In this document: positions 1 to 62,021 of the stretch, piece after piece | How positions within the stretch are numbered: position 1 is the stretch's first letter | How the letters are laid out: each line of letters begins with the position of its first letter | IMG/VR virus record: IMGVR_UViG_3300030109_004637 | Coordinates: 1 to 62,021 of that record | From: a virus | Lineage: Duplodnaviria > Caudoviricetes | DNA: 62,021 nt | Direction: 5' to 3' (one strand) | Notes under the pieces: model-generated | Told to the model about the DNA's origin: nothing | The model's input: only the letters and a program-made list of their open reading frames with translations | Databases searched by the model: none | Program-made: the position numbers and the translations under genes

Positions 1-165
1 ATTCCAGCAGCAACTTTGCCACCAAAGTCAGCAAGACTTTCATCCATTTTAAAGTCAATTATATTATTTTTATATGCCTGACTTACACTTCTTATTAAAC
101 CTGCATCTGCTGCCATAATTTTATTTTTTTATTTTTATTTTATCTACCTGTGTAGCCTCCAAAAG
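1..165. repeat. Terminal overlap (left copy) of circular assembly
   Basis: ATTCCAGCAGCAACTTTGCC... matches 61853 onward with a few mismatches. Confidence 0.95.
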
Positions 166-1195
166 GGTCAAACGTGTTTCCTGAACCACCAGTTGGTCCT
201 GTGTAAAATGAACTACTAGGTCCTTCAATAGGTATATAACTATTTGGACTTAGAGTTGCATTTTCAAATTGTCCTGTAAAACCTGAAGTTTGAGGAGGTG
301 TTACACCACCTGGTATATTAGGTATTGCTGAACCCATTATTGATCCACCAGCACTAACTAAACCAGTAAAAGCATCTGCTTGCATTTGTCTCGCTGCTTG
401 CATTTGTTGGTTAGCTGCGCCAACTTGTTCAGCTGTCATACCTAACAATGTACTTCTTCTATCAAATTCCATACCTTGTACTGCAAATTCACCTCTAGCA
501 GCAGCCATTTGATTTGCTGCTTCCTGTTGAATTTGTAATTCTTGATTTCTTGTTTGAGCTTGTACTGAAGCCATTTGATTTGCTTGAGCCATACGCGCTT
601 GAAACTGCGCAGCATTTAATCCAGCAGCTTGATTTCTGCTAGCTTCCTGTGCAGTCATTGATTGTATACGAGCAGCTTGCTGTGCTTGTAATCTTTGATT
701 TGCTGTTTCTTGCTGACCAATAGAAGCAGAAGCACTTTGCAAATTTTGACTTTGTTGTGCTGCTAAAGATTGAGCTAAAGCACCTACACCACTACTACCT
801 GCTGCACCTCTTACTGAACTTAAAGTATTTGCTAATGCTTGCTGTTGTTGTTGAGCTAAAAAATCTGCCTGTTGTCTATTTACAGTTAAATCTTCAGCAA
901 CATTTTCCATTTGTGATGAAAAATTTTTTAAATTATCTGCTCTTTGTTGAACACCAACACCAAAATTTTCTAAATCTGCCGCAAAATTTTGGGCATCAGC
1001 AGCTGTATTACGCAAATTACTAAATTTGTTTTCAAATTGAAATGACTTATATAATTTCATTTGCTTATCAAAAGCATCATTAGCTAAACTTTGAGCAGTT
1101 CTTGCTCTAGATTTAGCATTTGCTCCCATTATTAATTTACCTGTAGTACCTGTTACTACCAAACCTGCACTTACACCTACTGCTAAAAAACTCAT
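140..1195 (-). CDS. Putative internal virion/ejection protein (Gln/Ala-rich, helical)
   Basis: 351 aa, long Q/A-rich helical stretch, Gly-rich hydrophobic ends; lies upstream of the 519 aa and 2870 aa genes across the circular junction. Confidence 0.6.
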   Translation of the reverse strand: MSFLAVGVSAGLVVTGTTGKLIMGANAKSRARTAQSLANDAFDKQMKLYKSFQFENKFSNLRNTAADAQNFAADLENFGVGVQQRADNLKNFSSQMENVAEDLTVNRQQADFLAQQQQQALANTLSSVRGAAGSSGVGALAQSLAAQQSQNLQSASASIGQQETANQRLQAQQAARIQSMTAQEASRNQAAGLNAAQFQARMAQANQMASVQAQTRNQELQIQQEAANQMAAARGEFAVQGMEFDRRSTLLGMTAEQVGAANQQMQAARQMQADAFTGLVSAGGSIMGSAIPNIPGGVTPPQTSGFTGQFENATLSPNSYIPIEGPSSSFYTGPTGGSGNTFDPFGGYTGR

Positions 1196-1197
1196 AT

Positions 1198-1686
1198 TTA
1201 TAATTTATTTTTATTTTTTAATAATTCTAAATCAGCTTTAGTTATTAATTGATCATTAAAATCTTTAGCTATAACTTCTTCTTCTATTTCTTTTAAATCT
1301 GTTTTGTCTGTAACTGAAACCGTTATAAAAACAGTGTCTTCATGAATATACAAAACTCTTTTAGTACCTGGTTTAGTTATACCACTATATGGTGCTTGTA
1401 TGTGTTGAACACCACTATCAGTAAGTATTGAAACTTTACCTTTCATAATAAAGTATGGATGTAACTTTTTATGTATTTTACTTATTATAATTTGACCTGC
1501 TGGCATAAATATTTCTCTAATATAACATCCATCACCAAAACTATGTTTTAATGGATTTATTTTATTAGCTTCTTTTCCAGTATAAGCTAAACCTGTATCT
1601 AATATTTCTTGCTCAAAATCTAATACTTTTTCTCTGTATTTATTTATATGATTTAGCGATTTTTCTTTTTGTTTTTTTAATTTCAT
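1198..1686 (-). CDS. Cupin-fold protein
   Basis: HSFGDGCYIREIFMPAG...KIHKKLHPYFIMKGKV...PGTKR cupin-like pattern. Confidence 0.6.
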   Translation of the reverse strand: MKLKKQKEKSLNHINKYREKVLDFEQEILDTGLAYTGKEANKINPLKHSFGDGCYIREIFMPAGQIIISKIHKKLHPYFIMKGKVSILTDSGVQHIQAPYSGITKPGTKRVLYIHEDTVFITVSVTDKTDLKEIEEEVIAKDFNDQLITKADLELLKNKNKL

Positions 1687-1698
1687 TAAATTTAATAT

Positions 1699-1727
1699 TA
1701 TAATTACACTATTGTGTTATTATTTAC
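1699..1727 (-). promoter_or_regulatory. Putative late promoter GTAAA-N13-GTGTAATTATA
   Basis: Same motif and spacing at 12981-13009, 25757-25785 and 30140-30168, each upstream of a late-arm gene. Confidence 0.55.
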
Positions 1728-2082
1728 TACTTTCTGATATTTGTGATCCAACTTGATATAATTCAACTTCACTTGTAGATTCATTTTTCATTTCAACTTC
1801 AGCATAATAACCTACTAAAGAAGACAAGTTAGCTTTATTGTCTTTACTAAAAAAATAATAATAAGTATTATTAGGTGCAGTAGTACCTGAAACAAGTGTA
1901 AAAGTTACTTGATTTACAGTACTACCTGATCCATCATCTTCACTAGTAACACCAACTACAGTACCAATTTCTACAGGTGTTCCAGTTACATTATTAGTTA
2001 TTGTAGCATAATAAACTGTATCACCTATTTGTAAAGATTTATTAACTGGTTTTGTAAATGTTAAAGTTATTGTTTTTGCCAT
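1720..2082 (-). CDS. Small beta-rich tail-associated protein
   Basis: 120 aa Thr/Val-rich ORF directly after the giant tail gene. Confidence 0.55.
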   Translation of the reverse strand: MAKTITLTFTKPVNKSLQIGDTVYYATITNNVTGTPVEIGTVVGVTSEDDGSGSTVNQVTFTLVSGTTAPNNTYYYFFSKDNKANLSSLVGYYAEVEMKNESTSEVELYQVGSQISESSK

Positions 2083-2090
2083 TTTTTAAA

Positions 2091-5000
2091 TTATTCAGGA
2101 TTTGACACCGTTACACTTATTGATATACTTAAATCATCGCCAAGCTCTACGGCGGTATTAGTTAACATATCATAATCAAACTTTACTTCTTGAACACCTA
2201 CAACTGGTGAAGGTTCACTAGCACTCATATTAGTACCATCAGGATTAACAAACTGTACATTACTTATACTTGAATTATCAAAATGACTAGAAACACTTAA
2301 CGCAACTGTTGTTTGATTTTGAGTATTACCATTACCTTCAAAGAAAACTCTACCACTACCTGCTACAGTTTGGTTATCTGCTAAACCAATAGCAATTAAC
2401 TTTTTATCTAGTTTAACCTTAGTAATATTAGCGTTACTATTTGCTTCATCTATTAGTCCTTGTAATAAAATACTACTACTACTACTAGCTGAAGGAGTAC
2501 CACCATCTGCTGTTATATTTAAAAACTTACTCCAATCAAGAGTTGATGTTACATTTTGTGATCCATATTTTTTAATATTTAATGTACCAGTTAAAGTATA
2601 TACATCAGTAGTAGTACCAATATTGCCTTTTATATTTGAATATTCAACCTCCCACTCATTTGGTGGATTAAAAGTTATAATATCTCCAACTGCAACAAAA
2701 TCTGATACAGGAGTAAAATTAGCTAAATTAACACTATTATCAGCAATAATTGCTTCAAAACCAGTACCTGAAGAGTTTTGTCTTCCAGTTATTTTATCAC
2801 TTACAGATATACCACCATTTTTAGAACCACCAGAAATAATACTTCTAACACTACTTTGTTTTAAATAAGCATTTGTATGAGTAAGAGAACCCGCAACAAT
2901 ATTTCCAACTCTAAGTGTTTCGGTAAATCCTATTGTTAGTGTACCAACAGATGAAACTGTTCTTGTATCTGGAGAAAATTGAAAATCATCAGGCTCAGGT
3001 TGTCTTTGTTCTGATAAAAATTTAGTACCATCAGTGGTTAATGTCATTGAAAAATTAGTGATAGCAGATTTAGATAATTCTTTTGGTCTACTAAATGAAA
3101 TACCCGTTACTGTAATGTCTGCTGAATCATCAGAATTAGAAAAAGGAGTTGAAGTTATTGTCCAAGTAGATTTTATAGATTGATCTACAGAAACAGGATT
3201 ATCACCATTAAAATCAGTTGCTAATGATGTTTCTTCTAATTTTTCAACTTCATAATTAAAAGTTCTTGCAACACTTGTACTAGGATATTGAATAGGTATT
3301 GAATATACACCTGTATTAGGTATTGTTAAATCTATTGGCTGTGATAAAGTACCACTAGAAACAAAATTTTTACCATTCCAAAAACTATTAAATTTTAAAA
3401 TTTCACCTTCGTCTGTAGTAATAGGTTTACTTGTTGTTATTATAGTATTTGCTACAAAAGTCAAAGTTTCATTAGTTCTACTTGCAACGGGATTAGCACT
3501 TAATTCAAATACAGTATCACTTGTTACAGAGGCAACAACAACTTTATTATCTAAGCCATCATTAGTATTGTCTGCTACAACAAACATACCTGCTTTTATT
3601 TTACCATTATCATCATCATGTGTTACAGTAGCATCACCACTACTATAATCACACGTAGCATCTGTAAAACTAGAATTTAATTCTACAGATGAAACTGTAG
3701 TACCTGCAGGTACAGTTGGTCCTTGTACTAATGCTTCATCTATTAAACTTGAATTAGCTTCTTCTAAAACAATATTTGTTTTATTAGAATAAGCGGCTTG
3801 AGCAATACCAGTTGTAAATCTTTTTAATCTAAATTTAGCTCCTTCTTTACCAAAAACTCTTATAAATCTAGTTTCACCCTTTCCACCAATAGTAGTTTTA
3901 GACATTTGCATGCCAGTTATTTCATTTGGTACATCTAAAAAAGCAGGAGTTGCATGTGCAGTTAATAATAAAGTATCTTCAGTAGGATTATTTGTACTAA
4001 AAACATAATAAACTTTTAATGTAACAACTGAAGGAAAAAAGCTTAAAACAGTAGAACCAGATATCGTTGCAGCTGTATCTAGTGTTAAATTAACACCACT
4101 TATACTAGCAACTTTTGTATTAGAAGATATTCCATTACCAGTTACTACCATTCCAACAGCTATTAAATCATTAGAACCAGTAAGTACAACATTTATATTA
4201 TTTCTTACTATATTACTTTCATTTACTGTTGCTGTTGTTGAAACAAAATCATTACTACTAGTGTATTCACTAAACGTACTTTCATCTTGATCTATAACAT
4301 CTAGTGTTGGAGCAGACCTAAACTCAAAACCAGCATCTGCTGTAAATGTTTTAGATATTATCTCTGTGCCAAATCTTAATATAGTATCATCAGGTATTGT
4401 AGCACTTAAATCAGCACCTGTACCATCTTTAATATTTAAAGCAGTAAAGTTTATTGACTTTACAAGTGCATTATCAGGAACACCTGAACCTATAATAGCC
4501 ATATTTTCAAATATTTTATTAGATGAAATGCTTATTGCAGCATTATTACTTATAGTCTGGGCATTTGTTACACCTACTGAAGCTTGATCACCATCACTAG
4601 TTGTAGCAAATTGAGTGTCTTTAGAACTTATTGCTACACCAAAATTTAAATCTTCATTATCAGATAAAGTTACATTTTTAGATAACACTGGTGCACTTTG
4701 ACTACTAGCGTTTGTAACAGTAATTAACTCAGATATTCCACCACCAGTAACAACCATGCCACTAACTATAGTACCTGAATTATTATCTACATTAACAGTT
4801 GAAGAATCACTAACATTTCCATTTACTTTAGCTGTAACTGTAGTAACACCAGTTCCGGTAATGGTATCTCCAACGGAAATAATTTCATTATTAAATATAT
4901 TATCTAAAACTAAACTTGTAGTTGAACTAGCAGCAGTTTGCATTAATGCTGACTTTTCAGGATGTAAAACTGGTGAGCTGTCTGTACTTAATCCATTAAC

Positions 5001-8000
5001 TCTTGCATTTAAATAATAATCTCCAGTGCCACTATAACCAAAATTGTAAAGAGAAGAAGTAGTTGTATTTTTTTCATCTGTACTAAACGTACCTGTTACT
5101 GTATATTTTAATGGCTTTGCAGTTCCTCTAATATCAATATTTATTGTTGTACTTTGTGCAAGTGCAAGAGTATCTAATATATCTACAGTTACTATAACAG
5201 TATTACCTACAGTTCCTGCAGTACCTGAATTTGTTATTGAAGAAATAACACCACCTTGAAGTTTATTTGAATCATCTGTAGCAACACCAGAAGCACTAAA
5301 ATCAGATGCTGATACAACAAAACCTGCATTTGGTGTTATAGTAAAAACAGAATTACTAAGACTAGAACCAACTTGTGCATCATGCGTTAAATCAGTATAA
5401 GTAACTGTACTAGTGTCTAATGTAGCATTATCTAAATCTCCATCATTACTATCAACTACATTAAGAGTATGAGTGTTTATTCCATTGTCACCTACAGTTG
5501 AAGGTATACCTAATCCTTGAATAGAAAATTCTTTTGTATCTATATTAGATGATGTAGTATTATCTCCTAATATTTGATTAAACTTAAAATTTTCTTTTTC
5601 TTTAAAAAATCTAACACTACCAGTTTGTTGATCTGTAGTTATAGAGTCAGCAAACCACCCTTTTGTTTCTGTTTCTACTAATGTAGATATAGTATTTGGA
5701 GTTAATCCCTCTTTTTTAATAAATTCTAATTTAGTTCCTGCACCATAAGCAGGTTTAAAGTTAATGTTAGTATCATTACTTATTGTATTTGGATTAGATA
5801 AAACTATAGTTTTTTCAGTTCCAGCATTAGTTCCTCCATCTGTTATACTAACAATTGTACCTAAACCCGAACCATCATCTTTTTCAACAATATCTCCAAT
5901 TGAAATATGAGCATCAGTAGCAGTAGAAGTAGATGAAAGAAAAATATTATTAATTTCTACAGTGGTTTGTCCATCAGTTATACTTGAGCTTCCAATTGTG
6001 TGAGCTTTGCTATGATAATCACCACTAGTAGCATCTCTTCCATAAGTATATTTTCTGGAATCACTACCTTCATAATTTAATGTTTTAAAACTCTTAACAC
6101 TTTGTGGAAAGTCATTAAATATAAATTTAATAGATGAAGCATATGCTGTTCCATAAAAAGTATTTCTTACTGTATTGTCGTGAGAATATAAATCTCCATT
6201 TTTATAAGTATAATAAATGTTATTTAATGAAAATCCAGCTTCAGGTATAAAAGACTTAAAACTAGTCCATCCATCAACTCTTTCATCAAAACTTAATGTT
6301 TGATTATTTAAAGTTATATTGTATGATCCTCTATTTTCGTCATAACTACCTATAACATCACTAGATGACGCTAGATTGTCTCTAAAGAAGTCTGTCATAC
6401 CTTTACTAGATATTTCTGTTAAACCATCTCTAGACAACCTTAAAACAGCTCCTCTGGCTTTGTCTGAAAAGTATATTCTAAAAGCATGTGACGCAAAAGA
6501 CTCAGGATTTTGAGATATACCGTATTCACCAACGTATGGCATTGCCTGACCTAAAACTCTATTTGTAGCTGTTAAATTAGTATTGCCATCAGCATTAAAT
6601 AAAGCATCTTTATTTGCTAAAATTTTTAAAACTTTATCTTCACAAAATGTTATTAAATCAGCATCTCTAGAAAATATTTTTTGTATAGTTCCGTATTCAG
6701 GATTTATATCTTTTGTTATAGGTAAAGCTTGAATAAACTGATTTAATTCATTAATACCTGAAATAGAATTAAATATACCTGAAAATATAAAGCTATTTGT
6801 CTTTTGTTCTTCTTTATAATCAGTATCTATAGTAGTAGAAACTATTGGACCTTTGTCTATAAATGGTGCATTAAAATCATCTTTTATTCTATTAGATTCT
6901 ACACCATTACCGAAAGAAAAACAATTAAACCAATTTAAAGAATTTTTTTGACCATGCACTTGATTGTCTGCTAATACAACAGATGTAGCCGTAGAAACAT
7001 CTCCACTAGTAGTTACTGTAAAACTATATATATTTTTTTCATCTGTAAATGTTAGTGTTGTACCACTAGACATTGTTCCATTAGTATTGTTTAATAATTC
7101 TATATTACTACCATCTACTACTGAACTAACAATATTAGAATTACCAGATCCTACGTTTGTTCCAGTAACTGTCATACCTGCTTTTATAATAGGTAATGCA
7201 TCACTTGCTTCATGATATATATCTAAACCTTCACTTGTTTTTGGTTCTGTTTCAAATATAGCAGGATTATCAGAACTTATTTTTTCATCATTTATTTTTA
7301 CATTTTTTCTTATTAAAGATATTTTATTTATTCTACCAAGCTGTTCTGAGCTAACTACATTTTTATTAAATGGATCATCATATAATTGACCTGTTTCATG
7401 ATTTTTTATAAAAACTTTATAAAGCCTTCTTTTACCACTAATTAATCTTTTTTTGTAAAATTCACTAGATCTAAATTCTGAAGTAACACTACTACCAGTT
7501 ACTTCATAAACTTCACCTTTTTCACCGTTTTCATTACTAAAACGAATTAAAGCACCAGGTTTTGTTATTTCTGTTATAAAAGAATTAACATTTATAGTTA
7601 AATCATCTTCTAAAGTATTAACTTTATTGATATCAATACCAGCATAATAAAACTTAAAAAATTTTGAACCTGTTTCAGGATGAGATTCTGAAAAAGTTGT
7701 TGTAGCTACTCCATTTAATACACTAACTGGTGTAAACTCATCTTCAAAAGTATCACCCCAAGCTAAATCTTGTTTTGGTTTTTCTTCACCTAATTCACTA
7801 TCTGAAAAATCATTAGGTATATTCAAAAATATTTTTTCACTTCTAAAATCTTCATATGAAGATGTTATTGAAGGAAATGCTTCTATTATATTTTTATCTA
7901 ATATAAAATCTCTATTAATTTTTACAAAAAATCTACCAAAAAATTCTGCCTTTGGTTTTATTTCTTTAGAAAATATTGTTATTTGTATTTCTGAGTTTTC

Positions 8001-10883
8001 AGATACTAAAGTTGAACTAAATACTCTAGAATCTGTTTCATCTAAAGGATTAACTAATTCTACTTCATAAGTATTACCACTACTTGATAAACCTCCATTT
8101 AATATTTCATATTTTCTAGAAATTTTTGCTGGTGCAGCTAAAAATGTTAAATCAACATTATCAGCTATTGATTGTCTAGAACTAAGCACTAAACTTGTTT
8201 GAGACACTACTTCTTTAACTGTAACATCTCCTGATATACCTGTACCAGTAACAGTATCACCCACTCTTATAGTACCTACATTATTATCTACTAATAATTC
8301 TAATTTATTTGATATTAATCCATTTACTTTTGCTGTTGGATTTTTTCTATCAGGTATGTCTGTAGATATTTGAATTTGATTACCACTTATAAAAGATTCA
8401 GTAAAACTTGGATTTTTAGTAGCCTCAGGTCCATTAAACTTAAAAAAATTAGAACCAACTGTTGGTTGATTATTAGATAATGTTGTACAAACAGCCTTAC
8501 CTTTTGATAATAATTCTTCAGAAATAAAATTAGGTGCTTCATTAGATATATCTAATATTTTATACCTAGCTTCTTCAGATACAAAATCATTACCATCATG
8601 TTTTTTCTTTAAAATTAAATATGTTTCTTCATCAACTTTATTTCTTTCAGATGAAGGAAAAGATAACCAAATATTACCATCTTCAGAAAAATAAAATTTA
8701 TCAAGTGGTATATTATAATATTCGCTAGAAGTTTCTTTTACAAAAAACTTATAGTGTGTGGCCCAAGTAGGTGCGTTATTTTTCAATTCAGCTACTATAG
8801 TATTTTTACTTTTGCCAAAAATTTTAGGTAATCTTATAGATGAATTATTTGAAGAAAAAACTGGAGTTTCTCTACCATAAATATCAGAATATGTTGCACC
8901 AATTTGATAATTTCTTAATGATTTTACTGACTTTTGAGGAGTAGTAGAAAGGCTAAAAGTTAATACTGTATTTTGAGGAATAAAACTATTATAAAAAACA
9001 TAACCATCACCTGTTTTTATTAATTTTTTAAAAGATGGTGTTATTTTACCTTCTAATTCTAATTGTGTTCCTAATATGCTTTTTACAAAAGTACTTTCAC
9101 CTACTCCATCACCTGTAACTAACATGCCTTTTTCTATTAAATTATTTTCAGCAGATAAGGTTACTATATTATTAGCACCAATATTAGAATTTAATACAGT
9201 TGCAGTTGTTTTTTTATCTGAACTTGTTTGATTTACACTTGCTTCAACATCAGGTACATTTTGTTTTATTAAATCATATCCTTGCAAGTAGTTTGCAAAA
9301 ACAAGTCTATTAGCTATAATTTCTTGAGTTTTAGCTTTTTTAGGTACATTATCATAAGGTCTTAACAATTGATTTGATTCTAAAACAAAACCAAAATTTT
9401 CTGAGTTAACAGAGTAAGTTGTTTCTCTAGACTTTAAAGTATCTATAACGTAAACAGAGTTACTTACTGAATCTTTTAATAGTATTTCAACAAACTCAAC
9501 TTCTTCAGGTTGAGTATCAAAATCAGATAATGCAAGTGTTCTTAGTGAATTAATCATACCAAGATTATTACCATCATCGTTTTCATACAAAAATTTACTT
9601 GGCAAAAAAGCTACTTCAGAAAAAGGTGAAAAAGTTGAGTATTCTCCTTCTTTATACTTCCATCTATAAGCAAAACGTACAAATACTTCTTTAAATAATG
9701 GATCTTTTTCTTCAAGAGTTGCTGTCCAATCAACAGATCCTAAATCAGGCAAGTCTAATGGTATTGTTTGTATACTACATTGAGCTGAATAAGTATTAGA
9801 ATCTACATAACCATCTGTTATAATTTCTGAATTTATTAAACCAATTATTTTTAATGTAATTTCATATTTAGTTTCTTCTGTATTATCAGAACTGTTATGT
9901 TGTAATACTATAATATCATTTTTAATAAAATTAGCTTTAGGTCTAAAATTTAAATTAATCAAAGAACCTTGTGTCAAAGCAGATCCACTACTATAAAAAT
10001 CTTGTTTAACTGATATAGGAGTACCACCTAAAATACCAAAAGAACTTTGAGTTCTTTCTGTACTAGACATTGTTAACGTAGGAGCTTTTAAAGGTGATTG
10101 TTTAATTACAGTAATATCTTTTTCTGTAAAATCTGAATTATTAATTTGAGTGTGATAATTAAAAGTGCTAGATCCTTGTTTAAATTTTGATATTTTTATT
10201 TTTTTTGGTTCAGTTTGATTATCTGTCCAAAGCAATAAACCATTTAAAACATTTGCACTTATTATAGGATAAGTTGTACTGTATTTTAATATATTATTTT
10301 TATCAACTAATACTGGAGATATTTCTCCTGTTAAAGTATCAAATTCTGCAATACAACTAATAATTAATTTAAAAGTTAGTAAAGTATTGTCAGCAAGAGT
10401 TGTATTATTAGATAATGTTATATTATTTTGATCTGTTACTGTTGTTACTGTTGTTGTACCTACAACACCACCACCAAAAGCTTTCATACCAACAACTATA
10501 GTACCTGAGTTGTTATCTAAAACAGGAGTATTGTCTGTAGAAGCACCATTAACTTGTGCTGTAGCGGTAGCTTCTGAAGATATAAACCAATATACTTTAT
10601 TATTTTGAGGATCTGCAACATATCCTATACATTTAGGATTTGTTAAATCTTTTATTGAGGACGAAGAACTACCCCAATTAGTTAATAGGCTTGTACTATT
10701 GTCAAAGCTTCTTCCATCTTTTAATGTATTACCTAAAACATTTTGTACAGATCCTACATTAGATCCTTCAGAAGTAATTATTTCTATATTCTGGGCATCT
10801 CTATATTCACCATTAGGTACAATTCTTTCGTCAAGATCTTTATTCATTCGACCTCTACGAAAGTGATGTTTTATATCTGCCAT
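2091..10883 (-). CDS. Giant tail tubular/stabilisation (nozzle-like) protein with repeated beta-domain insertions
   Basis: 2930 aa; N-terminal GRMNKDLDER...YRDAQN motif, RFAYRWKY and GWTSFKSF core motifs; follows two ring-protein genes. Confidence 0.7.
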   Translation of the reverse strand: MADIKHHFRRGRMNKDLDERIVPNGEYRDAQNIEIITSEGSNVGSVQNVLGNTLKDGRSFDNSTSLLTNWGSSSSSIKDLTNPKCIGYVADPQNNKVYWFISSEATATAQVNGASTDNTPVLDNNSGTIVVGMKAFGGGVVGTTTVTTVTDQNNITLSNNTTLADNTLLTFKLIISCIAEFDTLTGEISPVLVDKNNILKYSTTYPIISANVLNGLLLWTDNQTEPKKIKISKFKQGSSTFNYHTQINNSDFTEKDITVIKQSPLKAPTLTMSSTERTQSSFGILGGTPISVKQDFYSSGSALTQGSLINLNFRPKANFIKNDIIVLQHNSSDNTEETKYEITLKIIGLINSEIITDGYVDSNTYSAQCSIQTIPLDLPDLGSVDWTATLEEKDPLFKEVFVRFAYRWKYKEGEYSTFSPFSEVAFLPSKFLYENDDGNNLGMINSLRTLALSDFDTQPEEVEFVEILLKDSVSNSVYVIDTLKSRETTYSVNSENFGFVLESNQLLRPYDNVPKKAKTQEIIANRLVFANYLQGYDLIKQNVPDVEASVNQTSSDKKTTATVLNSNIGANNIVTLSAENNLIEKGMLVTGDGVGESTFVKSILGTQLELEGKITPSFKKLIKTGDGYVFYNSFIPQNTVLTFSLSTTPQKSVKSLRNYQIGATYSDIYGRETPVFSSNNSSIRLPKIFGKSKNTIVAELKNNAPTWATHYKFFVKETSSEYYNIPLDKFYFSEDGNIWLSFPSSERNKVDEETYLILKKKHDGNDFVSEEARYKILDISNEAPNFISEELLSKGKAVCTTLSNNQPTVGSNFFKFNGPEATKNPSFTESFISGNQIQISTDIPDRKNPTAKVNGLISNKLELLVDNNVGTIRVGDTVTGTGISGDVTVKEVVSQTSLVLSSRQSIADNVDLTFLAAPAKISRKYEILNGGLSSSGNTYEVELVNPLDETDSRVFSSTLVSENSEIQITIFSKEIKPKAEFFGRFFVKINRDFILDKNIIEAFPSITSSYEDFRSEKIFLNIPNDFSDSELGEEKPKQDLAWGDTFEDEFTPVSVLNGVATTTFSESHPETGSKFFKFYYAGIDINKVNTLEDDLTINVNSFITEITKPGALIRFSNENGEKGEVYEVTGSSVTSEFRSSEFYKKRLISGKRRLYKVFIKNHETGQLYDDPFNKNVVSSEQLGRINKISLIRKNVKINDEKISSDNPAIFETEPKTSEGLDIYHEASDALPIIKAGMTVTGTNVGSGNSNIVSSVVDGSNIELLNNTNGTMSSGTTLTFTDEKNIYSFTVTTSGDVSTATSVVLADNQVHGQKNSLNWFNCFSFGNGVESNRIKDDFNAPFIDKGPIVSTTIDTDYKEEQKTNSFIFSGIFNSISGINELNQFIQALPITKDINPEYGTIQKIFSRDADLITFCEDKVLKILANKDALFNADGNTNLTATNRVLGQAMPYVGEYGISQNPESFASHAFRIYFSDKARGAVLRLSRDGLTEISSKGMTDFFRDNLASSSDVIGSYDENRGSYNITLNNQTLSFDERVDGWTSFKSFIPEAGFSLNNIYYTYKNGDLYSHDNTVRNTFYGTAYASSIKFIFNDFPQSVKSFKTLNYEGSDSRKYTYGRDATSGDYHSKAHTIGSSSITDGQTTVEINNIFLSSTSTATDAHISIGDIVEKDDGSGLGTIVSITDGGTNAGTEKTIVLSNPNTISNDTNINFKPAYGAGTKLEFIKKEGLTPNTISTLVETETKGWFADSITTDQQTGSVRFFKEKENFKFNQILGDNTTSSNIDTKEFSIQGLGIPSTVGDNGINTHTLNVVDSNDGDLDNATLDTSTVTYTDLTHDAQVGSSLSNSVFTITPNAGFVVSASDFSASGVATDDSNKLQGGVISSITNSGTAGTVGNTVIVTVDILDTLALAQSTTINIDIRGTAKPLKYTVTGTFSTDEKNTTTSSLYNFGYSGTGDYYLNARVNGLSTDSSPVLHPEKSALMQTAASSTTSLVLDNIFNNEIISVGDTITGTGVTTVTAKVNGNVSDSSTVNVDNNSGTIVSGMVVTGGGISELITVTNASSQSAPVLSKNVTLSDNEDLNFGVAISSKDTQFATTSDGDQASVGVTNAQTISNNAAISISSNKIFENMAIIGSGVPDNALVKSINFTALNIKDGTGADLSATIPDDTILRFGTEIISKTFTADAGFEFRSAPTLDVIDQDESTFSEYTSSNDFVSTTATVNESNIVRNNINVVLTGSNDLIAVGMVVTGNGISSNTKVASISGVNLTLDTAATISGSTVLSFFPSVVTLKVYYVFSTNNPTEDTLLLTAHATPAFLDVPNEITGMQMSKTTIGGKGETRFIRVFGKEGAKFRLKRFTTGIAQAAYSNKTNIVLEEANSSLIDEALVQGPTVPAGTTVSSVELNSSFTDATCDYSSGDATVTHDDDNGKIKAGMFVVADNTNDGLDNKVVVASVTSDTVFELSANPVASRTNETLTFVANTIITTSKPITTDEGEILKFNSFWNGKNFVSSGTLSQPIDLTIPNTGVYSIPIQYPSTSVARTFNYEVEKLEETSLATDFNGDNPVSVDQSIKSTWTITSTPFSNSDDSADITVTGISFSRPKELSKSAITNFSMTLTTDGTKFLSEQRQPEPDDFQFSPDTRTVSSVGTLTIGFTETLRVGNIVAGSLTHTNAYLKQSSVRSIISGGSKNGGISVSDKITGRQNSSGTGFEAIIADNSVNLANFTPVSDFVAVGDIITFNPPNEWEVEYSNIKGNIGTTTDVYTLTGTLNIKKYGSQNVTSTLDWSKFLNITADGGTPSASSSSSILLQGLIDEANSNANITKVKLDKKLIAIGLADNQTVAGSGRVFFEGNGNTQNQTTVALSVSSHFDNSSISNVQFVNPDGTNMSASEPSPVVGVQEVKFDYDMLTNTAVELGDDLSISISVTVSNPE

Positions 10884-10886
10884 ACT

Positions 10887-12032
10887 TTAATGTTTAATTC
10901 TTTTAGATTTATTTCTCATTACCTGAGCAATTTCCTCAGATTTAAGATTTGATAATCTTAATTTAGCAACTCTTTTAGCAGCAAAACTTTCTTTTTTTAA
11001 TCTATTAACTAGATATTGTGGAGTATTTAATTTTGTAGACAATATGGCATAAGCTAAATATTTATACATAGCTTCTTCAGCAAACTTATGAACAACCATT
11101 TCAGAGTCTGTACCTAAACTGTCGCTAATATATTTTATAACTACAGTTTTACCACTTATGCTTGAGTTAAAGTGTATATTGCCTCTAAGTTCATCTATAT
11201 AATAATTACCATTTATTTGTGCTCTTTCAGGAGTTAATCCATATCTACCACCTATTTGATGTTCATATAAATTATCTAAATGTGAATCTGAATTTACATC
11301 TATTCTATTTGCTGTGTTTGATTTAAAACTAGACCAAGAAGTTGAATCATTTTTTTCTAACAAAGCTCCTGTATCGTTATCAAACAATAAATTATCATTA
11401 GAATCTTGAAGAATAGATCTAGGATTACCACTTGATCTAGTTGGATATAAATTTCTTTCTATACCAGTGCTAGGTTCAATCCAACATATTTTTACATAAT
11501 TTACATAATCTTGAGGAAGAGGTACTACTAGTGTTGTTGGTACTTTTATTTCAAAAGATTTAGTAGATTTAAATGTGTCGTAACTAAATTCTTGCAATGC
11601 TCTTTGAGCATGAAACGCAACATCTGGCCTTCTTACTCTATTTATTATTTTTTCAGCGCCTACGTAAGCTATGATAAAATTACTTATAATATCATCTAAA
11701 CTAACATGTTGATAATTTCCATAAGCTTGACCTGAAGTATTTTCCCTTACTAATATTGTTAAGCCATTTTTTGGTGCACCATCTGACTCTTGTACATCTG
11801 TATTTACATTTGTACTGGTAAATCTTAATTGAGCAGCTCCTGAAATACCATAATCGTAATTTGAACTTGATATTTGTATATTATTAATAAATACATCAAA
11901 TTCATTTTCTATATCTGGTTGAATTTCAAAAGATGTTGTAAATAATGTAAAAATTAATGTACTACCATTTCCTGTAAATGTTTGACTTTGTCCGTAATAT
12001 CTTTTTTCAGATGTTGTTCCTAATAATCCCAT
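10887..12032 (-). CDS. Tail ring/adaptor protein
   Basis: 381 aa; LPQDYVNYVKI motif; located between capsid and tail genes. Confidence 0.6.
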   Translation of the reverse strand: MGLLGTTSEKRYYGQSQTFTGNGSTLIFTLFTTSFEIQPDIENEFDVFINNIQISSSNYDYGISGAAQLRFTSTNVNTDVQESDGAPKNGLTILVRENTSGQAYGNYQHVSLDDIISNFIIAYVGAEKIINRVRRPDVAFHAQRALQEFSYDTFKSTKSFEIKVPTTLVVPLPQDYVNYVKICWIEPSTGIERNLYPTRSSGNPRSILQDSNDNLLFDNDTGALLEKNDSTSWSSFKSNTANRIDVNSDSHLDNLYEHQIGGRYGLTPERAQINGNYYIDELRGNIHFNSSISGKTVVIKYISDSLGTDSEMVVHKFAEEAMYKYLAYAILSTKLNTPQYLVNRLKKESFAAKRVAKLRLSNLKSEEIAQVMRNKSKRIKH

Positions 12033-12035
12033 TTA

Positions 12036-12944
12036 CTAAGCTTTTTCTTGTTGTAATTTTTTTATTTCTTGTTGACTAGCTGCTTGATATAACTGAGAAT
12101 CTTCTATTGATATACCAGCAAGCTCTAATATTTTTAATACGAGTTCAGTTTCTTCTGATTCATGTAATTCAAAATCTATAGAATTTGTAGAATTAAATAA
12201 AGCTTCTCCATTTACCAAAATGTAATCAAAAGAAGCTTTTGTTGGTTTATCTACATAATTACATTTTATAGTTGGTGTAAAAGTTAATGTCACACCGTCC
12301 GAAATACTTTGAGCAGAAGATAAAACTAAATTGTTTTGATTAATTATTTTAGATACAGTAACTGTACTAGATATACCAGAACCAGTAACTACATCATTAG
12401 CGTTAATAGTTCCTGAATTATTATCAATAACTAAATTAACACTTGAACTTATAGTTCCATTTACACTAGCAGTAGCTAAAGCTAATGAAGAAGGATATAC
12501 TTTTATTGTTGTTTTATTTTGTCTAGTATAATAAGGTCTATTAATTGTAGCTCTTGTTAGTGAAGATTTTTCCAAATCTAAAACATCATTTTGAGAAACT
12601 TTATCTAATTCAATAGGATATGTTTTATCAGTATACATAACAGTACCTAACCTGTACACATCAGTAGGTAATGTACCTATGCCAGAAGCATCTAAAGTAA
12701 TAGCTTGCTGATATTTTTCAAATATAGCTATTTTTTCACTTAGTAAATTCAGCATATTAGAATATTCTGTATCGTTACTAGGCGCTCTGCTAAATTGATT
12801 TACATCATAAAAATATTGTTCAAATATATCTAATTGAGCTTGATTTGCAAATAAGTTAAATTCAAGAGGTGTTATATAACCTCTTTGCTCTTTATTGGCT
12901 ATTGCCAAAACTCTTTGATATACTGTATCTACACTTACTGCCAT
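12036..12944 (-). CDS. Tail ring/adaptor protein with one inserted beta-domain
   Basis: 302 aa; ANKEQRGYITPLEFNLFANQAQ and DFELHESEE motifs; insert resembles the repeats in the 2930 aa protein. Confidence 0.6.
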   Translation of the reverse strand: MAVSVDTVYQRVLAIANKEQRGYITPLEFNLFANQAQLDIFEQYFYDVNQFSRAPSNDTEYSNMLNLLSEKIAIFEKYQQAITLDASGIGTLPTDVYRLGTVMYTDKTYPIELDKVSQNDVLDLEKSSLTRATINRPYYTRQNKTTIKVYPSSLALATASVNGTISSSVNLVIDNNSGTINANDVVTGSGISSTVTVSKIINQNNLVLSSAQSISDGVTLTFTPTIKCNYVDKPTKASFDYILVNGEALFNSTNSIDFELHESEETELVLKILELAGISIEDSQLYQAASQQEIKKLQQEKA

Positions 12945-12958
12945 AATTATTTTTTTAA

Positions 12959-12998
12959 AATAATAGTGTGACTACAAACATATAATCACACTATTATT
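12959..12998 (-). terminator. Stem-loop (AATAATAGTGTGA...TCACACTATTATT)
   Basis: 13 bp inverted repeat in an intergenic gap; overlaps the putative late promoter. Confidence 0.5.
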
Positions 12999-13009
12999 AA
13001 ATCTTTTAC
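12981..13009 (-). promoter_or_regulatory. Putative late promoter GTAAA-N13-GTGTGATTATA
   Basis: Matches the motif at 1699-1727. Confidence 0.55.
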
Positions 13010-13839
13010 TTTAATTGTTTTTCAATATTTGAATATATCTCCATACCCTCGTCAGTTTTAAACCAAGATGCTAATGCAGAATATGGATGCTCATCAAAAG
13101 GAACATTCATTAATTTTCTATCATTAGAACCCCAACTAAAAGTACGTTGATCTTGAGAAAGTTTTATAATACCAAGTTCAGTAGCTTTTATACCCATATT
13201 TCTAAGTTGAACATTTGGATCATTAACAAGATCTATAAACAATTGAGAATTATTCTTAGCATATATAAGTAAATCTCTTTTAAGTTCCTTAGAACTCATC
13301 TCTGATACCTTAGAACCAATTTCTACCCTCATTACAGCCTCTGCCATTTCAATATCAAGATTTTTAGCAATATTAAGTGCTTCTATTTGAGTTTCTATAA
13401 TCTCAACTTCATCAGCAGCTACAACGCTAGGCTTGTATTCATAGAATATTTTATCTCTTTGTGGATGATATAAAGAAAGTAATTTTTGAAGAACTGTTTT
13501 ATTTTTAGGTACATTTAAAACACCTTGTCTAAAAATAATATGCTCTAATCTTTGTTCACCTTTCATTTCATCAACAAAGCAAGTTCTTTGATTAGATGTA
13601 TATTTTAACTCTCTTTCGTAACCTTGTTCTTCATCAAACCAATAAATATTACAACCTTTTATTAGTTTACTTAATGGTTTGTCATTTCCTTTTAGTAGAT
13701 AAAATCGATCTTTTATCTCCCAATCATTTTTTGATTTTTGTTGAACTTTCTTTGGTTTTTCTAAAACCTCAATAGTATCCATTACTATTTCTTCCTGAGG
13801 TTGTTTAACCTCAACTTTTTTTGTTGCTTTTTTAGCCAT
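13006..13839 (-). CDS. Hypothetical protein downstream of major capsid gene
   Basis: 277 aa ORF with normal codon usage. Confidence 0.6.
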   Translation of the reverse strand: MAKKATKKVEVKQPQEEIVMDTIEVLEKPKKVQQKSKNDWEIKDRFYLLKGNDKPLSKLIKGCNIYWFDEEQGYERELKYTSNQRTCFVDEMKGEQRLEHIIFRQGVLNVPKNKTVLQKLLSLYHPQRDKIFYEYKPSVVAADEVEIIETQIEALNIAKNLDIEMAEAVMRVEIGSKVSEMSSKELKRDLLIYAKNNSQLFIDLVNDPNVQLRNMGIKATELGIIKLSQDQRTFSWGSNDRKLMNVPFDEHPYSALASWFKTDEGMEIYSNIEKQLK

Positions 13840-13872
13840 GATATAATATAATATAAGTTAATAAAAAAAAAT

Positions 13873-13914
13873 AAAAGAAGAGTAGAGAGTTATAAAACAA
13901 ACTACTCTTCTTTT
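13873..13914 (-). terminator. Intrinsic terminator after major capsid gene
   Basis: AAAAGAAGAGTAG...CTACTCTTCTTTT inverted repeat with a T-tract on the minus strand. Confidence 0.75.
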
Positions 13915-13924
13915 TTAAAAATAA

Positions 13925-15361
13925 TTAGTTTAATAAACAGAAATTGTTAGCACCTTGAACGACCATACATCTTTCAGAAAGAAAGTTGACAGTCATTGCA
14001 TCTAAATCCGATGTAACAGCCCCAACAGAACCTGTAATCCAAGTTTTGTTTTTTCTGCTTTCTAGATTAGAAGCTCGATACCTAACATGCAAAAATGGTC
14101 TTTTAATATTTTGACCTAAAGACTGATCATAAACAGAAGATACACCAGCTGGTATAACAACGCCTCTGACAGCTTCTCCACCAGTTGCAGCAGCATTAAT
14201 ACCACCTCTAGTAGATTTATCGTTTAAGTATTTCCAATCAGACTTATAAAAGTCATAAGAACCTCTTCTAAATCCTGAAAATCCTAAATTTAAAGCCATA
14301 TCTTCACTGTTGCTAAATACTCCATAAGAAGTACCTCCAGATCCATATGAATTCATTGAAGCAAGCATATCATCAATAGCAAGAGATGTAGCTCTATTTA
14401 CATACATTAAGTTTTCTTCAATAGCACCATTTTCATCAAAAGCAGCTAGTAAAGCATCAAATTCAGATAAATCAGTAGCAGCATTTACTCCACTAATACC
14501 AGAAGACTGATGACCACGAGTAGTGATAGCTTTAAACAAACCTTCAGTACCGGCTAAACCAGCTCCAGCATCTCCACCACCTGTGTCAATAACAGAGTTA
14601 GCTGCAGTTTTTTCAGCTTCAATACAGGTCATTTCTAAGTAGTCATTAAATCTAGCTCTAGTATCACCTTCAGCTTTCAAATACCACATATAACCATTTT
14701 GTCCTTCTTCGCCACTTACTTCAACCCAACCAATTTGAGCTGCATCAGATCCTGAAACCTCATACATATCTTTAATTATAATTGGCTTGTTAACGTGTGA
14801 TACAAAAACAGGCTCATTTGATCTAGTTTGATTTTCAGTTCCTTTACCAAATTCAGAACCAAAAACTAAAAGTTTACATGTGTCATCTCCATCAACAAAG
14901 CCAGCATTATCTAAATGTTCTACCGCATAGGGTTGTAAAGTAACATCATCATCACCAGCTGCAGCAACAGATACACGAGCAGTGATAGTTTGTCCACCAC
15001 CAGCAAATAATACCATATCACCAACTCGAACTCCATGATCAGTAGTTTGAGCTACACCATCAATAGTTTTAGCTATTTTAATTGTACTACTAGCAGCTGC
15101 TGTTATTGTACACTCATAAGATAAATGTAATCTGCCTTGCTCTGACCAAATAACTTGATCAGCTGACATAGGCTCTTCAGCACTAACTTGAGATAAAAAA
15201 CCTGAAATAGTTCTTTTACCATATACCTCAGCTTCTTGTTCAATCAACTCAGGTAAATACTGTTGTGCCCATCCGTTATTTTGGATGTCTAAATAATTAT
15301 CCGCACCAATACTTTGTTGTACATTGGCTTTTGCGGTAATCGTTGGACTTGTAATTGCCAT
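13925..15361 (-). CDS. Major capsid protein
   Basis: 478 aa; WAQQYLPE, WSEQGRLH, GFRRGSYDFYK and RPFLHVRYR motifs; follows an acidic scaffold gene and has a strong terminator. Confidence 0.85.
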   Translation of the reverse strand: MAITSPTITAKANVQQSIGADNYLDIQNNGWAQQYLPELIEQEAEVYGKRTISGFLSQVSAEEPMSADQVIWSEQGRLHLSYECTITAAASSTIKIAKTIDGVAQTTDHGVRVGDMVLFAGGGQTITARVSVAAAGDDDVTLQPYAVEHLDNAGFVDGDDTCKLLVFGSEFGKGTENQTRSNEPVFVSHVNKPIIIKDMYEVSGSDAAQIGWVEVSGEEGQNGYMWYLKAEGDTRARFNDYLEMTCIEAEKTAANSVIDTGGGDAGAGLAGTEGLFKAITTRGHQSSGISGVNAATDLSEFDALLAAFDENGAIEENLMYVNRATSLAIDDMLASMNSYGSGGTSYGVFSNSEDMALNLGFSGFRRGSYDFYKSDWKYLNDKSTRGGINAAATGGEAVRGVVIPAGVSSVYDQSLGQNIKRPFLHVRYRASNLESRKNKTWITGSVGAVTSDLDAMTVNFLSERCMVVQGANNFCLLN

Positions 15362-15390
15362 AATTTTATATTTTTAATTGTTTTTTAAAT

Positions 15391-16656
15391 TTATTTATTG
15401 TTTTTAAGTTTAAATTTAAAACTAGCAGAATCATCACCCAATACTTTAACTTTTAAACCTCCAGTATCAATATCAGTATGAGATGATCTAGAGTCCATGT
15501 TTATGTTTTTAGATTTAGAAACACTATCCTTGATAGCATCAGCTTTACCTTGCTCATAAAAATGTTTAGCTATAGCATCAGAGTTCATTGCTGTAAATAA
15601 AGATTTATGATAACCCTTAGCATCTGACATTTCATTATTTTCATTTAGAAACTTTCTAATAAAATTATTAATGTCGCTTTGAGTATTTTTTACTTTATCA
15701 GCTTCTTTAACATTAAATCTATATCTTTTATCTCCAACATTATATTCAAAACCTTTGAACGTGTTAGAAAAAACTTCATTAGTTTTTTTATCAAATAAAG
15801 ATTTTTGTTTTTCTGCTAATTTTTGAGACTTTTCAGTCTCTTTGTTATAACGATTAAAAAAATCAATAGCTTTTTGTTGCTCAGGTGCTAACTTAGAACC
15901 CATCTTGATTTCTTCATAGTATCTAGACTTTTGCCCGTCTAGATGGCTTCTAGCATTGGCAACTTGCTCTTTAAATGCTAGTTTTTTTCTTTTAATATCT
16001 CTTTCATCATCAACATCTTCGTCATAAAGAAAATTATCTTCAATTAGAAAATTTATTTCATCGCTTGATAAATGAGGTTTTGTTTGTTTATAGTAATCTA
16101 ATAATAATGAATTATCATCAATCTTACTGTAATCTTGATTTAGTCTAACATAATCTTCTAGACTTCCTCCAGTTTCTTCCATAAATTCAACTACCTTTTG
16201 TATGTTTTCAGGTAATTTAACTCCAGTTTCTTTTTGTTCTTCTACAGCTTCTTTAACTTCTTCAGTTAACTCTTCTGTTTTTTCTTGAACTTGTTTTTCT
16301 TCCTCGTCTTTTATTTCTTCAAGTACAGGTTGTTCTTCTACCTTTTCTTCTTCTTTTTGTTCGGTAAGTTTTTCATTTGTTTCTTGCTTGTTTTCTTCAA
16401 GAACCTCTTTGCTAGCTTCGGGTTCGTCGCGAACAGAAACCTCATCTGTGCTTTGCTCTTCAACGGCATCTTCTTCTTTTTTTACTGGTGGTTTTGATAA
16501 GTCAATTTTTATAACATTATCATCTGATTGTTTTTTTAATGAAGGTCTACCCCTCTTTTTTTTAACTTGTACTTTTTCTTCAACAGGTTTTTCCTGTGTA
16601 GTAGTAGTAGACTCGTTTTTATCCACCACTACTTCTTCTATTGTTTTTTCTTCCAT
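15391..16656 (-). CDS. Capsid scaffolding protein
   Basis: 421 aa, very Glu-rich N-half, helical C-half, directly upstream of the capsid gene. Confidence 0.7.
   Translation of the reverse strand: MEEKTIEEVVVDKNESTTTTQEKPVEEKVQVKKKRGRPSLKKQSDDNVIKIDLSKPPVKKEEDAVEEQSTDEVSVRDEPEASKEVLEENKQETNEKLTEQKEEEKVEEQPVLEEIKDEEEKQVQEKTEELTEEVKEAVEEQKETGVKLPENIQKVVEFMEETGGSLEDYVRLNQDYSKIDDNSLLLDYYKQTKPHLSSDEINFLIEDNFLYDEDVDDERDIKRKKLAFKEQVANARSHLDGQKSRYYEEIKMGSKLAPEQQKAIDFFNRYNKETEKSQKLAEKQKSLFDKKTNEVFSNTFKGFEYNVGDKRYRFNVKEADKVKNTQSDINNFIRKFLNENNEMSDAKGYHKSLFTAMNSDAIAKHFYEQGKADAIKDSVSKSKNINMDSRSSHTDIDTGGLKVKVLGDDSASFKFKLKNNK
16338..16469 (-). CDS. Overprinted 43 aa basic peptide MPLKSKAQMRFLFATNPKLAKRFLKKTSKKQMKNLPNKKKKKR in the +1 frame of the scaffold gene
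   Basis: ATG at 16469, TAG at 16338-16340; coincides with a GC/CpG-rich patch in the scaffold gene; not in the ORF track. Confidence 0.65.
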   Translation of the reverse strand: MPLKSKAQMRFLFATNPKLAKRFLKKTSKKQMKNLPNKKKKKR

Positions 16657-16690
16657 GATATAATATAATATAAATTAAAAAATTGTTTTA

Positions 16691-18391
16691 TTATCCTTCT
16701 AGAGTTTCTATTCTAGATTTAAGATCCTCTATAATAACTTGTTGCTCTTGGATTGCTTTGACTAATCCTACATAAATTGCATTTTTTTCTAAACCAAATC
16801 TTTGATCACCGTCATAATCAAATTCCGATACTGATTCGGGAATTATCTCTTTTACCTCTTGAGCAATAAAACCAAATTGTTTCTTTGAGTTTTTATCTCC
16901 GTTTAACCAATTAAATTTTATTGATCTTAATTTTAATATTTCAGATAATCCGTAATCAATATTTTCAATGTTTGTTTTTAATCTTGAATCTGATGGATCA
17001 CTATTTGTTAAAATTCCTGCTCCTGTCGAAAAAACATCACCACTTCCTAAATCATTTACTTTTACAGATGTTGAATACATTTGCCCTGTAATATTAACAC
17101 CGGTTGCTACAATACTTGCAGTATTTGTAGCACCAGCTGTAAATATCATCTCATTATCGGAGCCATGAACATAAGTTATTCCACCTACATCAGCGTCAGC
17201 CGCATCTCCAAATTTAATAGCACATTGACCACTTCCCATAATACTCATACCCACTGAAGCCACACCGGGATCAATAATAAAATCGTCTGCTACTGATTCT
17301 GGAGATACTGTAGTAGCAGTCCCAGTTTTAAGTGTACCATTTGCTGTTAATGTACCTGAAAAAGTTGAATCATTACCAGCTATGTTAAGTGATGATACTT
17401 GACCACCATTAGCTAATGTCATTATTTCTAACTTAGTGTCTTCAGCGCCAGCAGAAGCATCAGTCATGATACCTCTTATTAAAACAGATTCTTTAACTGT
17501 ATTACCATTATTATCTCCATAAAAGTAAATTCTACCACTTTCATGATTATTTGCACCAGTGTCTGTATTTTGCAGAGCTAAAGTTCCACCACTTGTACTA
17601 TCAGCATCATCTTGTATGGTTACTGTAGCTCCTGTATCAGTAGTTGTTATATTACCTGCAAAAGTTGCATTGGCAGAAGCATCAAAACCTAAAGCTGTAG
17701 TATCAGGCGCTCCATCAGATGCACTTAACCGAAGTTGAAAAGTTCCTTGCGTTGTAGCATCAGCACCATAACATCTGATTTCTGAAGTTGCATTATCTTC
17801 TTGAGAAATTTTAATAGAACTCGCTGTGTGTGATAAATTTGCTCCTGTAGAAACAAATCTTGAAGCATTAACAATACCTGAAAAAGTTGCATTTTGACTA
17901 GAATCTAAAGTTAATGCTAAATTACCACCACCTGTTGTAAATTTAAGAGCACCACTTTCAGATCTCATTATAAAATCAGTATTAGCTGCACCACTTAATA
18001 AAGAAGTACCATTACCTATATAACCTGCAACTGTACTAGTATTATAAGCAAACTCAGTGTAACCAGAAGTTGCATTTGTAGTAGCAAAAGTAGTAATATC
18101 AGAAGATGAAGATGTTATTGTTGAGGTTACATTACTTACAGTAAAATTACCATCTACAACAAATCCAACATTAGCTGCTGCTGCTGCTGTATCTACAGTT
18201 GTAATTGTAAAAGCTCCATTAGCGGCTGCGGCAAGAGTGATAGTGTCATTTGCAGATGGCGTAAACACCAAATTTGCTGCTGCATCATTACCAATATTTA
18301 ATCCATCCAAATGAGCTAAAGACCAAAATTTACTTGATGTTCCCAATTGACCTTCACTATCATCGTTGGGTACTATGTTCTTTGTTGCCAT
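16691..18391 (-). CDS. Tail fibre/spike with C-terminal intramolecular chaperone (peptidase S74-like)
   Basis: Ala/Thr/Gly beta-rich repeats; SDSRLKTNI...GFIAQEV...coiled-coil C-terminus. Confidence 0.85.
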   Translation of the reverse strand: MATKNIVPNDDSEGQLGTSSKFWSLAHLDGLNIGNDAAANLVFTPSANDTITLAAAANGAFTITTVDTAAAAANVGFVVDGNFTVSNVTSTITSSSSDITTFATTNATSGYTEFAYNTSTVAGYIGNGTSLLSGAANTDFIMRSESGALKFTTGGGNLALTLDSSQNATFSGIVNASRFVSTGANLSHTASSIKISQEDNATSEIRCYGADATTQGTFQLRLSASDGAPDTTALGFDASANATFAGNITTTDTGATVTIQDDADSTSGGTLALQNTDTGANNHESGRIYFYGDNNGNTVKESVLIRGIMTDASAGAEDTKLEIMTLANGGQVSSLNIAGNDSTFSGTLTANGTLKTGTATTVSPESVADDFIIDPGVASVGMSIMGSGQCAIKFGDAADADVGGITYVHGSDNEMIFTAGATNTASIVATGVNITGQMYSTSVKVNDLGSGDVFSTGAGILTNSDPSDSRLKTNIENIDYGLSEILKLRSIKFNWLNGDKNSKKQFGFIAQEVKEIIPESVSEFDYDGDQRFGLEKNAIYVGLVKAIQEQQVIIEDLKSRIETLEG

Positions 18392-18404
18392 GTTTTATTT
18401 TTTT

Positions 18405-18737
18405 TTATTCACTAATATATTTTCTAACAACAGTTGGTGTTGCTTTTTCTTGTATTACTTCTTCAATTACACTTTTATAGTGATTTATTTGATCTGTACC
18501 AAGAGAAGTTTGAACCCAACCAGTTACATCAGATTCTTTTAAATCTGCAAACTCTGTAAAACTAGAAAGATCTGAGGTGTCTATTTCTGCAACACCAGTT
18601 GATGATGATAAGTTTTTTTCTTCCGTATCATCTACACCTGTTAGTTCCCAATATACTTTAAATATTACATCTGATTTACCACTTTTTGTTGGGTAGGTAT
18701 CTACAGATTTTGTGTCCCATGTATATGTTATTGCCAT
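18405..18737 (-). CDS. Tail-fibre-associated small protein
   Basis: 110 aa, MAITYTW...FADLKESDVTGWV; adjacent to the fibre gene. Confidence 0.55.
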   Translation of the reverse strand: MAITYTWDTKSVDTYPTKSGKSDVIFKVYWELTGVDDTEEKNLSSSTGVAEIDTSDLSSFTEFADLKESDVTGWVQTSLGTDQINHYKSVIEEVIQEKATPTVVRKYISE

Positions 18738-18764
18738 TGTTTTGTTATTTTATGTTTATATTTT

Positions 18765-19004
18765 TTATTTTGGTGTTAAATCTCCATTACCATCTACGTT
18801 CCAATAACCTTCTTCACCGGGTGAAACTGCAGGTGTTAGTTCTGTACTAGTTACATCCCATGAATCACTAAAGTCATAAGCAATACCATCTCTAGGTGTT
18901 AGCTCACCACCAACAACATCCCACACATAATCTTCTATTGCAGCAGCAGCAGATGCACCACTAGTTACGGAAGATAAATCTATGCTTAATCCTAACCCCG
19001 GCAT
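18765..19004 (-). CDS. Small protein with three W-(D/N)-V...LTP repeats
   Basis: WDVVGGELTP / WDVTSTELTP / WNVDGNGDLTP. Confidence 0.6.
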   Translation of the reverse strand: MPGLGLSIDLSSVTSGASAAAAIEDYVWDVVGGELTPRDGIAYDFSDSWDVTSTELTPAVSPGEEGYWNVDGNGDLTPK

Positions 19005-19372
19005 TAGTATCCTAAGTAAGCGATTACACCACCATCAGCATCAGCTGCTATTGTAAAAGTATCCCATCTACCAAATATCGTAAGACCTTTTGGAAATACA
19101 TTAGATGAATCTATAATTTTACCTCCAGAAGGACCCGGACTATCTCCAGCATTTGGTGTTGATGTACCACCAGCACCTACTTCTCCTGAAGCATTACCTA
19201 CACAAATACCAGCTTGACCATTAGTAGGTGAAAGTTCACTAAAAGTTGTATCTGCTAAAAATTGTATTGCAATTATTTTACGATCATCTGGTGGAACTAC
19301 TTGATCTGTATGATCAGTAAATATAGATCCATTTTGTCCAAAGTCATAACCTGTTCCGAAATGTATACTCAT
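19004..19372 (-). CDS. Putative structural protein
   Basis: 122 aa, FPKGLTIFGRW motif, downstream of the portal gene. Confidence 0.55.
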   Translation of the reverse strand: MSIHFGTGYDFGQNGSIFTDHTDQVVPPDDRKIIAIQFLADTTFSELSPTNGQAGICVGNASGEVGAGGTSTPNAGDSPGPSGGKIIDSSNVFPKGLTIFGRWDTFTIAADADGGVIAYLGY

Positions 19373-19399
19373 TTTGTTTTTGTTTTATTTATGTTTTAT

Positions 19400-21817
19400 T
19401 TATCTAGGATCAAAAGCACCTAAGTTAAAATTACCACCTAATATATCATTACCTGCTGACTCAAAGTTTTTAGGTGGTTTATCTTTTTTTCTTTGATCAA
19501 TTAATTCAGATTGTTGAGATGCTTGTATTTTTGTTCTTTCATCTTTACGATCTTCTTTTTCTTTTTCTCTATTTTTAAATGATTGAACCTCAATTTGTTT
19601 TAGTTGCATATTCATTTGAAATTCCAACTGCATCAATTCTTTTTTAGCAGCAACTTCTTGTTGCATTTTTTGTGCTTCTAATTGTGCCTTAAGTTGTTCT
19701 AATTGACTATCTACCTGAACTAAAGCTTGTTGTTTTTGTACCTCTGATTCTGCGGCGGCAGATTGTTGTGCGGCATTTGCTTGAGCTTGAGCTTGTATAT
19801 TTTGTTGAGCAACTTGTTGATCTCTTTGTTGTTTCTTTTTTCTTCTTAACTTTAAAACTTGATTAGCTAACTTAATATTATTTATTTCTCTTATATCAAT
19901 AGCATCTTCAAGATCTATAGTTTTTTGTTGAACAGCTACTTGAATATTATTTTCAAGCATTGCTTTTTCTTCTTCATCAGGTTTTAATTCAATAAATATA
20001 CCAAAATCATGCATATGCAAATTAGACATCTCTTCTAATGTAGCTACATTATGTACACCTATACTTTGTATAAAAGCTTCTTTTGTAGGAGAATATTCTA
20101 TTACATCAGATATTCTTAATGATAAGCATTCAGCTGTTTCAGCTGTTAAAAATAAACCTGATTGTAATATATGCCTTGTTGCTGTATTAGAATTAGCTGC
20201 TGCTATTTTTTGAAGACCTACTAAAGAATTTTTATCAGGAGTGCTACCATCTCTAGCTTCATTTAAGCCAGTAACATCTCTTATCATTTGTAAGTAATAA
20301 TTATAAGTTTGTATTAGTGTTTGCATTTTAGCTCCACCACTACCACTAGCTATTTCTTGTATAGGTACTTTTCCAGGATTAAGATCTCCATCTGAAGTAA
20401 GTGATCTACCTATAATACTACCAGTTTGAAAAAACATATTTAATGCTTCTTGAGGATTATAGTTTGTTCCATTACCAAGATCAACTTCAGCTATACCATC
20501 AGCATCTAAATAAACACCATCTGGTATCATCCTTGACATTACTTGCTGTAGCTTTAAATGAGTTAGCTGTATCATATCAGCAAAACCAGTTATTCTACTT
20601 ACTAGTGATTCTACTCTACCTTGATAAACTCTAGGAGCAACAATACTGTAATTCATTTTAACTTTAGTGTTATCACTTTTTGGCCTCATCATATTTTCAG
20701 CCATTTCCCATTTTAACAGCTTACTGCTACCTAAAGCCATAACACCTTCGTACAATACTTCTAATGATCTAGAAACTTTTTCAAAATTTTCATCTGATAC
20801 TTCAGATGGTGGGTTAAAGTTGTCATCTTTATTTATTGCTTTATTAGCACCAGTACCTGTAGTTTTTATTTTATAAACTTCATTCATATATGTTTTATAA
20901 TTAAAATATAAAACATCTATTTGATTATTATCTTTTTGATCGTACTGATACCTACTACTACGAGTTTTTACTGTAGTTGAATAATTTTGTATTTCCTTTA
21001 AATCTTCATTTGTTAGTTGAGGAAACTCTTTTTTTAATTCGTTTATTGGTACTGTTTTTATTTCGCCAACGTAATATATATCTTCAAAGTATGGTGACTC
21101 AGTATATGAATAAACTAAGTTTATTGGATCTACATATTCTATTTTTATGCCTTCAGATTTACTAAATGTATTTTTAATACAACCTATACCTAATACTGTT
21201 AAATCATAAAAAAATCTTTTTTTAGTTAATTCATATTTATTTTTTTCAAACAAAACATTTAAAGCTTGTTCTTCTGCTATTTCAATAGCTTGTTTGTAAG
21301 TTAACTGCATATGAAGCTCAAGTTCTTCTTTAGAATCTGGTAATTCTTCTTCTGGTGTTGATGCAAGGCTTACATTAAAATTTTCTTTAAAAAAACTGTC
21401 AAAGTTTTTAAGTCTCATGTCAGATAAAATACCCTCCATGTAATCAGTTCTTTTACTTATTCCATTTGGATCTTGAGAAAAAGCTTTTATGTCATAAGTT
21501 CTTTCAGAAATACCATTAACAACTATATCTACAAATTTAGGTATAATAGGTACTGGTTTCCAGTCTAAATTAAGATAAGATAAATCACCATTTATAGATA
21601 ATTCATCTTTATATTTTTGTATGGACTGCTCACCTCTAGCATAAAGTCTTAGTTTGTGATAATTATTATAATTAGTTCTATACCTGTGATTACCACTATC
21701 ACCGTAAAACCATTCAGTTTCTATAGCTCTAGCAACCTTAAGTCCATATTCTGGACTTATTTTTTCAAGATCACTAGCTACTTGGCTAGGAAAATAATTT
21801 TTAATAGAATCAGCCAT
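19400..21817 (-). CDS. Portal protein
   Basis: 805 aa; LRLYARGEQ, WKPVPIIPKFVDIVVNG, IRDVTGLNEARDG; Gln-rich barrel-like C-terminus; follows terL. Confidence 0.85.
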   Translation of the reverse strand: MADSIKNYFPSQVASDLEKISPEYGLKVARAIETEWFYGDSGNHRYRTNYNNYHKLRLYARGEQSIQKYKDELSINGDLSYLNLDWKPVPIIPKFVDIVVNGISERTYDIKAFSQDPNGISKRTDYMEGILSDMRLKNFDSFFKENFNVSLASTPEEELPDSKEELELHMQLTYKQAIEIAEEQALNVLFEKNKYELTKKRFFYDLTVLGIGCIKNTFSKSEGIKIEYVDPINLVYSYTESPYFEDIYYVGEIKTVPINELKKEFPQLTNEDLKEIQNYSTTVKTRSSRYQYDQKDNNQIDVLYFNYKTYMNEVYKIKTTGTGANKAINKDDNFNPPSEVSDENFEKVSRSLEVLYEGVMALGSSKLLKWEMAENMMRPKSDNTKVKMNYSIVAPRVYQGRVESLVSRITGFADMIQLTHLKLQQVMSRMIPDGVYLDADGIAEVDLGNGTNYNPQEALNMFFQTGSIIGRSLTSDGDLNPGKVPIQEIASGSGGAKMQTLIQTYNYYLQMIRDVTGLNEARDGSTPDKNSLVGLQKIAAANSNTATRHILQSGLFLTAETAECLSLRISDVIEYSPTKEAFIQSIGVHNVATLEEMSNLHMHDFGIFIELKPDEEEKAMLENNIQVAVQQKTIDLEDAIDIREINNIKLANQVLKLRRKKKQQRDQQVAQQNIQAQAQANAAQQSAAAESEVQKQQALVQVDSQLEQLKAQLEAQKMQQEVAAKKELMQLEFQMNMQLKQIEVQSFKNREKEKEDRKDERTKIQASQQSELIDQRKKDKPPKNFESAGNDILGGNFNLGAFDPR

Positions 21818-24032
21818 ATTGTTCTGTTATTATTTTAGATGACATGCCTTCGTTTTTATATTTAGCAAATCCAATATTTATTTTTCTTTTTTCTCTTTGT
21901 ATGTTTGGTGCATATAAATTTCTATTGCAAGCCATAACAGCTAAACCACTACTTATAGATGCATCAAATTTTGTTCTGTTATTTATGTCAAATTTTGACC
22001 AATCATTTAATGTTGTATTAAAATACATACTACCATAACTACCATCACTCTTTAAACCAACATTATTTTGTATATACATTTCAATAGCAGCAGCATGAGC
22101 CTGCTTCATGTCTTCACTAGAGTTAGGTATACCACCTATTTCTTTTTCTGTTATTGATAGTTTGTTCCAAATTTTATCTGGTCTATTCATAGAATAACCT
22201 CTATAACCTCTACGTCTTAAATAATACAAAAGCCTAGGCTTATTATTCTCTGCTAGTATTGGCATGCCATAAAATACAAGCGCCATTAATACATCTTCAA
22301 AAAATATTTCTGCAGTTTGAGGTCTAGCTAAATATTCTAAAAAGAAACTAGTACTTGGTGCTTCTTCCATTGAAAACTTTGTTAGTCCGTGTAAAGCTCC
22401 TTTAGAACCTTGACCGTCAACAGTACCAGATATATCATAACTATCACATCCAAAAGCACCGATATGTTCATTACCTGGTTTTTTACCGTTACTAGTTTGT
22501 ATTACTTTATTTTGCAAATGAGTTGGTGGCACCCAACTAATATTAAATCTACCTTTAGGATCTGGATAAAATATTACTTTTGAATCTTTAATACCATTTA
22601 CCCATTGAAAATTACCAGTTGTTATAGCTGAATTATTATTAACACCTTCATTATAATCTATTTGTTCGTATATTCTAGTTAAATTAAATATACTATTCTT
22701 AGTTTCATCTCTAAATGCATGCTCTTCTGTTCTAGGAAACTGTCTATAAAACTCATTTAAAGCATCAGGATCATTTTTTAAACCATCAACTTCATTTTGC
22801 CAATGATCTAATATACCTGTATCTATGTATTCCCCATAAGGTCCTTTAACTTCTTTTTCAGGTGTATCAAATACTGGCTGACCGTACTCATCAATAAACC
22901 CCTCGTAATTCCATTCCATAGGAATAAAAAGGCTATAAAGCCCAGAACTAGTTTGTCCATTTCTATTTCGTTTATTGACATCTGAATCTCTGTATAGTTT
23001 TTTAAAATTCTCACCACCTTTGTCTAAAGCATTAGACGTAGATCCCATCATACATTTACCTATAACTCTACTACCTAACCTTAACGTTGTTTTTGTGACT
23101 TGCCAGTTGTTGAGTATGTTGTTTGGCTTTTCCCACTTCCCTGATTCATCATGTACGAGGAGTTTAAGTTTTTCCCCATCGTAGGAGTTGTCGCCGGTAT
23201 TTTTCCAATCGATTGTGGTGTCCAATCCTTGTAAATCAGCTGGTCTTTCCGAACTCGTGATACTCCGTCTGGTAAGTTTTGATGCTGGTACTCTGAATGC
23301 AAGTTCTGTTTTAGGTCTATCCATACCGTCTTGGATTGGTTTGAAGAAGAAGGGGTAGTTGACAGATATTGGCACGACCTTGTCAGTGAACATCTTCTTA
23401 GCATCGGGTCCAGACTTGGACAAAATGCCGTACCTCGAATCACTGGATATTGTAGCAAGGTTAACCGATTCTCCACTTGCCATGAAAGAAAACCCTGATC
23501 TTCTGTTCTTAAGATAACACATCCCATAGGATCTTGCATCTGATTTACAAGCCTCCCAAAAGATGTAGAATAATCTATTGGCTTCACGATAATCTGGTTT
23601 CCCGACGTCAATTTTACTCCATTGCAAGTACATGTAATGAGCACCAGTAATATAAGTAGGGCAGCCGTTGTTATAGTACCATAAACCTTCTTCTCTAATT
23701 TTGAACTCATTTTCTATATATTCTATATGTTTTTCTTTAAAACTATTAGGATACTCCTTCCAATCAAATATTGTTTTTATTTTACTAAGTTCTTCTGGAC
23801 ACTCAGTATACTCCCATTTATTGCTTTTAAACTTAACAATATTAGTTTGTTTTGGTAAAGCTATTTTAAGATTTTGTATCTCATATACTTCACCTATTTG
23901 ACCGGTTTTACTAATTATAACAACATCATGTTCTTTGTTATAACCATACTCCCATTTTTTAGACTTGTTAAGTCTTGTTATTGTATTTAATTTAATTGGA
24001 GTTATAACCTTATATAAGGTTTGTTTATACAT
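21810..24032 (-). CDS. terL: Terminase large subunit
   Basis: Walker A-like KNRRSGFS, Walker B LLVHDESGK, nuclease motifs FGCDSYD and FDASISSG. Confidence 0.9.
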   Translation of the reverse strand: MYKQTLYKVITPIKLNTITRLNKSKKWEYGYNKEHDVVIISKTGQIGEVYEIQNLKIALPKQTNIVKFKSNKWEYTECPEELSKIKTIFDWKEYPNSFKEKHIEYIENEFKIREEGLWYYNNGCPTYITGAHYMYLQWSKIDVGKPDYREANRLFYIFWEACKSDARSYGMCYLKNRRSGFSFMASGESVNLATISSDSRYGILSKSGPDAKKMFTDKVVPISVNYPFFFKPIQDGMDRPKTELAFRVPASKLTRRSITSSERPADLQGLDTTIDWKNTGDNSYDGEKLKLLVHDESGKWEKPNNILNNWQVTKTTLRLGSRVIGKCMMGSTSNALDKGGENFKKLYRDSDVNKRNRNGQTSSGLYSLFIPMEWNYEGFIDEYGQPVFDTPEKEVKGPYGEYIDTGILDHWQNEVDGLKNDPDALNEFYRQFPRTEEHAFRDETKNSIFNLTRIYEQIDYNEGVNNNSAITTGNFQWVNGIKDSKVIFYPDPKGRFNISWVPPTHLQNKVIQTSNGKKPGNEHIGAFGCDSYDISGTVDGQGSKGALHGLTKFSMEEAPSTSFFLEYLARPQTAEIFFEDVLMALVFYGMPILAENNKPRLLYYLRRRGYRGYSMNRPDKIWNKLSITEKEIGGIPNSSEDMKQAHAAAIEMYIQNNVGLKSDGSYGSMYFNTTLNDWSKFDINNRTKFDASISSGLAVMACNRNLYAPNIQREKRKINIGFAKYKNEGMSSKIITEQYG
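22823..22960 (-). CDS. Possible second +1-frame peptide inside terL (MDKLVLGFIAFLFLWNG...)
   Basis: Same +1 frame as 23081-23710; hydrophobic N-terminus and basic C-terminus. Confidence 0.25.
   Translation of the reverse strand: MDKLVLGFIAFLFLWNGITRGLLMSTVSQYLIHLKKKLKDLMGNT
23081..23710 (-). CDS. Overprinted 209 aa protein with N-terminal signal/TM segment and Cys, in the +1 frame of terL
   Basis: 630 nt stop-free; local GC rise and C-ending terL codons; four stops within 12 codons from its end. Confidence 0.6.
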   Translation of the reverse strand: MSSKLEKKVYGTITTAALLILLVLITCTCNGVKLTSGNQIIVKPIDYSTSFGRLVNQMQDPMGCVILRTEDQGFLSWQVENRLTLLQYPVIRGTAFCPSLDPMLRRCSLTRSCQYLSTTPSSSNQSKTVWIDLKQNLHSEYQHQNLPDGVSRVRKDQLIYKDWTPQSIGKIPATTPTMGKNLNSSYMMNQGSGKSQTTYSTTGKSQKQR

Positions 24033-24035
24033 ATA

Positions 24036-24428
24036 TTATCCTTTTGTAAAGAAAGCATATTCAGCAACTATTGTATTTGCAGAAGCTTCTAATTGTACCG
24101 CAACTGAACCACCAGTTCTACCTATTGGAACAAACATAAATTCACCTGCACTTAATTCTCCAAAAGATTTGTCATCTTCTATTTCAACTTCTAAAGTTGA
24201 TGTTACCGCAGCATCATTTTCATCAACTCCGGTGTGTTTTACATACAAATATCTAATACTAGAAGCTGACGCACATATTATTGTTGAACCACCTGTAGTT
24301 GAAGCTGATATTTTACTTAATCCTATTATAGGATCTGTTACTGTTAAAGAATCTGTTAAATTTAAATTTAAAGGATTAGATGTAGCGTCTGTACTTGATA
24401 GTATTAATGTTGCTGATAATGTTGCCAT
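24036..24428 (-). CDS. Hypothetical beta-rich virion-type protein
   Basis: 130 aa, LSAGEFMFVP...VAEYAFF. Confidence 0.55.
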   Translation of the reverse strand: MATLSATLILSSTDATSNPLNLNLTDSLTVTDPIIGLSKISASTTGGSTIICASASSIRYLYVKHTGVDENDAAVTSTLEVEIEDDKSFGELSAGEFMFVPIGRTGGSVAVQLEASANTIVAEYAFFTKG

Positions 24429-24436
24429 ATTTTTTT

Positions 24437-24715
24437 TTATTTAGATCTTTTTTCTGCAAAACCACCAAATGACACATCTTTTTTTATATCAACTGGTATT
24501 TTGTTTTCTATTATGTTTTCTTCTTCTTCTATTCTTTTTAATATTTCAAAGGCATCAAAGATAGCAAGTTTTTTTGTTGCTGCTGCATTTTTTAATCTGT
24601 CTGCAGATATATCATCGTCTGAATCAACAATAGCTTCTTTAGCTACTTTTATTAATTCTTCAACCGCTACTTGCCCAGCTTGGATTATATTCTTCTTCGT
24701 TTCCTTTGTATTCAT
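24437..24715 (-). CDS. Helical protein, candidate terminase small subunit
   Basis: 92 aa helical ORF two genes upstream of terL; assignment is positional only. Confidence 0.4.
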   Translation of the reverse strand: MNTKETKKNIIQAGQVAVEELIKVAKEAIVDSDDDISADRLKNAAATKKLAIFDAFEILKRIEEEENIIENKIPVDIKKDVSFGGFAEKRSK

Positions 24716-25265
24716 ATTTAATTGTAATTTGACTAGTTAAAACTCTATATAGTCTTTCACCGTCAATAATAAATTCATAAGTGCTTATAGGTGTAAATCC
24801 AACTAAGTCACCTTCTTTTAAACCAAATTCTAAAAGTGCTTTGTTACTTTGTTTCAAAATACCTACACACTCTTTTTCTTGATTTGAAGAATATTTATCT
24901 GTAGATTTTATTGGTTTTACAAAACAAAAACCTTCTGTAGCTATCCACTTATTGTTTCTTTTATAAGAAAATATTTGATCTTCTTTTACACAATAAGTAT
25001 TTTCGTTTATATAACTTCTACTATTTTTTTCTTCAGCTTTTATATTATGCCATCTTCTAAATACATTATGATGAACTATTATTTCATCATCTACTTGTAT
25101 TTTAGTAGGTACAGCTATAGGTATTGATTTAACTATAGCTCTTCTACTAACATATTTATGGTTATATATTTCTGTATTAAGTATAAGTTTTTTATCACCT
25201 ATTTCTTTAACATTATTATATCTTGATTTCTTAGGTGATATAATAAAATCATATATACTTTGCAT
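24660..25265 (-). CDS. Hypothetical protein, possible tandem GroES-like fold
   Basis: Two beta-rich halves with IQVDDEIIVHH and LKEGDLVGF patterns resembling GroES. Confidence 0.45.
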   Translation of the reverse strand: MQSIYDFIISPKKSRYNNVKEIGDKKLILNTEIYNHKYVSRRAIVKSIPIAVPTKIQVDDEIIVHHNVFRRWHNIKAEEKNSRSYINENTYCVKEDQIFSYKRNNKWIATEGFCFVKPIKSTDKYSSNQEKECVGILKQSNKALLEFGLKEGDLVGFTPISTYEFIIDGERLYRVLTSQITIKYEYKGNEEEYNPSWASSG

Positions 25266-25495
25266 TAATATTCTAGATTATACTCTACTGATATAGCCAT
25301 GTTTTTATTGAAGTTTTTCCAAATAATAACATCTTCATTTTTTTTAATATAAATGTCATACCCTTCATCTTCTTCAATTATATTATAAATCTTATGACCT
25401 CCATAAACCTCTTGACCTACAGAGTAATGCATAGATTCATTTTTATAATCTTTACCAATACTAATTTTACGTATTAGCTTGCTGCTCATCTTCAA
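25265..25495 (-). CDS. Hypothetical protein
   Basis: 76 aa ORF in operon. Confidence 0.6.
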   Translation of the reverse strand: MKMSSKLIRKISIGKDYKNESMHYSVGQEVYGGHKIYNIIEEDEGYDIYIKKNEDVIIWKNFNKNMAISVEYNLEY

Positions 25496-25721
25496 TTGGA
25501 GTTATGGTGCCGTCTACAATATTAACGTTTACTTTACCGTATTGTTTTTCAAGTGTTTCTTGAAAATCTTTAAGACCTTTTTGAACCTCACCTATTTGAT
25601 GAAGTAGTACGTGTTTTTGAGTTTCAAGTTGACCAATTTGTGATTGACCATTGTTTATTTGTTTTACTAAACCTTGTATTGCTTCTAACTCGTCTTTTTT
25701 AATTTTTTTAACTTTACTCAT
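25467..25721 (-). CDS. Coiled-coil hypothetical protein
   Basis: 84 aa, ...LEKQYGKVNVNIVDG. Confidence 0.6.
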   Translation of the reverse strand: MSKVKKIKKDELEAIQGLVKQINNGQSQIGQLETQKHVLLHQIGEVQKGLKDFQETLEKQYGKVNVNIVDGTITPIEDEQQANT

Positions 25722-25756
25722 TATTTTAAATTTAATTAAATTTTACTTGTTAATAT

Positions 25757-25785
25757 TTAAATTACACAAATACTTTGTTTTTTAA
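25757..25785 (-). promoter_or_regulatory. Putative late promoter TTAAA-N13-GTGTAAT
   Basis: Intergenic; matches the late motif. Confidence 0.5.
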
Positions 25786-25788
25786 AAT

Positions 25789-26235
25789 TTACTTTGCACT
25801 TGTGCCATAATAATATGCAAATATATTACTTATAACAACACCTTCTACCATACCCATTAAATGTACAAACAAATCATTATCAGTTACAGTAGGTACATAA
25901 ACTACTGCATATATTATAAAAGCAAATGACATTAACCCAACTATTCCGGTCAATGTCATCATAAAGTCTTTTTTACCAGTTTTAGCAACTTCTATTTCCC
26001 TGTTTCTAGCAGAGTCTCTATCAGCTACTTCTAGTTTATACATTTCAGCATGTTGCTTATTTAATATCTTTTTATCCTCAGGTGATATCTTAGGATCATT
26101 GTCAATCATCTTACCTACCATACTAAGCACACCTGCGTCTGGTATTAAATCACCTGCAACATTAAGTATTTTAGGTGCTAAGTTTTTTAGCAGTCCACCT
26201 AACTTGGTGTCTTTAAATTTTTTCTTTTCACTCAT
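25789..26235 (-). CDS. Holin-like membrane protein
   Basis: DRDSARNRE followed by two hydrophobic helices and YYYGTS. Confidence 0.6.
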   Translation of the reverse strand: MSEKKKFKDTKLGGLLKNLAPKILNVAGDLIPDAGVLSMVGKMIDNDPKISPEDKKILNKQHAEMYKLEVADRDSARNREIEVAKTGKKDFMMTLTGIVGLMSFAFIIYAVVYVPTVTDNDLFVHLMGMVEGVVISNIFAYYYGTSAK

Positions 26236-26549
26236 GTTTTTCTTCTTCTTCTTTTTCCACTCACTCTTTTACGCCTAGAAGCTTTGTATGCTTCTTTTTC
26301 CCAAGGTAAATTTTCACTACCTTCATCTATTTTATTTCTTGGATATGTCTTTCCTTTCCAATAAAAATTTTTATTATCATAATCAAGATCACCTCTTCTC
26401 ATTTGTTCTAAATGAACCTTTTCATGAGCAATCACTCGTTTTGCTTGAGCACTGTTTTTATCTATAGATTTATTAATAAGTATTGTATTACCTTTATTCG
26501 CCTGGCCTAAAACATTTTTACCTAAACGCTTTTTAATTACACGTACCAT
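26232..26549 (-). CDS. Small zincin-like metallopeptidase
   Basis: VIAHEKVH (HExxH) and PWEKEAY. Confidence 0.7.
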   Translation of the reverse strand: MVRVIKKRLGKNVLGQANKGNTILINKSIDKNSAQAKRVIAHEKVHLEQMRRGDLDYDNKNFYWKGKTYPRNKIDEGSENLPWEKEAYKASRRKRVSGKRRRRKT

Positions 26550-26551
26550 AC

Positions 26552-26992
26552 TTATCTATCTTTGTCTTTTATCATATCATCTAAAGCTTTATTCATTACT
26601 TTATCAGTATATGTTTTGTTTTTATGAAAAACATTTCTTTCTGTAAATGGTGGATCTTCTTCACCTAGTAGTATTCTATATATTCTACTTATTACTTGAC
26701 TACATTTAAACGATGTTTTAAATACACTGTATTTTATAGTAGTCCTATTTCTTTGTCTCCAAACCTCTATCCAACCCTCTCTTTTTAATCTCTCCCACCT
26801 GTGCTTATCCCAAGTATATGTATAAGCACCATCTATAAATTCATTACGTGTAAATCTTCCTTTACAATCTAAGTATATTAATAATTCAAGATCAGCATCA
26901 CTTAAACCATAAGTTTTACAGACCCACTTACGTGTGAGCCTGTAATACTTAAGGATGTTAAGATCACGAAGATCTTGTGCTGTTAATCTCAA
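26552..26992 (-). CDS. Hypothetical protein, possible winged HTH
   Basis: GLSDADLELLIYL...LKREGWI; TTG start. Confidence 0.5.
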   Translation of the reverse strand: MRLTAQDLRDLNILKYYRLTRKWVCKTYGLSDADLELLIYLDCKGRFTRNEFIDGAYTYTWDKHRWERLKREGWIEVWRQRNRTTIKYSVFKTSFKCSQVISRIYRILLGEEDPPFTERNVFHKNKTYTDKVMNKALDDMIKDKDR

Positions 26993-27002
26993 TATTTAAA
27001 TA

Positions 27003-27320
27003 TTAAGTGTCAATTGTTAATGCAGTGCTAGTAATATCTGGATGTAAGAATACAGAATTTACTAAATCACATACTACAATAAAACCATCAACATGAGGTC
27101 CACCATTAATAGCTTGAATTATAGCTTGTGTAACAGCTTTCTCCGTTTGAGTTGTAATTGTTAAAGTTACAAGATCAGTGTCAGCCGCATCATTTGTTGA
27201 GGCTGGTGCAAAAAACAGTTTTAAATCAGTATCTCCATCGTGGATAATACTAATTAAATTTGATACTGGATAGCAATAAGCATCGTTATTTCCATCTTGA
27301 AAATATAAAAATTTATCCAT
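27003..27320 (-). CDS. Hypothetical protein
   Basis: 105 aa ORF. Confidence 0.6.
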   Translation of the reverse strand: MDKFLYFQDGNNDAYCYPVSNLISIIHDGDTDLKLFFAPASTNDAADTDLVTLTITTQTEKAVTQAIIQAINGGPHVDGFIVVCDLVNSVFLHPDITSTALTIDT

Positions 27321-27418
27321 AATTATTATTTGTTTTGAGTTTTAAAATTAATTTACCGTTTGTGGTTACTGGATTATGGGTTTAGGTTTCTGGCTTATTC
27401 TATATTAATAGAATGTCT

Positions 27419-27676
27419 TTATTCGACAAGAACTACGTCTTGTGCTCTTATAATTTTATAAAGGGTGTCTTCATAGCTAATACCATGTCCTGCATGCTTG
27501 TCATAGTATACTATGTCTTTATCATTGACACCCTCGACCTTACTGCCGCAGCTGATAACCTTAGCTCTAATGTAACGATTATCCAGGTCTGTCTTCTCTG
27601 TGAAAATAAGTCCAGCAATCTTTTTTTGCTCTTCTTTTATATCACTTACTATTAAATAGTAATTAATTGCTTTCAT
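27419..27676 (-). CDS. groES: Co-chaperonin GroES
   Basis: 85 aa; mobile loop KKIAGLIF, AKVISCG, IIRAQDVV; overlaps the groEL stop. Confidence 0.85.
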   Translation of the reverse strand: MKAINYYLIVSDIKEEQKKIAGLIFTEKTDLDNRYIRAKVISCGSKVEGVNDKDIVYYDKHAGHGISYEDTLYKIIRAQDVVLVE

Positions 27677-29225
27677 TAGTCCTCATATTAGATATAACAC
27701 AATCTGCAGATATAATAGTTGATACTACACTTACTGCATTTTTTAAAGCTGTCTTTGTAACTAATACAGGATCTATAATCCCACTTTTTACCATATTAAC
27801 GTGTTCACCAGATACAACATTAAAGCCCCAACCTTTTTTTAAAGGTTCAACTGAGTCTTCTATACCTGCATTTTCTAGTATAGTGTTATAAGGTGAGCGT
27901 GTTGCTTGTAATAATATATTTTCACAATCGTTAGAGGGTAGTATTGCTTGTGATGCATTTAATAAAGCTATGCCACCACCAGATATAATACCTTCTTTTA
28001 ATGCTGCTTTTACAGCATGTATTGCATCTTCAACGCGATCTTTCTTTTCTTTTAACTCAACTTTTGAGTCCGCACCTACTCTTACAATACCGACAGAACC
28101 AGATAGCATGCTAAGTCTATCTTGTAATTTTCTTTTTATAAATTCGTTTTTTTCTTTTTCTATTTTCTTTTCAACTTCAGATATTCTTTCACTAATACTA
28201 CTGTTAAGTTCTTTTATAGTAAGTACAGTGTTTTTATTATCTGTAACTGATTTTAATACTTCACCTAAACAATCAGGTTGTATTAGATCTAAATCATCAC
28301 CAAGCTCTTCACTAATAACTTTAGCACCAGTTAGTATAGCTAGATCTTCAATAGCATCTTGTTTGGTAGGTCCAAATCCTGGTAAATCAATAATATTAAC
28401 ACTAATATTACCTTTAACCTTATTCATCATTAAAGCTGATTGAACTTGTTGGGCTACTGAAGCTACTATTAATAAAGATTTTTTATTCTTTATAACGTGT
28501 TCTAATATAGACTGTATTTTTCTAATACTTGGTATTTCTGATGATACTATTAATACTAACGGGTTTTCTAATGTTGCAGTCTCTCTATCTTTATCTGTAA
28601 CAAAATGAGGTGATTTTAAACCGCAGTCTATTTGTACACCATCAACAGTTTCTACATAAGTTTCGTTTGTTTCTGATTCTTCCATTAACACAACACCGTT
28701 TTTACCTACAACGTTGTATGCTTCGGCTATAGTGCTACCTAGTTCTTCATCGTTGTTACATGATATAGTAGCAACACTATCTAACATTTTACCAGAAACA
28801 TCTACACTATTTTTATCTAAAAATTTATTTACTTTGTTTAAAGCAGAGTTTATACCTGATTTAATTTGTCTAGTAGTATATTGTAAATTTGCATTAACTT
28901 CATTTAATAGAGATTCGGCAAGTACGATAGCAGTTGTAGTACCGTCACCTGCCTCCCTCACTGTATTCCTAGAAGCTTCTTTAATAAGAGTAGCTCCTAT
29001 GTTCTCCACTGGATCAAACAAGACAACCGATTCTGCTACGGTTACTCCGTCTTTTGTGATCACTGGTTTACCTCTAGCATCTTCGTAAATAACACATTTA
29101 CCTGATGCACCTAGAGTAGATTTAACAGCGCCTGCTAGTTTTTCTACTCCAGCTGATATTCTATTCTTAGCTGAGTCACCAAAGTTTAAATCTTTGACAA
29201 TCTCGCTAGGCTGATTGTATTCCAT
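27663..29225 (-). CDS. groEL: Chaperonin GroEL
   Basis: VKSTLGASG, ITKDGVTVA, AGDGTTTA, EKKDRVEDA, GIIDPVLV. Confidence 0.95.
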   Translation of the reverse strand: MEYNQPSEIVKDLNFGDSAKNRISAGVEKLAGAVKSTLGASGKCVIYEDARGKPVITKDGVTVAESVVLFDPVENIGATLIKEASRNTVREAGDGTTTAIVLAESLLNEVNANLQYTTRQIKSGINSALNKVNKFLDKNSVDVSGKMLDSVATISCNNDEELGSTIAEAYNVVGKNGVVLMEESETNETYVETVDGVQIDCGLKSPHFVTDKDRETATLENPLVLIVSSEIPSIRKIQSILEHVIKNKKSLLIVASVAQQVQSALMMNKVKGNISVNIIDLPGFGPTKQDAIEDLAILTGAKVISEELGDDLDLIQPDCLGEVLKSVTDNKNTVLTIKELNSSISERISEVEKKIEKEKNEFIKRKLQDRLSMLSGSVGIVRVGADSKVELKEKKDRVEDAIHAVKAALKEGIISGGGIALLNASQAILPSNDCENILLQATRSPYNTILENAGIEDSVEPLKKGWGFNVVSGEHVNMVKSGIIDPVLVTKTALKNAVSVVSTIISADCVISNMRTNESN

Positions 29226-29252
29226 TAAATTAAATTAAATTGATTATATATA

Positions 29253-29426
29253 TTACTTCTTTTTCTTCTTCATCATCATAGCGCCATTTTTCTTCTTCAT
29301 CATAGCACCATTCTTTTTCTTCATCATTGGACCATTTTTCTTCTTCATCATAGGTCCGTTCTTCTTTTTCATCATGGGTCCATCATCTTTTTTTTTCATC
29401 ATTGGACCTTTCTTTTTTTTCATCAT
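29253..29426 (-). CDS. 57 aa tandem-repeat peptide, seven MMKKK-led units
   Basis: Manual translation MMKKKKGP MMKKKDDGP MMKKKNGP MMKKKNGP MMKKKNGA MMKKKNGA MMMKKKKK; synonymous variation between units. Confidence 0.75.
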   Translation of the reverse strand: MMKKKKGPMMKKKDDGPMMKKKNGPMMKKKNGPMMKKKNGAMMKKKNGAMMMKKKKK

Positions 29427-29446
29427 AACTATAATTGTTTAAATAT

Positions 29447-29737
29447 TTAAAATGTTTTAACTACTTTGGGGCCTTTTGTTGCCTCAAGTTTCTTATTGTA
29501 ATGTTCGATACTACCGTCAATAGCAGCTTCCGCGCCATCTAAGGTCTCTCTTCTTGTAACGTCGTACCAAACATCTTCATTGTCGATGTCTCGGTGCTCG
29601 GTTTGATAAAATCCATTAGGTAATTGTGTAATCCTCCAGTTGCTTTTTTTAGCAACATGCTTGAGTTTATTAATTACTTCTGGATTTATTTGTGTTTGGT
29701 TGTTCATTGTGTTTGAACGGTAATAAAAATAAGTCAT
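29447..29737 (-). CDS. Hypothetical protein
   Basis: NWRITQLPNGFYQTE...DVTRRET; start chosen at MTYFYY. Confidence 0.6.
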   Translation of the reverse strand: MTYFYYRSNTMNNQTQINPEVINKLKHVAKKSNWRITQLPNGFYQTEHRDIDNEDVWYDVTRRETLDGAEAAIDGSIEHYNKKLEATKGPKVVKTF

Positions 29738-29791
29738 GGTTTTTAAATTTACATGGTTAAACCGCAATATCGCGGGTTTTTTTAAGGTTTT

Positions 29792-29911
29792 TTACCTTTT
29801 AATATTTTTTTTGTCTTCAAGCATAGAGTTCATTAACCTTATTGATATAAATAATAAAGTTAATCCTATAATCATTGCTATAAAAGCGTCTTTTTCCATT
29901 AAAGCTGTCAT
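29792..29911 (-). CDS. Small single-TM protein
   Basis: MTALMEKDAFIAMIIGLTLLFISIRLM...; begins just after the upstream stop. Confidence 0.45.
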   Translation of the reverse strand: MTALMEKDAFIAMIIGLTLLFISIRLMNSMLEDKKNIKR

Positions 29912-29912
29912 T

Positions 29913-30134
29913 TTAACCCTCTTTTCTAGTTCCTTGGCCATCATTACCTCTGTTTTTAGCTGGAGTTTCCCATCTTTTGTCTTTATGATCCCAGTCCATA
30001 CCTTTTTTGCTAGGATTTGCTCTATGTCTACGCTGGTTTTCAGCTTTTTTTGCTCTTCTTGATGGTGTTTTAGCAAATGCTAAGTCTCTAGCAGCCTTAT
30101 CTCTTCTAGCTTGTGGTGATAATTTTTGTGCCAT
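29913..30134 (-). CDS. Small basic protein, first late-arm gene (degenerate HNH-like DWDH...NRG)
   Basis: 73 aa, R/K-rich. Confidence 0.6.
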   Translation of the reverse strand: MAQKLSPQARRDKAARDLAFAKTPSRRAKKAENQRRHRANPSKKGMDWDHKDKRWETPAKNRGNDGQGTRKEG

Positions 30135-30139
30135 AACAA

Positions 30140-30168
30140 TAATATTACATGTAAAATCAATTTTTTAA
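30140..30168 (-). promoter_or_regulatory. Putative late promoter TTAAA-N13-ATGTAAT
   Basis: Heads the late arm; matches the late motif. Confidence 0.5.
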
Positions 30169-30173
30169 AAAAG

Positions 30174-30220
30174 TATGACAATAGCCCCTTACTCTAATAC
30201 TATATATAGCTAATGTCACA
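30174..30220. promoter_or_regulatory. Dyad site 1 (TGACAATAGC...GCTAATGTCACA)
   Basis: Imperfect inverted repeat, recurring at 31629 and 38590. Confidence 0.7.
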
Positions 30221-30546
30221 GTTTAGATGTGTTGAAAATTTGTGTTATACTATATATATATGACAATAAAAAAATAAAAAAATGGTTTTCGTTTACCCGG
30301 GGCCCCTAATATGATACATATGCATGCAGATGTTTTTGCCTTTTATAAAAAAATTTGTAGAATATTTTAGGTATTGCCCAGGGGTGGGCCGTGTATAGCA
30401 TTCACAAACTAAATAATAGATATGATAGATAATATATATAAGTTTTTTTAAATAAATATTATTTTACTCACAATTATAATAATAATATATAGAGATAATA
30501 TAAATATAAATAAATAAATAAATTTTAAATTTAAATTAAATTAATT

Positions 30547-30783
30547 ATGACTACTAACAATGTAACAACAAAGCGATTCGTGATACGTAAAACATTAATT
30601 GGTACTAATACCATAATAACATTTACCACTAACAAAGGTAAGAAGGTTTCATATGATCACGATAAGGTTTATACTGCTCACAAGAAAAGGTTTGATAGTA
30701 TGCCATGTTTTGAGAAATATAAATCTTACACTAACACTAACAACTTACCTGTGTTTGTTAGGAATATGAAGGAGCTTGTTTAA
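30547..30783 (+). CDS. Early protein, paralog of 31774-32022
   Basis: Shares RF.I.K.LIG.NTIITF, HDKVY and MPCF.KYKSYTN.NNLP.FVRN. Confidence 0.8.
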   Translation: MTTNNVTTKRFVIRKTLIGTNTIITFTTNKGKKVSYDHDKVYTAHKKRFDSMPCFEKYKSYTNTNNLPVFVRNMKELV

Positions 30784-30795
30784 GCTTCTTCTTTT
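30768..30795 (+). terminator. Intrinsic terminator
   Basis: GAAGGAGCTT-gttt-AAGCTTCTTC followed by TTTT. Confidence 0.6.
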
Positions 30796-30864
30796 ACTCA
30801 CAATTAAAATAATAATAAATAAAGATTATATAATTAAATAAATTAAATAAATAAATATACTACT

Positions 30865-31116
30865 ATGATAAATTATAATAATAAGATGAAGGAGTTACTA
30901 GGTAACAATCTCGAGATGATGATTAAAAACAGAGCGTTTGATAGCTGCTCATACATTGATGAAGATAGAGATCAGATCTACTGCATAATAAAGCATACCT
31001 TCGATCTGTATAAGGATAATGACTTTGAAGATATGCTAGACGGTGCTGACGAAGTCAGTGAGTTGTATGACCGACAAACCGAACTATATGAAACGCAGCT
31101 ACTTTTTACTAAGTAG
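30865..31116 (+). CDS. Acidic early protein
   Basis: 83 aa; distant paralog of 31263-31529 (LDGA, ETQL). Confidence 0.7.
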   Translation: MINYNNKMKELLGNNLEMMIKNRAFDSCSYIDEDRDQIYCIIKHTFDLYKDNDFEDMLDGADEVSELYDRQTELYETQLLFTK

Positions 31117-31262
31117 TTGCTTCGGCCTGTGGGCTGTGTATAGTAACTCACAATTAAAATAATATATATAGAAGATTATATATATAATTAAAATAAATAA
31201 ATAATTAATACCAACAATAAATCAATTGGCGATTTTGCCGCAAAACCTTAAACCCCATAATT

Positions 31263-31529
31263 ATGGAGCCGTTTGAGTTGAAAAATCCTGCATCACCTGC
31301 AGGTATGTTAGTTGCTGAGTTTGGCAACTGTGTGTTTAATTTTCTGGATCATGAAGGTCTGCTAACTATCGAGTGCGAACGAGTGCACGATGGTAAGTTG
31401 TATGCGACTTTCACTCATGACCGTAGCTTATACGAGAATGAGGATTTCGTCATGATTCTGGACGGTGCTGAGGCTACCTCAGAAATGACCACCGACCAAG
31501 GCTGGATAGAAACCCAGCTAATAGCTTAA
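31263..31529 (+). CDS. Acidic early protein
   Basis: 88 aa, GC higher than the genome average, own promoter copy. Confidence 0.7.
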   Translation: MEPFELKNPASPAGMLVAEFGNCVFNFLDHEGLLTIECERVHDGKLYATFTHDRSLYENEDFVMILDGAEATSEMTTDQGWIETQLIA

Positions 31530-31628
31530 GCTAACTAGCTAAGCTGGCTAAGTAACCATTGCTCCCCGCAATGTGTATAGCAGACCTATGCCCTTTCGGT
31601 TGGAAAGTATACTTAACATATTTAACAC

Positions 31629-31676
31629 TGTGACAATAGCCTGTTACTCTATAATAATTAATAGCCTAATGTCACA
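31629..31676. promoter_or_regulatory. Dyad site 2 (TGTGACAATAGC...CCTAATGTCACA)
   Basis: Same arms and near-identical spacing as site 1. Confidence 0.7.
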
Positions 31677-31773
31677 CTTTTTTTTACTTGTGTATAGCAT
31701 CACAATCGAAATAATAATGGCTACAGATAATATATATAATTAAATTAAATTTTTAACTTAAACATATTTAACT

Positions 31774-32022
31774 ATGGCTACTACTAAAATTAAAACAACT
31801 ACTAAAACTACTAACAGGTTTATAATTGCTAAATCATTAATTGGCAAGAATACTATAATTACCTTTAAAAATAAAAAAGGTGATGACTGTACTTACAATC
31901 ATGATAAAGTATATAATACTTTAAAAGAAAGATTTGAAGCAATGCCATGTTTTCAGAAGTATAAAAGCTATACTAATTCCAATAATCTACCAAAGTTTGT
32001 TAGAAATATAGAATTTGCATAA
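31774..32022 (+). CDS. Early protein, paralog of 30547-30783
   Basis: Direct amino-acid similarity. Confidence 0.8.
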   Translation: MATTKIKTTTKTTNRFIIAKSLIGKNTIITFKNKKGDDCTYNHDKVYNTLKERFEAMPCFQKYKSYTNSNNLPKFVRNIEFA

Positions 32023-32028
32023 GTTTAG

Positions 32029-32069
32029 TAGTCAGGGAGTAAGGCCAGTGCCTGCTCTCTGCTATTTTT
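32029..32069 (+). terminator. Intrinsic terminator
   Basis: CAGGGAGTAAGGC-cagt-GCCTGCTCTCTG stem then TATTTTT. Confidence 0.55.
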
Positions 32070-32105
32070 CTATTAAATAATATATCCACTTTAAAAAAAA
32101 TAACT

Positions 32106-32228
32106 ATGAATGATTTTCCTTATGGTGATTTCCTAGTAGAACTAATGCTAGCAAATACCAAATTTACTTTAGAAGAAATAAATGAAATGACCAGAGAAGA
32201 AATTAACATGCACTTAGGTTATGACTAA
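32106..32228 (+). CDS. 40 aa acidic early peptide
   Basis: MNDFPYGDFLVELML...; A-rich leader with ACTATG start context. Confidence 0.5.
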   Translation: MNDFPYGDFLVELMLANTKFTLEEINEMTREEINMHLGYD

Positions 32229-32297
32229 TTACAAACATAATACGTTTCACTACAGATAATATATATAAATAAATTTTTAACATTTAAACATACCACT

Positions 32298-32429
32298 ATG
32301 CCTAATACTATCAAAGTTTTAACTTCTAAAAAAATATTAATTAATAATATACCTTATATTAAAATTAATTCCACTTTAGAATATAGAAAATATATAACTT
32401 ATAAAAACAACAACTATGCTATGGCATAG
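32298..32429 (+). CDS. 43 aa early peptide
   Basis: MPNTIKVLTSKK...; follows the promoter copy at 32230. Confidence 0.45.
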   Translation: MPNTIKVLTSKKILINNIPYIKINSTLEYRKYITYKNNNYAMA

Positions 32430-32448
32430 TTTTTAAACTAACAGAACT

Positions 32449-32655
32449 ATGATTAAAACACTCGCACTAGCAGCAATGCTTCACTCGCCACAGGTAGACT
32501 CAGTTTCATTTGTTAAGTCAGAAATAATAATAACACTCGAAGACTTATCTGAGTGGATGAGAAATGATATAGATAATGAAACTATAGATCCTCGACTAGC
32601 AGAAATATATATTGAAAACTTTAATAGATTAATTAAACAAGTGAAAGAACTATGA
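32449..32655 (+). CDS. Hypothetical early protein
   Basis: 68 aa ORF. Confidence 0.6.
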   Translation: MIKTLALAAMLHSPQVDSVSFVKSEIIITLEDLSEWMRNDIDNETIDPRLAEIYIENFNRLIKQVKEL

Positions 32656-32779
32656 AACAAGATAAATACTATCACCCAGTAACAAAAGTAGAGATGTCTC
32701 TAAAAGACTATATGGAACTTATGTTTGGTAAAGAGTTTATGAGCTCTACAGATAAAGGTACTTTAAAAGAATATAAACT

Positions 32780-33085
32780 ATGACAGACTTTGAAAACAAC
32801 TATATAGATGGTAAAGCACCATTTTATAAAAACCTTGCTAAAAACAAAACAATACTATATAATAATAAAAGTGTGTTTGTTGAAGAATACAATTTAATAG
32901 TAAGTAAAAGAGACTTTGGCCTTTACACTATAGGTTTAAAACCTAATGCTAAATGGAGTTTTAATGCAACAAAGAAATACTATGGTGTAAAAGGTAACAA
33001 AGACAAAGCATATGCAAGTATGCAGCAACTAGTAAAAGATTATAAAGAATTTAAGAGTAAACATTTAACATATGAAACTAACTGA
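32780..33085 (+). CDS. Hypothetical early protein
   Basis: 101 aa ORF. Confidence 0.65.
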   Translation: MTDFENNYIDGKAPFYKNLAKNKTILYNNKSVFVEEYNLIVSKRDFGLYTIGLKPNAKWSFNATKKYYGVKGNKDKAYASMQQLVKDYKEFKSKHLTYETN

Positions 33086-33272
33086 AAAAGAAAAAGAGAT
33101 ACTAGAGGTGGCACTAATCCAATACAAAGAAGAGTGCTATACACTTTGGCATGCAGGTAAAAAAGATACTGCAGAGTGGCAAGATCAAGCACTAATGATA
33201 GAAGCAATAAGAAGAAAAATGTACAAAAGTAAAACAGAGTACAAAGTAGATGTACCTGCACAATTTAAATAA
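33072..33272 (+). CDS. Hypothetical early protein
   Basis: 66 aa ORF. Confidence 0.6.
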   Translation: MKLTEKEKEILEVALIQYKEECYTLWHAGKKDTAEWQDQALMIEAIRRKMYKSKTEYKVDVPAQFK

Positions 33273-33295
33273 TATTAACTATGGATAATATAAAT

Positions 33296-33454
33296 ATGAA
33301 ACATAAAAAATCAAATGTTAATGTAACTAAGTTTGGCACACTAATACATTCACTAAACGATGGGTATTACTATACTGAAATAGTAGGTGTACATGCTGAA
33401 TCTCAAGACAAGTACAATGCAAAAATTAGATTTAAATATAAAAGTTATGTATAA
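33296..33454 (+). CDS. 52 aa early protein, tandem paralog of 33457-33621
   Basis: KKSN...YY...VGVHAESQDKYNAKIRFKY; manual translation. Confidence 0.65.
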   Translation: MKHKKSNVNVTKFGTLIHSLNDGYYYTEIVGVHAESQDKYNAKIRFKYKSYV

Positions 33455-33456
33455 TT

Positions 33457-33621
33457 ATGGATTGGCTTTGGGAAGATAAAAAGAAAAAATCAAATATGGT
33501 TATAACTTACGAAGGTAAGCTTGTACAATTTATAAATCCAATACACTATTATGAAGCGGTTGGTGTGCAAGCTAAATCTGAAGATAAACAAAATGCACAA
33601 ATAAAATTTATATATGAATAA
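33457..33621 (+). CDS. 54 aa early protein, tandem paralog of 33296-33454
   Basis: KKSN...YY...VGVQAKSEDKQNAQIKFIY; manual translation. Confidence 0.65.
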   Translation: MDWLWEDKKKKSNMVITYEGKLVQFINPIHYYEAVGVQAKSEDKQNAQIKFIYE

Positions 33622-33931
33622 TACAATTACAACTAAATATAAAGCCTACTACGTCGTAGCAAAATGGAATGATGCAGATGGCAACCCGCTCTTTACTACT
33701 TCAAAATTTTATCATAAAAAAAAGGCTGAAAAATTTGTTAAAGAAGCAGTACATAATCATGGTGTAACTTTTGAAATAGTAGAGATATGATAAACAAAGT
33801 AAAACACTCAGAGTGCTTAGACGCACTTGACTACTTGTCAGGTTATTTATGTGAGATGACAAGAGATAAAAAATACTACGTTTCAGTATTAATGAAGCGA
33901 GTGGCAAATGAATATAACATTAAACTAGAGT

Positions 33932-34336
33932 TTGAGGATGAAGCGCAATAAATATATGCTAGCACTGATCTTATGTTTACTAGTATCATACATGATATAC
34001 CTAAACAGAAGTACTACAGTATACAGAGTTATTGATGGTGATACATTTGTAACTAACAAAGGTGATAAAGTACGTATGATAGGTATTGATGCACCTGAGC
34101 TGCCTTCACTACAAGGTATAAAATCTAAAATGTATTTATACAACTTAATAAAAGATAAAACTATTACACTACAAAAAGATAATAACTTACATAATAAAGA
34201 TAAGTATGGTAGACTACTGCGCTATGTCTATTTAAATGGCAAAGATGTTAATCTACTAATGCTTAAACAAGGTTATGCAAAGCAATACAATTACTTTTAT
34301 TTTAATAAATTTAAACAATATAATAACTATGAATAA
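33932..34336 (+). CDS. Thermonuclease (SNase family) with N-terminal membrane anchor
   Basis: RVIDGDT, VRMIGIDAPE, DKYGRLLRYV, VNLLMLKQGYA. Confidence 0.9.
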   Translation: MRMKRNKYMLALILCLLVSYMIYLNRSTTVYRVIDGDTFVTNKGDKVRMIGIDAPELPSLQGIKSKMYLYNLIKDKTITLQKDNNLHNKDKYGRLLRYVYLNGKDVNLLMLKQGYAKQYNYFYFNKFKQYNNYE

Positions 34337-34703
34337 AGAACAAGAAATAAAAGAAAAGATCAATGATCTTACTAAACAAATAGAATATAATAACAATTCT
34401 AATGAGCGAATGCAAAATCAAATCAATTTACTAAAAGAAGATCTTATGATACTAGAAAAACCTAAAATGTTAGAAAGTGATCTTGAAATTATGGTTAAAG
34501 ATTTAGCTGAAATGGTGTCAACTATATTAGATTCAACAGCTGATAATATAAATGACTTCAATCCTGAGTTTCAAATAGGATATGATAATGAAGTTTCAAT
34601 ATCTAGTATAAACTTAGACTATGATGCTACTGTAGATATTCAAAGATATATTGAAGAGAGATTTGATATAATTGTACCTGACCAAACACAGAACACAAAT
34701 TAA
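34329..34703 (+). CDS. Acidic coiled-coil hypothetical protein
   Basis: Start chosen at MNKEQEIK. Confidence 0.6.
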   Translation: MNKEQEIKEKINDLTKQIEYNNNSNERMQNQINLLKEDLMILEKPKMLESDLEIMVKDLAEMVSTILDSTADNINDFNPEFQIGYDNEVSISSINLDYDATVDIQRYIEERFDIIVPDQTQNTN

Positions 34704-34751
34704 ATACGATTTACTACAGATAATATATATAAATAAATAAATAATAAACCT

Positions 34752-34976
34752 ATGGATACCACAACTTTAATAAACCTACTTCGGTGCCACGACTGGTACT
34801 ACCACTACAGTGACGATCACAGCAAATGGCTAAATGGTGTACAGTCACAGCGAGCTATTTATGATGCTATGGATGAGCTTGGCAACACTGATGCTGTAAA
34901 AGAATTATATTATAGTCATATGCCTAAGCGTTTACTTGATAAAATCAATAAAGCAAATGCTATACACGGCGAGTAA
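34752..34976 (+). CDS. Hypothetical early protein (HDWYYHYSDD motif)
   Basis: 74 aa, follows the promoter copy at 34694. Confidence 0.7.
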   Translation: MDTTTLINLLRCHDWYYHYSDDHSKWLNGVQSQRAIYDAMDELGNTDAVKELYYSHMPKRLLDKINKANAIHGE

Positions 34977-35090
34977 TATGCATAATAAAATAGAAAAAAT
35001 ATTATGGCGTATTGCTGGTTGGTTTGCCTTTGTAGTAGTATGCCTTATATACTACGCAGCTATAGCACCAATAATAAAATTAATATTTAA

Positions 35091-35339
35091 ATGATTAAAC
35101 CTGAATGGTATTTTATGGAACGTGAAAAACGATTAATAAGAATATACTCTGACATACAAGGTAGGTTGAGTATACTTCGCGAAGACTTAACAGTTGTAGA
35201 TAAAACACTAAAAAAACTGTTAGCTAACAAACCTATACATGTACAAGATATAAATACTGTACGTGATTTACTAGGTGATGATTTGTCTGAAAGATTACAA
35301 AAACTTGTAACAAGTGATGATTATCCTCAACGATTCTAA
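35091..35339 (+). CDS. Hypothetical protein
   Basis: 82 aa ORF. Confidence 0.6.
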   Translation: MIKPEWYFMEREKRLIRIYSDIQGRLSILREDLTVVDKTLKKLLANKPIHVQDINTVRDLLGDDLSERLQKLVTSDDYPQRF

Positions 35340-35342
35340 ACT

Positions 35343-35690
35343 ATGAAACTAATCAAAGTAAAAGACAACACACAAGCTATGTATTATCGGTTAAAAGATA
35401 ACCGTATAGGCGTAATATATCCTAAAACTGGTTATATTAGGGTAAGTCCTAGTTGGATTAATGATCCTGAGTGGCAAGAGTGGTATAAAAAAAGGCATGG
35501 TTCTCTGTATTACAGAGACAAAGTAATGTCTACTAAAAACCTAACTTTACACCAGATAAATCCTGTAAAAAAAGTAACATCACCAAATGGTAATTATACT
35601 TATGTTAGAATATTGTTTGAAGATATATGGAAAATGCAAGAATATTTAAAAGAGTATGAAAAAAAGAATTGTGTTGAACAAATTGCTTGA
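35343..35690 (+). CDS. Hypothetical protein
   Basis: 115 aa ORF. Confidence 0.6.
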   Translation: MKLIKVKDNTQAMYYRLKDNRIGVIYPKTGYIRVSPSWINDPEWQEWYKKRHGSLYYRDKVMSTKNLTLHQINPVKKVTSPNGNYTYVRILFEDIWKMQEYLKEYEKKNCVEQIA

Positions 35691-35800
35691 TATAACATCT
35701 TATATGTTAAACTTTATATTAAGAAAAAAATGGTTTAATATAGCAGATAAGTTAATGAAGTTCAGAAAAAAGTATATAATTAGGCGCTTATTAGATATAA

Positions 35801-36115
35801 ATGAATCCACATAAATATACTCTTACTGAAAAGCCATGCTTACAGTGTGGTAAGATGCACACAAGAAAAAAGTTTTGTTCACCATACTGTGGATCAAAGT
35901 ATAATGCAAACTATATGCGTAATACTATGGGTGTTGATGATCCAAGATTTTCATCAGCAAATATAAATTCTATAATTAAAGGTAAAGAATCACCTGTAGT
36001 AGATCATGGCTACAACTTTGTATTTTCAAGTAAAATAGAAGACTGGATAGGTAGTAGTACTAGGCGTAAAAGAGAGAGATATGCTGACAAAAGAAAAGCT
36101 AAACTAATAAAATAA
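35801..36115 (+). CDS. Zinc-finger protein
   Basis: CLQCG...FCSPYC. Confidence 0.65.
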   Translation: MNPHKYTLTEKPCLQCGKMHTRKKFCSPYCGSKYNANYMRNTMGVDDPRFSSANINSIIKGKESPVVDHGYNFVFSSKIEDWIGSSTRRKRERYADKRKAKLIK

Positions 36116-36116
36116 A

Positions 36117-36290
36117 ATGGAACAAAAGATACCGAAACAAATTGATACAATGTATTATAATGATTCTGAAACTAGAGTATGCAAATACAATTTTGTATTC
36201 TCTAATAAAATAAGAGACTGGATTTATAGTGCTCAAAGAGTAACAAAGAACGGTTACAAACACAAATTTAATACGACAATAGATGGATAA
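36117..36290 (+). CDS. 57 aa protein sharing YNFVFSxKIxDWI with the upstream gene
   Basis: Manual translation MEQKIPKQ...YNFVFSNKIRDWIYS... Confidence 0.6.
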   Translation: MEQKIPKQIDTMYYNDSETRVCKYNFVFSNKIRDWIYSAQRVTKNGYKHKFNTTIDG

Positions 36291-36297
36291 TATTGAT

Positions 36298-36501
36298 ATG
36301 GACGACGAACGTAATATAAAGTTAAATAAAAATTTTATGGTCAATGCTATTATAACAATGTCTCTTAGCTCAAATCATATGTCACTAGGTAACATAGATA
36401 ATGTTAAATACATGTATAAAAATATGACTATAGATGAAGTTAAAAAAGATTTTGAAAGATTAAAAGATGTATATAAAAACAGAAGTTATGAGAAAATTTA
36501 A
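36298..36501 (+). CDS. Hypothetical protein
   Basis: ORF after the promoter copy at 36261. Confidence 0.5.
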   Translation: MDDERNIKLNKNFMVNAIITMSLSSNHMSLGNIDNVKYMYKNMTIDEVKKDFERLKDVYKNRSYEKI

Positions 36502-36679
36502 TAGATATAAAGAGAATTTACGTATGCACGATAGTGCTATATGGAGTTATAATACTAAGGTTGCAACAATATCTGATGGTAAAATGATTGTACCAAAGTG
36601 GTACTCACAAACTACTAGCAAGCATATTAACTATGCAGCTAGTGAATTAGGCCTTAAAGTTATCAGAGAATATGAATAG
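36488..36679 (+). CDS. Hypothetical protein (SYNTKVA...WYSQTTSKHINY)
   Basis: Start chosen at MRKFNRY. Confidence 0.65.
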   Translation: MRKFNRYKENLRMHDSAIWSYNTKVATISDGKMIVPKWYSQTTSKHINYAASELGLKVIREYE

Positions 36680-37064
36680 CTTGCAGAATCAAGTATGTTC
36701 TAAACTTGAAATAGTAGTTTATAAAGATATAACTCAAGAACAAGTTAACGAGTATCATATACCATATGAAATTATATATGGTAGAACTGCTTGTTCAATA
36801 CCTTGTTATACGCTTAAAAAAACAAATGGTTTTTGTGTTCACAAAGATTTATATGTAGATAAAGATATATTTGATGCAAAAGTGTTAGATTTGTTTATAA
36901 CTTATTGGCCATTTAGTATACATATTGATACAAGGCTAATGCCAAGAAGTGAAGCTAAAGACCAATTGTATAGTTTAGATAATAATTTATGTGAAAAAAT
37001 ACTTAAAAAAGTAGAGTTTCTTGAAAATGATTATGAAAATCAATATCACAAGAGATTCTTATAA
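36672..37064 (+). CDS. Hypothetical protein
   Basis: 130 aa ORF. Confidence 0.55.
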   Translation: MNSLQNQVCSKLEIVVYKDITQEQVNEYHIPYEIIYGRTACSIPCYTLKKTNGFCVHKDLYVDKDIFDAKVLDLFITYWPFSIHIDTRLMPRSEAKDQLYSLDNNLCEKILKKVEFLENDYENQYHKRFL

Positions 37065-37107
37065 TACTATTTAGTAGTAGTAGTTTAGTTAGTTTAGTTT
37101 GATTAAC

Positions 37108-37195
37108 TGTAAGGTGGTGGAACAGGTAGACACGCCATCCTATCTCGATGGTGACAGCTTCGGTTGTCGTGGAGGTTCGAACCCTCCCCTTACAG
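37108..37195 (+). tRNA. Class II (long variable arm) tRNA-like gene, anticodon ATC (Asp-type), no encoded CCA
   Basis: Acceptor TGTAAGG/CCTTACA, D-arm GTGGAACAGGTAGACAC, anticodon stem CCATC/GATGG with loop CTATCTC, variable arm GACAGC-TTCG-GTTGTC, T-arm GGAGG-TTCGAAC-CCTCC, discriminator G. Confidence 0.85.
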
Positions 37196-37209
37196 CTAAC
37201 TTTATAGTT

Positions 37210-37317
37210 ATGAGATTATTAGCTTGGCAGTGCACATACTGTAATGCGTTTAATGCAATTGATAGAACTAAATGTGGTAAATGCAACAAAGAAAAAAAAG
37301 TAAAAATAGTATTTTAA
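37210..37317 (+). CDS. 35 aa RanBP2-type zinc-finger peptide
   Basis: WQCTYCNAFNAIDRTKCGKC fits W-x-C-x2-C-x3-N-x6-C-x2-C. Confidence 0.65.
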   Translation: MRLLAWQCTYCNAFNAIDRTKCGKCNKEKKVKIVF

Positions 37318-37544
37318 TATGCAAAGTTTTTTATTTATTTATGGAGTACTTATCATAATGATATTCAGTATGTTAGCATTAAATTGTTATCAAGACTGGT
37401 TAAATAAAAAGCAACATTTCATTGACTTTTTTGTTTTTGCTGTAATAGATATTATTACCATAATAGCTTTCATAGCACAGTTCACAAATTAAATACGATT
37501 ACTATAAGATAATATATTTATACAAACCGATTCAAATTTAAACC

Positions 37545-37931
37545 ATGGAAACCGAAGAAAAAGTAGCAGCCGTGCTCAATCATTACGGCACAACAATCAC
37601 ACACGATTATAATGATATTGGCAATGCAGAATATGTAATGTATACAGATATAACTAGAGATGGTTATGATTTATATGTAGCTAAATTTAATGGCGAACCA
37701 AGAACCATATGGCCAAGCGATGGCGCATTATATTTATCTGAACATGTTTGCATGTATGACCATGACTTATGCCAAATACTTATACAAGAGATACGTAGAG
37801 AAGGTTTTGAAATGTATATTGAAACTGATATATATGATAAATGCCATTTTGATGATGTACTTCAAGATGAATTTTATTATCTACAAGACAATGATAAAGA
37901 GTTCTTAGATAAATATCCAATGGAAGAATAA
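37545..37931 (+). CDS. Highly acidic protein
   Basis: 128 aa, D/E/Y-rich, follows the promoter copy at 37483. Confidence 0.7.
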   Translation: METEEKVAAVLNHYGTTITHDYNDIGNAEYVMYTDITRDGYDLYVAKFNGEPRTIWPSDGALYLSEHVCMYDHDLCQILIQEIRREGFEMYIETDIYDKCHFDDVLQDEFYYLQDNDKEFLDKYPMEE

Positions 37932-37932
37932 T

Positions 37933-38232
37933 ATGACAGATAAAGAAAAACAAGAGATAGCAGACCTTGTTATTAAAAAAATGCTTCAAGCTAGAAGCAA
38001 CATGGAAAAAGAATTATATAATATAAATGATATACTATTTACATTATTAAATACTCAGCTTACTCAAGAAGAGATTCTGGTTGGTGAGTTAGCAAGGCTA
38101 ATGACACTAATGAATTTATATGAAGACAAAGAGGAATATGAGAAAGCTGCTATAATTAAAAACAAAGTAGACAAAATAAACGACAAACTAGATCAAATAG
38201 ACAAAAAACGAAGAGACGATGGTAATATATAA
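37933..38232 (+). CDS. UVR (UvrB/C motif) coiled-coil protein
   Basis: EDKEEYEKAAIIKNKV. Confidence 0.6.
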   Translation: MTDKEKQEIADLVIKKMLQARSNMEKELYNINDILFTLLNTQLTQEEILVGELARLMTLMNLYEDKEEYEKAAIIKNKVDKINDKLDQIDKKRRDDGNI

Positions 38233-38587
38233 ATTATTAGCAAATTTAGGAATAATAAGTACTTTACTTATAGAAACAGTAACTGCAACGGTATATAATG
38301 CTTTGCCCGAACAAACTGATTCTACGCCATTTATAACAGCCTCAGGCGCACGAATTAATCAACAACATCCTGAACTGCATCGATGGGTTGCTGTGTCACA
38401 GGACATGTTAAAACGCGGTTATAAATTTGGTATGCGTATCGAAGTATCAGGTGCGGGAGACTTAGATGGCATATGGGAAATACAAGATGTAATGAATAAA
38501 AGATATACAAATTGTATAGACTTTTTAGTAGAAAATAATAGAAAATTAGGTAAATGGAAAAATGTAAAAATAAAATTAATAACTTAA
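38219..38587 (+). CDS. 3D-domain (MltA-like) cell-wall enzyme with hydrophobic N-terminus
   Basis: VTATVYNA...TDSTPFITASG...VAVSQD...IQDVMNKR...IDF. Confidence 0.75.
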   Translation: MVIYKLLANLGIISTLLIETVTATVYNALPEQTDSTPFITASGARINQQHPELHRWVAVSQDMLKRGYKFGMRIEVSGAGDLDGIWEIQDVMNKRYTNCIDFLVENNRKLGKWKNVKIKLIT

Positions 38588-38589
38588 TG

Positions 38590-38636
38590 TGTGACAATAG
38601 GTTATTATAATAATAGGGTAAGGGGCTAATGTCACA
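38590..38636. promoter_or_regulatory. Dyad site 3, overlapping the start codon of the HTH gene
   Basis: TGTGACAATAGG...GCTAATGTCACA; ATG at 38629 lies inside the right arm. Confidence 0.7.
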
Positions 38637-39255
38637 TAGGAATCTTAATTATTTACATCGAAACAGAGTAGCATATAAGATGTTTCCTACTTCAGATAAA
38701 CCTACAAAAACTTTTACTTGGGGTTATTTTTTTGAAAACGGTACGCATCAATGCTATGATCTGTTTCGTAGTAAAGCCAAGATTACATCTTATAAGTCTC
38801 TTAAATGGCACATGTATGTTTTATATTATATTAATCCGCATGTATCAGATATTAGAATGAAAAAAATAATAGACTACATATGTAACAAAGACAATGGATT
38901 CATTACATTTACAGTTAAGGACAATATTAAAGACAGTATGATATCTGATGTTCTTGCTTCTGATTTAAATGAACCACCAAAAAATAAATTAAGAAAAGTT
39001 ATATTCAAAGACTCTACAGGTTTATCTACAAAACAAAAATTAAAGATAGTTGGAGAGTTAATAGGTAAAACTAAAATAGTTAATAATGATGACATTTACG
39101 AGTGCATGTTAGAAATTAATAACTCAAACAGAAGAATTACAATAGCTAATTTAGCTAAAATATTAGGTTGTTCCTCAAGAACCATACATAGAAATATGGA
39201 TAAACAACTAAAAAGAGAAAAGGATATACTTAATATTCAAAATGAAGAAATATAA
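38629..39255 (+). CDS. DNA-binding protein with C-terminal HTH (regulator or replication initiator)
   Basis: RITIANLAKILGCSSRTIHRNM. Confidence 0.7.
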   Translation: MSHRNLNYLHRNRVAYKMFPTSDKPTKTFTWGYFFENGTHQCYDLFRSKAKITSYKSLKWHMYVLYYINPHVSDIRMKKIIDYICNKDNGFITFTVKDNIKDSMISDVLASDLNEPPKNKLRKVIFKDSTGLSTKQKLKIVGELIGKTKIVNNDDIYECMLEINNSNRRITIANLAKILGCSSRTIHRNMDKQLKREKDILNIQNEEI

Positions 39256-39994
39256 TATAAATACATATAAGATATATAAAGAAGATGTAAAACAAACTGT
39301 ATCGTCTTTACCTGATATAGATTATGAAAGATTAACCAGAAACCAATTAATAACCAAGTTTATGCCTCTTGTAGAAAATATAGCAAAAAAGTTTTCAACT
39401 GCATCTCAAGCATCAGGTACGTTAGACATACTAGATATAATACAAGAAGGTAGCGTTGGTTTAATTAAAGCAATAGACAGAATAGACTGGAACGTATTTA
39501 ATTTATCAGAAGATAAAGATAAGACTATGAAGTCTTTCTTATCTAAAAGAATAAGAGGTGCAATTAGAAGATCAATAGATATGTATAGAGGTGATATGCG
39601 TATACCTGAACATAAGTTAAATGATATACGCAAGAATTTTGGTAAAGACGAAAAAATGGTTGCTATGTTTTTTAATTCTATATTTTTATCAACAGATGAT
39701 TATGTTGATCGTGGATTAATAAATAATATAGAAGATAAATCAGATCCATATAATATGGATTTACTAAATGCTTATTTATCATCATTACTTAGAAGACATT
39801 TAAACAGTAAAGAATATCAAGTGCTTAGATTAAGTTATGGATTAGACTGTGAAAAACAATCAGCACAAGCTATAGCAGATAAATTAGGACTAAAAGGTTC
39901 TAGTGCTTTTGTTAGAGTATCTCAACTTAAAAGACAAGCAGTTGACAAGTTAATAAACAATGTAGACCCTGAACAAGTATTAGATTATATGTAG
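39242..39994 (+). CDS. Phage sigma-70 family sigma factor
   Basis: Region 2 LVENIAKK...DIIQEGSVGLIKAIDR; region 4 VLRLSYGL...IADKLG...RVSQLK. Confidence 0.9.
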   Translation: MKKYNINTYKIYKEDVKQTVSSLPDIDYERLTRNQLITKFMPLVENIAKKFSTASQASGTLDILDIIQEGSVGLIKAIDRIDWNVFNLSEDKDKTMKSFLSKRIRGAIRRSIDMYRGDMRIPEHKLNDIRKNFGKDEKMVAMFFNSIFLSTDDYVDRGLINNIEDKSDPYNMDLLNAYLSSLLRRHLNSKEYQVLRLSYGLDCEKQSAQAIADKLGLKGSSAFVRVSQLKRQAVDKLINNVDPEQVLDYM

Positions 39995-40052
39995 TTTACA
40001 AATTAAATACGAATACCAAATGATAATATGTTAAACAATTAAATTATATTTT

Positions 40053-40625
40053 ATGGATAAATTTAACGAGTTAAACCTCAAACTAGCAGAAATGCAAACA
40101 AAATTTAAATCGAAGAAAAGTAGATTTAATAACTTCGGCAAATACCACTTTAGAAGTGCTGAAGATATATTAGAGGCTATAAAGCCTTTCCTTTTAGAAC
40201 TAGGTGTTACTGTAACTATTAATGAAAACTTAATTAATAATGAATATACAAGTGGCATAAATATACCGATGATTGAGTCTGATGCGCGTATTAGTGATGG
40301 TAAAAATGCTATACATGCATGCGCTATTGTTGGCGTTGATCTTAATCAAAAAGGTATGCAAACTCCACAACAGTTCGGTAGTGCTTCTTCATATGCTAAG
40401 AAATATGCACTAGGTAATCTTTTACTTATTGATGATACTCAGGACAGTGATGCTGTAAATGATCACGGTAAATCTACTCCTAAAATTAAAGAACGCAAGT
40501 CGTTAACTAAATCATCAGATAATTTTAATAAAGCTAAAGATTATATAAAGTCTGGAGGTACAATTGAAACTATTAAATCAAAGTACACAATGTCTAAAGA
40601 CGTTGAGACAGCTTTATTAGCATGA
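40053..40625 (+). CDS. ERF-family single-strand annealing protein
   Basis: FNNFGKYHFRSAEDILEAIKP, GSASSYAKKYALGNL...DDTQDSD. Confidence 0.85.
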   Translation: MDKFNELNLKLAEMQTKFKSKKSRFNNFGKYHFRSAEDILEAIKPFLLELGVTVTINENLINNEYTSGINIPMIESDARISDGKNAIHACAIVGVDLNQKGMQTPQQFGSASSYAKKYALGNLLLIDDTQDSDAVNDHGKSTPKIKERKSLTKSSDNFNKAKDYIKSGGTIETIKSKYTMSKDVETALLA

Positions 40626-41353
40626 ATAAAAGCCAAACATTAATGAAGCTTAGGGATGATGAGCATTACTATGGAGACTTTGGTAAAAAGTACCTAAGTA
40701 ACTCTGATATAGCTACACTGCTTGGTAATCCCTTAGCTTTAGGCAAAACATCTCCGCCTAATCCTAATTTTTTAGTTGGTGGTTATTTTCATACTGCAAT
40801 ACTACAACCTGACAAGTTAAAAAAGTATAAAATAATAAATGCAACAACTAGAAACACTAAGGCTTATAAGGAGATGTCAGGTGGTGAACTATGTTTACTA
40901 CAGCACGAGGTTGATATCATAGAAAAAATGACAGATAAGTTTATAACTAATGATGTTTGTAGAGATTTAATAACTATACAAAACTGTTTATATGAAGAAC
41001 CAGGTATTGCAGAGATTGAAGGTCGTATGTGGAAAGGTAAAGCAGATGTTATTAATCAGTCTGAAAACTTAATAATAGATTTAAAAACTACAAACGACAT
41101 CAATACATTTAAATATTCTGCAAATAAATACAACTATGATAGTCAAGCTTTTATATATAAGACAATTTTTGGTATGGAGTTTTTATTTATTGCTATAGAT
41201 AAAAACACTCACCAAATAGGTATCTTTGATTGTTCAGATGAATTTTATGGTCGTGGACAAGACAAAGTTCAAAGAGCGGTTGAGGCTTATGAGTTATTTT
41301 TTGATTCAGAAGACTTTGATCCAAATCAATTTTTTATAACTAAAACCCTTTAA
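40622..41353 (+). CDS. PD-(D/E)XK exonuclease (RecE/exoVIII-like)
   Basis: LSNSDI, VGGYFHTAIL, KGKADV...IDLKTT, YDSQAFIY. Confidence 0.8.
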   Translation: MNKSQTLMKLRDDEHYYGDFGKKYLSNSDIATLLGNPLALGKTSPPNPNFLVGGYFHTAILQPDKLKKYKIINATTRNTKAYKEMSGGELCLLQHEVDIIEKMTDKFITNDVCRDLITIQNCLYEEPGIAEIEGRMWKGKADVINQSENLIIDLKTTNDINTFKYSANKYNYDSQAFIYKTIFGMEFLFIAIDKNTHQIGIFDCSDEFYGRGQDKVQRAVEAYELFFDSEDFDPNQFFITKTL

Positions 41354-41355
41354 TT

Positions 41356-41664
41356 ATGGCAGGAATAATAACCGGCAGTATAAACCTTAGTAATATACCA
41401 AAGGACAAGATCATCGATGGTAAGAAAGGTAAGTATTTGCCAATATCAATATCTATTAATGACGAGCCTGATCAGTTTGGTAATCAAGGTCCTATAGTTG
41501 TTAGTCAGAGTAAAGAGGAGAGGGAGGCAAAGTCTGCAAAGACTTATTTAGGTAATATCAAAGTTGTATGGGGTAATGGCGTTATGCCTGATCCAACACC
41601 ACGAGATGATCAACCTATGCCAACTAAAGCTCAAGCTCCAATTGACAACGATCTACCGTTTTAA
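41356..41664 (+). CDS. Single-stranded DNA-binding protein-like
   Basis: Acidic C-terminal DNDLPF tail; located between the exonuclease and primase genes. Confidence 0.65.
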   Translation: MAGIITGSINLSNIPKDKIIDGKKGKYLPISISINDEPDQFGNQGPIVVSQSKEEREAKSAKTYLGNIKVVWGNGVMPDPTPRDDQPMPTKAQAPIDNDLPF

Positions 41665-41667
41665 TAG

Positions 41668-43380
41668 ATGAATATAAATACCACGGAGATTAATGGTTTC
41701 ATTATTGATACATTTAATCAATATCACCTAGAAGAAGGTAAAACGCAGGGGACTTGTCCTCTGTGCTCTTCTACTAGAAAACCAGCTAATCAAAAGGCAA
41801 AGTGTGCAAGCTACGACTGGGAAAGAGGTCTTGGTACATGTCACAATTGCAATACCACATTTCAATTACATACATACCAACGTAAAGGCGGTAGTGAAAA
41901 AGAATATGTAAGGCCTGGAGTTGATACCATTATGAAGGTTGATACCAAAGTTGAAAAGTGGTTTAAGTCTAGAGGTATATCAAAACAAACACTTGATGAC
42001 TTACGTGTAAGCGAAGGTAAAGAGTGGATGCCACAGACTGGGCAAGGTGAAAATACTATCAGGTTTAATTATTTTATGGGTGATCAGTTGATTAACATAA
42101 AATATAGAGATGGTAGAAAAAACTTCAAGTTATTTAAAGGTGCAGAGAAAATATTCTACAATATTAATTCAGTTGTAGGTTATGACTCTTGTATAATAGT
42201 AGAAGGTGAGATGGATGTACTAGCACTACACGAAGCCGGTATTAAAAATGCAATATCAGTTCCTAACGGTGCTACATTAAATTCAAACAACTTAGACTAT
42301 TTAGATAACTGTATAGATTATCTTGAAGACAAAACCAAGATTATATTAGCTGTAGATGCTGATGAAGCAGGACAAGCTTTACGTCAAGAGTTTATACGTA
42401 GACTAGGCGCTGAAGTTTGTTATCTTGTAGACTTTAATGGCTGTAAAGACGCTAACGAATATTTGTTGGAGTTTGGATCAGAAAAGTTGAACAAAGTTAT
42501 AAACTTAGCAGTTCAAGTACCACTTGAAAATGTTTCAACATTAAAAGATGTAGAAGAAGATCTTAAAGATTTTGTTATCAACGGTTTTAAACCCGGTTAC
42601 CAAATAGGTATAGATAATTTTGATAGAATATTTTCAACATATACATCTCAGTTTATAACTGTAACAGGTATACCAAGTTCAGGTAAATCAGATTTTGTTG
42701 ACCAAATGGTAGTTGGTTATAATAAAAATTACCAATGGAAAACAGCATTTGCATCACCTGAAAATCAACCTATATACCTACATGCTCACAAGTTGATGCG
42801 TAAAGTTTGGGGCACAATGCCTAGATCATCTGAAATAGGTGGTAACAAATGGAACGAGGTTACGGAGCATGTTAACGATAATTTTTTCTTTATTGATATG
42901 GATAAATATAATCTTGATGCTGTGCTACGCAAAGGCGCTGAGCTTGTAAAGCGTAAAGGTATCAAGTGTTTAGTTATAGATCCATTTAATAAAGTTAGAC
43001 AAGTAGATGCATCAGGAGACGTCAATGTTTATACATTGGAGTATCTTAGTAAAATTGAAGTATTCGCTAGGAAGTATGACGTACTTGTTATCGTAGTAGC
43101 TCACCCTACTAAAATGTATAAAGATAAAGATGGTAAAATGGAAGAGCCAACGATGTATAACATCAAAGGCGGTGGAGAATGGTATGATTCAAGTTATCAT
43201 GGTTTATTAGTACATAGGGATTATGAAGCTAAAACCACAAAAGTAAAAGTTCTTAAAGTTAAATTTCAAAACCTAGGCGAAAACGGTGCAGAGGCCCATT
43301 TTACATGGGAGCCAAAGTCCGGTTGCTACATACCAACAGCTGTGCAACTAGACGAACCTATGCCTTGGGAAGAAAGTTAG
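41668..43380 (+). CDS. Primase-helicase (T7 gp4/Twinkle-like)
   Basis: Zn finger CPLC...CHNC, TOPRIM IVEGEMD...DADEAG, Walker A GIPSSGKS, VIDP, VAHP. Confidence 0.92.
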   Translation: MNINTTEINGFIIDTFNQYHLEEGKTQGTCPLCSSTRKPANQKAKCASYDWERGLGTCHNCNTTFQLHTYQRKGGSEKEYVRPGVDTIMKVDTKVEKWFKSRGISKQTLDDLRVSEGKEWMPQTGQGENTIRFNYFMGDQLINIKYRDGRKNFKLFKGAEKIFYNINSVVGYDSCIIVEGEMDVLALHEAGIKNAISVPNGATLNSNNLDYLDNCIDYLEDKTKIILAVDADEAGQALRQEFIRRLGAEVCYLVDFNGCKDANEYLLEFGSEKLNKVINLAVQVPLENVSTLKDVEEDLKDFVINGFKPGYQIGIDNFDRIFSTYTSQFITVTGIPSSGKSDFVDQMVVGYNKNYQWKTAFASPENQPIYLHAHKLMRKVWGTMPRSSEIGGNKWNEVTEHVNDNFFFIDMDKYNLDAVLRKGAELVKRKGIKCLVIDPFNKVRQVDASGDVNVYTLEYLSKIEVFARKYDVLVIVVAHPTKMYKDKDGKMEEPTMYNIKGGGEWYDSSYHGLLVHRDYEAKTTKVKVLKVKFQNLGENGAEAHFTWEPKSGCYIPTAVQLDEPMPWEES

Positions 43381-43385
43381 ATTAT

Positions 43386-43613
43386 ATGGGCCCTTATAAT
43401 GCTACTACTGAAGACATGGATATTAGATTATGGTGTCACCGTAACAATATACATGTAACTCCAGTTCAAACAGGTTACCGTAAGAGACAGTGGTATGTTG
43501 AAGTTACAGTTAATGGTAAATCAACAATGTCACCTAAATCATATGATCATCTTAATATATGGGACAAAGTAATGGAATACAGAAAATATTACTATAATAA
43601 ATATGCGAAATAA
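43386..43613 (+). CDS. Hypothetical protein
   Basis: Start chosen at MGPYNA; a longer overlapping start at 43305 is possible. Confidence 0.55.
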   Translation: MGPYNATTEDMDIRLWCHRNNIHVTPVQTGYRKRQWYVEVTVNGKSTMSPKSYDHLNIWDKVMEYRKYYYNKYAK

Positions 43614-44256
43614 ATTTTATAATGCTAATGAAGTATTTAATCACTTTTGGTTTACAATAAGACACAAAGGTGTAAAGTTTGATAATACACTAGCTATGTT
43701 TAATGTAGGATTTGAAATAAAACATCCTTTAAAAAACAACATAGAAGCTCCTTGGCGTAAGTGGAATAAAGATTATGCTGACGCTGAGTGGCAATGGTAT
43801 TTATCAGGAGATCCTAGTATAAAAAAGCTAGGTAAAATATATGGTAAAGTTCCTAAGATATGGGAGCAAATGGCTGATGAAAAAGATAAAGTCAGATCAA
43901 ACTATGGTTGGCAATGGCAACGTAAAGATCAAATAGATAAAATAGTTTTTTTACTGAAAACACATCCTGATACTAGAAAAGCATCTATAAGTATATATGA
44001 TGCTAAAGAGTTTGATACTTATACTAATGATACGCCTTGCACATATGCAGTTAACTTTACAATATTAAATAACAGATTAAATATGTCTGTTGTAATGCGA
44101 TCTAATGATCTGTGGTTTGGTTTTTGCAATGATCAATATTGTTTTTCAATGTTACAAAAAATGATTGCAGATACGTTGTCTATGAACGTCGGAACGTATT
44201 ACCATTTTGCACAGAATTTTCATATATATAATAAACAATTAGAAGACCATGATTGA
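43603..44256 (+). CDS. Thymidylate synthase-family enzyme, probable dCMP hydroxymethylase/methylase
   Basis: DTPC catalytic Cys, MRSNDLWFGFCND, NFHIY. Confidence 0.8.
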   Translation: MRNKFYNANEVFNHFWFTIRHKGVKFDNTLAMFNVGFEIKHPLKNNIEAPWRKWNKDYADAEWQWYLSGDPSIKKLGKIYGKVPKIWEQMADEKDKVRSNYGWQWQRKDQIDKIVFLLKTHPDTRKASISIYDAKEFDTYTNDTPCTYAVNFTILNNRLNMSVVMRSNDLWFGFCNDQYCFSMLQKMIADTLSMNVGTYYHFAQNFHIYNKQLEDHD

Positions 44257-45076
44257 TAAAAATAAAAGGTATCATTTGTACCATATACCAGGTAAAAAAA
44301 TAGGTGTTACCTGTGATCTTAATAACCGGGTCACTGTACAACAAGGATATAAAAAAGATGAATATGAAGTTTTAGAATCATCTAATGACATAAATTATGT
44401 ATCTTTGAGGGAACATCAACTTCAAGAAGAGTATGGTTACAAAAAAGATATGCGACCATACAAAGAAGTTATTAAATCTAAAATTAAAATTAAATCAAAT
44501 AAAATGAATGATAAAAAAGTGTTAAGTTCAAGTCCTGCAACTACTACTTTTCCTTGTCCTATAGTAGATCTTAGATCTTATCTACTTAATAATAAAAATT
44601 ACGAGTGGATTATGCCTACAGGAATTACTGTTTGTTTAGATAAAACTAATATAGAGTGGATATTAAAAAATGCTAACAGATCTCAGTTTGGAGATGATAA
44701 GTGTTACATATATAATAAAGCTTTTGAAGATCAAATGAATAACAATACTGAAGTTGATGAACTTATGGAAGATAGATTTTTCTTAATAAGAAGTTGGGCT
44801 GTTGAAAAAGGTATATACAAAGGTGGTGATTCAAAAACTCAATATGTTAAGTTAATGGAAGAGGCAGGTGAATTAGCTAAAGCTTTACTTGAACGAGATG
44901 AACCTGAGATTATAGATGCAATAGGAGATATGGTAATAGTATTAACAAACCTAGCTAAGTTAGAAGGTCTTAATATTGAAGATTGTATTGATTCTGCTTA
45001 TAACGTTGTTAAACAAAGAGAAGGTAAAATGTTTAACGGAACATTTGTAAAAAATTCTATAACAGAATCATTATGA
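44249..45076 (+). CDS. MazG-like NTP pyrophosphohydrolase with N-terminal GIY-YIG-like domain
   Basis: KLMEEAGELA...DAIGDMVIVL; N-terminal YHLYHIPGKKIGVT...R...E. Confidence 0.75.
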   Translation: MIDKNKRYHLYHIPGKKIGVTCDLNNRVTVQQGYKKDEYEVLESSNDINYVSLREHQLQEEYGYKKDMRPYKEVIKSKIKIKSNKMNDKKVLSSSPATTTFPCPIVDLRSYLLNNKNYEWIMPTGITVCLDKTNIEWILKNANRSQFGDDKCYIYNKAFEDQMNNNTEVDELMEDRFFLIRSWAVEKGIYKGGDSKTQYVKLMEEAGELAKALLERDEPEIIDAIGDMVIVLTNLAKLEGLNIEDCIDSAYNVVKQREGKMFNGTFVKNSITESL

Positions 45077-45363
45077 AAAAGCCTGAAAGCATAAATATAG
45101 AGTTTAGGGATCCTGTTGTAAAACGTGTTGTACAAAAGTTTGTAGACAGATCAAATGTAGGTTTTAAAAAGTATGGCAGAACATTAAATAGTGAAAGATT
45201 AGGTGGTCACAAAGACTTAGTTGCTTACCTAAATGATATACAAGAAGAGTTAATGGATGCAATACTATATATACAGACTGCACGCGAAGAGCTAGCTGAT
45301 CTTAGAGAAGATGCGCTTGTCCGTAAATTAAAAGAAAAATATGGCGAATCGTTTGAAGATTAG
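45073..45363 (+). CDS. All-alpha NTP-pyrophosphatase-like protein
   Basis: GFKKYGRTL...IQEELMDAILY. Confidence 0.55.
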   Translation: MKKPESINIEFRDPVVKRVVQKFVDRSNVGFKKYGRTLNSERLGGHKDLVAYLNDIQEELMDAILYIQTAREELADLREDALVRKLKEKYGESFED

Positions 45364-45814
45364 AAGAAAAAAAGGTCCAGTTGTAGCAAAAAAAATAACT
45401 TATAATAATATAACTTTTGCTTCTGGTCTTGAGAAATATATGTATATCGCTTTAAAAAAAGCAAAAATTAAATTTAAATATGAAGGAGAAAGTTTTATAT
45501 TGGTTAAATCATTTAATGTTAACCGTGCGACTTATGAACGCCAGAATAATGGAAAAGGTGAATATATTGATAGAGGAAATAAAAAAATTCTAGGTATAAA
45601 ATATACGCCTGATTTTGTAGGTAAAGATTTTATAATAGAAACAAAAGGTAGAGCTAATGAGTCTTTTCCTATGAGATGGAAGTTATTTAAAAAACATCTT
45701 ATGGAAATAGGTGACAATAGGCTACTATATAAACCACAAACCAACAAGGAGTGTGACAGAACTGTAGAATTAATAACAAGAAAAAGAACATGGGATTATT
45801 TGAAGAAAGAATAG
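45341..45814 (+). CDS. Endonuclease I-like (T7 gp3-type PD-(D/E)XK) nuclease
   Basis: FASGLE...YE...YTPDF...IIETKG. Confidence 0.8.
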   Translation: MANRLKIRRKKGPVVAKKITYNNITFASGLEKYMYIALKKAKIKFKYEGESFILVKSFNVNRATYERQNNGKGEYIDRGNKKILGIKYTPDFVGKDFIIETKGRANESFPMRWKLFKKHLMEIGDNRLLYKPQTNKECDRTVELITRKRTWDYLKKE

Positions 45815-46749
45815 AATACAAACCTTTTGAGTACCCTGAGTATTATACTGAGGGTTGGTTGAAACAAGCTCAAGCATTTTGGTTACATACTGAAATACCA
45901 ATGTCAGGTGATGTTAAAGATTGGAACGAAAAATTAACACCTGAAGAAAAAAATCTAGTAGGTAATATATTATTAGGTTTTGCACAGACCGAGTGTGCAG
46001 TATCAGATTACTGGACGCAAAATGTAGTATCATGGTTTCCAAAACATGAAATACAACAAATGGCTATGATGTTTGGTTCGCAAGAAACAATACATGCAGT
46101 AGCTTATAGTTATTTAAACGAAACATTAGGATTAGATGATTTTCAAGCGTTTTTACATGAGCCTGCAACGGCTGAGAGATTTGATAATCTCGTTGGATAC
46201 ACCGGTACCGAAAAGTTGGGGATTGCACGATCGCTTGCAATCTTTTCCGCTTTTGCTGAGGGTGTTAGCCTTTATAGTGCTTTTGCTGTGTTATATTCTT
46301 TCCAACTTCGTAATCTTCTTAAAGGAATTGGTCAGCAAATGAAGTGGAGTGTAAGAGATGAAAGTTTACATAGTAAAATGGGTTGTAGGCTATTTAATCA
46401 TATGTGTGAAGAACATACTGAATTAAGAGTTCAAGCTGGACCAGCTATAAAATCTGCTGCAGAAGTAATGGTTGAATTAGAAGAAAAGTATATTGACAAG
46501 ATGTTTGAAATGGGTGATGTTGAAGGTATAAAAGCTTTTGACTTAAAACAGTTTATAAGAAAAAGATGTAATGAAAAGCTCAGAGAACTAGGATATACTG
46601 ATATGTTTACTTTTGAAGAAAAAGCCGCAGCAGAACTTGATTGGTTTTATCACTTAACTGGTGGTCACACACATACAGACTTTTTTGCAATGAGACCTAC
46701 TGATTATAGTAAAGCTAATGAAGGAGAAGATTTCGAAGATATTTGGTAA
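45790..46749 (+). CDS. nrdB: Ribonucleotide reductase class Ia beta subunit
   Basis: FW..E, ETIHAVAY, AEGV, RDESLH, TDFF. Confidence 0.92.
   Translation: MGLFEERIEYKPFEYPEYYTEGWLKQAQAFWLHTEIPMSGDVKDWNEKLTPEEKNLVGNILLGFAQTECAVSDYWTQNVVSWFPKHEIQQMAMMFGSQETIHAVAYSYLNETLGLDDFQAFLHEPATAERFDNLVGYTGTEKLGIARSLAIFSAFAEGVSLYSAFAVLYSFQLRNLLKGIGQQMKWSVRDESLHSKMGCRLFNHMCEEHTELRVQAGPAIKSAAEVMVELEEKYIDKMFEMGDVEGIKAFDLKQFIRKRCNEKLRELGYTDMFTFEEKAAAELDWFYHLTGGHTHTDFFAMRPTDYSKANEGEDFEDIW
46136..46342 (+). CDS. Possible overprinted 68 aa membrane peptide in the +1 frame of nrdB
   Basis: Local shift to CTC/CTT/TCG/ACC codons in nrdB; C-terminal hydrophobic helix. Confidence 0.4.
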   Translation: MIFKRFYMSLQRLRDLIISLDTPVPKSWGLHDRLQSFPLLLRVLAFIVLLLCYILSNFVIFLKELVSK

Positions 46750-46984
46750 AATAGAAAAACAACTTGTTAGAAGAAGAAGTCTTTCTCCTTGGGAGAAGAT
46801 GTATGAAAGAATAGGTTATATGGGTAGTGGTTTTTTAATTGCTGCTCAATGGTCTATATCAGCTGAACTTTATGTAGTAGGATTTATATTAGTTATGGTT
46901 CAGACAAGTTCAAGAAGACAATGGAATTTAGTAATATTAAATCTAAACGGTTTAATAGCTTGGTTAATACACCTTTTAAAATAA
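46718..46984 (+). CDS. Small membrane protein
   Basis: Hydrophobic segments in the C-terminal half; lies between nrdB and nrdA. Confidence 0.6.
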   Translation: MKEKISKIFGKIEKQLVRRRSLSPWEKMYERIGYMGSGFLIAAQWSISAELYVVGFILVMVQTSSRRQWNLVILNLNGLIAWLIHLLK

Positions 46985-46989
46985 AATAA

Positions 46990-48690
46990 ATGACTAGTAG
47001 TAATAGATGGATTAAAGGAGAAGATTACCCTGCGTGGGCAGATGGTGATGTTTATAAAAAAACAATACAAGGAGGTTACTTACTTCCTGATGAAACACCG
47101 CGTGATGCATATATGCGTGTTGCTAAGACCGTCTCGAGGCGTTTAGACAAGCCAGAGATGGCAGATAAATTTTTTGAATACATATGGCATGGCTGGTTGT
47201 GTTTGGCATCTCCTGTGTTGTCTAATACAGGAACTGATAGAGGCTTACCAATTAGCTGTTTTGGTATTGATGTAGCAGATTCAATATATGATATAGGCAC
47301 TAAAAACCTAGAGATGATGTTACTTGCAAAGCACGGTGGAGGTGTAGGTATTGGTATTAACCAAATCAGACCTGCAGGTTCAACTATAACAGGTAACGGC
47401 ACATCAGATGGTGTTGTACCTTTTTGTAAAATATATGATTCAACTATATTAGCAACAAATCAAGGATCAGTAAGACGTGGTGCTGCTAGTGTTAACTTAA
47501 ATATAGAACATTCAGACTTTGAAGACTGGTTAGATATTAGAGAACCTAAAGGCGATGTAAATAGACAATCACTTAACATGCATCAATGTGCTATTATAGG
47601 TGATAAGTTTATGCGTAAGTTAACTGCAGGTGATAAAGTTGCAAGAAGAAAATGGAGTGCACTTTTACAAAAGCGTAAAGCAACAGGTGAACCTTATATA
47701 ATGTTTAAAGGTAATGTTAACAAAGTAAACCCTCCAGCATATAAGGATAACGCTTTAAAAGTATTTATGACAAACATATGCTCTGAGATAGCACTACATA
47801 CAGATGAGAACCATAGCTTTGTATGTTGTTTGTCTAGTTTAAACCTAGCTAAGTACGATGAGTGGAAAGATACAAACTTAATATATGATAGTACTTTCTT
47901 TTTAGATGGTGTTATGGAAGAGTTTATACAAAGAGCTAAAGGTTTAAAAGGTTTTGAAAATGCAGTCAGATCTGCTGATAAAGGTAGAGCAATAGGTCTA
48001 GGTGTATTAGGTTGGCATACATATTTACAAGAAAAAAATCTACCATTTGAGGGATTATTAGCGCAACATGAAACACGAAGAATATTTAGCCAAATTAAAA
48101 TCGAAAGCGAACGAGCTAGTATGGCTCTTGCTAATCAGTACGGGGAACCGCTCTGGTGTGTTGGTACGGGATTTAGGAACACTCATCTTAGAGCTATTGC
48201 TCCTACTGTTAGTAACAGTAAGCTTAGTGGTAATATTAGTGCCGGCATTGAACCTTGGGCTGCTAATGTATTTACTGAGCAGAGTGCAAAAGGTACTTTC
48301 ATACGTAAAAACCCTACTCTGGAAAAAGTCTTAGATAAATTAAATATGAATACTAGTGAAGTTTGGGAGAAGATATTAGCTGACGGTGGATCCGTACAGG
48401 ATGTCAAAGGACTTGACGATGAAACTAAAGAGGTATTTAAAACATTTAAAGAACTTAATCAGCTAGAAATAGTTAATCAAGCAGGTATAAGACAACAATA
48501 CATAGATCAAAGTGTTAGTTTAAATCTAGCATTTCCATCTCAAGTAGATCCTAAATTTATTAATAAGGTTCATCTTGAAGCTTGGAAAAAAGGTATTAAA
48601 ACTTTATATTATATGAGAACAGAATCAGTTCTTCGTGGTGATATAGCTGAAAAAGCCATGGATGAAGATTGTTTAAGTTGTGATGGCTAG
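46990..48690 (+). CDS. nrdA: Ribonucleotide reductase class Ia alpha subunit
   Basis: ASPVLSN, ISCF, QGSVRRGA, TNICSEI, AIAPT, IDQSVSLN, KTLYY, C-terminal CLSC. Confidence 0.95.
   Translation: MTSSNRWIKGEDYPAWADGDVYKKTIQGGYLLPDETPRDAYMRVAKTVSRRLDKPEMADKFFEYIWHGWLCLASPVLSNTGTDRGLPISCFGIDVADSIYDIGTKNLEMMLLAKHGGGVGIGINQIRPAGSTITGNGTSDGVVPFCKIYDSTILATNQGSVRRGAASVNLNIEHSDFEDWLDIREPKGDVNRQSLNMHQCAIIGDKFMRKLTAGDKVARRKWSALLQKRKATGEPYIMFKGNVNKVNPPAYKDNALKVFMTNICSEIALHTDENHSFVCCLSSLNLAKYDEWKDTNLIYDSTFFLDGVMEEFIQRAKGLKGFENAVRSADKGRAIGLGVLGWHTYLQEKNLPFEGLLAQHETRRIFSQIKIESERASMALANQYGEPLWCVGTGFRNTHLRAIAPTVSNSKLSGNISAGIEPWAANVFTEQSAKGTFIRKNPTLEKVLDKLNMNTSEVWEKILADGGSVQDVKGLDDETKEVFKTFKELNQLEIVNQAGIRQQYIDQSVSLNLAFPSQVDPKFINKVHLEAWKKGIKTLYYMRTESVLRGDIAEKAMDEDCLSCDG
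48068..48334 (+). CDS. Possible overprinted 88 aa membrane protein in the +1 frame of nrdA
   Basis: nrdA Leu codons switch to CTT/CTC/CTG here; long hydrophobic core with basic ends. Confidence 0.5.
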   Translation: MKHEEYLAKLKSKANELVWLLLISTGNRSGVLVRDLGTLILELLLLLLVTVSLVVILVPALNLGLLMYLLSRVQKVLSYVKTLLWKKS

Positions 48691-48704
48691 TATGCTATAC
48701 ACAC

Positions 48705-48803
48705 TTACTTTTTTACAGGCACGCAGTTAGGTACTCTTCTATTACCTTTTTTCTTAAATCCTTTCTGTGTGTAACCTCTCCAACAATTTTTTTTCTTTTT
48801 CAT
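48705..48803 (-). CDS. 32 aa basic Cys-pair peptide MKKKKNCWRGYTQKGFKKKGNRRVPNCVPVKK
   Basis: Manual translation; start overlaps the upstream stop. Confidence 0.7.
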   Translation of the reverse strand: MKKKKNCWRGYTQKGFKKKGNRRVPNCVPVKK

Positions 48804-49045
48804 GCTCCGCATTTTTTACCTGTAGCTACGTTAATCCAGTTTTCTTTACCAAACCAGTCTCTTAAAGTTGCACCTTTTTTGCGTGCACCTTTTACGTTAC
48901 TGCTACTACTTCTTCTGTACTTACCTTTAGATGCTGCTGCTCTTTTAGCATTTACAACTTTTTTTCTTTCAGCAGGTGACATACTAGCAACTTTTCTTGC
49001 TGGTAAACAAACTTTTGTAGTACCTCCACCTTTAATTTTACTCAT
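48800..49045 (-). CDS. Small basic protein
   Basis: 81 aa, CLPARK...LRDWFGKENWIN...C. Confidence 0.7.
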   Translation of the reverse strand: MSKIKGGGTTKVCLPARKVASMSPAERKKVVNAKRAAASKGKYRRSSSSNVKGARKKGATLRDWFGKENWINVATGKKCGA

Positions 49046-49278
49046 TTCTTTAATCTTTTAACTGCTTTATTTCTAGCACATTTCATTTTAGCAGCGTAGC
49101 TAGGATTACGCTTACGGTTAAATACTATTTGTTGATTTAGACTACCAACAATTTTACGCACATTACCTTTCCTACTTTTTATCATCCATGATGCTAATGC
49201 ACTACAAGATAAATTTTTCATTTTACCTTTAGCATCAGGAGCATCAGAGTCTTTCCATGTAGGTCTTTTACTTGCCAT
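49042..49278 (-). CDS. Small basic protein
   Basis: 78 aa, K/R-rich, two Cys. Confidence 0.7.
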   Translation of the reverse strand: MASKRPTWKDSDAPDAKGKMKNLSCSALASWMIKSRKGNVRKIVGSLNQQIVFNRKRNPSYAAKMKCARNKAVKRLKK

Positions 49279-49447
49279 ATCTTTTATTATTACAGTCTTG
49301 CATATTTATAAACCAATTAGCTAACTGTACATCTCTTTTAGTTGCACCTTGCCTTGATTTTAATTTTTTTACTTTACTACATGTAACATCTCCACCATAA
49401 AGTTTATTTATTCTAGCTTTTAAAACACCTCTATATGCTTTTGCCAT
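49268..49447 (-). CDS. 59 aa basic protein MAKAYRGVLKARINKLYGGDVTC...NWFINMQDC
   Basis: Manual translation; fills the operon gap. Confidence 0.7.
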   Translation of the reverse strand: MAKAYRGVLKARINKLYGGDVTCSKVKKLKSRQGATKRDVQLANWFINMQDCNNKRYGK

Positions 49448-49986
49448 TACACTTTATTTTTAATGTGTTCATACATTGCATTACCAAGTTCTTCACCAAA
49501 TTTAGAGTCTGACTTATAATGTGCTTTTGCTACATTTCTACTATAAGAAATATTTTTACCTTCTCTTAAAAAATCTTTAGCTGCTTTAGGAAATTTATTA
49601 GCTAATACTTTAGATATTAAAATACCTTGCGCTGAATGACCAGAAGGATATGATGGTGTTTTCATTGAACTCATTTCTATATCATCAAGCTTTATATTAA
49701 ATTCTTCGGCAACTGCTTTGGGTCTAGGTCTTTTATAATACTTTTTAAGTTCCATGATAACTTTAGAACTTTTATCAATTAAGTCTTTTACAAGTTTAGC
49801 AGGATATTCTATTTTATTTTTTTCTGAAACAGATTTAAATGTAGAAAATATATTATCTTTATCCTTAACAAATTTTTTATCACTTTTTATATTTTTTAAT
49901 TCTTTGATTTCTTTAAAAGTGCCTAAAGATTTATTGCCAGGAGGTTTTTTATTTTTAAATTTATTTACATTAAAATCTTTAAACAT
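49447..49986 (-). CDS. PAP2/vanadium-haloperoxidase-superfamily phosphatase
   Basis: KKYYKRPRP, PSYPSGH, SRNVAKAHYKSD. Confidence 0.85.
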   Translation of the reverse strand: MFKDFNVNKFKNKKPPGNKSLGTFKEIKELKNIKSDKKFVKDKDNIFSTFKSVSEKNKIEYPAKLVKDLIDKSSKVIMELKKYYKRPRPKAVAEEFNIKLDDIEMSSMKTPSYPSGHSAQGILISKVLANKFPKAAKDFLREGKNISYSRNVAKAHYKSDSKFGEELGNAMYEHIKNKV

Positions 49987-49991
49987 AACCT

Positions 49992-50273
49992 TTATTTTTT
50001 ATTTCTTGCTTTTCGTATAGCTTCTTTACCTTTTTTAGCTATTGCAGCTTGTTGAGTTTTACCCGCAACTTTTGCTCTTTGTTCTAAAACAGTTAATATT
50101 TGTATTTTTCTAGCGTAAGGCTTACTTATTTTTTTTACTTTAGCTACTGTAGCTCTAGCATCAGCAGGTGTTTTAAATTTTATACTTACTGTATCTCTTG
50201 GATTTTCGTCAGTATATAATCTTCTGCTTGAACCTTTTGGCTTTTTACCTGTGCCTTTTTTAGGATCTGCCAT
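49992..50273 (-). CDS. Small basic protein (RRLYTDENP motif)
   Basis: 93 aa, K/R-rich. Confidence 0.7.
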   Translation of the reverse strand: MADPKKGTGKKPKGSSRRLYTDENPRDTVSIKFKTPADARATVAKVKKISKPYARKIQILTVLEQRAKVAGKTQQAAIAKKGKEAIRKARNKK

Positions 50274-50275
50274 AA

Positions 50276-50416
50276 TTATTTCTTTTTACCTACACCCCAA
50301 TTTTTAGCTCCTCTTCTTCTACATTGAACTAATTGACCAGATGCATAAGCACTTGGCCAAACTTTTACAGCTCGCTTTACTTTATGATAACAAGCATCTT
50401 TTTTGCCTTTACTCAT
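50276..50416 (-). CDS. 46 aa basic peptide MSKGKKDACYHKVKRAVKVWPSAYASGQLVQCRRRGAKNWG...
   Basis: Manual translation. Confidence 0.7.
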   Translation of the reverse strand: MSKGKKDACYHKVKRAVKVWPSAYASGQLVQCRRRGAKNWGVGKKK

Positions 50417-50544
50417 TTTTTCTTTTTTAATTTAAACTTGGGTCCACCTTTTCTAAGTGCTTTAAAATCAGCTCCTGTAATAGCATCAAATGGCGCAGCC
50501 ATTTTTGCTATTTTCATTTGATTTTTAGTTAATTTCTTTTTCAT
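50413..50544 (-). CDS. 43 aa basic peptide MKKKLTKNQMKIAKMAAPFDAITGADFKALRK...
   Basis: Manual translation; ATGA overlaps on both sides. Confidence 0.7.
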   Translation of the reverse strand: MKKKLTKNQMKIAKMAAPFDAITGADFKALRKGGPKFKLKKKK

Positions 50545-50702
50545 TTCTTTTGTTTATATGGGAATAAAATATTCATTGCATCTCTTCGTCCTTCACAACC
50601 ACAAGGTATATTAAGTCCTTTAGATACTCTATCAACAACTCTTTTTATACCAGTTGCTTTTGTTAATTTTTCTATGCTGTCTCCTAATCCTCTTGATTTC
50701 AT
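50541..50702 (-). CDS. 53 aa basic protein MKSRGLGDSIEK...CGC
   Basis: Start chosen at ATG 50702. Confidence 0.7.
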   Translation of the reverse strand: MKSRGLGDSIEKLTKATGIKRVVDRVSKGLNIPCGCEGRRDAMNILFPYKQKK

Positions 50703-50706
50703 AATA

Positions 50707-50955
50707 TTAACATTTCCATCTACGACGTGCAGCTTTACCTCTTTCACCAGTCCAGTTTTTTGATCTAGCACAAAAAGATTTTCTACGCTTAGCTGCTTTA
50801 CTACCAGGCTTTACTTTACCAGTAACAGCTGTCTTTAATTTACTACCAGGGTTTTGTTTTTTATATGCAGCAACTCCTTTTGATGTCATACCAGCTCCTT
50901 CTTCAACACTCCTGAAGTTTCTACCTTTACCCTTAGTTGTTTTTCTAATAGCCAT
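50707..50955 (-). CDS. Small basic protein (GAGMT.KGV...NPGSKLKTAV...RRKSFCAR)
   Basis: 82 aa, two Cys. Confidence 0.7.
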   Translation of the reverse strand: MAIRKTTKGKGRNFRSVEEGAGMTSKGVAAYKKQNPGSKLKTAVTGKVKPGSKAAKRRKSFCARSKNWTGERGKAARRRWKC

Positions 50956-51422
50956 TATTTACAAGTACAATTACACTCAGTACAACAATCGGTTACACTA
51001 ATATTTATAATATCAGCTTCACTCATTTTTTGATATAATCTTTTAAATGCTGGTCCTGAGCTAGTTAAATTATTATCTTCATTAAATCTATTTGATTTAA
51101 CAGAGTCACCTACCAAAAGGCAACCATCAGTATGGTCATCATCATTGCCTATATGAATATAAACATATTGAAAACCAGGTACATCATGCAACATAAAGTG
51201 AAAGTCAAACCAAGGATATTTTGATCTGTATTTTTTGGTTAAACCACTTAATACTTCACGCTTTGCTACTTTATAAGTTCCTTCAGGTATACGTGTTTCA
51301 CCTTTTATTTTTTCAGCTCTATATTCATCTTCTAATGTAAAGCATTCAAACTCTCCATCAAGAAACATTAATCCTAACGTAGTGTCACTTTGACTACTAA
51401 ATCTTTTTAGTTCTAGTTTCAT
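50955..51422 (-). CDS. Candidate endolysin (DUF5675/L,D-transpeptidase-like)
   Basis: CFTLED, TRIPEGTY, IHIGN...TDGCLLVG with a His/Cys pair. Confidence 0.7.
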   Translation of the reverse strand: MKLELKRFSSQSDTTLGLMFLDGEFECFTLEDEYRAEKIKGETRIPEGTYKVAKREVLSGLTKKYRSKYPWFDFHFMLHDVPGFQYVYIHIGNDDDHTDGCLLVGDSVKSNRFNEDNNLTSSGPAFKRLYQKMSEADIINISVTDCCTECNCTCK

Positions 51423-51739
51423 TATCTATCTTTTTTGCTGTAAAGATCTTTTTGTAAATCTTCAATATGCTTTTTAAGATCTTTAACATCTTCTTCTAAA
51501 TCACTAACATGATCCATCATCCAAGCGTGATTTAAATCATATTCTTTTCTTTCTATAGCAGCTGGAGGCAATAGCTTTGCTTCTTCAATATCATTTTGTA
51601 ACTTAAAGTACATGCCACCTAAAGTAAATACACCTGCAACTATTAATCCAATTGATTTTAGTGTTAAGTGAAAATCAGGCTTACCATCACCATCTACATC
51701 AACTCCCATATTTGTACCACTTCCTAGTTCTTGTGCCAT
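51422..51739 (-). CDS. Single-TM coiled-coil protein (lysis accessory candidate)
   Basis: DVDGDGKPD, TM segment SIGLIVAGVFTLGGMYF, C-terminal coiled coil; upstream of the endolysin candidate. Confidence 0.5.
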   Translation of the reverse strand: MAQELGSGTNMGVDVDGDGKPDFHLTLKSIGLIVAGVFTLGGMYFKLQNDIEEAKLLPPAAIERKEYDLNHAWMMDHVSDLEEDVKDLKKHIEDLQKDLYSKKDR

Positions 51740-51766
51740 ATTTTATGTTGTTTTATATATTTAGTA

Positions 51767-54700
51767 TTACTTGTTTTTGTTTTTTTCTAACTTTTTTTGT
51801 TTAAGATATTCTCTTATCCAATTACCTTCTTCCATATAATCCATGCCTTCAGTCATTTTTTCTATATATGCTTTTTCTTCAGCTTTTTTCTTAGCTATAT
51901 TTCTTGCTCTTGTTTCTTTTGCTTTTTCAACACCTAATCTTTTTCTAGTTTTAGCACCTTCGGCTTTTATTTTTTCATGTTCTTCATTTTCAAGATTTAA
52001 ACTCCAACCTGGCCAACCAGCTATTAATGCTATTTTTTGCCAAGACTTAACGTAACTTTCATTAGCTAAACGAAGATTTTTTATTTTAGTAATAGCTCTA
52101 TCTACTGGTATGTTAAAAAATGCAGAAACTAAATTGCCATAAACTTCGTATCTAGGACTATCAAACTCATAGCCTTTTACAGCTATAATATCTCTATCAT
52201 AATAATTAATATTATGCGCTTTATAAATTTTTCTAAATTTAGATCCAATAGTAGGTGCTACATTTGCTATTTCTATTGCAGTATAAAAGTGATCTGCTTT
52301 AAAAGGTCCTTTTTTCTCTTGTTCATAATATTTTAAAATTACATTTTTTAAAGTTGCAACTATAGCACCTTTATAACCAAGTCCTCTTAATATTGTATCT
52401 GACATGCCATTAGCAACTCTAATAATTTTGCGTTTTTCTTCTTCAGAAGTTTCATCATCATCGTCATATAATAAAGTAAATAAAGCACTTTGAGCTGCAT
52501 TGAATATAAGATTTTGAACTATTCCATAATATATTATTTTAGATATATGTGTTTTCCAAGCTCCTTCTTTAAATGATCTAACGCCATCACCTCTTTTATT
52601 TATAAGATCTAAAATTGATTTTTTTATTCTTCTATTATATTGCAAAGCAACATTTTGATATGTTAAGAAAAATCTAGCTACAGGATTTCTTTGCTCTTGA
52701 GATAATCTTGATGGATCAGCTGATTGCTGAGCTGAATCTGTTTCTTCAGAAAAGTCTTCAAACGCTTTAGTTTCTGCTTCTTTTTTATTAAAACCTTTTG
52801 ACAAGTAAGTGTTTACTCTATTTCTATAAAAAGAAGCACCACCAAAAGATATTGCAATAGCATCAGCAGCTTGAGTTGGAGTAAAACCTATTCTCAATAA
52901 ATATCTTAAAGCACTTTTATATTTGCTTTTAGAAGTAGCAACACTACTAGCTAATTCTGCTGCTTGTACATCTATATTTAAACCTTTTCTACGTTGTTTA
53001 AGTTTATCAGACATAACAATCATTTCAAAATCTGCCCAAAATTGCTTTTGATTAGCAAACGCCTTGGCAGCTTGTAAAAAGTTATTATCACTCCAATTTA
53101 AATAATTTATACTTGATATAAGCTGAAGAGATGCAGACCTCATGTTTATAAACATAGTAACACCAGTAGATGAATTTAACCAATTAGCAAATTCATTAGC
53201 TACTCTATTATTACCAAAGTTACGACTAGTACCATTTTCCATGGCATATAAAGAATCTTCTAATGCTTCTCTAAATCTAGTACCATATATTGCTTCAATT
53301 TTGTTTAAGTTTTCTTTACTAAATATTATTTTTCTATTTTCTATAAACTCACTTAAAAACTTTTTTCTACCAACTTTTTCAATAACATTGTTTATATCAC
53401 TAGCAACAGTTTCAAATGACCAATCAGGAGTAGGTTTTAAATAACCTTCTGGTAAACCAGTAATTACACCAAGACCTCTAGCAAAACGTTGTAGTTTTTG
53501 ATCATTAGCTACTGTAAAAAATAAACTGTTTATTTCACTATTACTTAATCCAAGAATATCTAAATTAGTTTCATTTGCTTTAGCATTATATTTCCACAAA
53601 TAAACTCTTATAGCTTGATCATAAGTAAAATCACTACCTGGTATTTTTTTACCTAACTTTTTAGATACTTCAGGAAATTTTCTTTTAAGTACTTTGTATT
53701 CATCTTCAATTTTTTGTTTTGCTGAATCAATACTTGCAATACCTCTTTTATATGGTCTATTAAGCATTTCTTCAAAAAATTCTTTTTGTTGATCACCTAA
53801 TTTACCTTCACCTAAAAAAGAATACATTAGACCCATAAAATCATCAGCTGATGCTGGTAAGAAAAAATCGTACTTACCTATATCTCTACCTTTTTGTCTA
53901 GCTAAAGTTTGAGATAAATTATCATCAGCAGCTATACCTTTATTTTGTTCTATTATTTTATTAAATACAGCACTAGCATCTTCTGCTTGTTTTGATCTCT
54001 TTGGATAATGTCTATTATTACCATTTCTTCTTATTTTTTCTTGAGTTTCTTTTTTACTTAAAGATTCTTGAGATTGTTGTAAATCTTTTCTGTTAGATAT
54101 TCTTAAATCTATTTTAACATACACTCTAGAAGTTTTAACTGTAGGTGTAGGTAAAACGAATTTAGTACCTTTTTTAAATGGTACTTTAACATCTCTAGAT
54201 CCTGATCTTTTTATAGATAAATTTCTAGTTCCTTTAAACGGTTTATTATCTTTTGCTGCAAAAAGTGGAATAAGTCCATTAAAAAAATTTGTATCAAAAG
54301 CATAAAGATCTTTGCCATTTGGTACTATAAGTTTAACACCTTCATAAACTCTTCTTATTAATTCATCTGTTTCGTTTTGATTAGGTGTATCTTTTATAAT
54401 TAAAGTTTTACCCGCATTTTCAAGTGCTTTTTGTAAAGCGTCTGTATGAAAATCACCTCTAAAAGTTCCATAAAAGTCTTTCTTTTTATTAAGTACCTCA
54501 CCTGTTTTATCTAATTTTGTGTTTTTATATTGTTGTGGTAAATTATCATGGTACTGATTAAATATATTTTCCCAATATTCTTTATTTTCAATAAACTCAT
54601 TTATTATCTCTTCAGATATTACATCACCATTTTTATCTTTAATTTCAATTTTTTCTCCTTTAACACCTTTTAAAAGAGTTTCATCAAGAACAAATTTATT

Positions 54701-57700
54701 TCCTTGTTTTTTAAATTTAATTTTATCTATTGGTATTACAAAACCGGAAAATATACCTCCCATAGAAGCTTTAATTTCTATTCTACTAGAATATAATTGC
54801 TCACCTTCTTTTACTACTTCATATTCAATATCACCTTTTATAGGATTGTTTGATGCTGTTGGATTATTTAGTACATTAATCTTTATATCAGGACTATCTC
54901 TATTAAATATATTAGCAGATGACATAAACTGCTCATGAACATACTTTTCAGTAACATTACCATTTCTTTGCCCTGCGTTATCTAATAATTTATTATTGTA
55001 TGCTAAATCTAAAATAAATGCTTTATTAAAATCACTTAAATTATTTAAGTATTTTAATTTATCTGTTGCTTCGGTAAATCCTTTAGCTTGTTTCTTTAAT
55101 TGAGCTAAACTTGTTTTAGATATATCTTTTATTATTTCATCATCTGTTAGTTGACTTAAATTAATCCTATGATAATTTTTATCTTTAGTAAATATATTTT
55201 TTAATATATTTTCTTTGTCTATATCTTCCCAACTTTCGTTATTAACATATATTAGTTTACCTTCTTCATCTAATTGTCTAAATTGTTCAAGTTCATTTAA
55301 AATTTCAACAGCGTCTTGATTATTTATATTATATTTTCTTATATCTCTTTGTAATTGTTTATTTAAATCACCGATTGTTTGATCAACTTTAGCATCTGTT
55401 AGTAAATTTTGATTATTAGCAAATGCAGATATTATACTAAATTCATCGCTTTCATTAAGCTCTTTAATTTGTTGTTTCTTTTTATCAGGTGTAATATCAT
55501 CATTTGATATTTTATTTAACTTTGCTGAATATTCATCAAATTTGTTAACTTCTTCTTGAAATAATTCATAGTTTATTTCACCAGATATTTCTCTCCACAA
55601 AGGTTCATTTTTCATTTGTGGCCAAGCTTTTGGACCTGATTTAAAATGATTAATCCATTGTTCATCAGATATATCAATTTTTCTTCTAAGTCTTTGTCTT
55701 CCAGTAGTATTACCTTGTAATTCAGCTACATCTTTATCACTTCTAATAAAATCAATATTACCTGGTTTAGTACCAACTACTTGATTAGGCTTCCAATCAG
55801 TAGTAAAATTACCGGTAGGATTACCCTGACTATCAACGCCAGTTATAACAAATTTTTCTATTGCAAAAGGAAAAGCTTTAGCTAAGTAAGTTGTAGTTAA
55901 ACCTTCTATTATTGATTTTTTATTATCTAATAAAAACTTTTCATAGGATTTTTTATTATCTTTTTTAGGCCAATTCATGGCATTTTTAATTAATACCCAA
56001 GAATCAGTTACTTTAACTTTAGATTTTACTTTAGTTTTACCTGCTTTACTTTTAACAACATTACCTTTTTCATCTCTTACTATTTCAAACCATCTACCTG
56101 TTGCTTGTTCTTTTAAATAAGCTAAAAAAGAATCTTTATCAAACTCAAATAAAGCCTTATTGTTTTTAACAATGTTAAGCAATATATTTTTTAATCCTGA
56201 TATAGTAGTTTTATCTTCAAATTTTACAGCATCTTTAAGTGGTTTTCTAGTTTTACCTAACTCACCTCTTCTACTTATTATTTTTTCTTGCTCTGTTTTT
56301 TCTCTTTGTTTTGTTTCTTCAACTGTTTCTTGTATAGAAGTATCTGGTACTTGAGCTGTTATTGTTTGACCTTCTTTAGCATCTATTTCTTTATCTCTTG
56401 ATACAGTTTTAACTTGCCTCATTTCAGCACCAATAATATCACCTATTATGAGACTTAATTTTCCTCTAAATGCTGTTTGATCTTGTTTGCTACCACCAAT
56501 TAAATAACCACCAAGTCCTGCTGGATTAGTAGGATCATAAGCTGTAAGAAGATTTTCTACAACTTTATCATTTACTTTTTGAATTAAATCAGGAGTTGGA
56601 GTTACACCTCTTCTGTTTAGTTCATTTTTTATAGAACCATCAAGTATACCATCAACACTTATAGCTGTAAATGCATCTGCTATATCTCCTGATTTCCAAC
56701 TTTCTTTAGTTGAATTTTCAGGTACTAATTCATTTAATGTTTGTACTATTCTACTTTTACGTGGTTCTTCTTTATCTGTTATAACAGCTGCTCTAGGTTT
56801 TTGAGGCAAAATAACATTTTCATCTGTACCTCTTGATGCTTTATTAAATCTTTTAACAAAGTTATAAACTTTTGCTCCTTCAGATTTTTTAATTGCAAAA
56901 GAAGAAGGCAATACTTTATTAACGATATTTACAAGATTATCTACTAATGCAATATCTGTACTCATATCTTTATTAGTAAATACATCAGATAAAACATTCA
57001 TTGCCTCTTCAAAATAAGCAGGATCTTTTACTCCATTTTCATCAACGTAGTCATTTTCTAATCTTTGTTCTATTGTAGCTGCTAAATCTGGATTTGATTT
57101 TCTTAAAAATTGTAATAATGATTCTCCAAATCTGTTTGCCTCAGAGTTATCACCATTAGTAATTCTTTTAATTAAACCATGTAATATTTCGTGATGACCA
57201 ACTCCAATGCTTGCGGTTTGTATTGATCTATTTTTATCAATAACTAATGTATTATCTGATAAAGCTTCACCTGAAGATTTGCTTTTAATAAAATCATCAA
57301 CAACATTTTTTTGATTTTTATTTAGTTTTTTGTATGAATCTTTTTTAAATACTTTTACAGCAAACTCATCTTTATTATCTGTTTGTTCAAGCTCAATGAG
57401 TTGCATATCAAGACCAGGATACTTTTCATTTAAAAAATTAATGTAATTTTTAGCTGATTTTATTTCTGTATCATATTGTCCTTTTAATCTTTCAATAAGA
57501 TAATTATTTTTAGCCGCTTTTTCTATTTCATCTTTAGTTTTATTTTTAGGATCTTTTTTTGCTTCTTTATTTCTTTCGCGTTTTTCTTTGCTAGATAAAT
57601 TATCCCATTCATTTAAAATTGTGTTAACAAAAGTAGAATTTACAGCAAGTCTGGCTATTGTATTTTGTTTAATAAACTCTTTTTCATCAATTGATATTGA

Positions 57701-60379
57701 CTTTGCTTTTCTACCTCTTCTTGTATCAGGAGTTGCTAATTCATCTTTAACAGCTACAGCTTGATTAACTTTTAGTTTAGCTTTTTCTATTAATTTTTTA
57801 CCTTCAGATGGTGTTAAAGTACCAAGACTAACATCTCTATTAACTTGTTGTGCATACAATAAATTTTTTCTAATTATTTTATTTTGATTACCTATTTCTA
57901 TTAAATCTTCTTTTGTTATTCTTCCTTCTCTAATATCTTTTAGTAATCTTTGCTCTAATTGCTTGTTTTCCATTACAAGCTCATTAACTAGCTCTTGAAC
58001 TCTTGGAGGTAAATCTTCTAATTTACTACCAAGAGGTATCAACTCTGATATTTCTTTTTGTATTTCTTGTGATCTTTTAGCTAAAGCACTTGATCTATTT
58101 TCTAAAAATATAGCTCTATTTACTATACTAAGTCCACCATAAGAACCTAAACCTATACCAGGTATAAGTGCTTGCATGGCAACCTCATCAAGATCTTCAA
58201 AAATATTTACGTCTTTTTCTAATAAATATTTTTCACCTAACTTAACAAAAAATTCTGTAAAAACTTCGCTAGTTGGATCACCAACAACTCCACGAGCAAG
58301 AGCTGCTCCTGCTGCTTTAAATGCTTTATTAATATCTTGAATATTTTGAGATTTTGCAGCGTGTTTAAAAGATTTTAAAATAGAAACACCACCAATAGCA
58401 GCTTCCCAAAAAATTGCTTGTGTAAAAGCATTTGTCTCTTGACTTAGTAATTGCGCTTCAGATAAACTTAATTTTTTAAAATCTTCATCTATTTGTTTTT
58501 GTATAGCTTCTCTTTGTAAGTTATTATTGGTATTATTTAGTAAATCAATATTGGCACTAATTCTTTTTTTAGCACTGATTTCACCTAAATGAGCTTGAAC
58601 TCCTTGATCTCCTGCTTCTAATAATCCAAACAATGGTAAAGAATAATAACCTCCACCAGCTGCTAAACCAATTGAAAAAGCACCATTAAGAGATGCAGTA
58701 GCAAGCCAAGCTAATTGATCATCACTTGTTTTTGCTTCACTCCACTTAGGAGAATATTGAAATAAAGATAATTCATCATTAATATCCTTATTTAATAAAG
58801 CGGCAGCTTCTATAGAGTTTCTTTGCTGTGATATACTTGGTTGTCTTTCTACGGTAATAACGTTACCAGCCTCATCTACGTCAAAACCTATTGTTGGTTC
58901 AGCACTTGTTCTTGCTCCAGTCATAGTAGTTTTTAAACTTGGTATAATTGTACCAACTGAGTCAAAAATAACTCTACCTACATTTGCTGCTTCATATAAA
59001 ATATTAGATGCTCCACTTTTAATTATACTAGAAAATTGTTCTAATCTATCATAATTTTTACCGGCATGTTCTAAGGCTAAATCTGCATATTTTATTTTTT
59101 TATTAAAATCATCAACATCTTCAATAAATTTTTTATCTAAAAATTTAATTTTTTCTTGATCACGCATTATGTTATTAAACGTAGATAAAATATCTTTAGC
59201 TTGAGCATTACGTTGATCTAACTCTTGTTGATCGTTAAACTTATAGTTTTCAGGATATTTTTCAGCAAATTCATTAATTGTTTTATTAAAAGAATTGTAT
59301 TTGTTTTCAATTTTTAATTTATATTTTTTAATATTAGCATCTGCATCTATAAGTCTATCTGGCTCTTGATTAAGCAAAGAATATTCTATAGCTTCAGCAT
59401 AACCTCTTTGCTTATCATTTAAGTTTCTAAATATACCACTAGCTACTCTATCTTTATTTACAAGATAGTTATCTTGAATATATTTATTTACTTCTTCTTC
59501 TGTATAGTCATCTTCAAAATGTTCTCCCTTTAACCATAGTTTATATTTATTTTTTTCTTTATCTGTTAGCATTGGATCTTCAGGTTTACGTCCTGGAGCT
59601 CCGTATCCAAATGTTACTGGAGAATAGTTTTCAAAAAACTTTTGATCTTCAAATTTATCTTCAAGATCTTTATCCATCATATCTTTAGCTTTATCAGGTG
59701 TTAACCTAATCTCACTTATAGTATTAGCAAAATTGTCAGCAAACTCTGGCATTTCTTTTTTTGCTTTTAAAATATAATCTATATCAGCGTTTTCAAATAT
59801 AAAATTATTAATTCTTGATAACTCATTTTGATTAAATTCTTTATCACTATCAACATCAAAAGTAATTGATTTAGATGGAGTTGATAATCTTTGGGGTACA
59901 GGACCAGAAAAGCCAAATCCTCCAGTTTGTGATCTTTTTTTAGTAGATATAGTTATAGATTCACCGATGCCGGTTTGCTCAACATCAAAGCCATAATAGC
60001 TTAACTTTGAACTTAATTTTTCTTCAAAACTCTTTTCAGATAATTTTAAATTTTCATCTTTTATATAAAATTTTAATTCACGTCTAAGATCTTCTCTTGA
60101 TTTTTTATCAGTTGTTAAAACATCTACAAAATCTTTATCACTTGCATTTACTAACTCATAATTACTAAATCTTGATTTAAAAGTATCTAAGTCATTAGCA
60201 TTAACTTTTACTTTATTTCCAGTTTTAGGTGAAATAAAGTCTAACATTATTGGTTCTTCTTTTTCTTCTTCAGATTTTAATTTTGCATCAGGAAATCTTT
60301 TTAAAAAACTATCAACAGAAGATTCATTAACTTTTACTTCATTACCACCACTAAGTATATAAATAAATTCTTTATCCAT
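51767..60379 (-). CDS. Giant ejection/polyvalent virion protein
   Basis: 2870 aa; hydrophobic helices near the N- and C-termini, HHEILH zincin motif, PD-(D/E)XK-like insert. Confidence 0.7.
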   Translation of the reverse strand: MDKEFIYILSGGNEVKVNESSVDSFLKRFPDAKLKSEEEKEEPIMLDFISPKTGNKVKVNANDLDTFKSRFSNYELVNASDKDFVDVLTTDKKSREDLRRELKFYIKDENLKLSEKSFEEKLSSKLSYYGFDVEQTGIGESITISTKKRSQTGGFGFSGPVPQRLSTPSKSITFDVDSDKEFNQNELSRINNFIFENADIDYILKAKKEMPEFADNFANTISEIRLTPDKAKDMMDKDLEDKFEDQKFFENYSPVTFGYGAPGRKPEDPMLTDKEKNKYKLWLKGEHFEDDYTEEEVNKYIQDNYLVNKDRVASGIFRNLNDKQRGYAEAIEYSLLNQEPDRLIDADANIKKYKLKIENKYNSFNKTINEFAEKYPENYKFNDQQELDQRNAQAKDILSTFNNIMRDQEKIKFLDKKFIEDVDDFNKKIKYADLALEHAGKNYDRLEQFSSIIKSGASNILYEAANVGRVIFDSVGTIIPSLKTTMTGARTSAEPTIGFDVDEAGNVITVERQPSISQQRNSIEAAALLNKDINDELSLFQYSPKWSEAKTSDDQLAWLATASLNGAFSIGLAAGGGYYSLPLFGLLEAGDQGVQAHLGEISAKKRISANIDLLNNTNNNLQREAIQKQIDEDFKKLSLSEAQLLSQETNAFTQAIFWEAAIGGVSILKSFKHAAKSQNIQDINKAFKAAGAALARGVVGDPTSEVFTEFFVKLGEKYLLEKDVNIFEDLDEVAMQALIPGIGLGSYGGLSIVNRAIFLENRSSALAKRSQEIQKEISELIPLGSKLEDLPPRVQELVNELVMENKQLEQRLLKDIREGRITKEDLIEIGNQNKIIRKNLLYAQQVNRDVSLGTLTPSEGKKLIEKAKLKVNQAVAVKDELATPDTRRGRKAKSISIDEKEFIKQNTIARLAVNSTFVNTILNEWDNLSSKEKRERNKEAKKDPKNKTKDEIEKAAKNNYLIERLKGQYDTEIKSAKNYINFLNEKYPGLDMQLIELEQTDNKDEFAVKVFKKDSYKKLNKNQKNVVDDFIKSKSSGEALSDNTLVIDKNRSIQTASIGVGHHEILHGLIKRITNGDNSEANRFGESLLQFLRKSNPDLAATIEQRLENDYVDENGVKDPAYFEEAMNVLSDVFTNKDMSTDIALVDNLVNIVNKVLPSSFAIKKSEGAKVYNFVKRFNKASRGTDENVILPQKPRAAVITDKEEPRKSRIVQTLNELVPENSTKESWKSGDIADAFTAISVDGILDGSIKNELNRRGVTPTPDLIQKVNDKVVENLLTAYDPTNPAGLGGYLIGGSKQDQTAFRGKLSLIIGDIIGAEMRQVKTVSRDKEIDAKEGQTITAQVPDTSIQETVEETKQREKTEQEKIISRRGELGKTRKPLKDAVKFEDKTTISGLKNILLNIVKNNKALFEFDKDSFLAYLKEQATGRWFEIVRDEKGNVVKSKAGKTKVKSKVKVTDSWVLIKNAMNWPKKDNKKSYEKFLLDNKKSIIEGLTTTYLAKAFPFAIEKFVITGVDSQGNPTGNFTTDWKPNQVVGTKPGNIDFIRSDKDVAELQGNTTGRQRLRRKIDISDEQWINHFKSGPKAWPQMKNEPLWREISGEINYELFQEEVNKFDEYSAKLNKISNDDITPDKKKQQIKELNESDEFSIISAFANNQNLLTDAKVDQTIGDLNKQLQRDIRKYNINNQDAVEILNELEQFRQLDEEGKLIYVNNESWEDIDKENILKNIFTKDKNYHRINLSQLTDDEIIKDISKTSLAQLKKQAKGFTEATDKLKYLNNLSDFNKAFILDLAYNNKLLDNAGQRNGNVTEKYVHEQFMSSANIFNRDSPDIKINVLNNPTASNNPIKGDIEYEVVKEGEQLYSSRIEIKASMGGIFSGFVIPIDKIKFKKQGNKFVLDETLLKGVKGEKIEIKDKNGDVISEEIINEFIENKEYWENIFNQYHDNLPQQYKNTKLDKTGEVLNKKKDFYGTFRGDFHTDALQKALENAGKTLIIKDTPNQNETDELIRRVYEGVKLIVPNGKDLYAFDTNFFNGLIPLFAAKDNKPFKGTRNLSIKRSGSRDVKVPFKKGTKFVLPTPTVKTSRVYVKIDLRISNRKDLQQSQESLSKKETQEKIRRNGNNRHYPKRSKQAEDASAVFNKIIEQNKGIAADDNLSQTLARQKGRDIGKYDFFLPASADDFMGLMYSFLGEGKLGDQQKEFFEEMLNRPYKRGIASIDSAKQKIEDEYKVLKRKFPEVSKKLGKKIPGSDFTYDQAIRVYLWKYNAKANETNLDILGLSNSEINSLFFTVANDQKLQRFARGLGVITGLPEGYLKPTPDWSFETVASDINNVIEKVGRKKFLSEFIENRKIIFSKENLNKIEAIYGTRFREALEDSLYAMENGTSRNFGNNRVANEFANWLNSSTGVTMFINMRSASLQLISSINYLNWSDNNFLQAAKAFANQKQFWADFEMIVMSDKLKQRRKGLNIDVQAAELASSVATSKSKYKSALRYLLRIGFTPTQAADAIAISFGGASFYRNRVNTYLSKGFNKKEAETKAFEDFSEETDSAQQSADPSRLSQEQRNPVARFFLTYQNVALQYNRRIKKSILDLINKRGDGVRSFKEGAWKTHISKIIYYGIVQNLIFNAAQSALFTLLYDDDDETSEEEKRKIIRVANGMSDTILRGLGYKGAIVATLKNVILKYYEQEKKGPFKADHFYTAIEIANVAPTIGSKFRKIYKAHNINYYDRDIIAVKGYEFDSPRYEVYGNLVSAFFNIPVDRAITKIKNLRLANESYVKSWQKIALIAGWPGWSLNLENEEHEKIKAEGAKTRKRLGVEKAKETRARNIAKKKAEEKAYIEKMTEGMDYMEEGNWIREYLKQKKLEKNKNK

Positions 60380-60408
60380 ATTTTTTTTATTAATGTTATC
60401 TCAAGTAT

Positions 60409-61968
60409 TTAATTTAAACTTTGTAAATAATTATACTCAGGTGTACCTTGTTTTATAGAATCTTCAGATACAAATTTTTCATCGGGTTCTCCTAATTTTT
60501 TTATAAAAACAACATCATTTTCATATTTAATTACAAATTTATCACCTTTATTTCCACCAGTGTCACCAGTGTTACTAAAATCAATTTCAATATTTTGAAC
60601 ATTTTGTTCATTAATACCAACAGCGCCTATATTAAGATTAAGTAATGCATTTGATAGACTAAATTTAAGATCTTTAATAGTTTCTAAATTTATGCCACCT
60701 ATAGGCATTTGAGCGGTTTTTTGAGTAGCTGTATCAAATTTTCCTTGTTTTATTACAATTATTTTACCATCATCTGAAAGTTCAAAATTTATATTTTTAC
60801 CAGCAAAACTATTGTTAATATTATCAACAAGTAATTTTGGATTAACTTTTCCATCTTCATTCATTGAATTTTTAATTATAACTTCAACAGCTTTTTTAAG
60901 ATTATCTTGATTAAATTCAAATTCTCTAGATCTTAAGGTATCATCTCCTGCAGGTTTAATGTAATATCCTCCATGATATAAAGTTGCTGCTCTACCTAAT
61001 TGACCTTGCTTATCATTTACACCATCACCTACTAAATAATTAATAGCTGCTGTTTTTGCTTCAACAATTTCTTCTGGTGTTTTAGCTTGTTGTATTGCTA
61101 GAAGTATTTGTTGTTGAACTTCATCATCTTTTGGATTATAACCTTCTAGTATTTGCTCTGATAACATTGTTTTTATTTGATTTAAACTATTTGGTCCTGT
61201 TTTTTCTAATTGTTTTCTTAAATTAAATAAATCTGCATTTAAATCATTTAATACTTGACCTTCTAGTTCAACTCCATTTACAGCTAACTGTTTAAGATTT
61301 GCAGCTATACCACTATAAACATTCATAATAGAAGTATCTGGTAATACAGCTAAATTTTCTACAACTTCATCTTGATTTAAAACTTTTCCATCACCAAAAT
61401 CTAATAGTATTTTATTATCTTTAAAAACTAAATTATAATCACCTTCTTTTACTCTTGCAGTAAAATCTTTAACTTCATCAGTGTTGTGCGTAGCTAGTAA
61501 ACTTAAATCTATTGCAGAAACACCACCTTCAAGCTCATTTAAATTGTCTATTTGATTAGCAAAAAACTGCATTTCAGTTGCCATAGATGTTAGTTCTTTA
61601 GTTGCTTGTTGATATTCACTTGAACCTGGCGATGAAGTTTCAATTATTCTTGTTAGTTCTTTTGCTTTTTCTCTTCTAGGTCCATAAAAATCCCTAACAA
61701 GATTTAATTGATCTTGAGTAGTCGCTCTACCTGCAATTAATAATTCGTTTTGCATGGCTTGTTTATCAGCCGCGCGCATTCTAATATCTAACTTTTCTTG
61801 CTTAATAGCTTCTTCTTTTTCTTTTGCAAGTTTTAGCTCCCTTCTTTTATTAATTCCAGCAGCAACTTTGCCACCAAAGTCAGCAAGACTTTCATCCATT
61901 TTAAAGTCAATTATATTATTTTTATATGCTTGACTTACACTTCTTATTAAACCTGCATCTGCTGCCAT
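60409..61968 (-). CDS. Putative internal virion/ejection protein
   Basis: 519 aa helical; lies between the 351 aa and 2870 aa genes; its 5' end is duplicated at 1-116. Confidence 0.55.
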   Translation of the reverse strand: MAADAGLIRSVSQAYKNNIIDFKMDESLADFGGKVAAGINKRRELKLAKEKEEAIKQEKLDIRMRAADKQAMQNELLIAGRATTQDQLNLVRDFYGPRREKAKELTRIIETSSPGSSEYQQATKELTSMATEMQFFANQIDNLNELEGGVSAIDLSLLATHNTDEVKDFTARVKEGDYNLVFKDNKILLDFGDGKVLNQDEVVENLAVLPDTSIMNVYSGIAANLKQLAVNGVELEGQVLNDLNADLFNLRKQLEKTGPNSLNQIKTMLSEQILEGYNPKDDEVQQQILLAIQQAKTPEEIVEAKTAAINYLVGDGVNDKQGQLGRAATLYHGGYYIKPAGDDTLRSREFEFNQDNLKKAVEVIIKNSMNEDGKVNPKLLVDNINNSFAGKNINFELSDDGKIIVIKQGKFDTATQKTAQMPIGGINLETIKDLKFSLSNALLNLNIGAVGINEQNVQNIEIDFSNTGDTGGNKGDKFVIKYENDVVFIKKLGEPDEKFVSEDSIKQGTPEYNYLQSLN

Positions 61969-62021
61969 AATTTTATTTTTTTTATTTTTATTTTATTTAC
62001 CCTCGTGTGTAGCCTTCAAAA
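61853..62021. repeat. Terminal overlap (right copy) of circular assembly
   Basis: Near-identical to bases 1-165; one C/T substitution and a degraded last ~30 nt. Confidence 0.95.

What the first reader, a model, noticed from the sequence alone, without database searches (positions are those of the whole stretch)
16338..48334. A hidden layer of genes in the +1 frame of core genes (scaffold, terL, nrdB, nrdA)
Seen: five same-strand nested ORFs all sit exactly +1 to their host gene (16338-16469, 22823-23017, 23081-23710, 46136-46342, 48068-48334). In at least four, the host gene locally drops the TTA/ATA/GTA codons followed by a purine that create +1 stops elsewhere, and becomes visibly GC-richer. 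Known: lambda Rz1 and phiX174 E are +1 overprinted envelope/lysis genes. Inference: this phage systematically hides small membrane or basic proteins inside its most conserved genes, where gene callers miss them. Caveat: T-ending host codons make +1 peptides hydrophobic automatically, so hydrophobicity alone is weak evidence.
Basis: partly seen in the sequence, partly recalled or inferred. Interest (0 to 1): 0.85.

Follow-up and report, generated by a model that had tools for sequence, protein, structure and literature searches.

The report
Hidden +1-frame genes inside phage genes
A marine phage carries extra genes written in a shifted reading frame inside its terminase, ribonucleotide reductase and scaffold-like genes, and dozens of diverged relatives keep these shifted frames open far more than chance allows, so most are probably real, unannotated proteins.

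Summary
All five nested ORFs exist at the stated coordinates and sit +1 to their host genes. In the window alone, synonymous shuffling singles out three. The terL ORF (210 codons) has p<2e-4, nrdB about 0.001 and nrdA 0.002-0.007. The scaffold ORF (p about 0.5) and the second terL ORF look ordinary.

About 80 IMG/VR homologs per gene (60-90% protein identity) decide the matter.
- **terL ORF (209 aa):** stop-free in 18 of 82 sequences, where 233 stops were expected and 0 seen. GC3 doubles exactly within the ORF, and the N-terminus is a signal-like helix under +1-specific selection.
- **nrdA and nrdB ORFs:** NTA codons are avoided only where they would create a +1 stop.
- **Scaffold ORF:** it encodes a peptide better conserved than the host frame, and 8 of 8 versions match phrog_1375.
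- **Controls:** the +2 frame and the portal gene show no such depletion.

Verdict: at least four of the five are genuine overprinted genes. The second terL ORF is uncertain. Translation and function are untested. These are new members of a known kind (Rz1- or phiX174 E-type embedded genes), in unusual host genes.

The parts
23081..23710 (-). terL-embedded +1 ORF1, 209 aa. It has an N-terminal signal- or anchor-like helix followed by a polar region predicted to be disordered.
   Evidence: The ORF is listed. Shuffle p<2e-4. In the 18 of 82 homologs that keep it, 0 stops were seen against 233 expected. A shuffle within the region gives P(0 stops)<=0.0025 in 18 of 18. The GC3 rise is bounded by the ORF. 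+1-specific fixed sites number 18 of 213 inside against 1 of 429 outside. AF2 gives a helix at residues 3-30 and pLDDT<50 for the rest.
22823..23017 (-). terL-embedded +1 ORF2, 64 aa, GTG start. Status uncertain.
   Evidence: The frame is open in most of 82 homologs: 22 stops seen against 128 expected. NTA before a purine is 21/224, against 246/481 before a pyrimidine. Only 2-3 sites carry this signal. There is no conserved start or hydrophobic segment, and the start context is poor.
48068..48334 (+). nrdA-embedded +1 ORF, 88 aa. It has a basic N-terminus, a long hydrophobic helix and a basic C-terminus.
   Evidence: Shuffle p=0.002-0.007. In class 1 (35 sequences), 17 stops were seen against 185 expected at host codons 361-440. 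Codon choice depends on context. 68 distinct ATG-started ORFs of >=80 aa lie at this place among 80 homologs. AF2 gives a single helix at 3-87 with pLDDT 86.
46136..46342 (+). nrdB-embedded +1 ORF, 68 aa, with hydrophobic segments.
   Evidence: Shuffle p about 0.001. 50 of 81 homologs have <=1 stop in the region, and 25 of 81 have stops at the expected rate. NTA codons make up 165/360 before a pyrimidine. Hydropathy and T3 are raised only in the open group.
16338..16469 (-). 43-aa basic peptide in the +1 frame of the acidic linker of the scaffold-like gene; a phrog_1375 member.
   Evidence: phrog_1375 match at E=1.4e-4, and 7 of 7 diverged versions hit the same family at E=1e-5 to 4e-3. The peptide is present in 42 of 81 homologs, with identity 0.73 against 0.62 for the host frame over the same bases. 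Start context is at the 91st percentile.
21810..24032 (-). Host gene: terminase large subunit (740 aa).
   Evidence: phrog_6681, E=3.9e-169.
45790..46749 (+). Host gene: ribonucleotide reductase small subunit (319 aa).
   Evidence: phrog_86, E=4.8e-73.
46990..48690 (+). Host gene: ribonucleotide reductase large subunit (566 aa).
   Evidence: phrog_84, E=1.1e-153.
15391..16656 (-). Host gene: 421-aa protein with an acidic low-complexity N-terminal part. 'Scaffold' is inferred from position only.
   Evidence: No PHROG hit at 1e-5. It lies between a tail-fibre gene and a virion structural protein gene.

Best explanation
At least four of the five nested ORFs are genuine overprinted genes: extra proteins read in the +1 frame of terL, nrdA, nrdB and the scaffold-like gene. 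They are most likely made by independent internal initiation on the host gene's mRNA, in a phage whose genes lack Shine-Dalgarno sites and have A-rich leaders. Four things are shown. Selection keeps these frames free of stops in many diverged relatives. Host codon choice bends to the needs of the +1 frame. Hydrophobic segments and particular +1 residues are preserved. One product belongs to an existing phage protein family, phrog_1375. The rest is inferred. The 209-aa terL-embedded protein would be exported or membrane-anchored through its N-terminal signal-like helix: lysines, then about 15 hydrophobic residues, then small residues around a selected Cys. A disordered polar tail follows. The nrdA and nrdB products would be small helical membrane proteins. 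The scaffold product would be a very basic peptide. My guess at function is accessory envelope-directed roles, such as exclusion, lysis timing or host-surface effects. They are probably not essential, because the terL and nrdB ORFs are present in some lineages and replaced or lost in close relatives.
For: **terL ORF1.**
- Its 210 open codons compare with a shuffle maximum of 163 in 5000 shuffles.
- Of 82 terL sequences, 18 have 0 stops in the region (233 expected). Another 13 keep >=160 codons from the same start.
- Shuffling codons within the region alone still expects 3.6-6.5 stops, with P(0)<=0.0025 in 18 of 18.
- GC3 is 0.50 inside and 0.25 outside in these 18. It is 0.25 and 0.24 in the 45 sequences with >=8 stops.
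- The GC3 rise starts and ends with the ORF. In truncated versions it falls back right after the first stop, for example L070 at 0.50 then 0.28.
- A at host position 3 is 0.04 against 0.27 across the hydrophobic helix.
- Position 3 is fixed in ORF-bearers but not in the others in 18 of 213 columns inside, against 1 of 429 outside.
- NTA codons are still 121/250 before pyrimidines.
- The start context is at the 97th percentile of 990 internal out-of-frame ATGs.
- A profile search finds 146 cluster representatives. The 10 I checked all map to terL in the +1 frame.

**nrdA.** Class 1 (35 sequences, not selected on this region) has 17 stops against 185 expected. NTA before a purine is 15/304, against 110/191 before a pyrimidine. 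At single sites the codon switches with the next base, for example CTT before a purine and TTA before T.

**nrdB.** 50 of 81 sequences have <=1 stop, with varied non-stop codons at 9 sites. 25 of 81 have stops at the expected rate.

**Scaffold ORF.**

**Controls.** +2-frame windows in the four genes give obs/exp of 0.70-1.61. The portal gene (81 sequences) gives 0.70-1.43 in +1, with a longest open stretch of 62 codons.
Against:
- Synonymous variability in the middle of terL ORF1 is not reduced (1.13-1.22). Only the two ends are (0.68-0.83), and dips of that size also occur elsewhere (0.63 at codons 441-460).
- The terL group A and the nrdB 'open' group were defined by lack of stops, so their zero counts are partly circular. 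Non-circular support comes from the local shuffles, GC3 boundaries, NTA-before-pyrimidine rates, and the unselected sets (nrdA class 1 and the all-sequence counts).
- The homologs are not independent. On a tree of the region itself, the open and broken states need only 2 changes, so the 18 terL carriers may share one origin of the segment.
- Start contexts of the nrdA, nrdB and ORF2 starts are not gene-like (26th-46th percentile).
- Four of the five products have no Pfam or PHROG family.
- The AF2 model of ORF1 is of low confidence (mean pLDDT 40).
Confidence: 0.8

Rival explanations
1. Chance and composition: T-ending host codons, purine-rich stretches and a few lucky codon choices give open +1 frames that code for nothing.
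For: The scaffold ORF is ordinary by shuffling (p=0.39-0.52), because the acidic, purine-rich region has few stops in any frame. The 66-codon second terL stretch is near the shuffle mean of 61 and has only 2-3 potential stop sites. Hydrophobicity is partly automatic.
Against: terL ORF1 is never reached in 5000 shuffles. Stop depletion recurs in dozens of homologs with about 45% of synonymous codons changed. The +2 frame and the portal gene show nothing similar. The scaffold peptide matches a PHROG family in 8 of 8 versions.
Confidence: 0.05
2. A non-coding cause: recombined GC-richer patches, local codon optimisation or RNA structure remove NTA codons and so open the +1 frame as a by-product.
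For: The terL segment does recombine. Nearest neighbours inside and outside the region differ, and the open/broken states need 7 changes on the flank tree against 2 on the region tree. GC3 is raised in all the ORF regions.
Against: NTA codons stay common inside the regions when the next base is a pyrimidine (0.44-0.58) and vanish only before purines. Shuffling within the region still predicts 3.6-6.5 stops. The GC3 rise ends at each lineage's own stop codon. A is excluded at +1 position 2 only in the hydrophobic segments. The RNA fold z-score is 0.25 and there is no Rfam match.
Confidence: 0.08
3. The +1 frames are read, but by programmed +1/-2 ribosomal frameshifting from the host frame. This would give trans-frame fusion proteins rather than separate products.
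For: All five ORFs are in the +1 frame. ORF2 lacks a conserved start codon. The nrdA and nrdB starts have poor contexts. Some database proteins join the terL frame and the +1 frame, though these need an indel in the DNA and may be assembly errors.
Against: In most carriers terL ORF1 begins with an ATG directly after a +1 stop, at the same host codon (107/108). The signal-like helix sits at its very N-terminus, where only a free N-terminus would make it useful. The nrdA ORFs start at a conserved ATG followed by lysine in both classes. I did not search for a slippery site.
Confidence: 0.07

Closest known systems
Lambda Rz1 (o-spanin embedded in Rz) and T7 18.7 in 18.5 (recalled from knowledge, not from a call)
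   Same: A same-strand ORF fully embedded in the +1 frame of a phage gene. The product has an N-terminal export signal with a cysteine and a polar mature part.
   Different: The host gene is terL, not an i-spanin gene. The ORF is 209 aa, much longer as I recall than Rz1 (about 60 aa). The residue before the selected Cys is Thr, not Gly/Ala/Ser. Proline is only about 6%. The ORF is present in only part of the lineage.
phiX174 E inside D (recalled)
   Same: The nrdA and nrdB products resemble E in being short and dominated by a hydrophobic helix.
   Different: The peptide embedded in the scaffold-like gene here is basic, not hydrophobic. This is a 62-kb dsDNA genome with no obvious size pressure. 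No lysis function is shown.
phrog_1375 (PHROGs v4, unknown function)
   Same: The 43-aa scaffold-embedded peptide and 7 diverged versions match profile positions about 17-64 of 70.
   Different: Here the gene lies inside another ORF. I could not see whether other members stand alone. The family was not found in 4 of 5 related records searched.
Codon-permutation detection of overlapping genes in viruses (PMC6188560; I saw only the search listing and the start of the abstract)
   Same: The same logic as the shuffle test used here.
   Different: That work is a method paper. Nothing in the listings seen describes ORFs embedded in terL or nrd genes.

Membership tests
Overprinted (embedded, out-of-frame) phage gene | The ORF lies wholly inside another gene, on the same strand, in a different frame. 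| tested here: met
   all five ORFs.
Overprinted (embedded, out-of-frame) phage gene | The open frame is kept in diverged relatives beyond what chance and composition allow. | tested here: met
   terL ORF1, nrdA and nrdB: with controls. The scaffold ORF is met through peptide conservation. ORF2 is only weakly met.
Overprinted (embedded, out-of-frame) phage gene | The second frame is translated. | not testable with these tools
   No proteomic or ribosome-profiling data are available. RNA runs hold only small shares, kept as contigs.
o-spanin (Rz1-like) | Lipoprotein signal with a canonical lipobox (small residue before Cys). | tested here: inconclusive
   The hydrophobic helix is followed by C-T-C-S/N-G. 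Thr28, Cys29 and Ser30 are selected, but Thr at -1 is not canonical. The host codons allow only Thr or Ile there. No lipoprotein predictor was available.
o-spanin (Rz1-like) | Embedded in, or next to, an i-spanin gene within a lysis cassette. | tested here: not met
   The host gene is terL. The 10 ORFs upstream of terL give no lysis family.
Holin-like small membrane protein (nrdA and nrdB products) | A small protein with transmembrane helix or helices and a charged C-terminus, next to an endolysin gene, or a match to a holin family. | tested here: inconclusive
   A hydrophobic helix and basic ends are present. There is no Pfam or PHROG holin match, and the host genes are nucleotide-metabolism genes.
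phrog_1375 | Significant match to the family profile. | tested here: met
   8 of 8 versions match, E=1e-5 to 4e-3, at the same profile span. The own-genome scan hits 16332-16493.

The most novel reading that the evidence does not exclude
This lineage of marine phages maintains a second coding layer in the +1 frame of its most conserved enzyme genes. Under this reading the proteins were born de novo, are exported or membrane-inserted, and differ between sub-lineages. nrdA carries 88-aa or 114-156-aa versions, and the scaffold linker carries at least three different peptides. They are swapped by recombination inside the host gene and act as accessory envelope effectors. The terL-embedded 209-aa exported protein would then be an unusually long out-of-frame embedded gene for a tailed phage, sitting in the ATPase domain of the terminase.
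Probability: 0.35. Interest if true: 0.85.

Novelty: new member of a known kind. Interest (0 to 1): 0.75.

Why it matters
Gene callers discard ORFs nested inside longer genes, so proteins like these are missing from phage annotations and from protein databases built on them. Here four or five such genes are supported by comparative evidence in one 62-kb genome. They lie inside genes, terL and the ribonucleotide reductase genes, that I recall being widely used as conserved phylogenetic markers. Two consequences follow. Synonymous sites in these markers are not neutral in the overlap regions. Recombination patches inside terL may be driven by the embedded gene rather than by terL itself. If the products are envelope-directed, they are candidates for unknown lysis, exclusion or host-manipulation functions in phages whose relatives infect Flavobacteriia. 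They would also be clean examples of de novo gene birth by overprinting in dsDNA phages.

Tried and rejected
- **Family searches.** Pfam and PHROGs on the five products gave only the phrog_1375 hit. The other matches are below threshold.
- **Protein Atlas.** No usable hit for ORF1.
- **tblastn against cultured phages.**
  - ORF1 matches only the +1 frame of terL in MW202828.1, which has 10 stops there.
  - The scaffold peptide gave 1 weak hit.
  - A longer version of the scaffold peptide gave none.
- **Word-indexed protein search.** It found 11 relatives of ORF1, all of similar length, and 2 relatives of the scaffold peptide.
- **Stand-alone relatives of ORF1.** The profile search gave 146 representatives. 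The 10 I checked, mostly the longest ones, map to terL, and several are mixtures of the terL frame and the +1 frame. I found no stand-alone relative.
- **RNA-level explanations.** No Rfam family matches in the window, and the fold z-score of the ORF1 region is 0.25.
- **Sequencing runs.** DNA holders are marine metagenomes. RNA runs hold 0.05-0.14 of the words, as contigs only. I did not lay them, so they are no evidence of expression.
- **Canonical lysis genes next to terL.** None of the 10 ORFs searched gave one. The rest of the genome was not scanned.
- **Structure.** The AF2 model of ORF1 is too poor for a fold search, and the nrdA product is a single helix.
- **Lipoprotein reading of ORF1.** Considered but not adopted, because the lipobox is non-canonical.
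- **Reading ORF2 as a gene.** Not adopted.
- **Closed or delayed tools.** One collection scan failed because the machine was busy and was repeated.
- **Literature.** Three searches listed general overlapping-gene papers and nothing on terL- or nrd-embedded ORFs. I saw listings and abstract starts only, and no supplements.
Full report
**What is in the sequence.** The window is a complete 62,021-base IMG/VR virus record of about 30% GC. Its terminase is most like that of an uncultured podovirus (62% identity). Next come Flavobacterium elemo phages at 45%, then Cellulophaga and Tenacibaculum phages (87 records matched). The host genes are terL (phrog_6681), nrdB (phrog_86) and nrdA (phrog_84). 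The fourth is a 421-aa protein with an acidic linker and no PHROG match. It is called scaffold only from its position next to a virion structural protein gene.

**One genome alone.** Across 81 ORFs, the longest +1 open stretch is usually 15-60 codons. terL, at 210, is the single large outlier. Synonymous shuffling (5000 per gene) gives these results:
- terL: p<2e-4, with a shuffle maximum of 163 codons.
- nrdB: p=0.0008-0.0018.
- nrdA: p=0.0018-0.0044.
- Scaffold ORF: p=0.39-0.52.

Over the 47 genes of >=100 codons, +1 reaches p<0.01 in 3 genes and p<0.05 in 7. The +2 frame reaches p<0.05 in 1 gene, which also has p<0.01.

**Comparative sets.**
- The search for related loci returned 80 IMG/VR homologs each for terL, the scaffold gene, nrdB, nrdA and, as a control, portal.
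- In each case these are the best 80 of 595-600 confirmed matches. Identities were 74-82% (terL), 57-94% (scaffold), 81-92% (nrdB), 77-91% (nrdA) and 70-98% (portal).
- I took the longest ORF of each locus, aligned the proteins, threaded the codons, and counted +1 stops. Expected numbers came from each sequence's own codon usage.
- No homolog was dropped. The GenBank relative L001 was added to terL, giving 82 rows.
- For terL contrasts I used group A (0 stops at host codons 110-312, n=18) and group B (>=8 stops, n=45). The 19 intermediate sequences are left out of A/B contrasts but shown. One member of each identical pair (L054, L029) was dropped.

**terL ORF1 (23081-23710).**
- *Stop depletion.* Group A has 0 stops where 233 are expected. 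Group B has 509 where 594 are expected.
- *Shorter versions.* Another 13 sequences keep >=160 codons from the same start, and 2 keep 117-138.
- *Local composition does not explain it.* Shuffling codons within the region alone still expects 3.6-6.5 stops, with P(0)<=0.0025 in 18 of 18.
- *GC3 shift.* GC3 is 0.50 inside and 0.25 outside in A. It is 0.25 and 0.24 in B.
- *Boundaries.* The rise begins near codon 121 and ends near codon 320.
- *Truncated versions.* GC3 falls to background just after each sequence's own first stop: L070 0.50 then 0.28, L080 0.48 then 0.26, L022 0.33 then 0.17.
- *Hydrophobic helix.* Over host codons 121-140, A at host position 3 (the second position of the +1 codon) is 0.04 in A against 0.27 in B.
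- *Site-specific selection.* Position 3 is >=85% fixed in A but <=45% in B, with the same host residue, in 18 of 213 columns inside against 1 of 429 outside. These sites cluster at ORF residues 18-37 and 170-200.
- *NTA codons.* They remain at 121/250 before pyrimidines.
- *Synonymous variability.* It is lowered at the two ends (0.68-0.83) but not in the middle (1.13-1.22). Dips of similar size occur elsewhere.
- *Recombination.* A and B are interleaved on a tree of the flanks, which needs 7 changes. A tree of the region needs 2, and nearest neighbours differ inside and outside. The segment therefore recombines. The region tree may be pulled together partly by shared composition.

**nrdA (48068-48334).**
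- The sequences fall into two classes, defined by stops at codons 290-356.
- Class 1 (35 sequences, including the window) was not selected on the ORF region. It has 17 stops against 185 expected at codons 361-440.
- Ile, Leu and Val codons switch with the next base. At codon 412, CTT is used before a purine in 21 sequences, and TTA or CTA before T in 10. At codon 438, ATA precedes C in 20 sequences.
- Overall, NTA is 15/304 before purines and 110/191 before pyrimidines.
- Class 2 (46 sequences) carries a longer version of 114-156 aa from host codon about 289, sharing the hydrophobic core.
- In all, 68 distinct ATG-started ORFs of >=80 aa lie at this place among 80 homologs.

**nrdB (46136-46342).**
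- 50 of 81 sequences have <=1 stop in the region. Nine potential sites show 0 of 50 stops, with varied non-stop codons.
- 25 of 81 have stops at about the expected rate. Six have exactly 2 and were left out.
- In the open group, NTA is still 165/360 before pyrimidines.
- Hydropathy at host codons 160-179 is raised only in the open group: 2.33 against 0.85, and 0.70 against -0.46.

**Scaffold ORF (16338-16469).**
- The shuffle test has no power here, because the acidic, purine-rich linker has few stops in any frame.
- The +1 peptide is present in 42 of 81 homologs whose host proteins are about 60-94% identical to the window's.
- Its mean pairwise identity is 0.73, against 0.62 for the host frame over the same bases. 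Its first 24 residues are nearly invariant.
- The window's version and 7 of 7 diverged versions match phrog_1375 over the same profile span.
- Other homologs carry different conserved +1 peptides at this spot.

**terL ORF2 (22823-23017).**
- Stops are depleted in all 82 sequences (22 against 128 expected). NTA before a purine is 21/224, against 246/481 before a pyrimidine.
- Two sites carry nearly all of this signal: V352 with 9 of 81 stops, and I380 with 3 of 82, although ATA makes up 63% of Ile codons.
- There is no conserved start codon or hydrophobic segment, and the GTG start context is poor.
- I leave it open at roughly even odds.

**Controls.** In the same four genes, +2-frame windows range from 0.70 to 1.61. 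The portal gene (81 sequences) ranges from 0.70 to 1.43 in +1 and from 0.74 to 1.45 in +2. Its longest +1 open stretch in any sequence is 62 codons.

**What the products look like.**
- *ORF1.* Three lysines in the first 8 residues, about 15 hydrophobic residues, then C-T-C-S/N-G with the second Cys, the Thr and the Ser selected. AF2 gives a helix at residues 3-30 and pLDDT<50 afterwards. The tail is 21% Ser+Thr, 15% Gln+Asn and 12% Lys+Arg.
- *nrdA product.* A basic N-terminus, about 35 hydrophobic residues and a basic C-terminus, modelled as one helix with pLDDT 86.
- *Start contexts.* Real genes in this genome have A-rich leaders and no Shine-Dalgarno site. The ORF1 and scaffold ORF starts score at the 97th and 91st percentile of 990 internal out-of-frame ATGs. 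The nrdB, nrdA and ORF2 starts score at the 46th, 26th and 34th.

**Rivals.**
- *Chance* is excluded for three ORFs and unlikely for the fourth.
- *A non-coding cause* does not explain avoidance of NTA only before purines. Nor does it explain the lineage-specific GC3 boundaries, the missing RNA signal, or the residue-level selection.
- *Frameshift products* cannot be excluded, especially for ORF2. For ORF1 and nrdA they fit poorly with the conserved ATGs and N-terminal signal features.

**Comparison and novelty.** By architecture these are Rz1-, 18.7- or phiX174 E-type embedded genes (recalled). They do not meet the spanin definition: the host gene is wrong and the lipobox is non-canonical. 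ORF1 has relatives only inside terL, which fits birth by overprinting. Three literature searches (listings and abstract starts only) showed nothing on such ORFs in terL or nrd genes. I rate them as new members of a known kind.

**Main limits.** There is no evidence of translation. The homologs are related to one another. The A and 'open' groups are partly defined by the trait itself.

Noticed in passing
window 10887-12032 (-): A 59-codon open stretch in the +2 frame of this 381-aa gene. It is the only +2 case of 47 genes with shuffle p<0.01 (p=0.002).
   Followed up: no
window 35801-36115, 37545-37931, 38629-39255, 45341-45814 (+): Further +1 open stretches of 53, 75, 62 and 45 codons, with shuffle p about 0.02 each. 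They may be more members of the same layer, or chance.
   Followed up: no
nrdA homologs of class 2, e.g. L254:1157-1621: 46 of 81 nrdA homologs carry a longer embedded +1 ORF (114-156 aa). They also have a second stop-free +1 region at host codons 141-240, with 31 stops seen against 277 expected, which the window lacks.
   Followed up: partly
scaffold homologs, e.g. L117, L089 (host codons about 53-115): Homologs without the phrog_1375 peptide carry at least two other conserved +1 peptides in the same acidic linker. The linker appears to host different embedded ORFs in different lineages.
   Followed up: partly
proteins P0024, P0026, P0034, P0036, P0041, P0090: These database proteins are part terL frame and part +1 frame. 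The underlying contigs must carry an indel near the ORF1 boundaries. Whether these are assembly errors, defective genomes or natural variants is unexplained.
   Followed up: partly
window 46718-46984 (+): An 88-aa ORF between nrdB and nrdA that overlaps the end of nrdB by 32 bases and has hydrophobic stretches. It is not nested and I did not study it.
   Followed up: no
window, starts of 57 genes: Gene starts have A-rich leaders (A 0.6-0.7 at -3 to -14) and no Shine-Dalgarno motif. As I recall, this is typical of Bacteroidota and their phages.
   Followed up: partly
window 2091-10883 (-) and 51767-60379 (-): Two giant ORFs of 2930 and 2870 aa. Neither shows an unusual +1 or +2 open stretch.
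   Followed up: no
window 24660-25265 and 27419-27676 (-): Two GroES-like co-chaperonin genes (phrog_13932, phrog_3188) upstream of terL. The elemo phage record also annotates GroES and GroEL genes.
   Followed up: no

What the first reader, a model, noticed from the sequence alone, without database searches (positions are those of the whole stretch)
23081..23710. 209 aa signal-peptide/lipoprotein-like ORF overprinted on the terminase ATPase domain
Seen: 630 nt with no stop, an ATG in an A-rich context (ATAGAAAATG), and terL codons such as TAC AAC AAC GGC TGC and CTT AAA CTC CTC. From its end the same frame reads TAA, TAG, TAG and TGA within 12 codons. The N-terminus MSSKLEKK-VYGTITTAALLILLVLIT-CTC has a basic n-region, an h-region and a Cys. 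Inference: an exported or lipid-anchored protein (spanin-like, superinfection exclusion, or other envelope factor) is encoded across the Walker A-B segment. No clear spanin pair is seen elsewhere in the genome.
Basis: partly seen in the sequence, partly recalled or inferred. Interest (0 to 1): 0.8.

Follow-up and report, generated by a model that had tools for sequence, protein, structure and literature searches.

The report
Hidden gene inside phage terminase gene
A second, shifted reading frame inside this marine phage's DNA-packaging (terminase) gene appears to be a real, naturally selected gene for a small membrane-type protein, probably born from scratch inside an essential gene and since lost in many relatives.

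Summary
The 209-codon ORF (23081..23710, minus strand) exists as described, in frame +1 of terL (21810..24032).

It is not chance. With terL's protein and local codon usage held fixed, 3 of 30,000 synonymous shuffles leave the frame open.

Among 157 distinct related terL genes there are three classes:
- 32 keep a 209-215-codon ORF.
- 31 keep a shorter one of 116-199 codons.
- 94 are broken by codon 35.
- None has its first stop at codons 36-115.

GC at terL third positions rises only where the shifted frame is open. An ATG is kept in 32 of 32 full-length copies. Fourfold-degenerate terL sites under the hydrophobic segment are frozen so that the shifted frame reads Leu. The roughly 160-residue tail is unconstrained in sequence but stays open and low in hydrophobic residues.

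Best reading: a de novo overprinted gene for a protein with an N-terminal membrane or signal segment and a hydrophilic, basic tail. Function is unknown and translation is unproven.

The lipoprotein/spanin idea is not supported: 0 of 32 have a lipobox and there is no partner ORF. I found no report of such a gene in terL beyond the small T7-group ORFs 19.2/19.3.

The parts
21810..24032 (-). terL (large terminase subunit), 740 aa. This is the host gene, read in frame 0.
   Evidence: phrog_6681 at E 3.9e-169. It has 74-88% aa identity to 159 metagenomic relatives.
23081..23710 (-). Overprinted ORF in frame +1 of terL: 209 codons plus a TAA stop.
   Evidence: Searches show the ORF. It is conserved as a 209-215-codon ORF in 32 of 157 distinct relatives and as a 116-199-codon ORF in 31 more.
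23708..23716 (-). TAG AAA ATG: an in-frame upstream stop, one codon, then the ORF's ATG.
   Evidence: An in-frame ATG upstream of the hydrophobic segment is present in 32/32 full-length, 27/31 shorter and 41/94 broken relatives. The 50 nt around the start are less structured in the full class (mean MFE -1.55) than in the broken class (-3.12); Mann-Whitney p = 3e-4, not corrected for phylogeny.
23624..23686 (-). Hydrophobic segment, ORF residues 9-29 (VYGTITTAALLILLVLITCTC).
   Evidence: Kyte-Doolittle 19-residue mean is 2.24 in the window and 1.65-2.83 across the 32 copies. terL fourfold sites at columns 18, 21 and 23 show 0 changes on the tree in the full class, against 29-33 changes in the broken class at the two of them that could be counted there (columns 18 and 21).
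23567..23623 (-). Conserved juxtamembrane stretch, ORF residues 30-48 (consensus SG.[RK]L.LG.Q....Q.DYS).
   Evidence: Residues conserved only in the ORF-bearing class: S30, L34, G37, Y47, S48. Third-position entropy over columns 20-39 is 0.57 bits in the open class and 1.08 in the closed class.
23084..23566 (-). Variable hydrophilic, basic tail, ORF residues 49-209.
   Evidence: There is no extra synonymous constraint. It still has 0 stops against 2.0-5.0 expected, median P0 0.003. GC3 is raised to 0.47-0.56. Compared with the pseudo-translation of closed relatives it is richer in P, S, T, R and G and poorer in L, I, V and K.

Best explanation
**What is shown**
- Frame +1 of the Walker A to Walker B part of terL carries a reading frame that natural selection keeps open, in the window and in a subset of its uncultured marine relatives.
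- Selection acts in three ways:
  1. It removes stop codons over 116-215 codons.
  2. It keeps an ATG just upstream of the hydrophobic segment.
  3. It freezes otherwise silent terL third positions so that the first ~50 residues keep a Leu-rich hydrophobic helix followed by C-T-C-S-G and a short motif.
- The remaining ~160 residues are free in sequence. They are kept open and shifted in composition: terL GC3 rises, giving more Pro, Ser, Thr, Arg and Gly and roughly half as many hydrophobic residues.

**What is inferred**
- The ORF is translated from the late terL mRNA by internal initiation at its own ATG.
- The product is a low-abundance single-pass membrane or signal-anchored protein with a disordered, basic tail.
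- It arose de novo by overprinting inside this clade. More distant cultured relatives lack it.
- It is accessory: it has been lost at least several times, and after loss the patch decays back to AT-rich third positions and fills with stops.

**Function (guess)**
A late-acting envelope protein, for example lysis timing or lysis itself, or exclusion of other phages. The N-terminal helix would be the active part and the tail a non-specific hydrophilic appendage, as in phiX174 protein E.
For: **1. Length test**
- In the window, 3 of 30,000 synonymous shuffles within the region leave frame +1 open. With the codon usage of the rest of terL, 0 of 30,000 do.
- Each of 17 open relatives tested has 0 stops against 3.6-6.6 expected, P <= 0.004.
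- Two control segments of the same genes, and frame +2, show observed close to expected.

**2. Distribution of stops in relatives**
- Stops in the 209 homologous codons over 157 distinct terL genes: 32 with 0, 3 with 1, 1 with 2, mode about 10, maximum 18.
- First-stop position is bimodal: codons 12-35 in 94, codons 116-215 in 63, and none at codons 36-115.
- The sequences are independent enough: 142 clusters at 90% nucleotide identity, of which 30 are full, 27 shorter and 85 broken.

**3. Stop avoidance is specific to context and frame**
- In open copies NTA codons make up 25-34% before C or T, and 0% before A or G.
- NTG codons make up 31% before G, and 0% before A.

**4. GC3 tracks the open frame**
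- GC3 is 0.40-0.66 in open copies against 0.14-0.33 in closed copies, only inside the region. GC1 and GC2 are equal in the two groups.
- In shorter-ORF copies GC3 is 0.372 before the first stop and 0.281 after it (26 of 30 copies). The same split gives 0.441/0.598 in full copies and 0.259/0.266 in broken ones.

**5. Natural controls: high GC3 without an open frame**
- L094 has 9 stops, L122 has 7 and L127 has 10.
- L081 has GC3 of 0.42 throughout and 10 stops.

**6. Frozen silent sites**
- On a tree built from the flanks, fourfold third-position sites in the 32 full copies change 2-16 times at 110 flank sites (mean 9.7).
- Inside the region, columns 18, 21 and 23 change 0 times, column 35 once and column 36 twice. 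Where the broken class could be counted at these columns it shows 24-33 changes.
- The variation that is allowed gives A/V or T/I in the shifted frame, which fits a helix.

**7. Start codon**
- ATG is kept in 32/32 full, 27/31 shorter and 41/94 broken copies.
- RNA structure around it is weaker in full copies.

**8. De novo origin**
- Elemovirus, two Cellulophaga phages, a Tenacibaculum phage and MW202828 have 10-16 stops and no GC3 patch.
- The ORF has no Pfam or PHROG match.
- The profile search found only copies of this same ORF.
Against: - There is no direct evidence of translation or of a separate transcript. The laid runs were contigs only.
- The TAnnTTTG motif 62 nt upstream is not specific to the ORF-bearing class.
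- Over the tail, silent-site divergence equals that of the flanks. For open-open pairs the region/flank ratio is 0.96-1.34. The ORF proteins average 50% identity against 86% for the terL segment. Most of the protein therefore has no sequence constraint, which is unusual for a functional protein.
- The protein language model gives it a 'recognition' of 1802. The tool says 91 in 100 known-family proteins reach 2300 and only 9 in 100 shuffled or reversed ones do, and also that the value does not show whether a gene is real.
- 94 of 157 relatives do without it.
- Classes were defined by the trait itself, and the sequences share ancestry. The flank tree needs only 7 changes between ORF-bearing and broken states.
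- The basic charge of the tail also appears in the pseudo-translation of closed copies, so it is not selected as such.
- The 160 relatives are the 80 best matches from each of two collections, not a random sample of the family.
Confidence: 0.75

Rival explanations
1. Non-coding by-product. The GC-rich patch has another cause, such as a recombined segment, mRNA structure, or local codon adaptation of the ATPase domain. The +1 frame is open only because stops are AT-rich.
For: - GC3 and openness go together.
- The region-only DNA tree groups the open copies, as a shared imported segment would. That tree is flagged for compositional bias.
- The tail shows no silent-site constraint.
Against: - Local codon usage still predicts 3.5-6.6 stops where none occur.
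- NTA and NTG codons are used freely except where they would create a +1 stop.
- Copies with GC3 of at least 0.41 but no ORF carry 6-10 stops.
- Only third positions differ between sister open and closed copies; first and second positions do not.
- GC3 falls right after the stop in shorter copies.
- Frozen sites spell a hydrophobic helix, and the ATG is kept.
Confidence: 0.08
2. The frame is read, but by programmed +1 ribosomal frameshifting out of terL. This would give a truncated terL N-terminus fused to the +1 product rather than an independent protein.
For: - Ribosomes already translate this mRNA.
- Some database proteins join terL frame-0 stretches to the +1 ORF: 8 of the 15 hits of at least 230 aa that I checked, and P0010.
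Against: - Those chimeras switch in both directions and come from DNA-level indels in assembled contigs, not from decoding.
- A +1 stop lies within two codons upstream of the ATG in 26 of the 32 full copies listed (my count from that listing). That leaves almost no room for a shift site upstream of the conserved helix.
- The ATG is kept in 32/32 full copies against 41/94 broken ones.
- I did not search for +1 shift motifs.
Confidence: 0.07
3. One reading: an exported lipoprotein or spanin-type outer-membrane factor.
For: - The N-terminus has a basic n-region, a Leu-rich h-region and small residues (C-T-C-S-G).
- K+R is higher on the N-flank than on the C-flank in 24 of 32 copies (equal in 7), which weakly favours N-in/C-out.
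- No lysis gene was recognised elsewhere in what I scanned.
Against: - A lipobox [LVI][ASTVIGCLM][GAS]C is present in 0 of 32 copies.
- A K or R sits 3-4 residues after the segment.
- There is no second hydrophobic segment; the second-best 19-residue Kyte-Doolittle mean is at most 1.11.
- No partner ORF exists in frame +2 (15-25 stops) or on the other strand (ORFs of at most 69 aa).
- The tail is rich in Pro, Ser and Thr, unlike the helical coiled-coil periplasmic domain I recall for spanins (recalled, not tested).
- The gene is absent from 94 of 157 relatives.
Confidence: 0.05

Closest known systems
phiX174 lysis gene E, nested in the scaffold gene D
   Same: - A membrane protein gene lies wholly inside an essential late gene.
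- According to passages of PMC5405515, the N-terminal region holds the only transmembrane domain and is responsible for toxicity, and about 500 molecules per cell suffice.
- Here too only the N-terminal helix region is sequence-constrained, and the tail is basic.
- That E lies in the +1 frame of D and has a replaceable C-terminus is recalled, not checked.
   Different: - E is 91 aa (recalled); this ORF is 209 aa.
- The host phage here is a 62-kb dsDNA phage.
- There is no sequence similarity to any family.
- Lysis activity is untested, and 94 of 157 relatives lack the ORF, so it cannot be the family's only lysis device.
T7-group ORFs 19.2 and 19.3, nested in gene 19 (large terminase)
   Same: - These are small basic ORFs annotated inside a terL gene.
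- In the table of PMC4925675 (passages read), gp19 lies at 36501..38264, ORF 46.2 at 37213..37383 (56 aa, pI 10.0) and ORF 46.3 at 37687..37815 (42 aa, pI 11.9).
- By my arithmetic both are in frame +1.
   Different: - They are 42-77 aa and sit in an unrelated terL family.
- I saw no evidence in these papers for selection, expression or function.
- I did not compare their sequences with this ORF.
Lambda Rz1 in Rz and T7 18.7 in 18.5 (embedded o-spanins)
   Same: - An envelope protein gene is embedded in another late gene.
- 18.7 inside 18.5 is visible in the same table of PMC4925675 (for example 36189..36443 within 36062..36526).
   Different: - Those are lipoproteins with a lipobox (recalled) and work with the gene that hosts them.
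- Here there is no lipobox (0 of 32), and the host gene is a cytoplasmic packaging ATPase.
De novo overprinted viral genes in general
   Same: The shifted composition and likely disorder of the novel frame fit what abstracts in the listing report:
- PMC6195259: overlapping genes differ in composition from non-overlapping genes.
- bioRxiv 10.1101/229690: overlapping regions encode more intrinsic disorder (39% against 25%).
- PMC6188560: a single-genome method for detecting candidate overlapping genes in viruses. From recall, not from the abstract start I saw, it uses codon-permutation and synonymous-mutation tests of the kind I applied.
   Different: - Most documented cases are in small RNA or ssDNA viruses.
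- This one is in a large dsDNA phage.
- Natural intact, shortened and decayed alleles are all sampled here.

Membership tests
Overprinted (same-strand overlapping) protein-coding gene | The ORF is longer than expected given the host gene's protein sequence and codon usage. | tested here: met
   3 of 30,000 shuffles (local usage) and 0 of 30,000 (usage of the rest of terL) leave the frame open. P <= 0.004 in each of 17 open relatives.
Overprinted (same-strand overlapping) protein-coding gene | The ORF is kept open in diverged relatives beyond neutral expectation. | tested here: met
   63 of 157 distinct relatives keep at least 116 codons open. None has its first stop at codons 36-115, and there is a spike at 0 stops. 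Against the nearest open relative, 0.4-3 new stops were expected per lineage with differing codons.
Overprinted (same-strand overlapping) protein-coding gene | Reduced variability at the host gene's synonymous sites. | tested here: inconclusive
   Met for ORF residues ~13-48. Not met for residues ~50-209, where region/flank ratios are about 1.
Overprinted (same-strand overlapping) protein-coding gene | A conserved start codon. | tested here: met
   ATG in 32/32 full, 27/31 shorter and 41/94 broken copies.
Overprinted (same-strand overlapping) protein-coding gene | The product is detected (translation). | not testable with these tools
   Only contigs of public runs could be laid. No proteomic or ribosome-profiling data were available.
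Bacterial lipoprotein | A lipobox [LVI][ASTVI][GAS]C at the end of the signal peptide. | tested here: not met
   A regex (with position -2 loosened to ASTVIGCLM) matches 0 of 32 copies. The residue before Cys27 is T, L or I, and before Cys29 it is T. The lipobox pattern was recalled; no SignalP or LipoP was available.
Spanin (two-component or unimolecular) | A partner o-spanin ORF embedded or adjacent, or a C-terminal transmembrane domain in a unimolecular spanin. | tested here: not met
   Frame +2 has 15-25 stops in the region. Opposite-strand ORFs are at most 69 aa. No second hydrophobic segment exists.
Holin | One or more transmembrane domains, a charged C-terminus, and linkage to an endolysin gene. 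| tested here: inconclusive
   One hydrophobic segment and a basic tail are present. No endolysin was recognised: 11 Pfam families gave 0 hits, and two of those families were also silent in the control genomes. At 209 aa it is larger than most holins (recalled).
phiX174 E-type single-gene lysis protein | Causes lysis alone by blocking a cell-wall synthesis step through its transmembrane domain. | not testable with these tools
   Only the architecture and the pattern of constraint resemble it. There is no sequence relation.
T7-group 19.2/19.3 | Sequence homology to those ORFs. | not tested
   I saw only the coordinates in PMC4925675. The terL families are unrelated at the level searched: one search found relatives only among Flavobacteriia phages and one unclassified phage record.

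The most novel reading that the evidence does not exclude
A roughly 210-residue protein was born de novo inside the ATPase domain of an essential packaging motor gene of a 62-kb dsDNA phage. It acts like phiX174 E: a single N-terminal helix that triggers or times lysis, with a tail that only has to be present and non-hydrophobic. No endolysin from 11 common families is recognisable in this genome. Intact, shortened and decayed alleles coexist in the sea, which would make this a natural time series of gene birth and death.
Probability: 0.12. Interest if true: 0.9.

Novelty: new member of a known kind. Interest (0 to 1): 0.72.

Why it matters
Genome annotators discard ORFs nested in other genes, so overprinted genes in large dsDNA phages are almost unknown.

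This case rests on several signatures that support one another:
- Frame-specific stop avoidance.
- A sharply bounded rise in GC3 that ends where each allele's ORF ends.
- Frozen silent sites that spell a membrane helix.
- A conserved start codon.

It also offers dozens of natural alleles in three states. That makes several open questions testable with plain comparative and bench work:
- How new proteins arise by overprinting.
- What the minimal requirement for a new protein is. Here a helix plus a tail whose only visible constraints are that it stays open and is low in hydrophobic residues seems to be enough.
- How much an essential enzyme pays for hosting a second gene. The terL segment differs at 13.4% of residues between open copies against 10.4% between closed copies at equal flank divergence.

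It also flags a new, abundant protein family in marine viromes: 78 clusters at E <= 1e-30.

Tried and rejected
**Hydrophobic segment as by-product.** I first took the 'signal peptide' to be a by-product of the conserved terL motif T-Y-I-T-G-A-H-Y-M-Y-L-Q-W. The per-column comparison rejected this: closed copies read Q, H or a stop there.

**No constraint at silent sites.** An averaged measure of silent-site divergence suggested none. Per-site analysis showed that constraint is confined to residues ~13-48.

**Imported higher-GC segment.** The region-only DNA tree groups the open copies, but it is flagged for compositional bias. Positions 1 and 2 are not more divergent in open/closed sister pairs. 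Rejected.

**Internal promoter.** TAnnTTTG lies at -62 in 8/32 full, 15/31 shorter and 46/94 broken copies, so it is not class-specific. The motif was recalled from memory.

**Compensating gene next to terL in ORF-less phages.** None was seen in the 1-1.5 kb upstream flanks. The 92-aa gene abuts terL in L083, and its tblastn matches end at the same position just upstream of terL in the other loci listed.

**Public reads.**
- All runs laid were contigs, so there is no information on starts, ends or strand.
- One metatranscriptome (X15) holds a 648-nt contig over 23197..23839 with 71 differences. This shows only that a relative's terL is present in an RNA library.

**Other searches with no useful result.**
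- ESM Atlas: no usable hit.
- Database searches with the ORF returned only the same nested ORF from other contigs. Of the 15 hits of at least 230 aa, 8 were frame-switch chimeras with terL.
- Six literature searches found no report of an overprinted gene in terL beyond T7-group 19.2/19.3. Supplementary files were not consulted.

**Not done.**
- Whole-genome gene-content comparison of ORF-bearing and ORF-less phages was not attempted.
Full report
**1. The observation**

The window is a complete 62,021-nt virus record, with CheckV completeness of 100. terL lies at 21810..24032 on the minus strand and encodes 740 aa. It matches phrog_6681 at E 3.9e-169.

The ORF lies at 23081..23710 on the minus strand, with 209 codons plus TAA. 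It starts 322 nt into terL, so it is in frame +1.

Frame +1 of terL has 42 stops in all, but a 211-codon gap here. Frame +2 has 120 stops.

These are the start context, the N-terminal sequence, the four stops just after the end, and the quoted codons. The one exception is a skipped TAT.

GC is 0.41-0.45 in the patch against about 0.25-0.33 around it. All of the rise is at terL third positions: GC3 is 0.44 in the region and 0.16 in the rest of terL.

**2. Is it chance?**

I held the terL protein and the local codon counts fixed and shuffled synonymous codons. This gives a mean of 5.8 +1 stops, and 3 of 30,000 shuffles have none. With codons drawn from the rest of terL the mean is 12.7, and 0 of 30,000 have none.

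This is the longest nested ORF in the window, so the single-genome p-value carries a selection effect. The weight of the argument therefore rests on the relatives.

**3. Relatives**

Two scans each returned the 80 best matches: IMG/VR and metagenome contigs. Identity to the window's terL is 74-88%. I added GenBank record MW202828 at 62%.

After dropping two loci with N, 160 terL genes were codon-aligned, and 157 of them are distinct. They fall into 142 clusters at 90% nucleotide identity.

Stops in the 209 homologous +1 codons are distributed as follows: 32 genes with 0, 3 with 1, 1 with 2 and 5 with 3, then a broad mode near 10 and a maximum of 18.

The position of the first stop defines three classes:
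- Codons 209-215 in 32 genes ("full").
- Codons 116-199 in 31 genes ("shorter").
- Codons 12-35 in 94 genes ("broken").
- None at codons 36-115, although broken copies carry on average 2.2 stops in that span.

The three closest relatives (88, 85 and 83% identity) are all full.

A neutral frame inherited open would show more copies with one or two stops than with none. Shuffling only the codons that differ from the nearest open relative predicts 0.4-3 new stops per lineage wherever codons differ.

**4. Specificity of the signal**

- In each of 17 open copies tested, frame +1 has 0 stops against 3.6-6.6 expected (P <= 0.004). Frame +2 is as expected.
- Two control segments of the same genes show observed close to expected.
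- In open copies NTA codons make up 25-34% of NTN codons before C or T and 0% before A or G. NTG makes up 31% before G and 0% before A. In the flanks NTA is 41-53% in every context.
- The tail alone (codons 51-209) expects 2.0-5.0 stops, with a median P0 of 0.003.

**5. The GC patch is a consequence of the ORF, not its cause**

- GC1 and GC2 are the same in open and closed copies all along terL. GC3 differs only inside the region: 0.40-0.66 in open copies against 0.14-0.33 in closed ones.
- GC3 follows each allele's own ORF. In shorter copies it is 0.372 before the first stop and 0.281 after it (26 of 30). The same split points give 0.441/0.598 in full copies and 0.259/0.266 in broken ones.
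- Copies with high GC3 but no ORF exist. L094, L122 and L127 have 7-10 stops. MW202828 has GC3 of 0.42 throughout and 10 stops.
- In open/closed sister pairs, silent differences in the region (0.46-0.54) exceed those in the flanks (0.28-0.49), while differences at positions 1 and 2 do not. This fits third positions drifting in place after gain or loss, rather than import of a foreign segment.
- On a protein tree built without the region, the states ORF-bearing and broken need at least 7 changes.

**6. Selection on the encoded protein**

terL third positions are second positions of the +1 codons.

In the 32 full copies:
- Fourfold or threefold terL sites at columns 17, 18, 20, 21 and 23 (counted from the window's ATG column) are 94-100% T. 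This makes the +1 residues Leu in 31-32 of 32 copies.
- Column 27 is 100% TAC (+1 Thr) and column 28 is 100% TTG (+1 Cys).
- Column 29 is 91% CAG (Ser) and column 36 is 94% GGG (Gly).
- Columns 45-47 are at least 91% AGA/TTA/TTC (+1 Asp-Tyr-Ser).

The 80 copies with 8 or more stops have mixed bases at these sites.

Where variation is allowed, at columns 19, 22, 24 and 25, it is C/T only. That gives T/I, A/V and L/T/I in the shifted frame, which is compatible with a helix.

By parsimony on the flank tree, 110 fourfold flank sites change 2-16 times within the full class (mean 9.7). Columns 18, 21 and 23 change 0 times, column 35 once and column 36 twice. Where the broken class could be counted at these columns it shows 24-33 changes.

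Residues conserved only in ORF-bearing copies are I13, L19, L21, L22, L24, T28, C29, S30, L34, G37, Y47, S48 and T128 (the listing stops at residue 130). Shorter copies keep them at 61-100%, and broken copies at 5-47%.

Beyond residue ~50, silent sites vary as in the flanks. ORF proteins average 50% identity against 86% for the terL segment.

**7. Start of the ORF**

An in-frame ATG upstream of the helix, with no stop between, is present in 32/32 full, 27/31 shorter and 41/94 broken copies. Most often it appears as TAG-ATG or TAG-ARR-ATG.

At the column before the window's ATG, Asp is GAT in 66% of open copies but GAC in 64% of closed ones. This goes against the local trend towards higher GC3.

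The 50 nt around the start fold less stably in full copies (mean -1.55 kcal/mol) than in broken ones (-3.12). The Mann-Whitney p is 3e-4, not corrected for phylogeny.

No class-specific promoter-like motif was found.

**8. The product**

- There is one hydrophobic segment, with a 19-residue Kyte-Doolittle mean of 1.65-2.83, and no second one.
- Net charge is +8 to +24.
- The tail of open copies has Pro at 7.2% against 1.2% in the pseudo-translation of closed copies. It has more Ser, Thr, Arg and Gly. L+I+V+F+M falls to about 24% from about 42%.
- The positive charge is similar in both, so it comes from terL and is not selected.
- K+R is higher on the N-flank in 24 of 32 copies, which weakly favours N-in.
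- No canonical lipobox is present in any of the 32.
- There is no Pfam or PHROG match and no ESM Atlas look-alike.

**9. Origin and spread**

Cultured, more distant relatives have 11-16 stops and no patch. These are Elemovirus elemoA, Cellulophaga phages phi46:3 and phi38:1, and Tenacibaculum phage Gundel_1, at 32-45% terL identity. The ORF therefore arose within the uncultured marine clade.

A profile of 38 ORFs found 147 clusters in 1.84 billion representatives, 78 of them at E <= 1e-30, and all 35-374 aa long. Of the 15 hits of at least 230 aa, 8 hold terL frame-0 stretches, meaning they are frame-switch chimeras from contigs. No copy in another genomic context was seen, although these libraries carry no context.

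**10. Mechanism**

*Shown:* a selected open frame with a constrained N-terminal helix, a conserved start, and a compositionally constrained tail.

*Inferred:*
- Internal initiation on the late terL mRNA.
- A low-abundance membrane-inserted or signal-anchored protein.
- An accessory role, since 94 of 157 relatives lack it.

*Guess:* a late envelope function such as lysis timing or lysis, or exclusion. The pattern of constraint is most like phiX174 E, whose N-terminal transmembrane region carries the activity (PMC5405515, passages).

In what I scanned, the genome shows no recognisable endolysin. Eleven Pfam families gave 0 hits, and two of them were also silent in the control genomes. Twenty other ORFs gave no PHROG lysis hit. 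That leaves room for the lysis guess but does not support it.

**11. Known relatives of the idea**

- T7-group phages annotate the small basic ORFs 19.2 and 19.3 inside gene 19, their terL. The coordinates in PMC4925675 put both in frame +1 by my arithmetic.
- Embedded spanin genes such as 18.7 in 18.5 appear in the same table.
- Six literature searches found no description of a long, selected overprinted gene in terL.

**12. Verdict**

- The coding interpretation is well supported by comparative evidence but unproven at the protein level.
- The lipoprotein/spanin reading is not supported.
- It is a new member of the known class of overprinted phage genes, unusual for its length, its host gene and the sampled birth-and-decay series.

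Noticed in passing
window 24036..24428 (-) and 23965..24444 (+): A 130-aa gene lies between the 92-aa gene and terL. Among 159 related loci it is found only in the window and in L082 (50% identity). In L083 the 92-aa gene abuts terL directly, and its matches in the other loci listed end at the same position just upstream of terL. It has no PHROG match. A 159-aa ORF runs antisense across it.
   Followed up: partly
window 27663..29225 (-) and 24660..25265 (-): The phage encodes a GroEL-type chaperonin (phrog_5725, E 4e-136) and a GroES-like protein (phrog_13932, E 1e-16).
   Followed up: no
whole window (1..62021): Six-frame searches with 11 peptidoglycan-hydrolase Pfam families gave no hit. The families were Amidase_2, Amidase_3, Phage_lysozyme, SLT, Peptidase_M15_3, Peptidase_M15_4, Peptidase_M23, GH19, GH25, GH108 and NLPC_P60. 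GH19 and GH108 were also silent in the control genomes. The endolysin of this phage is therefore unrecognised.
   Followed up: partly
window 2091..10883 (-) and 51767..60379 (-): There are two giant ORFs of 2930 and 2870 aa.
   Followed up: no
proteins P0010, P0023, P0027, P0030, P0033, P0048, P0061, P0077, P0093: These database proteins join stretches of terL frame 0 and of the +1 ORF, in either order. They presumably come from indels in assembled contigs. P0077 and P0093 match both frames over long stretches, which suggests several indels.
   Followed up: partly
terL codons 108-318 in relatives (alignment): The terL segment that hosts the ORF differs at 13.4% of residues between open copies against 10.4% between closed copies, at the same flank divergence (22.8% and 22.4%). 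This may be a cost of dual coding. It comes from the 82-sequence set only.
   Followed up: partly
window 24437..24715 (-) and 24660..25265 (-): The 92-aa gene upstream of terL overlaps the end of the GroES-like gene by 56 nt. The same overlap is seen in L083 (723..1001 against 170..778).
   Followed up: no
run X15 over window 23197..23839: A metatranscriptomic library holds a 648-nt contig of a relative's terL with 71 differences. It shows presence in an RNA library only.
   Followed up: no
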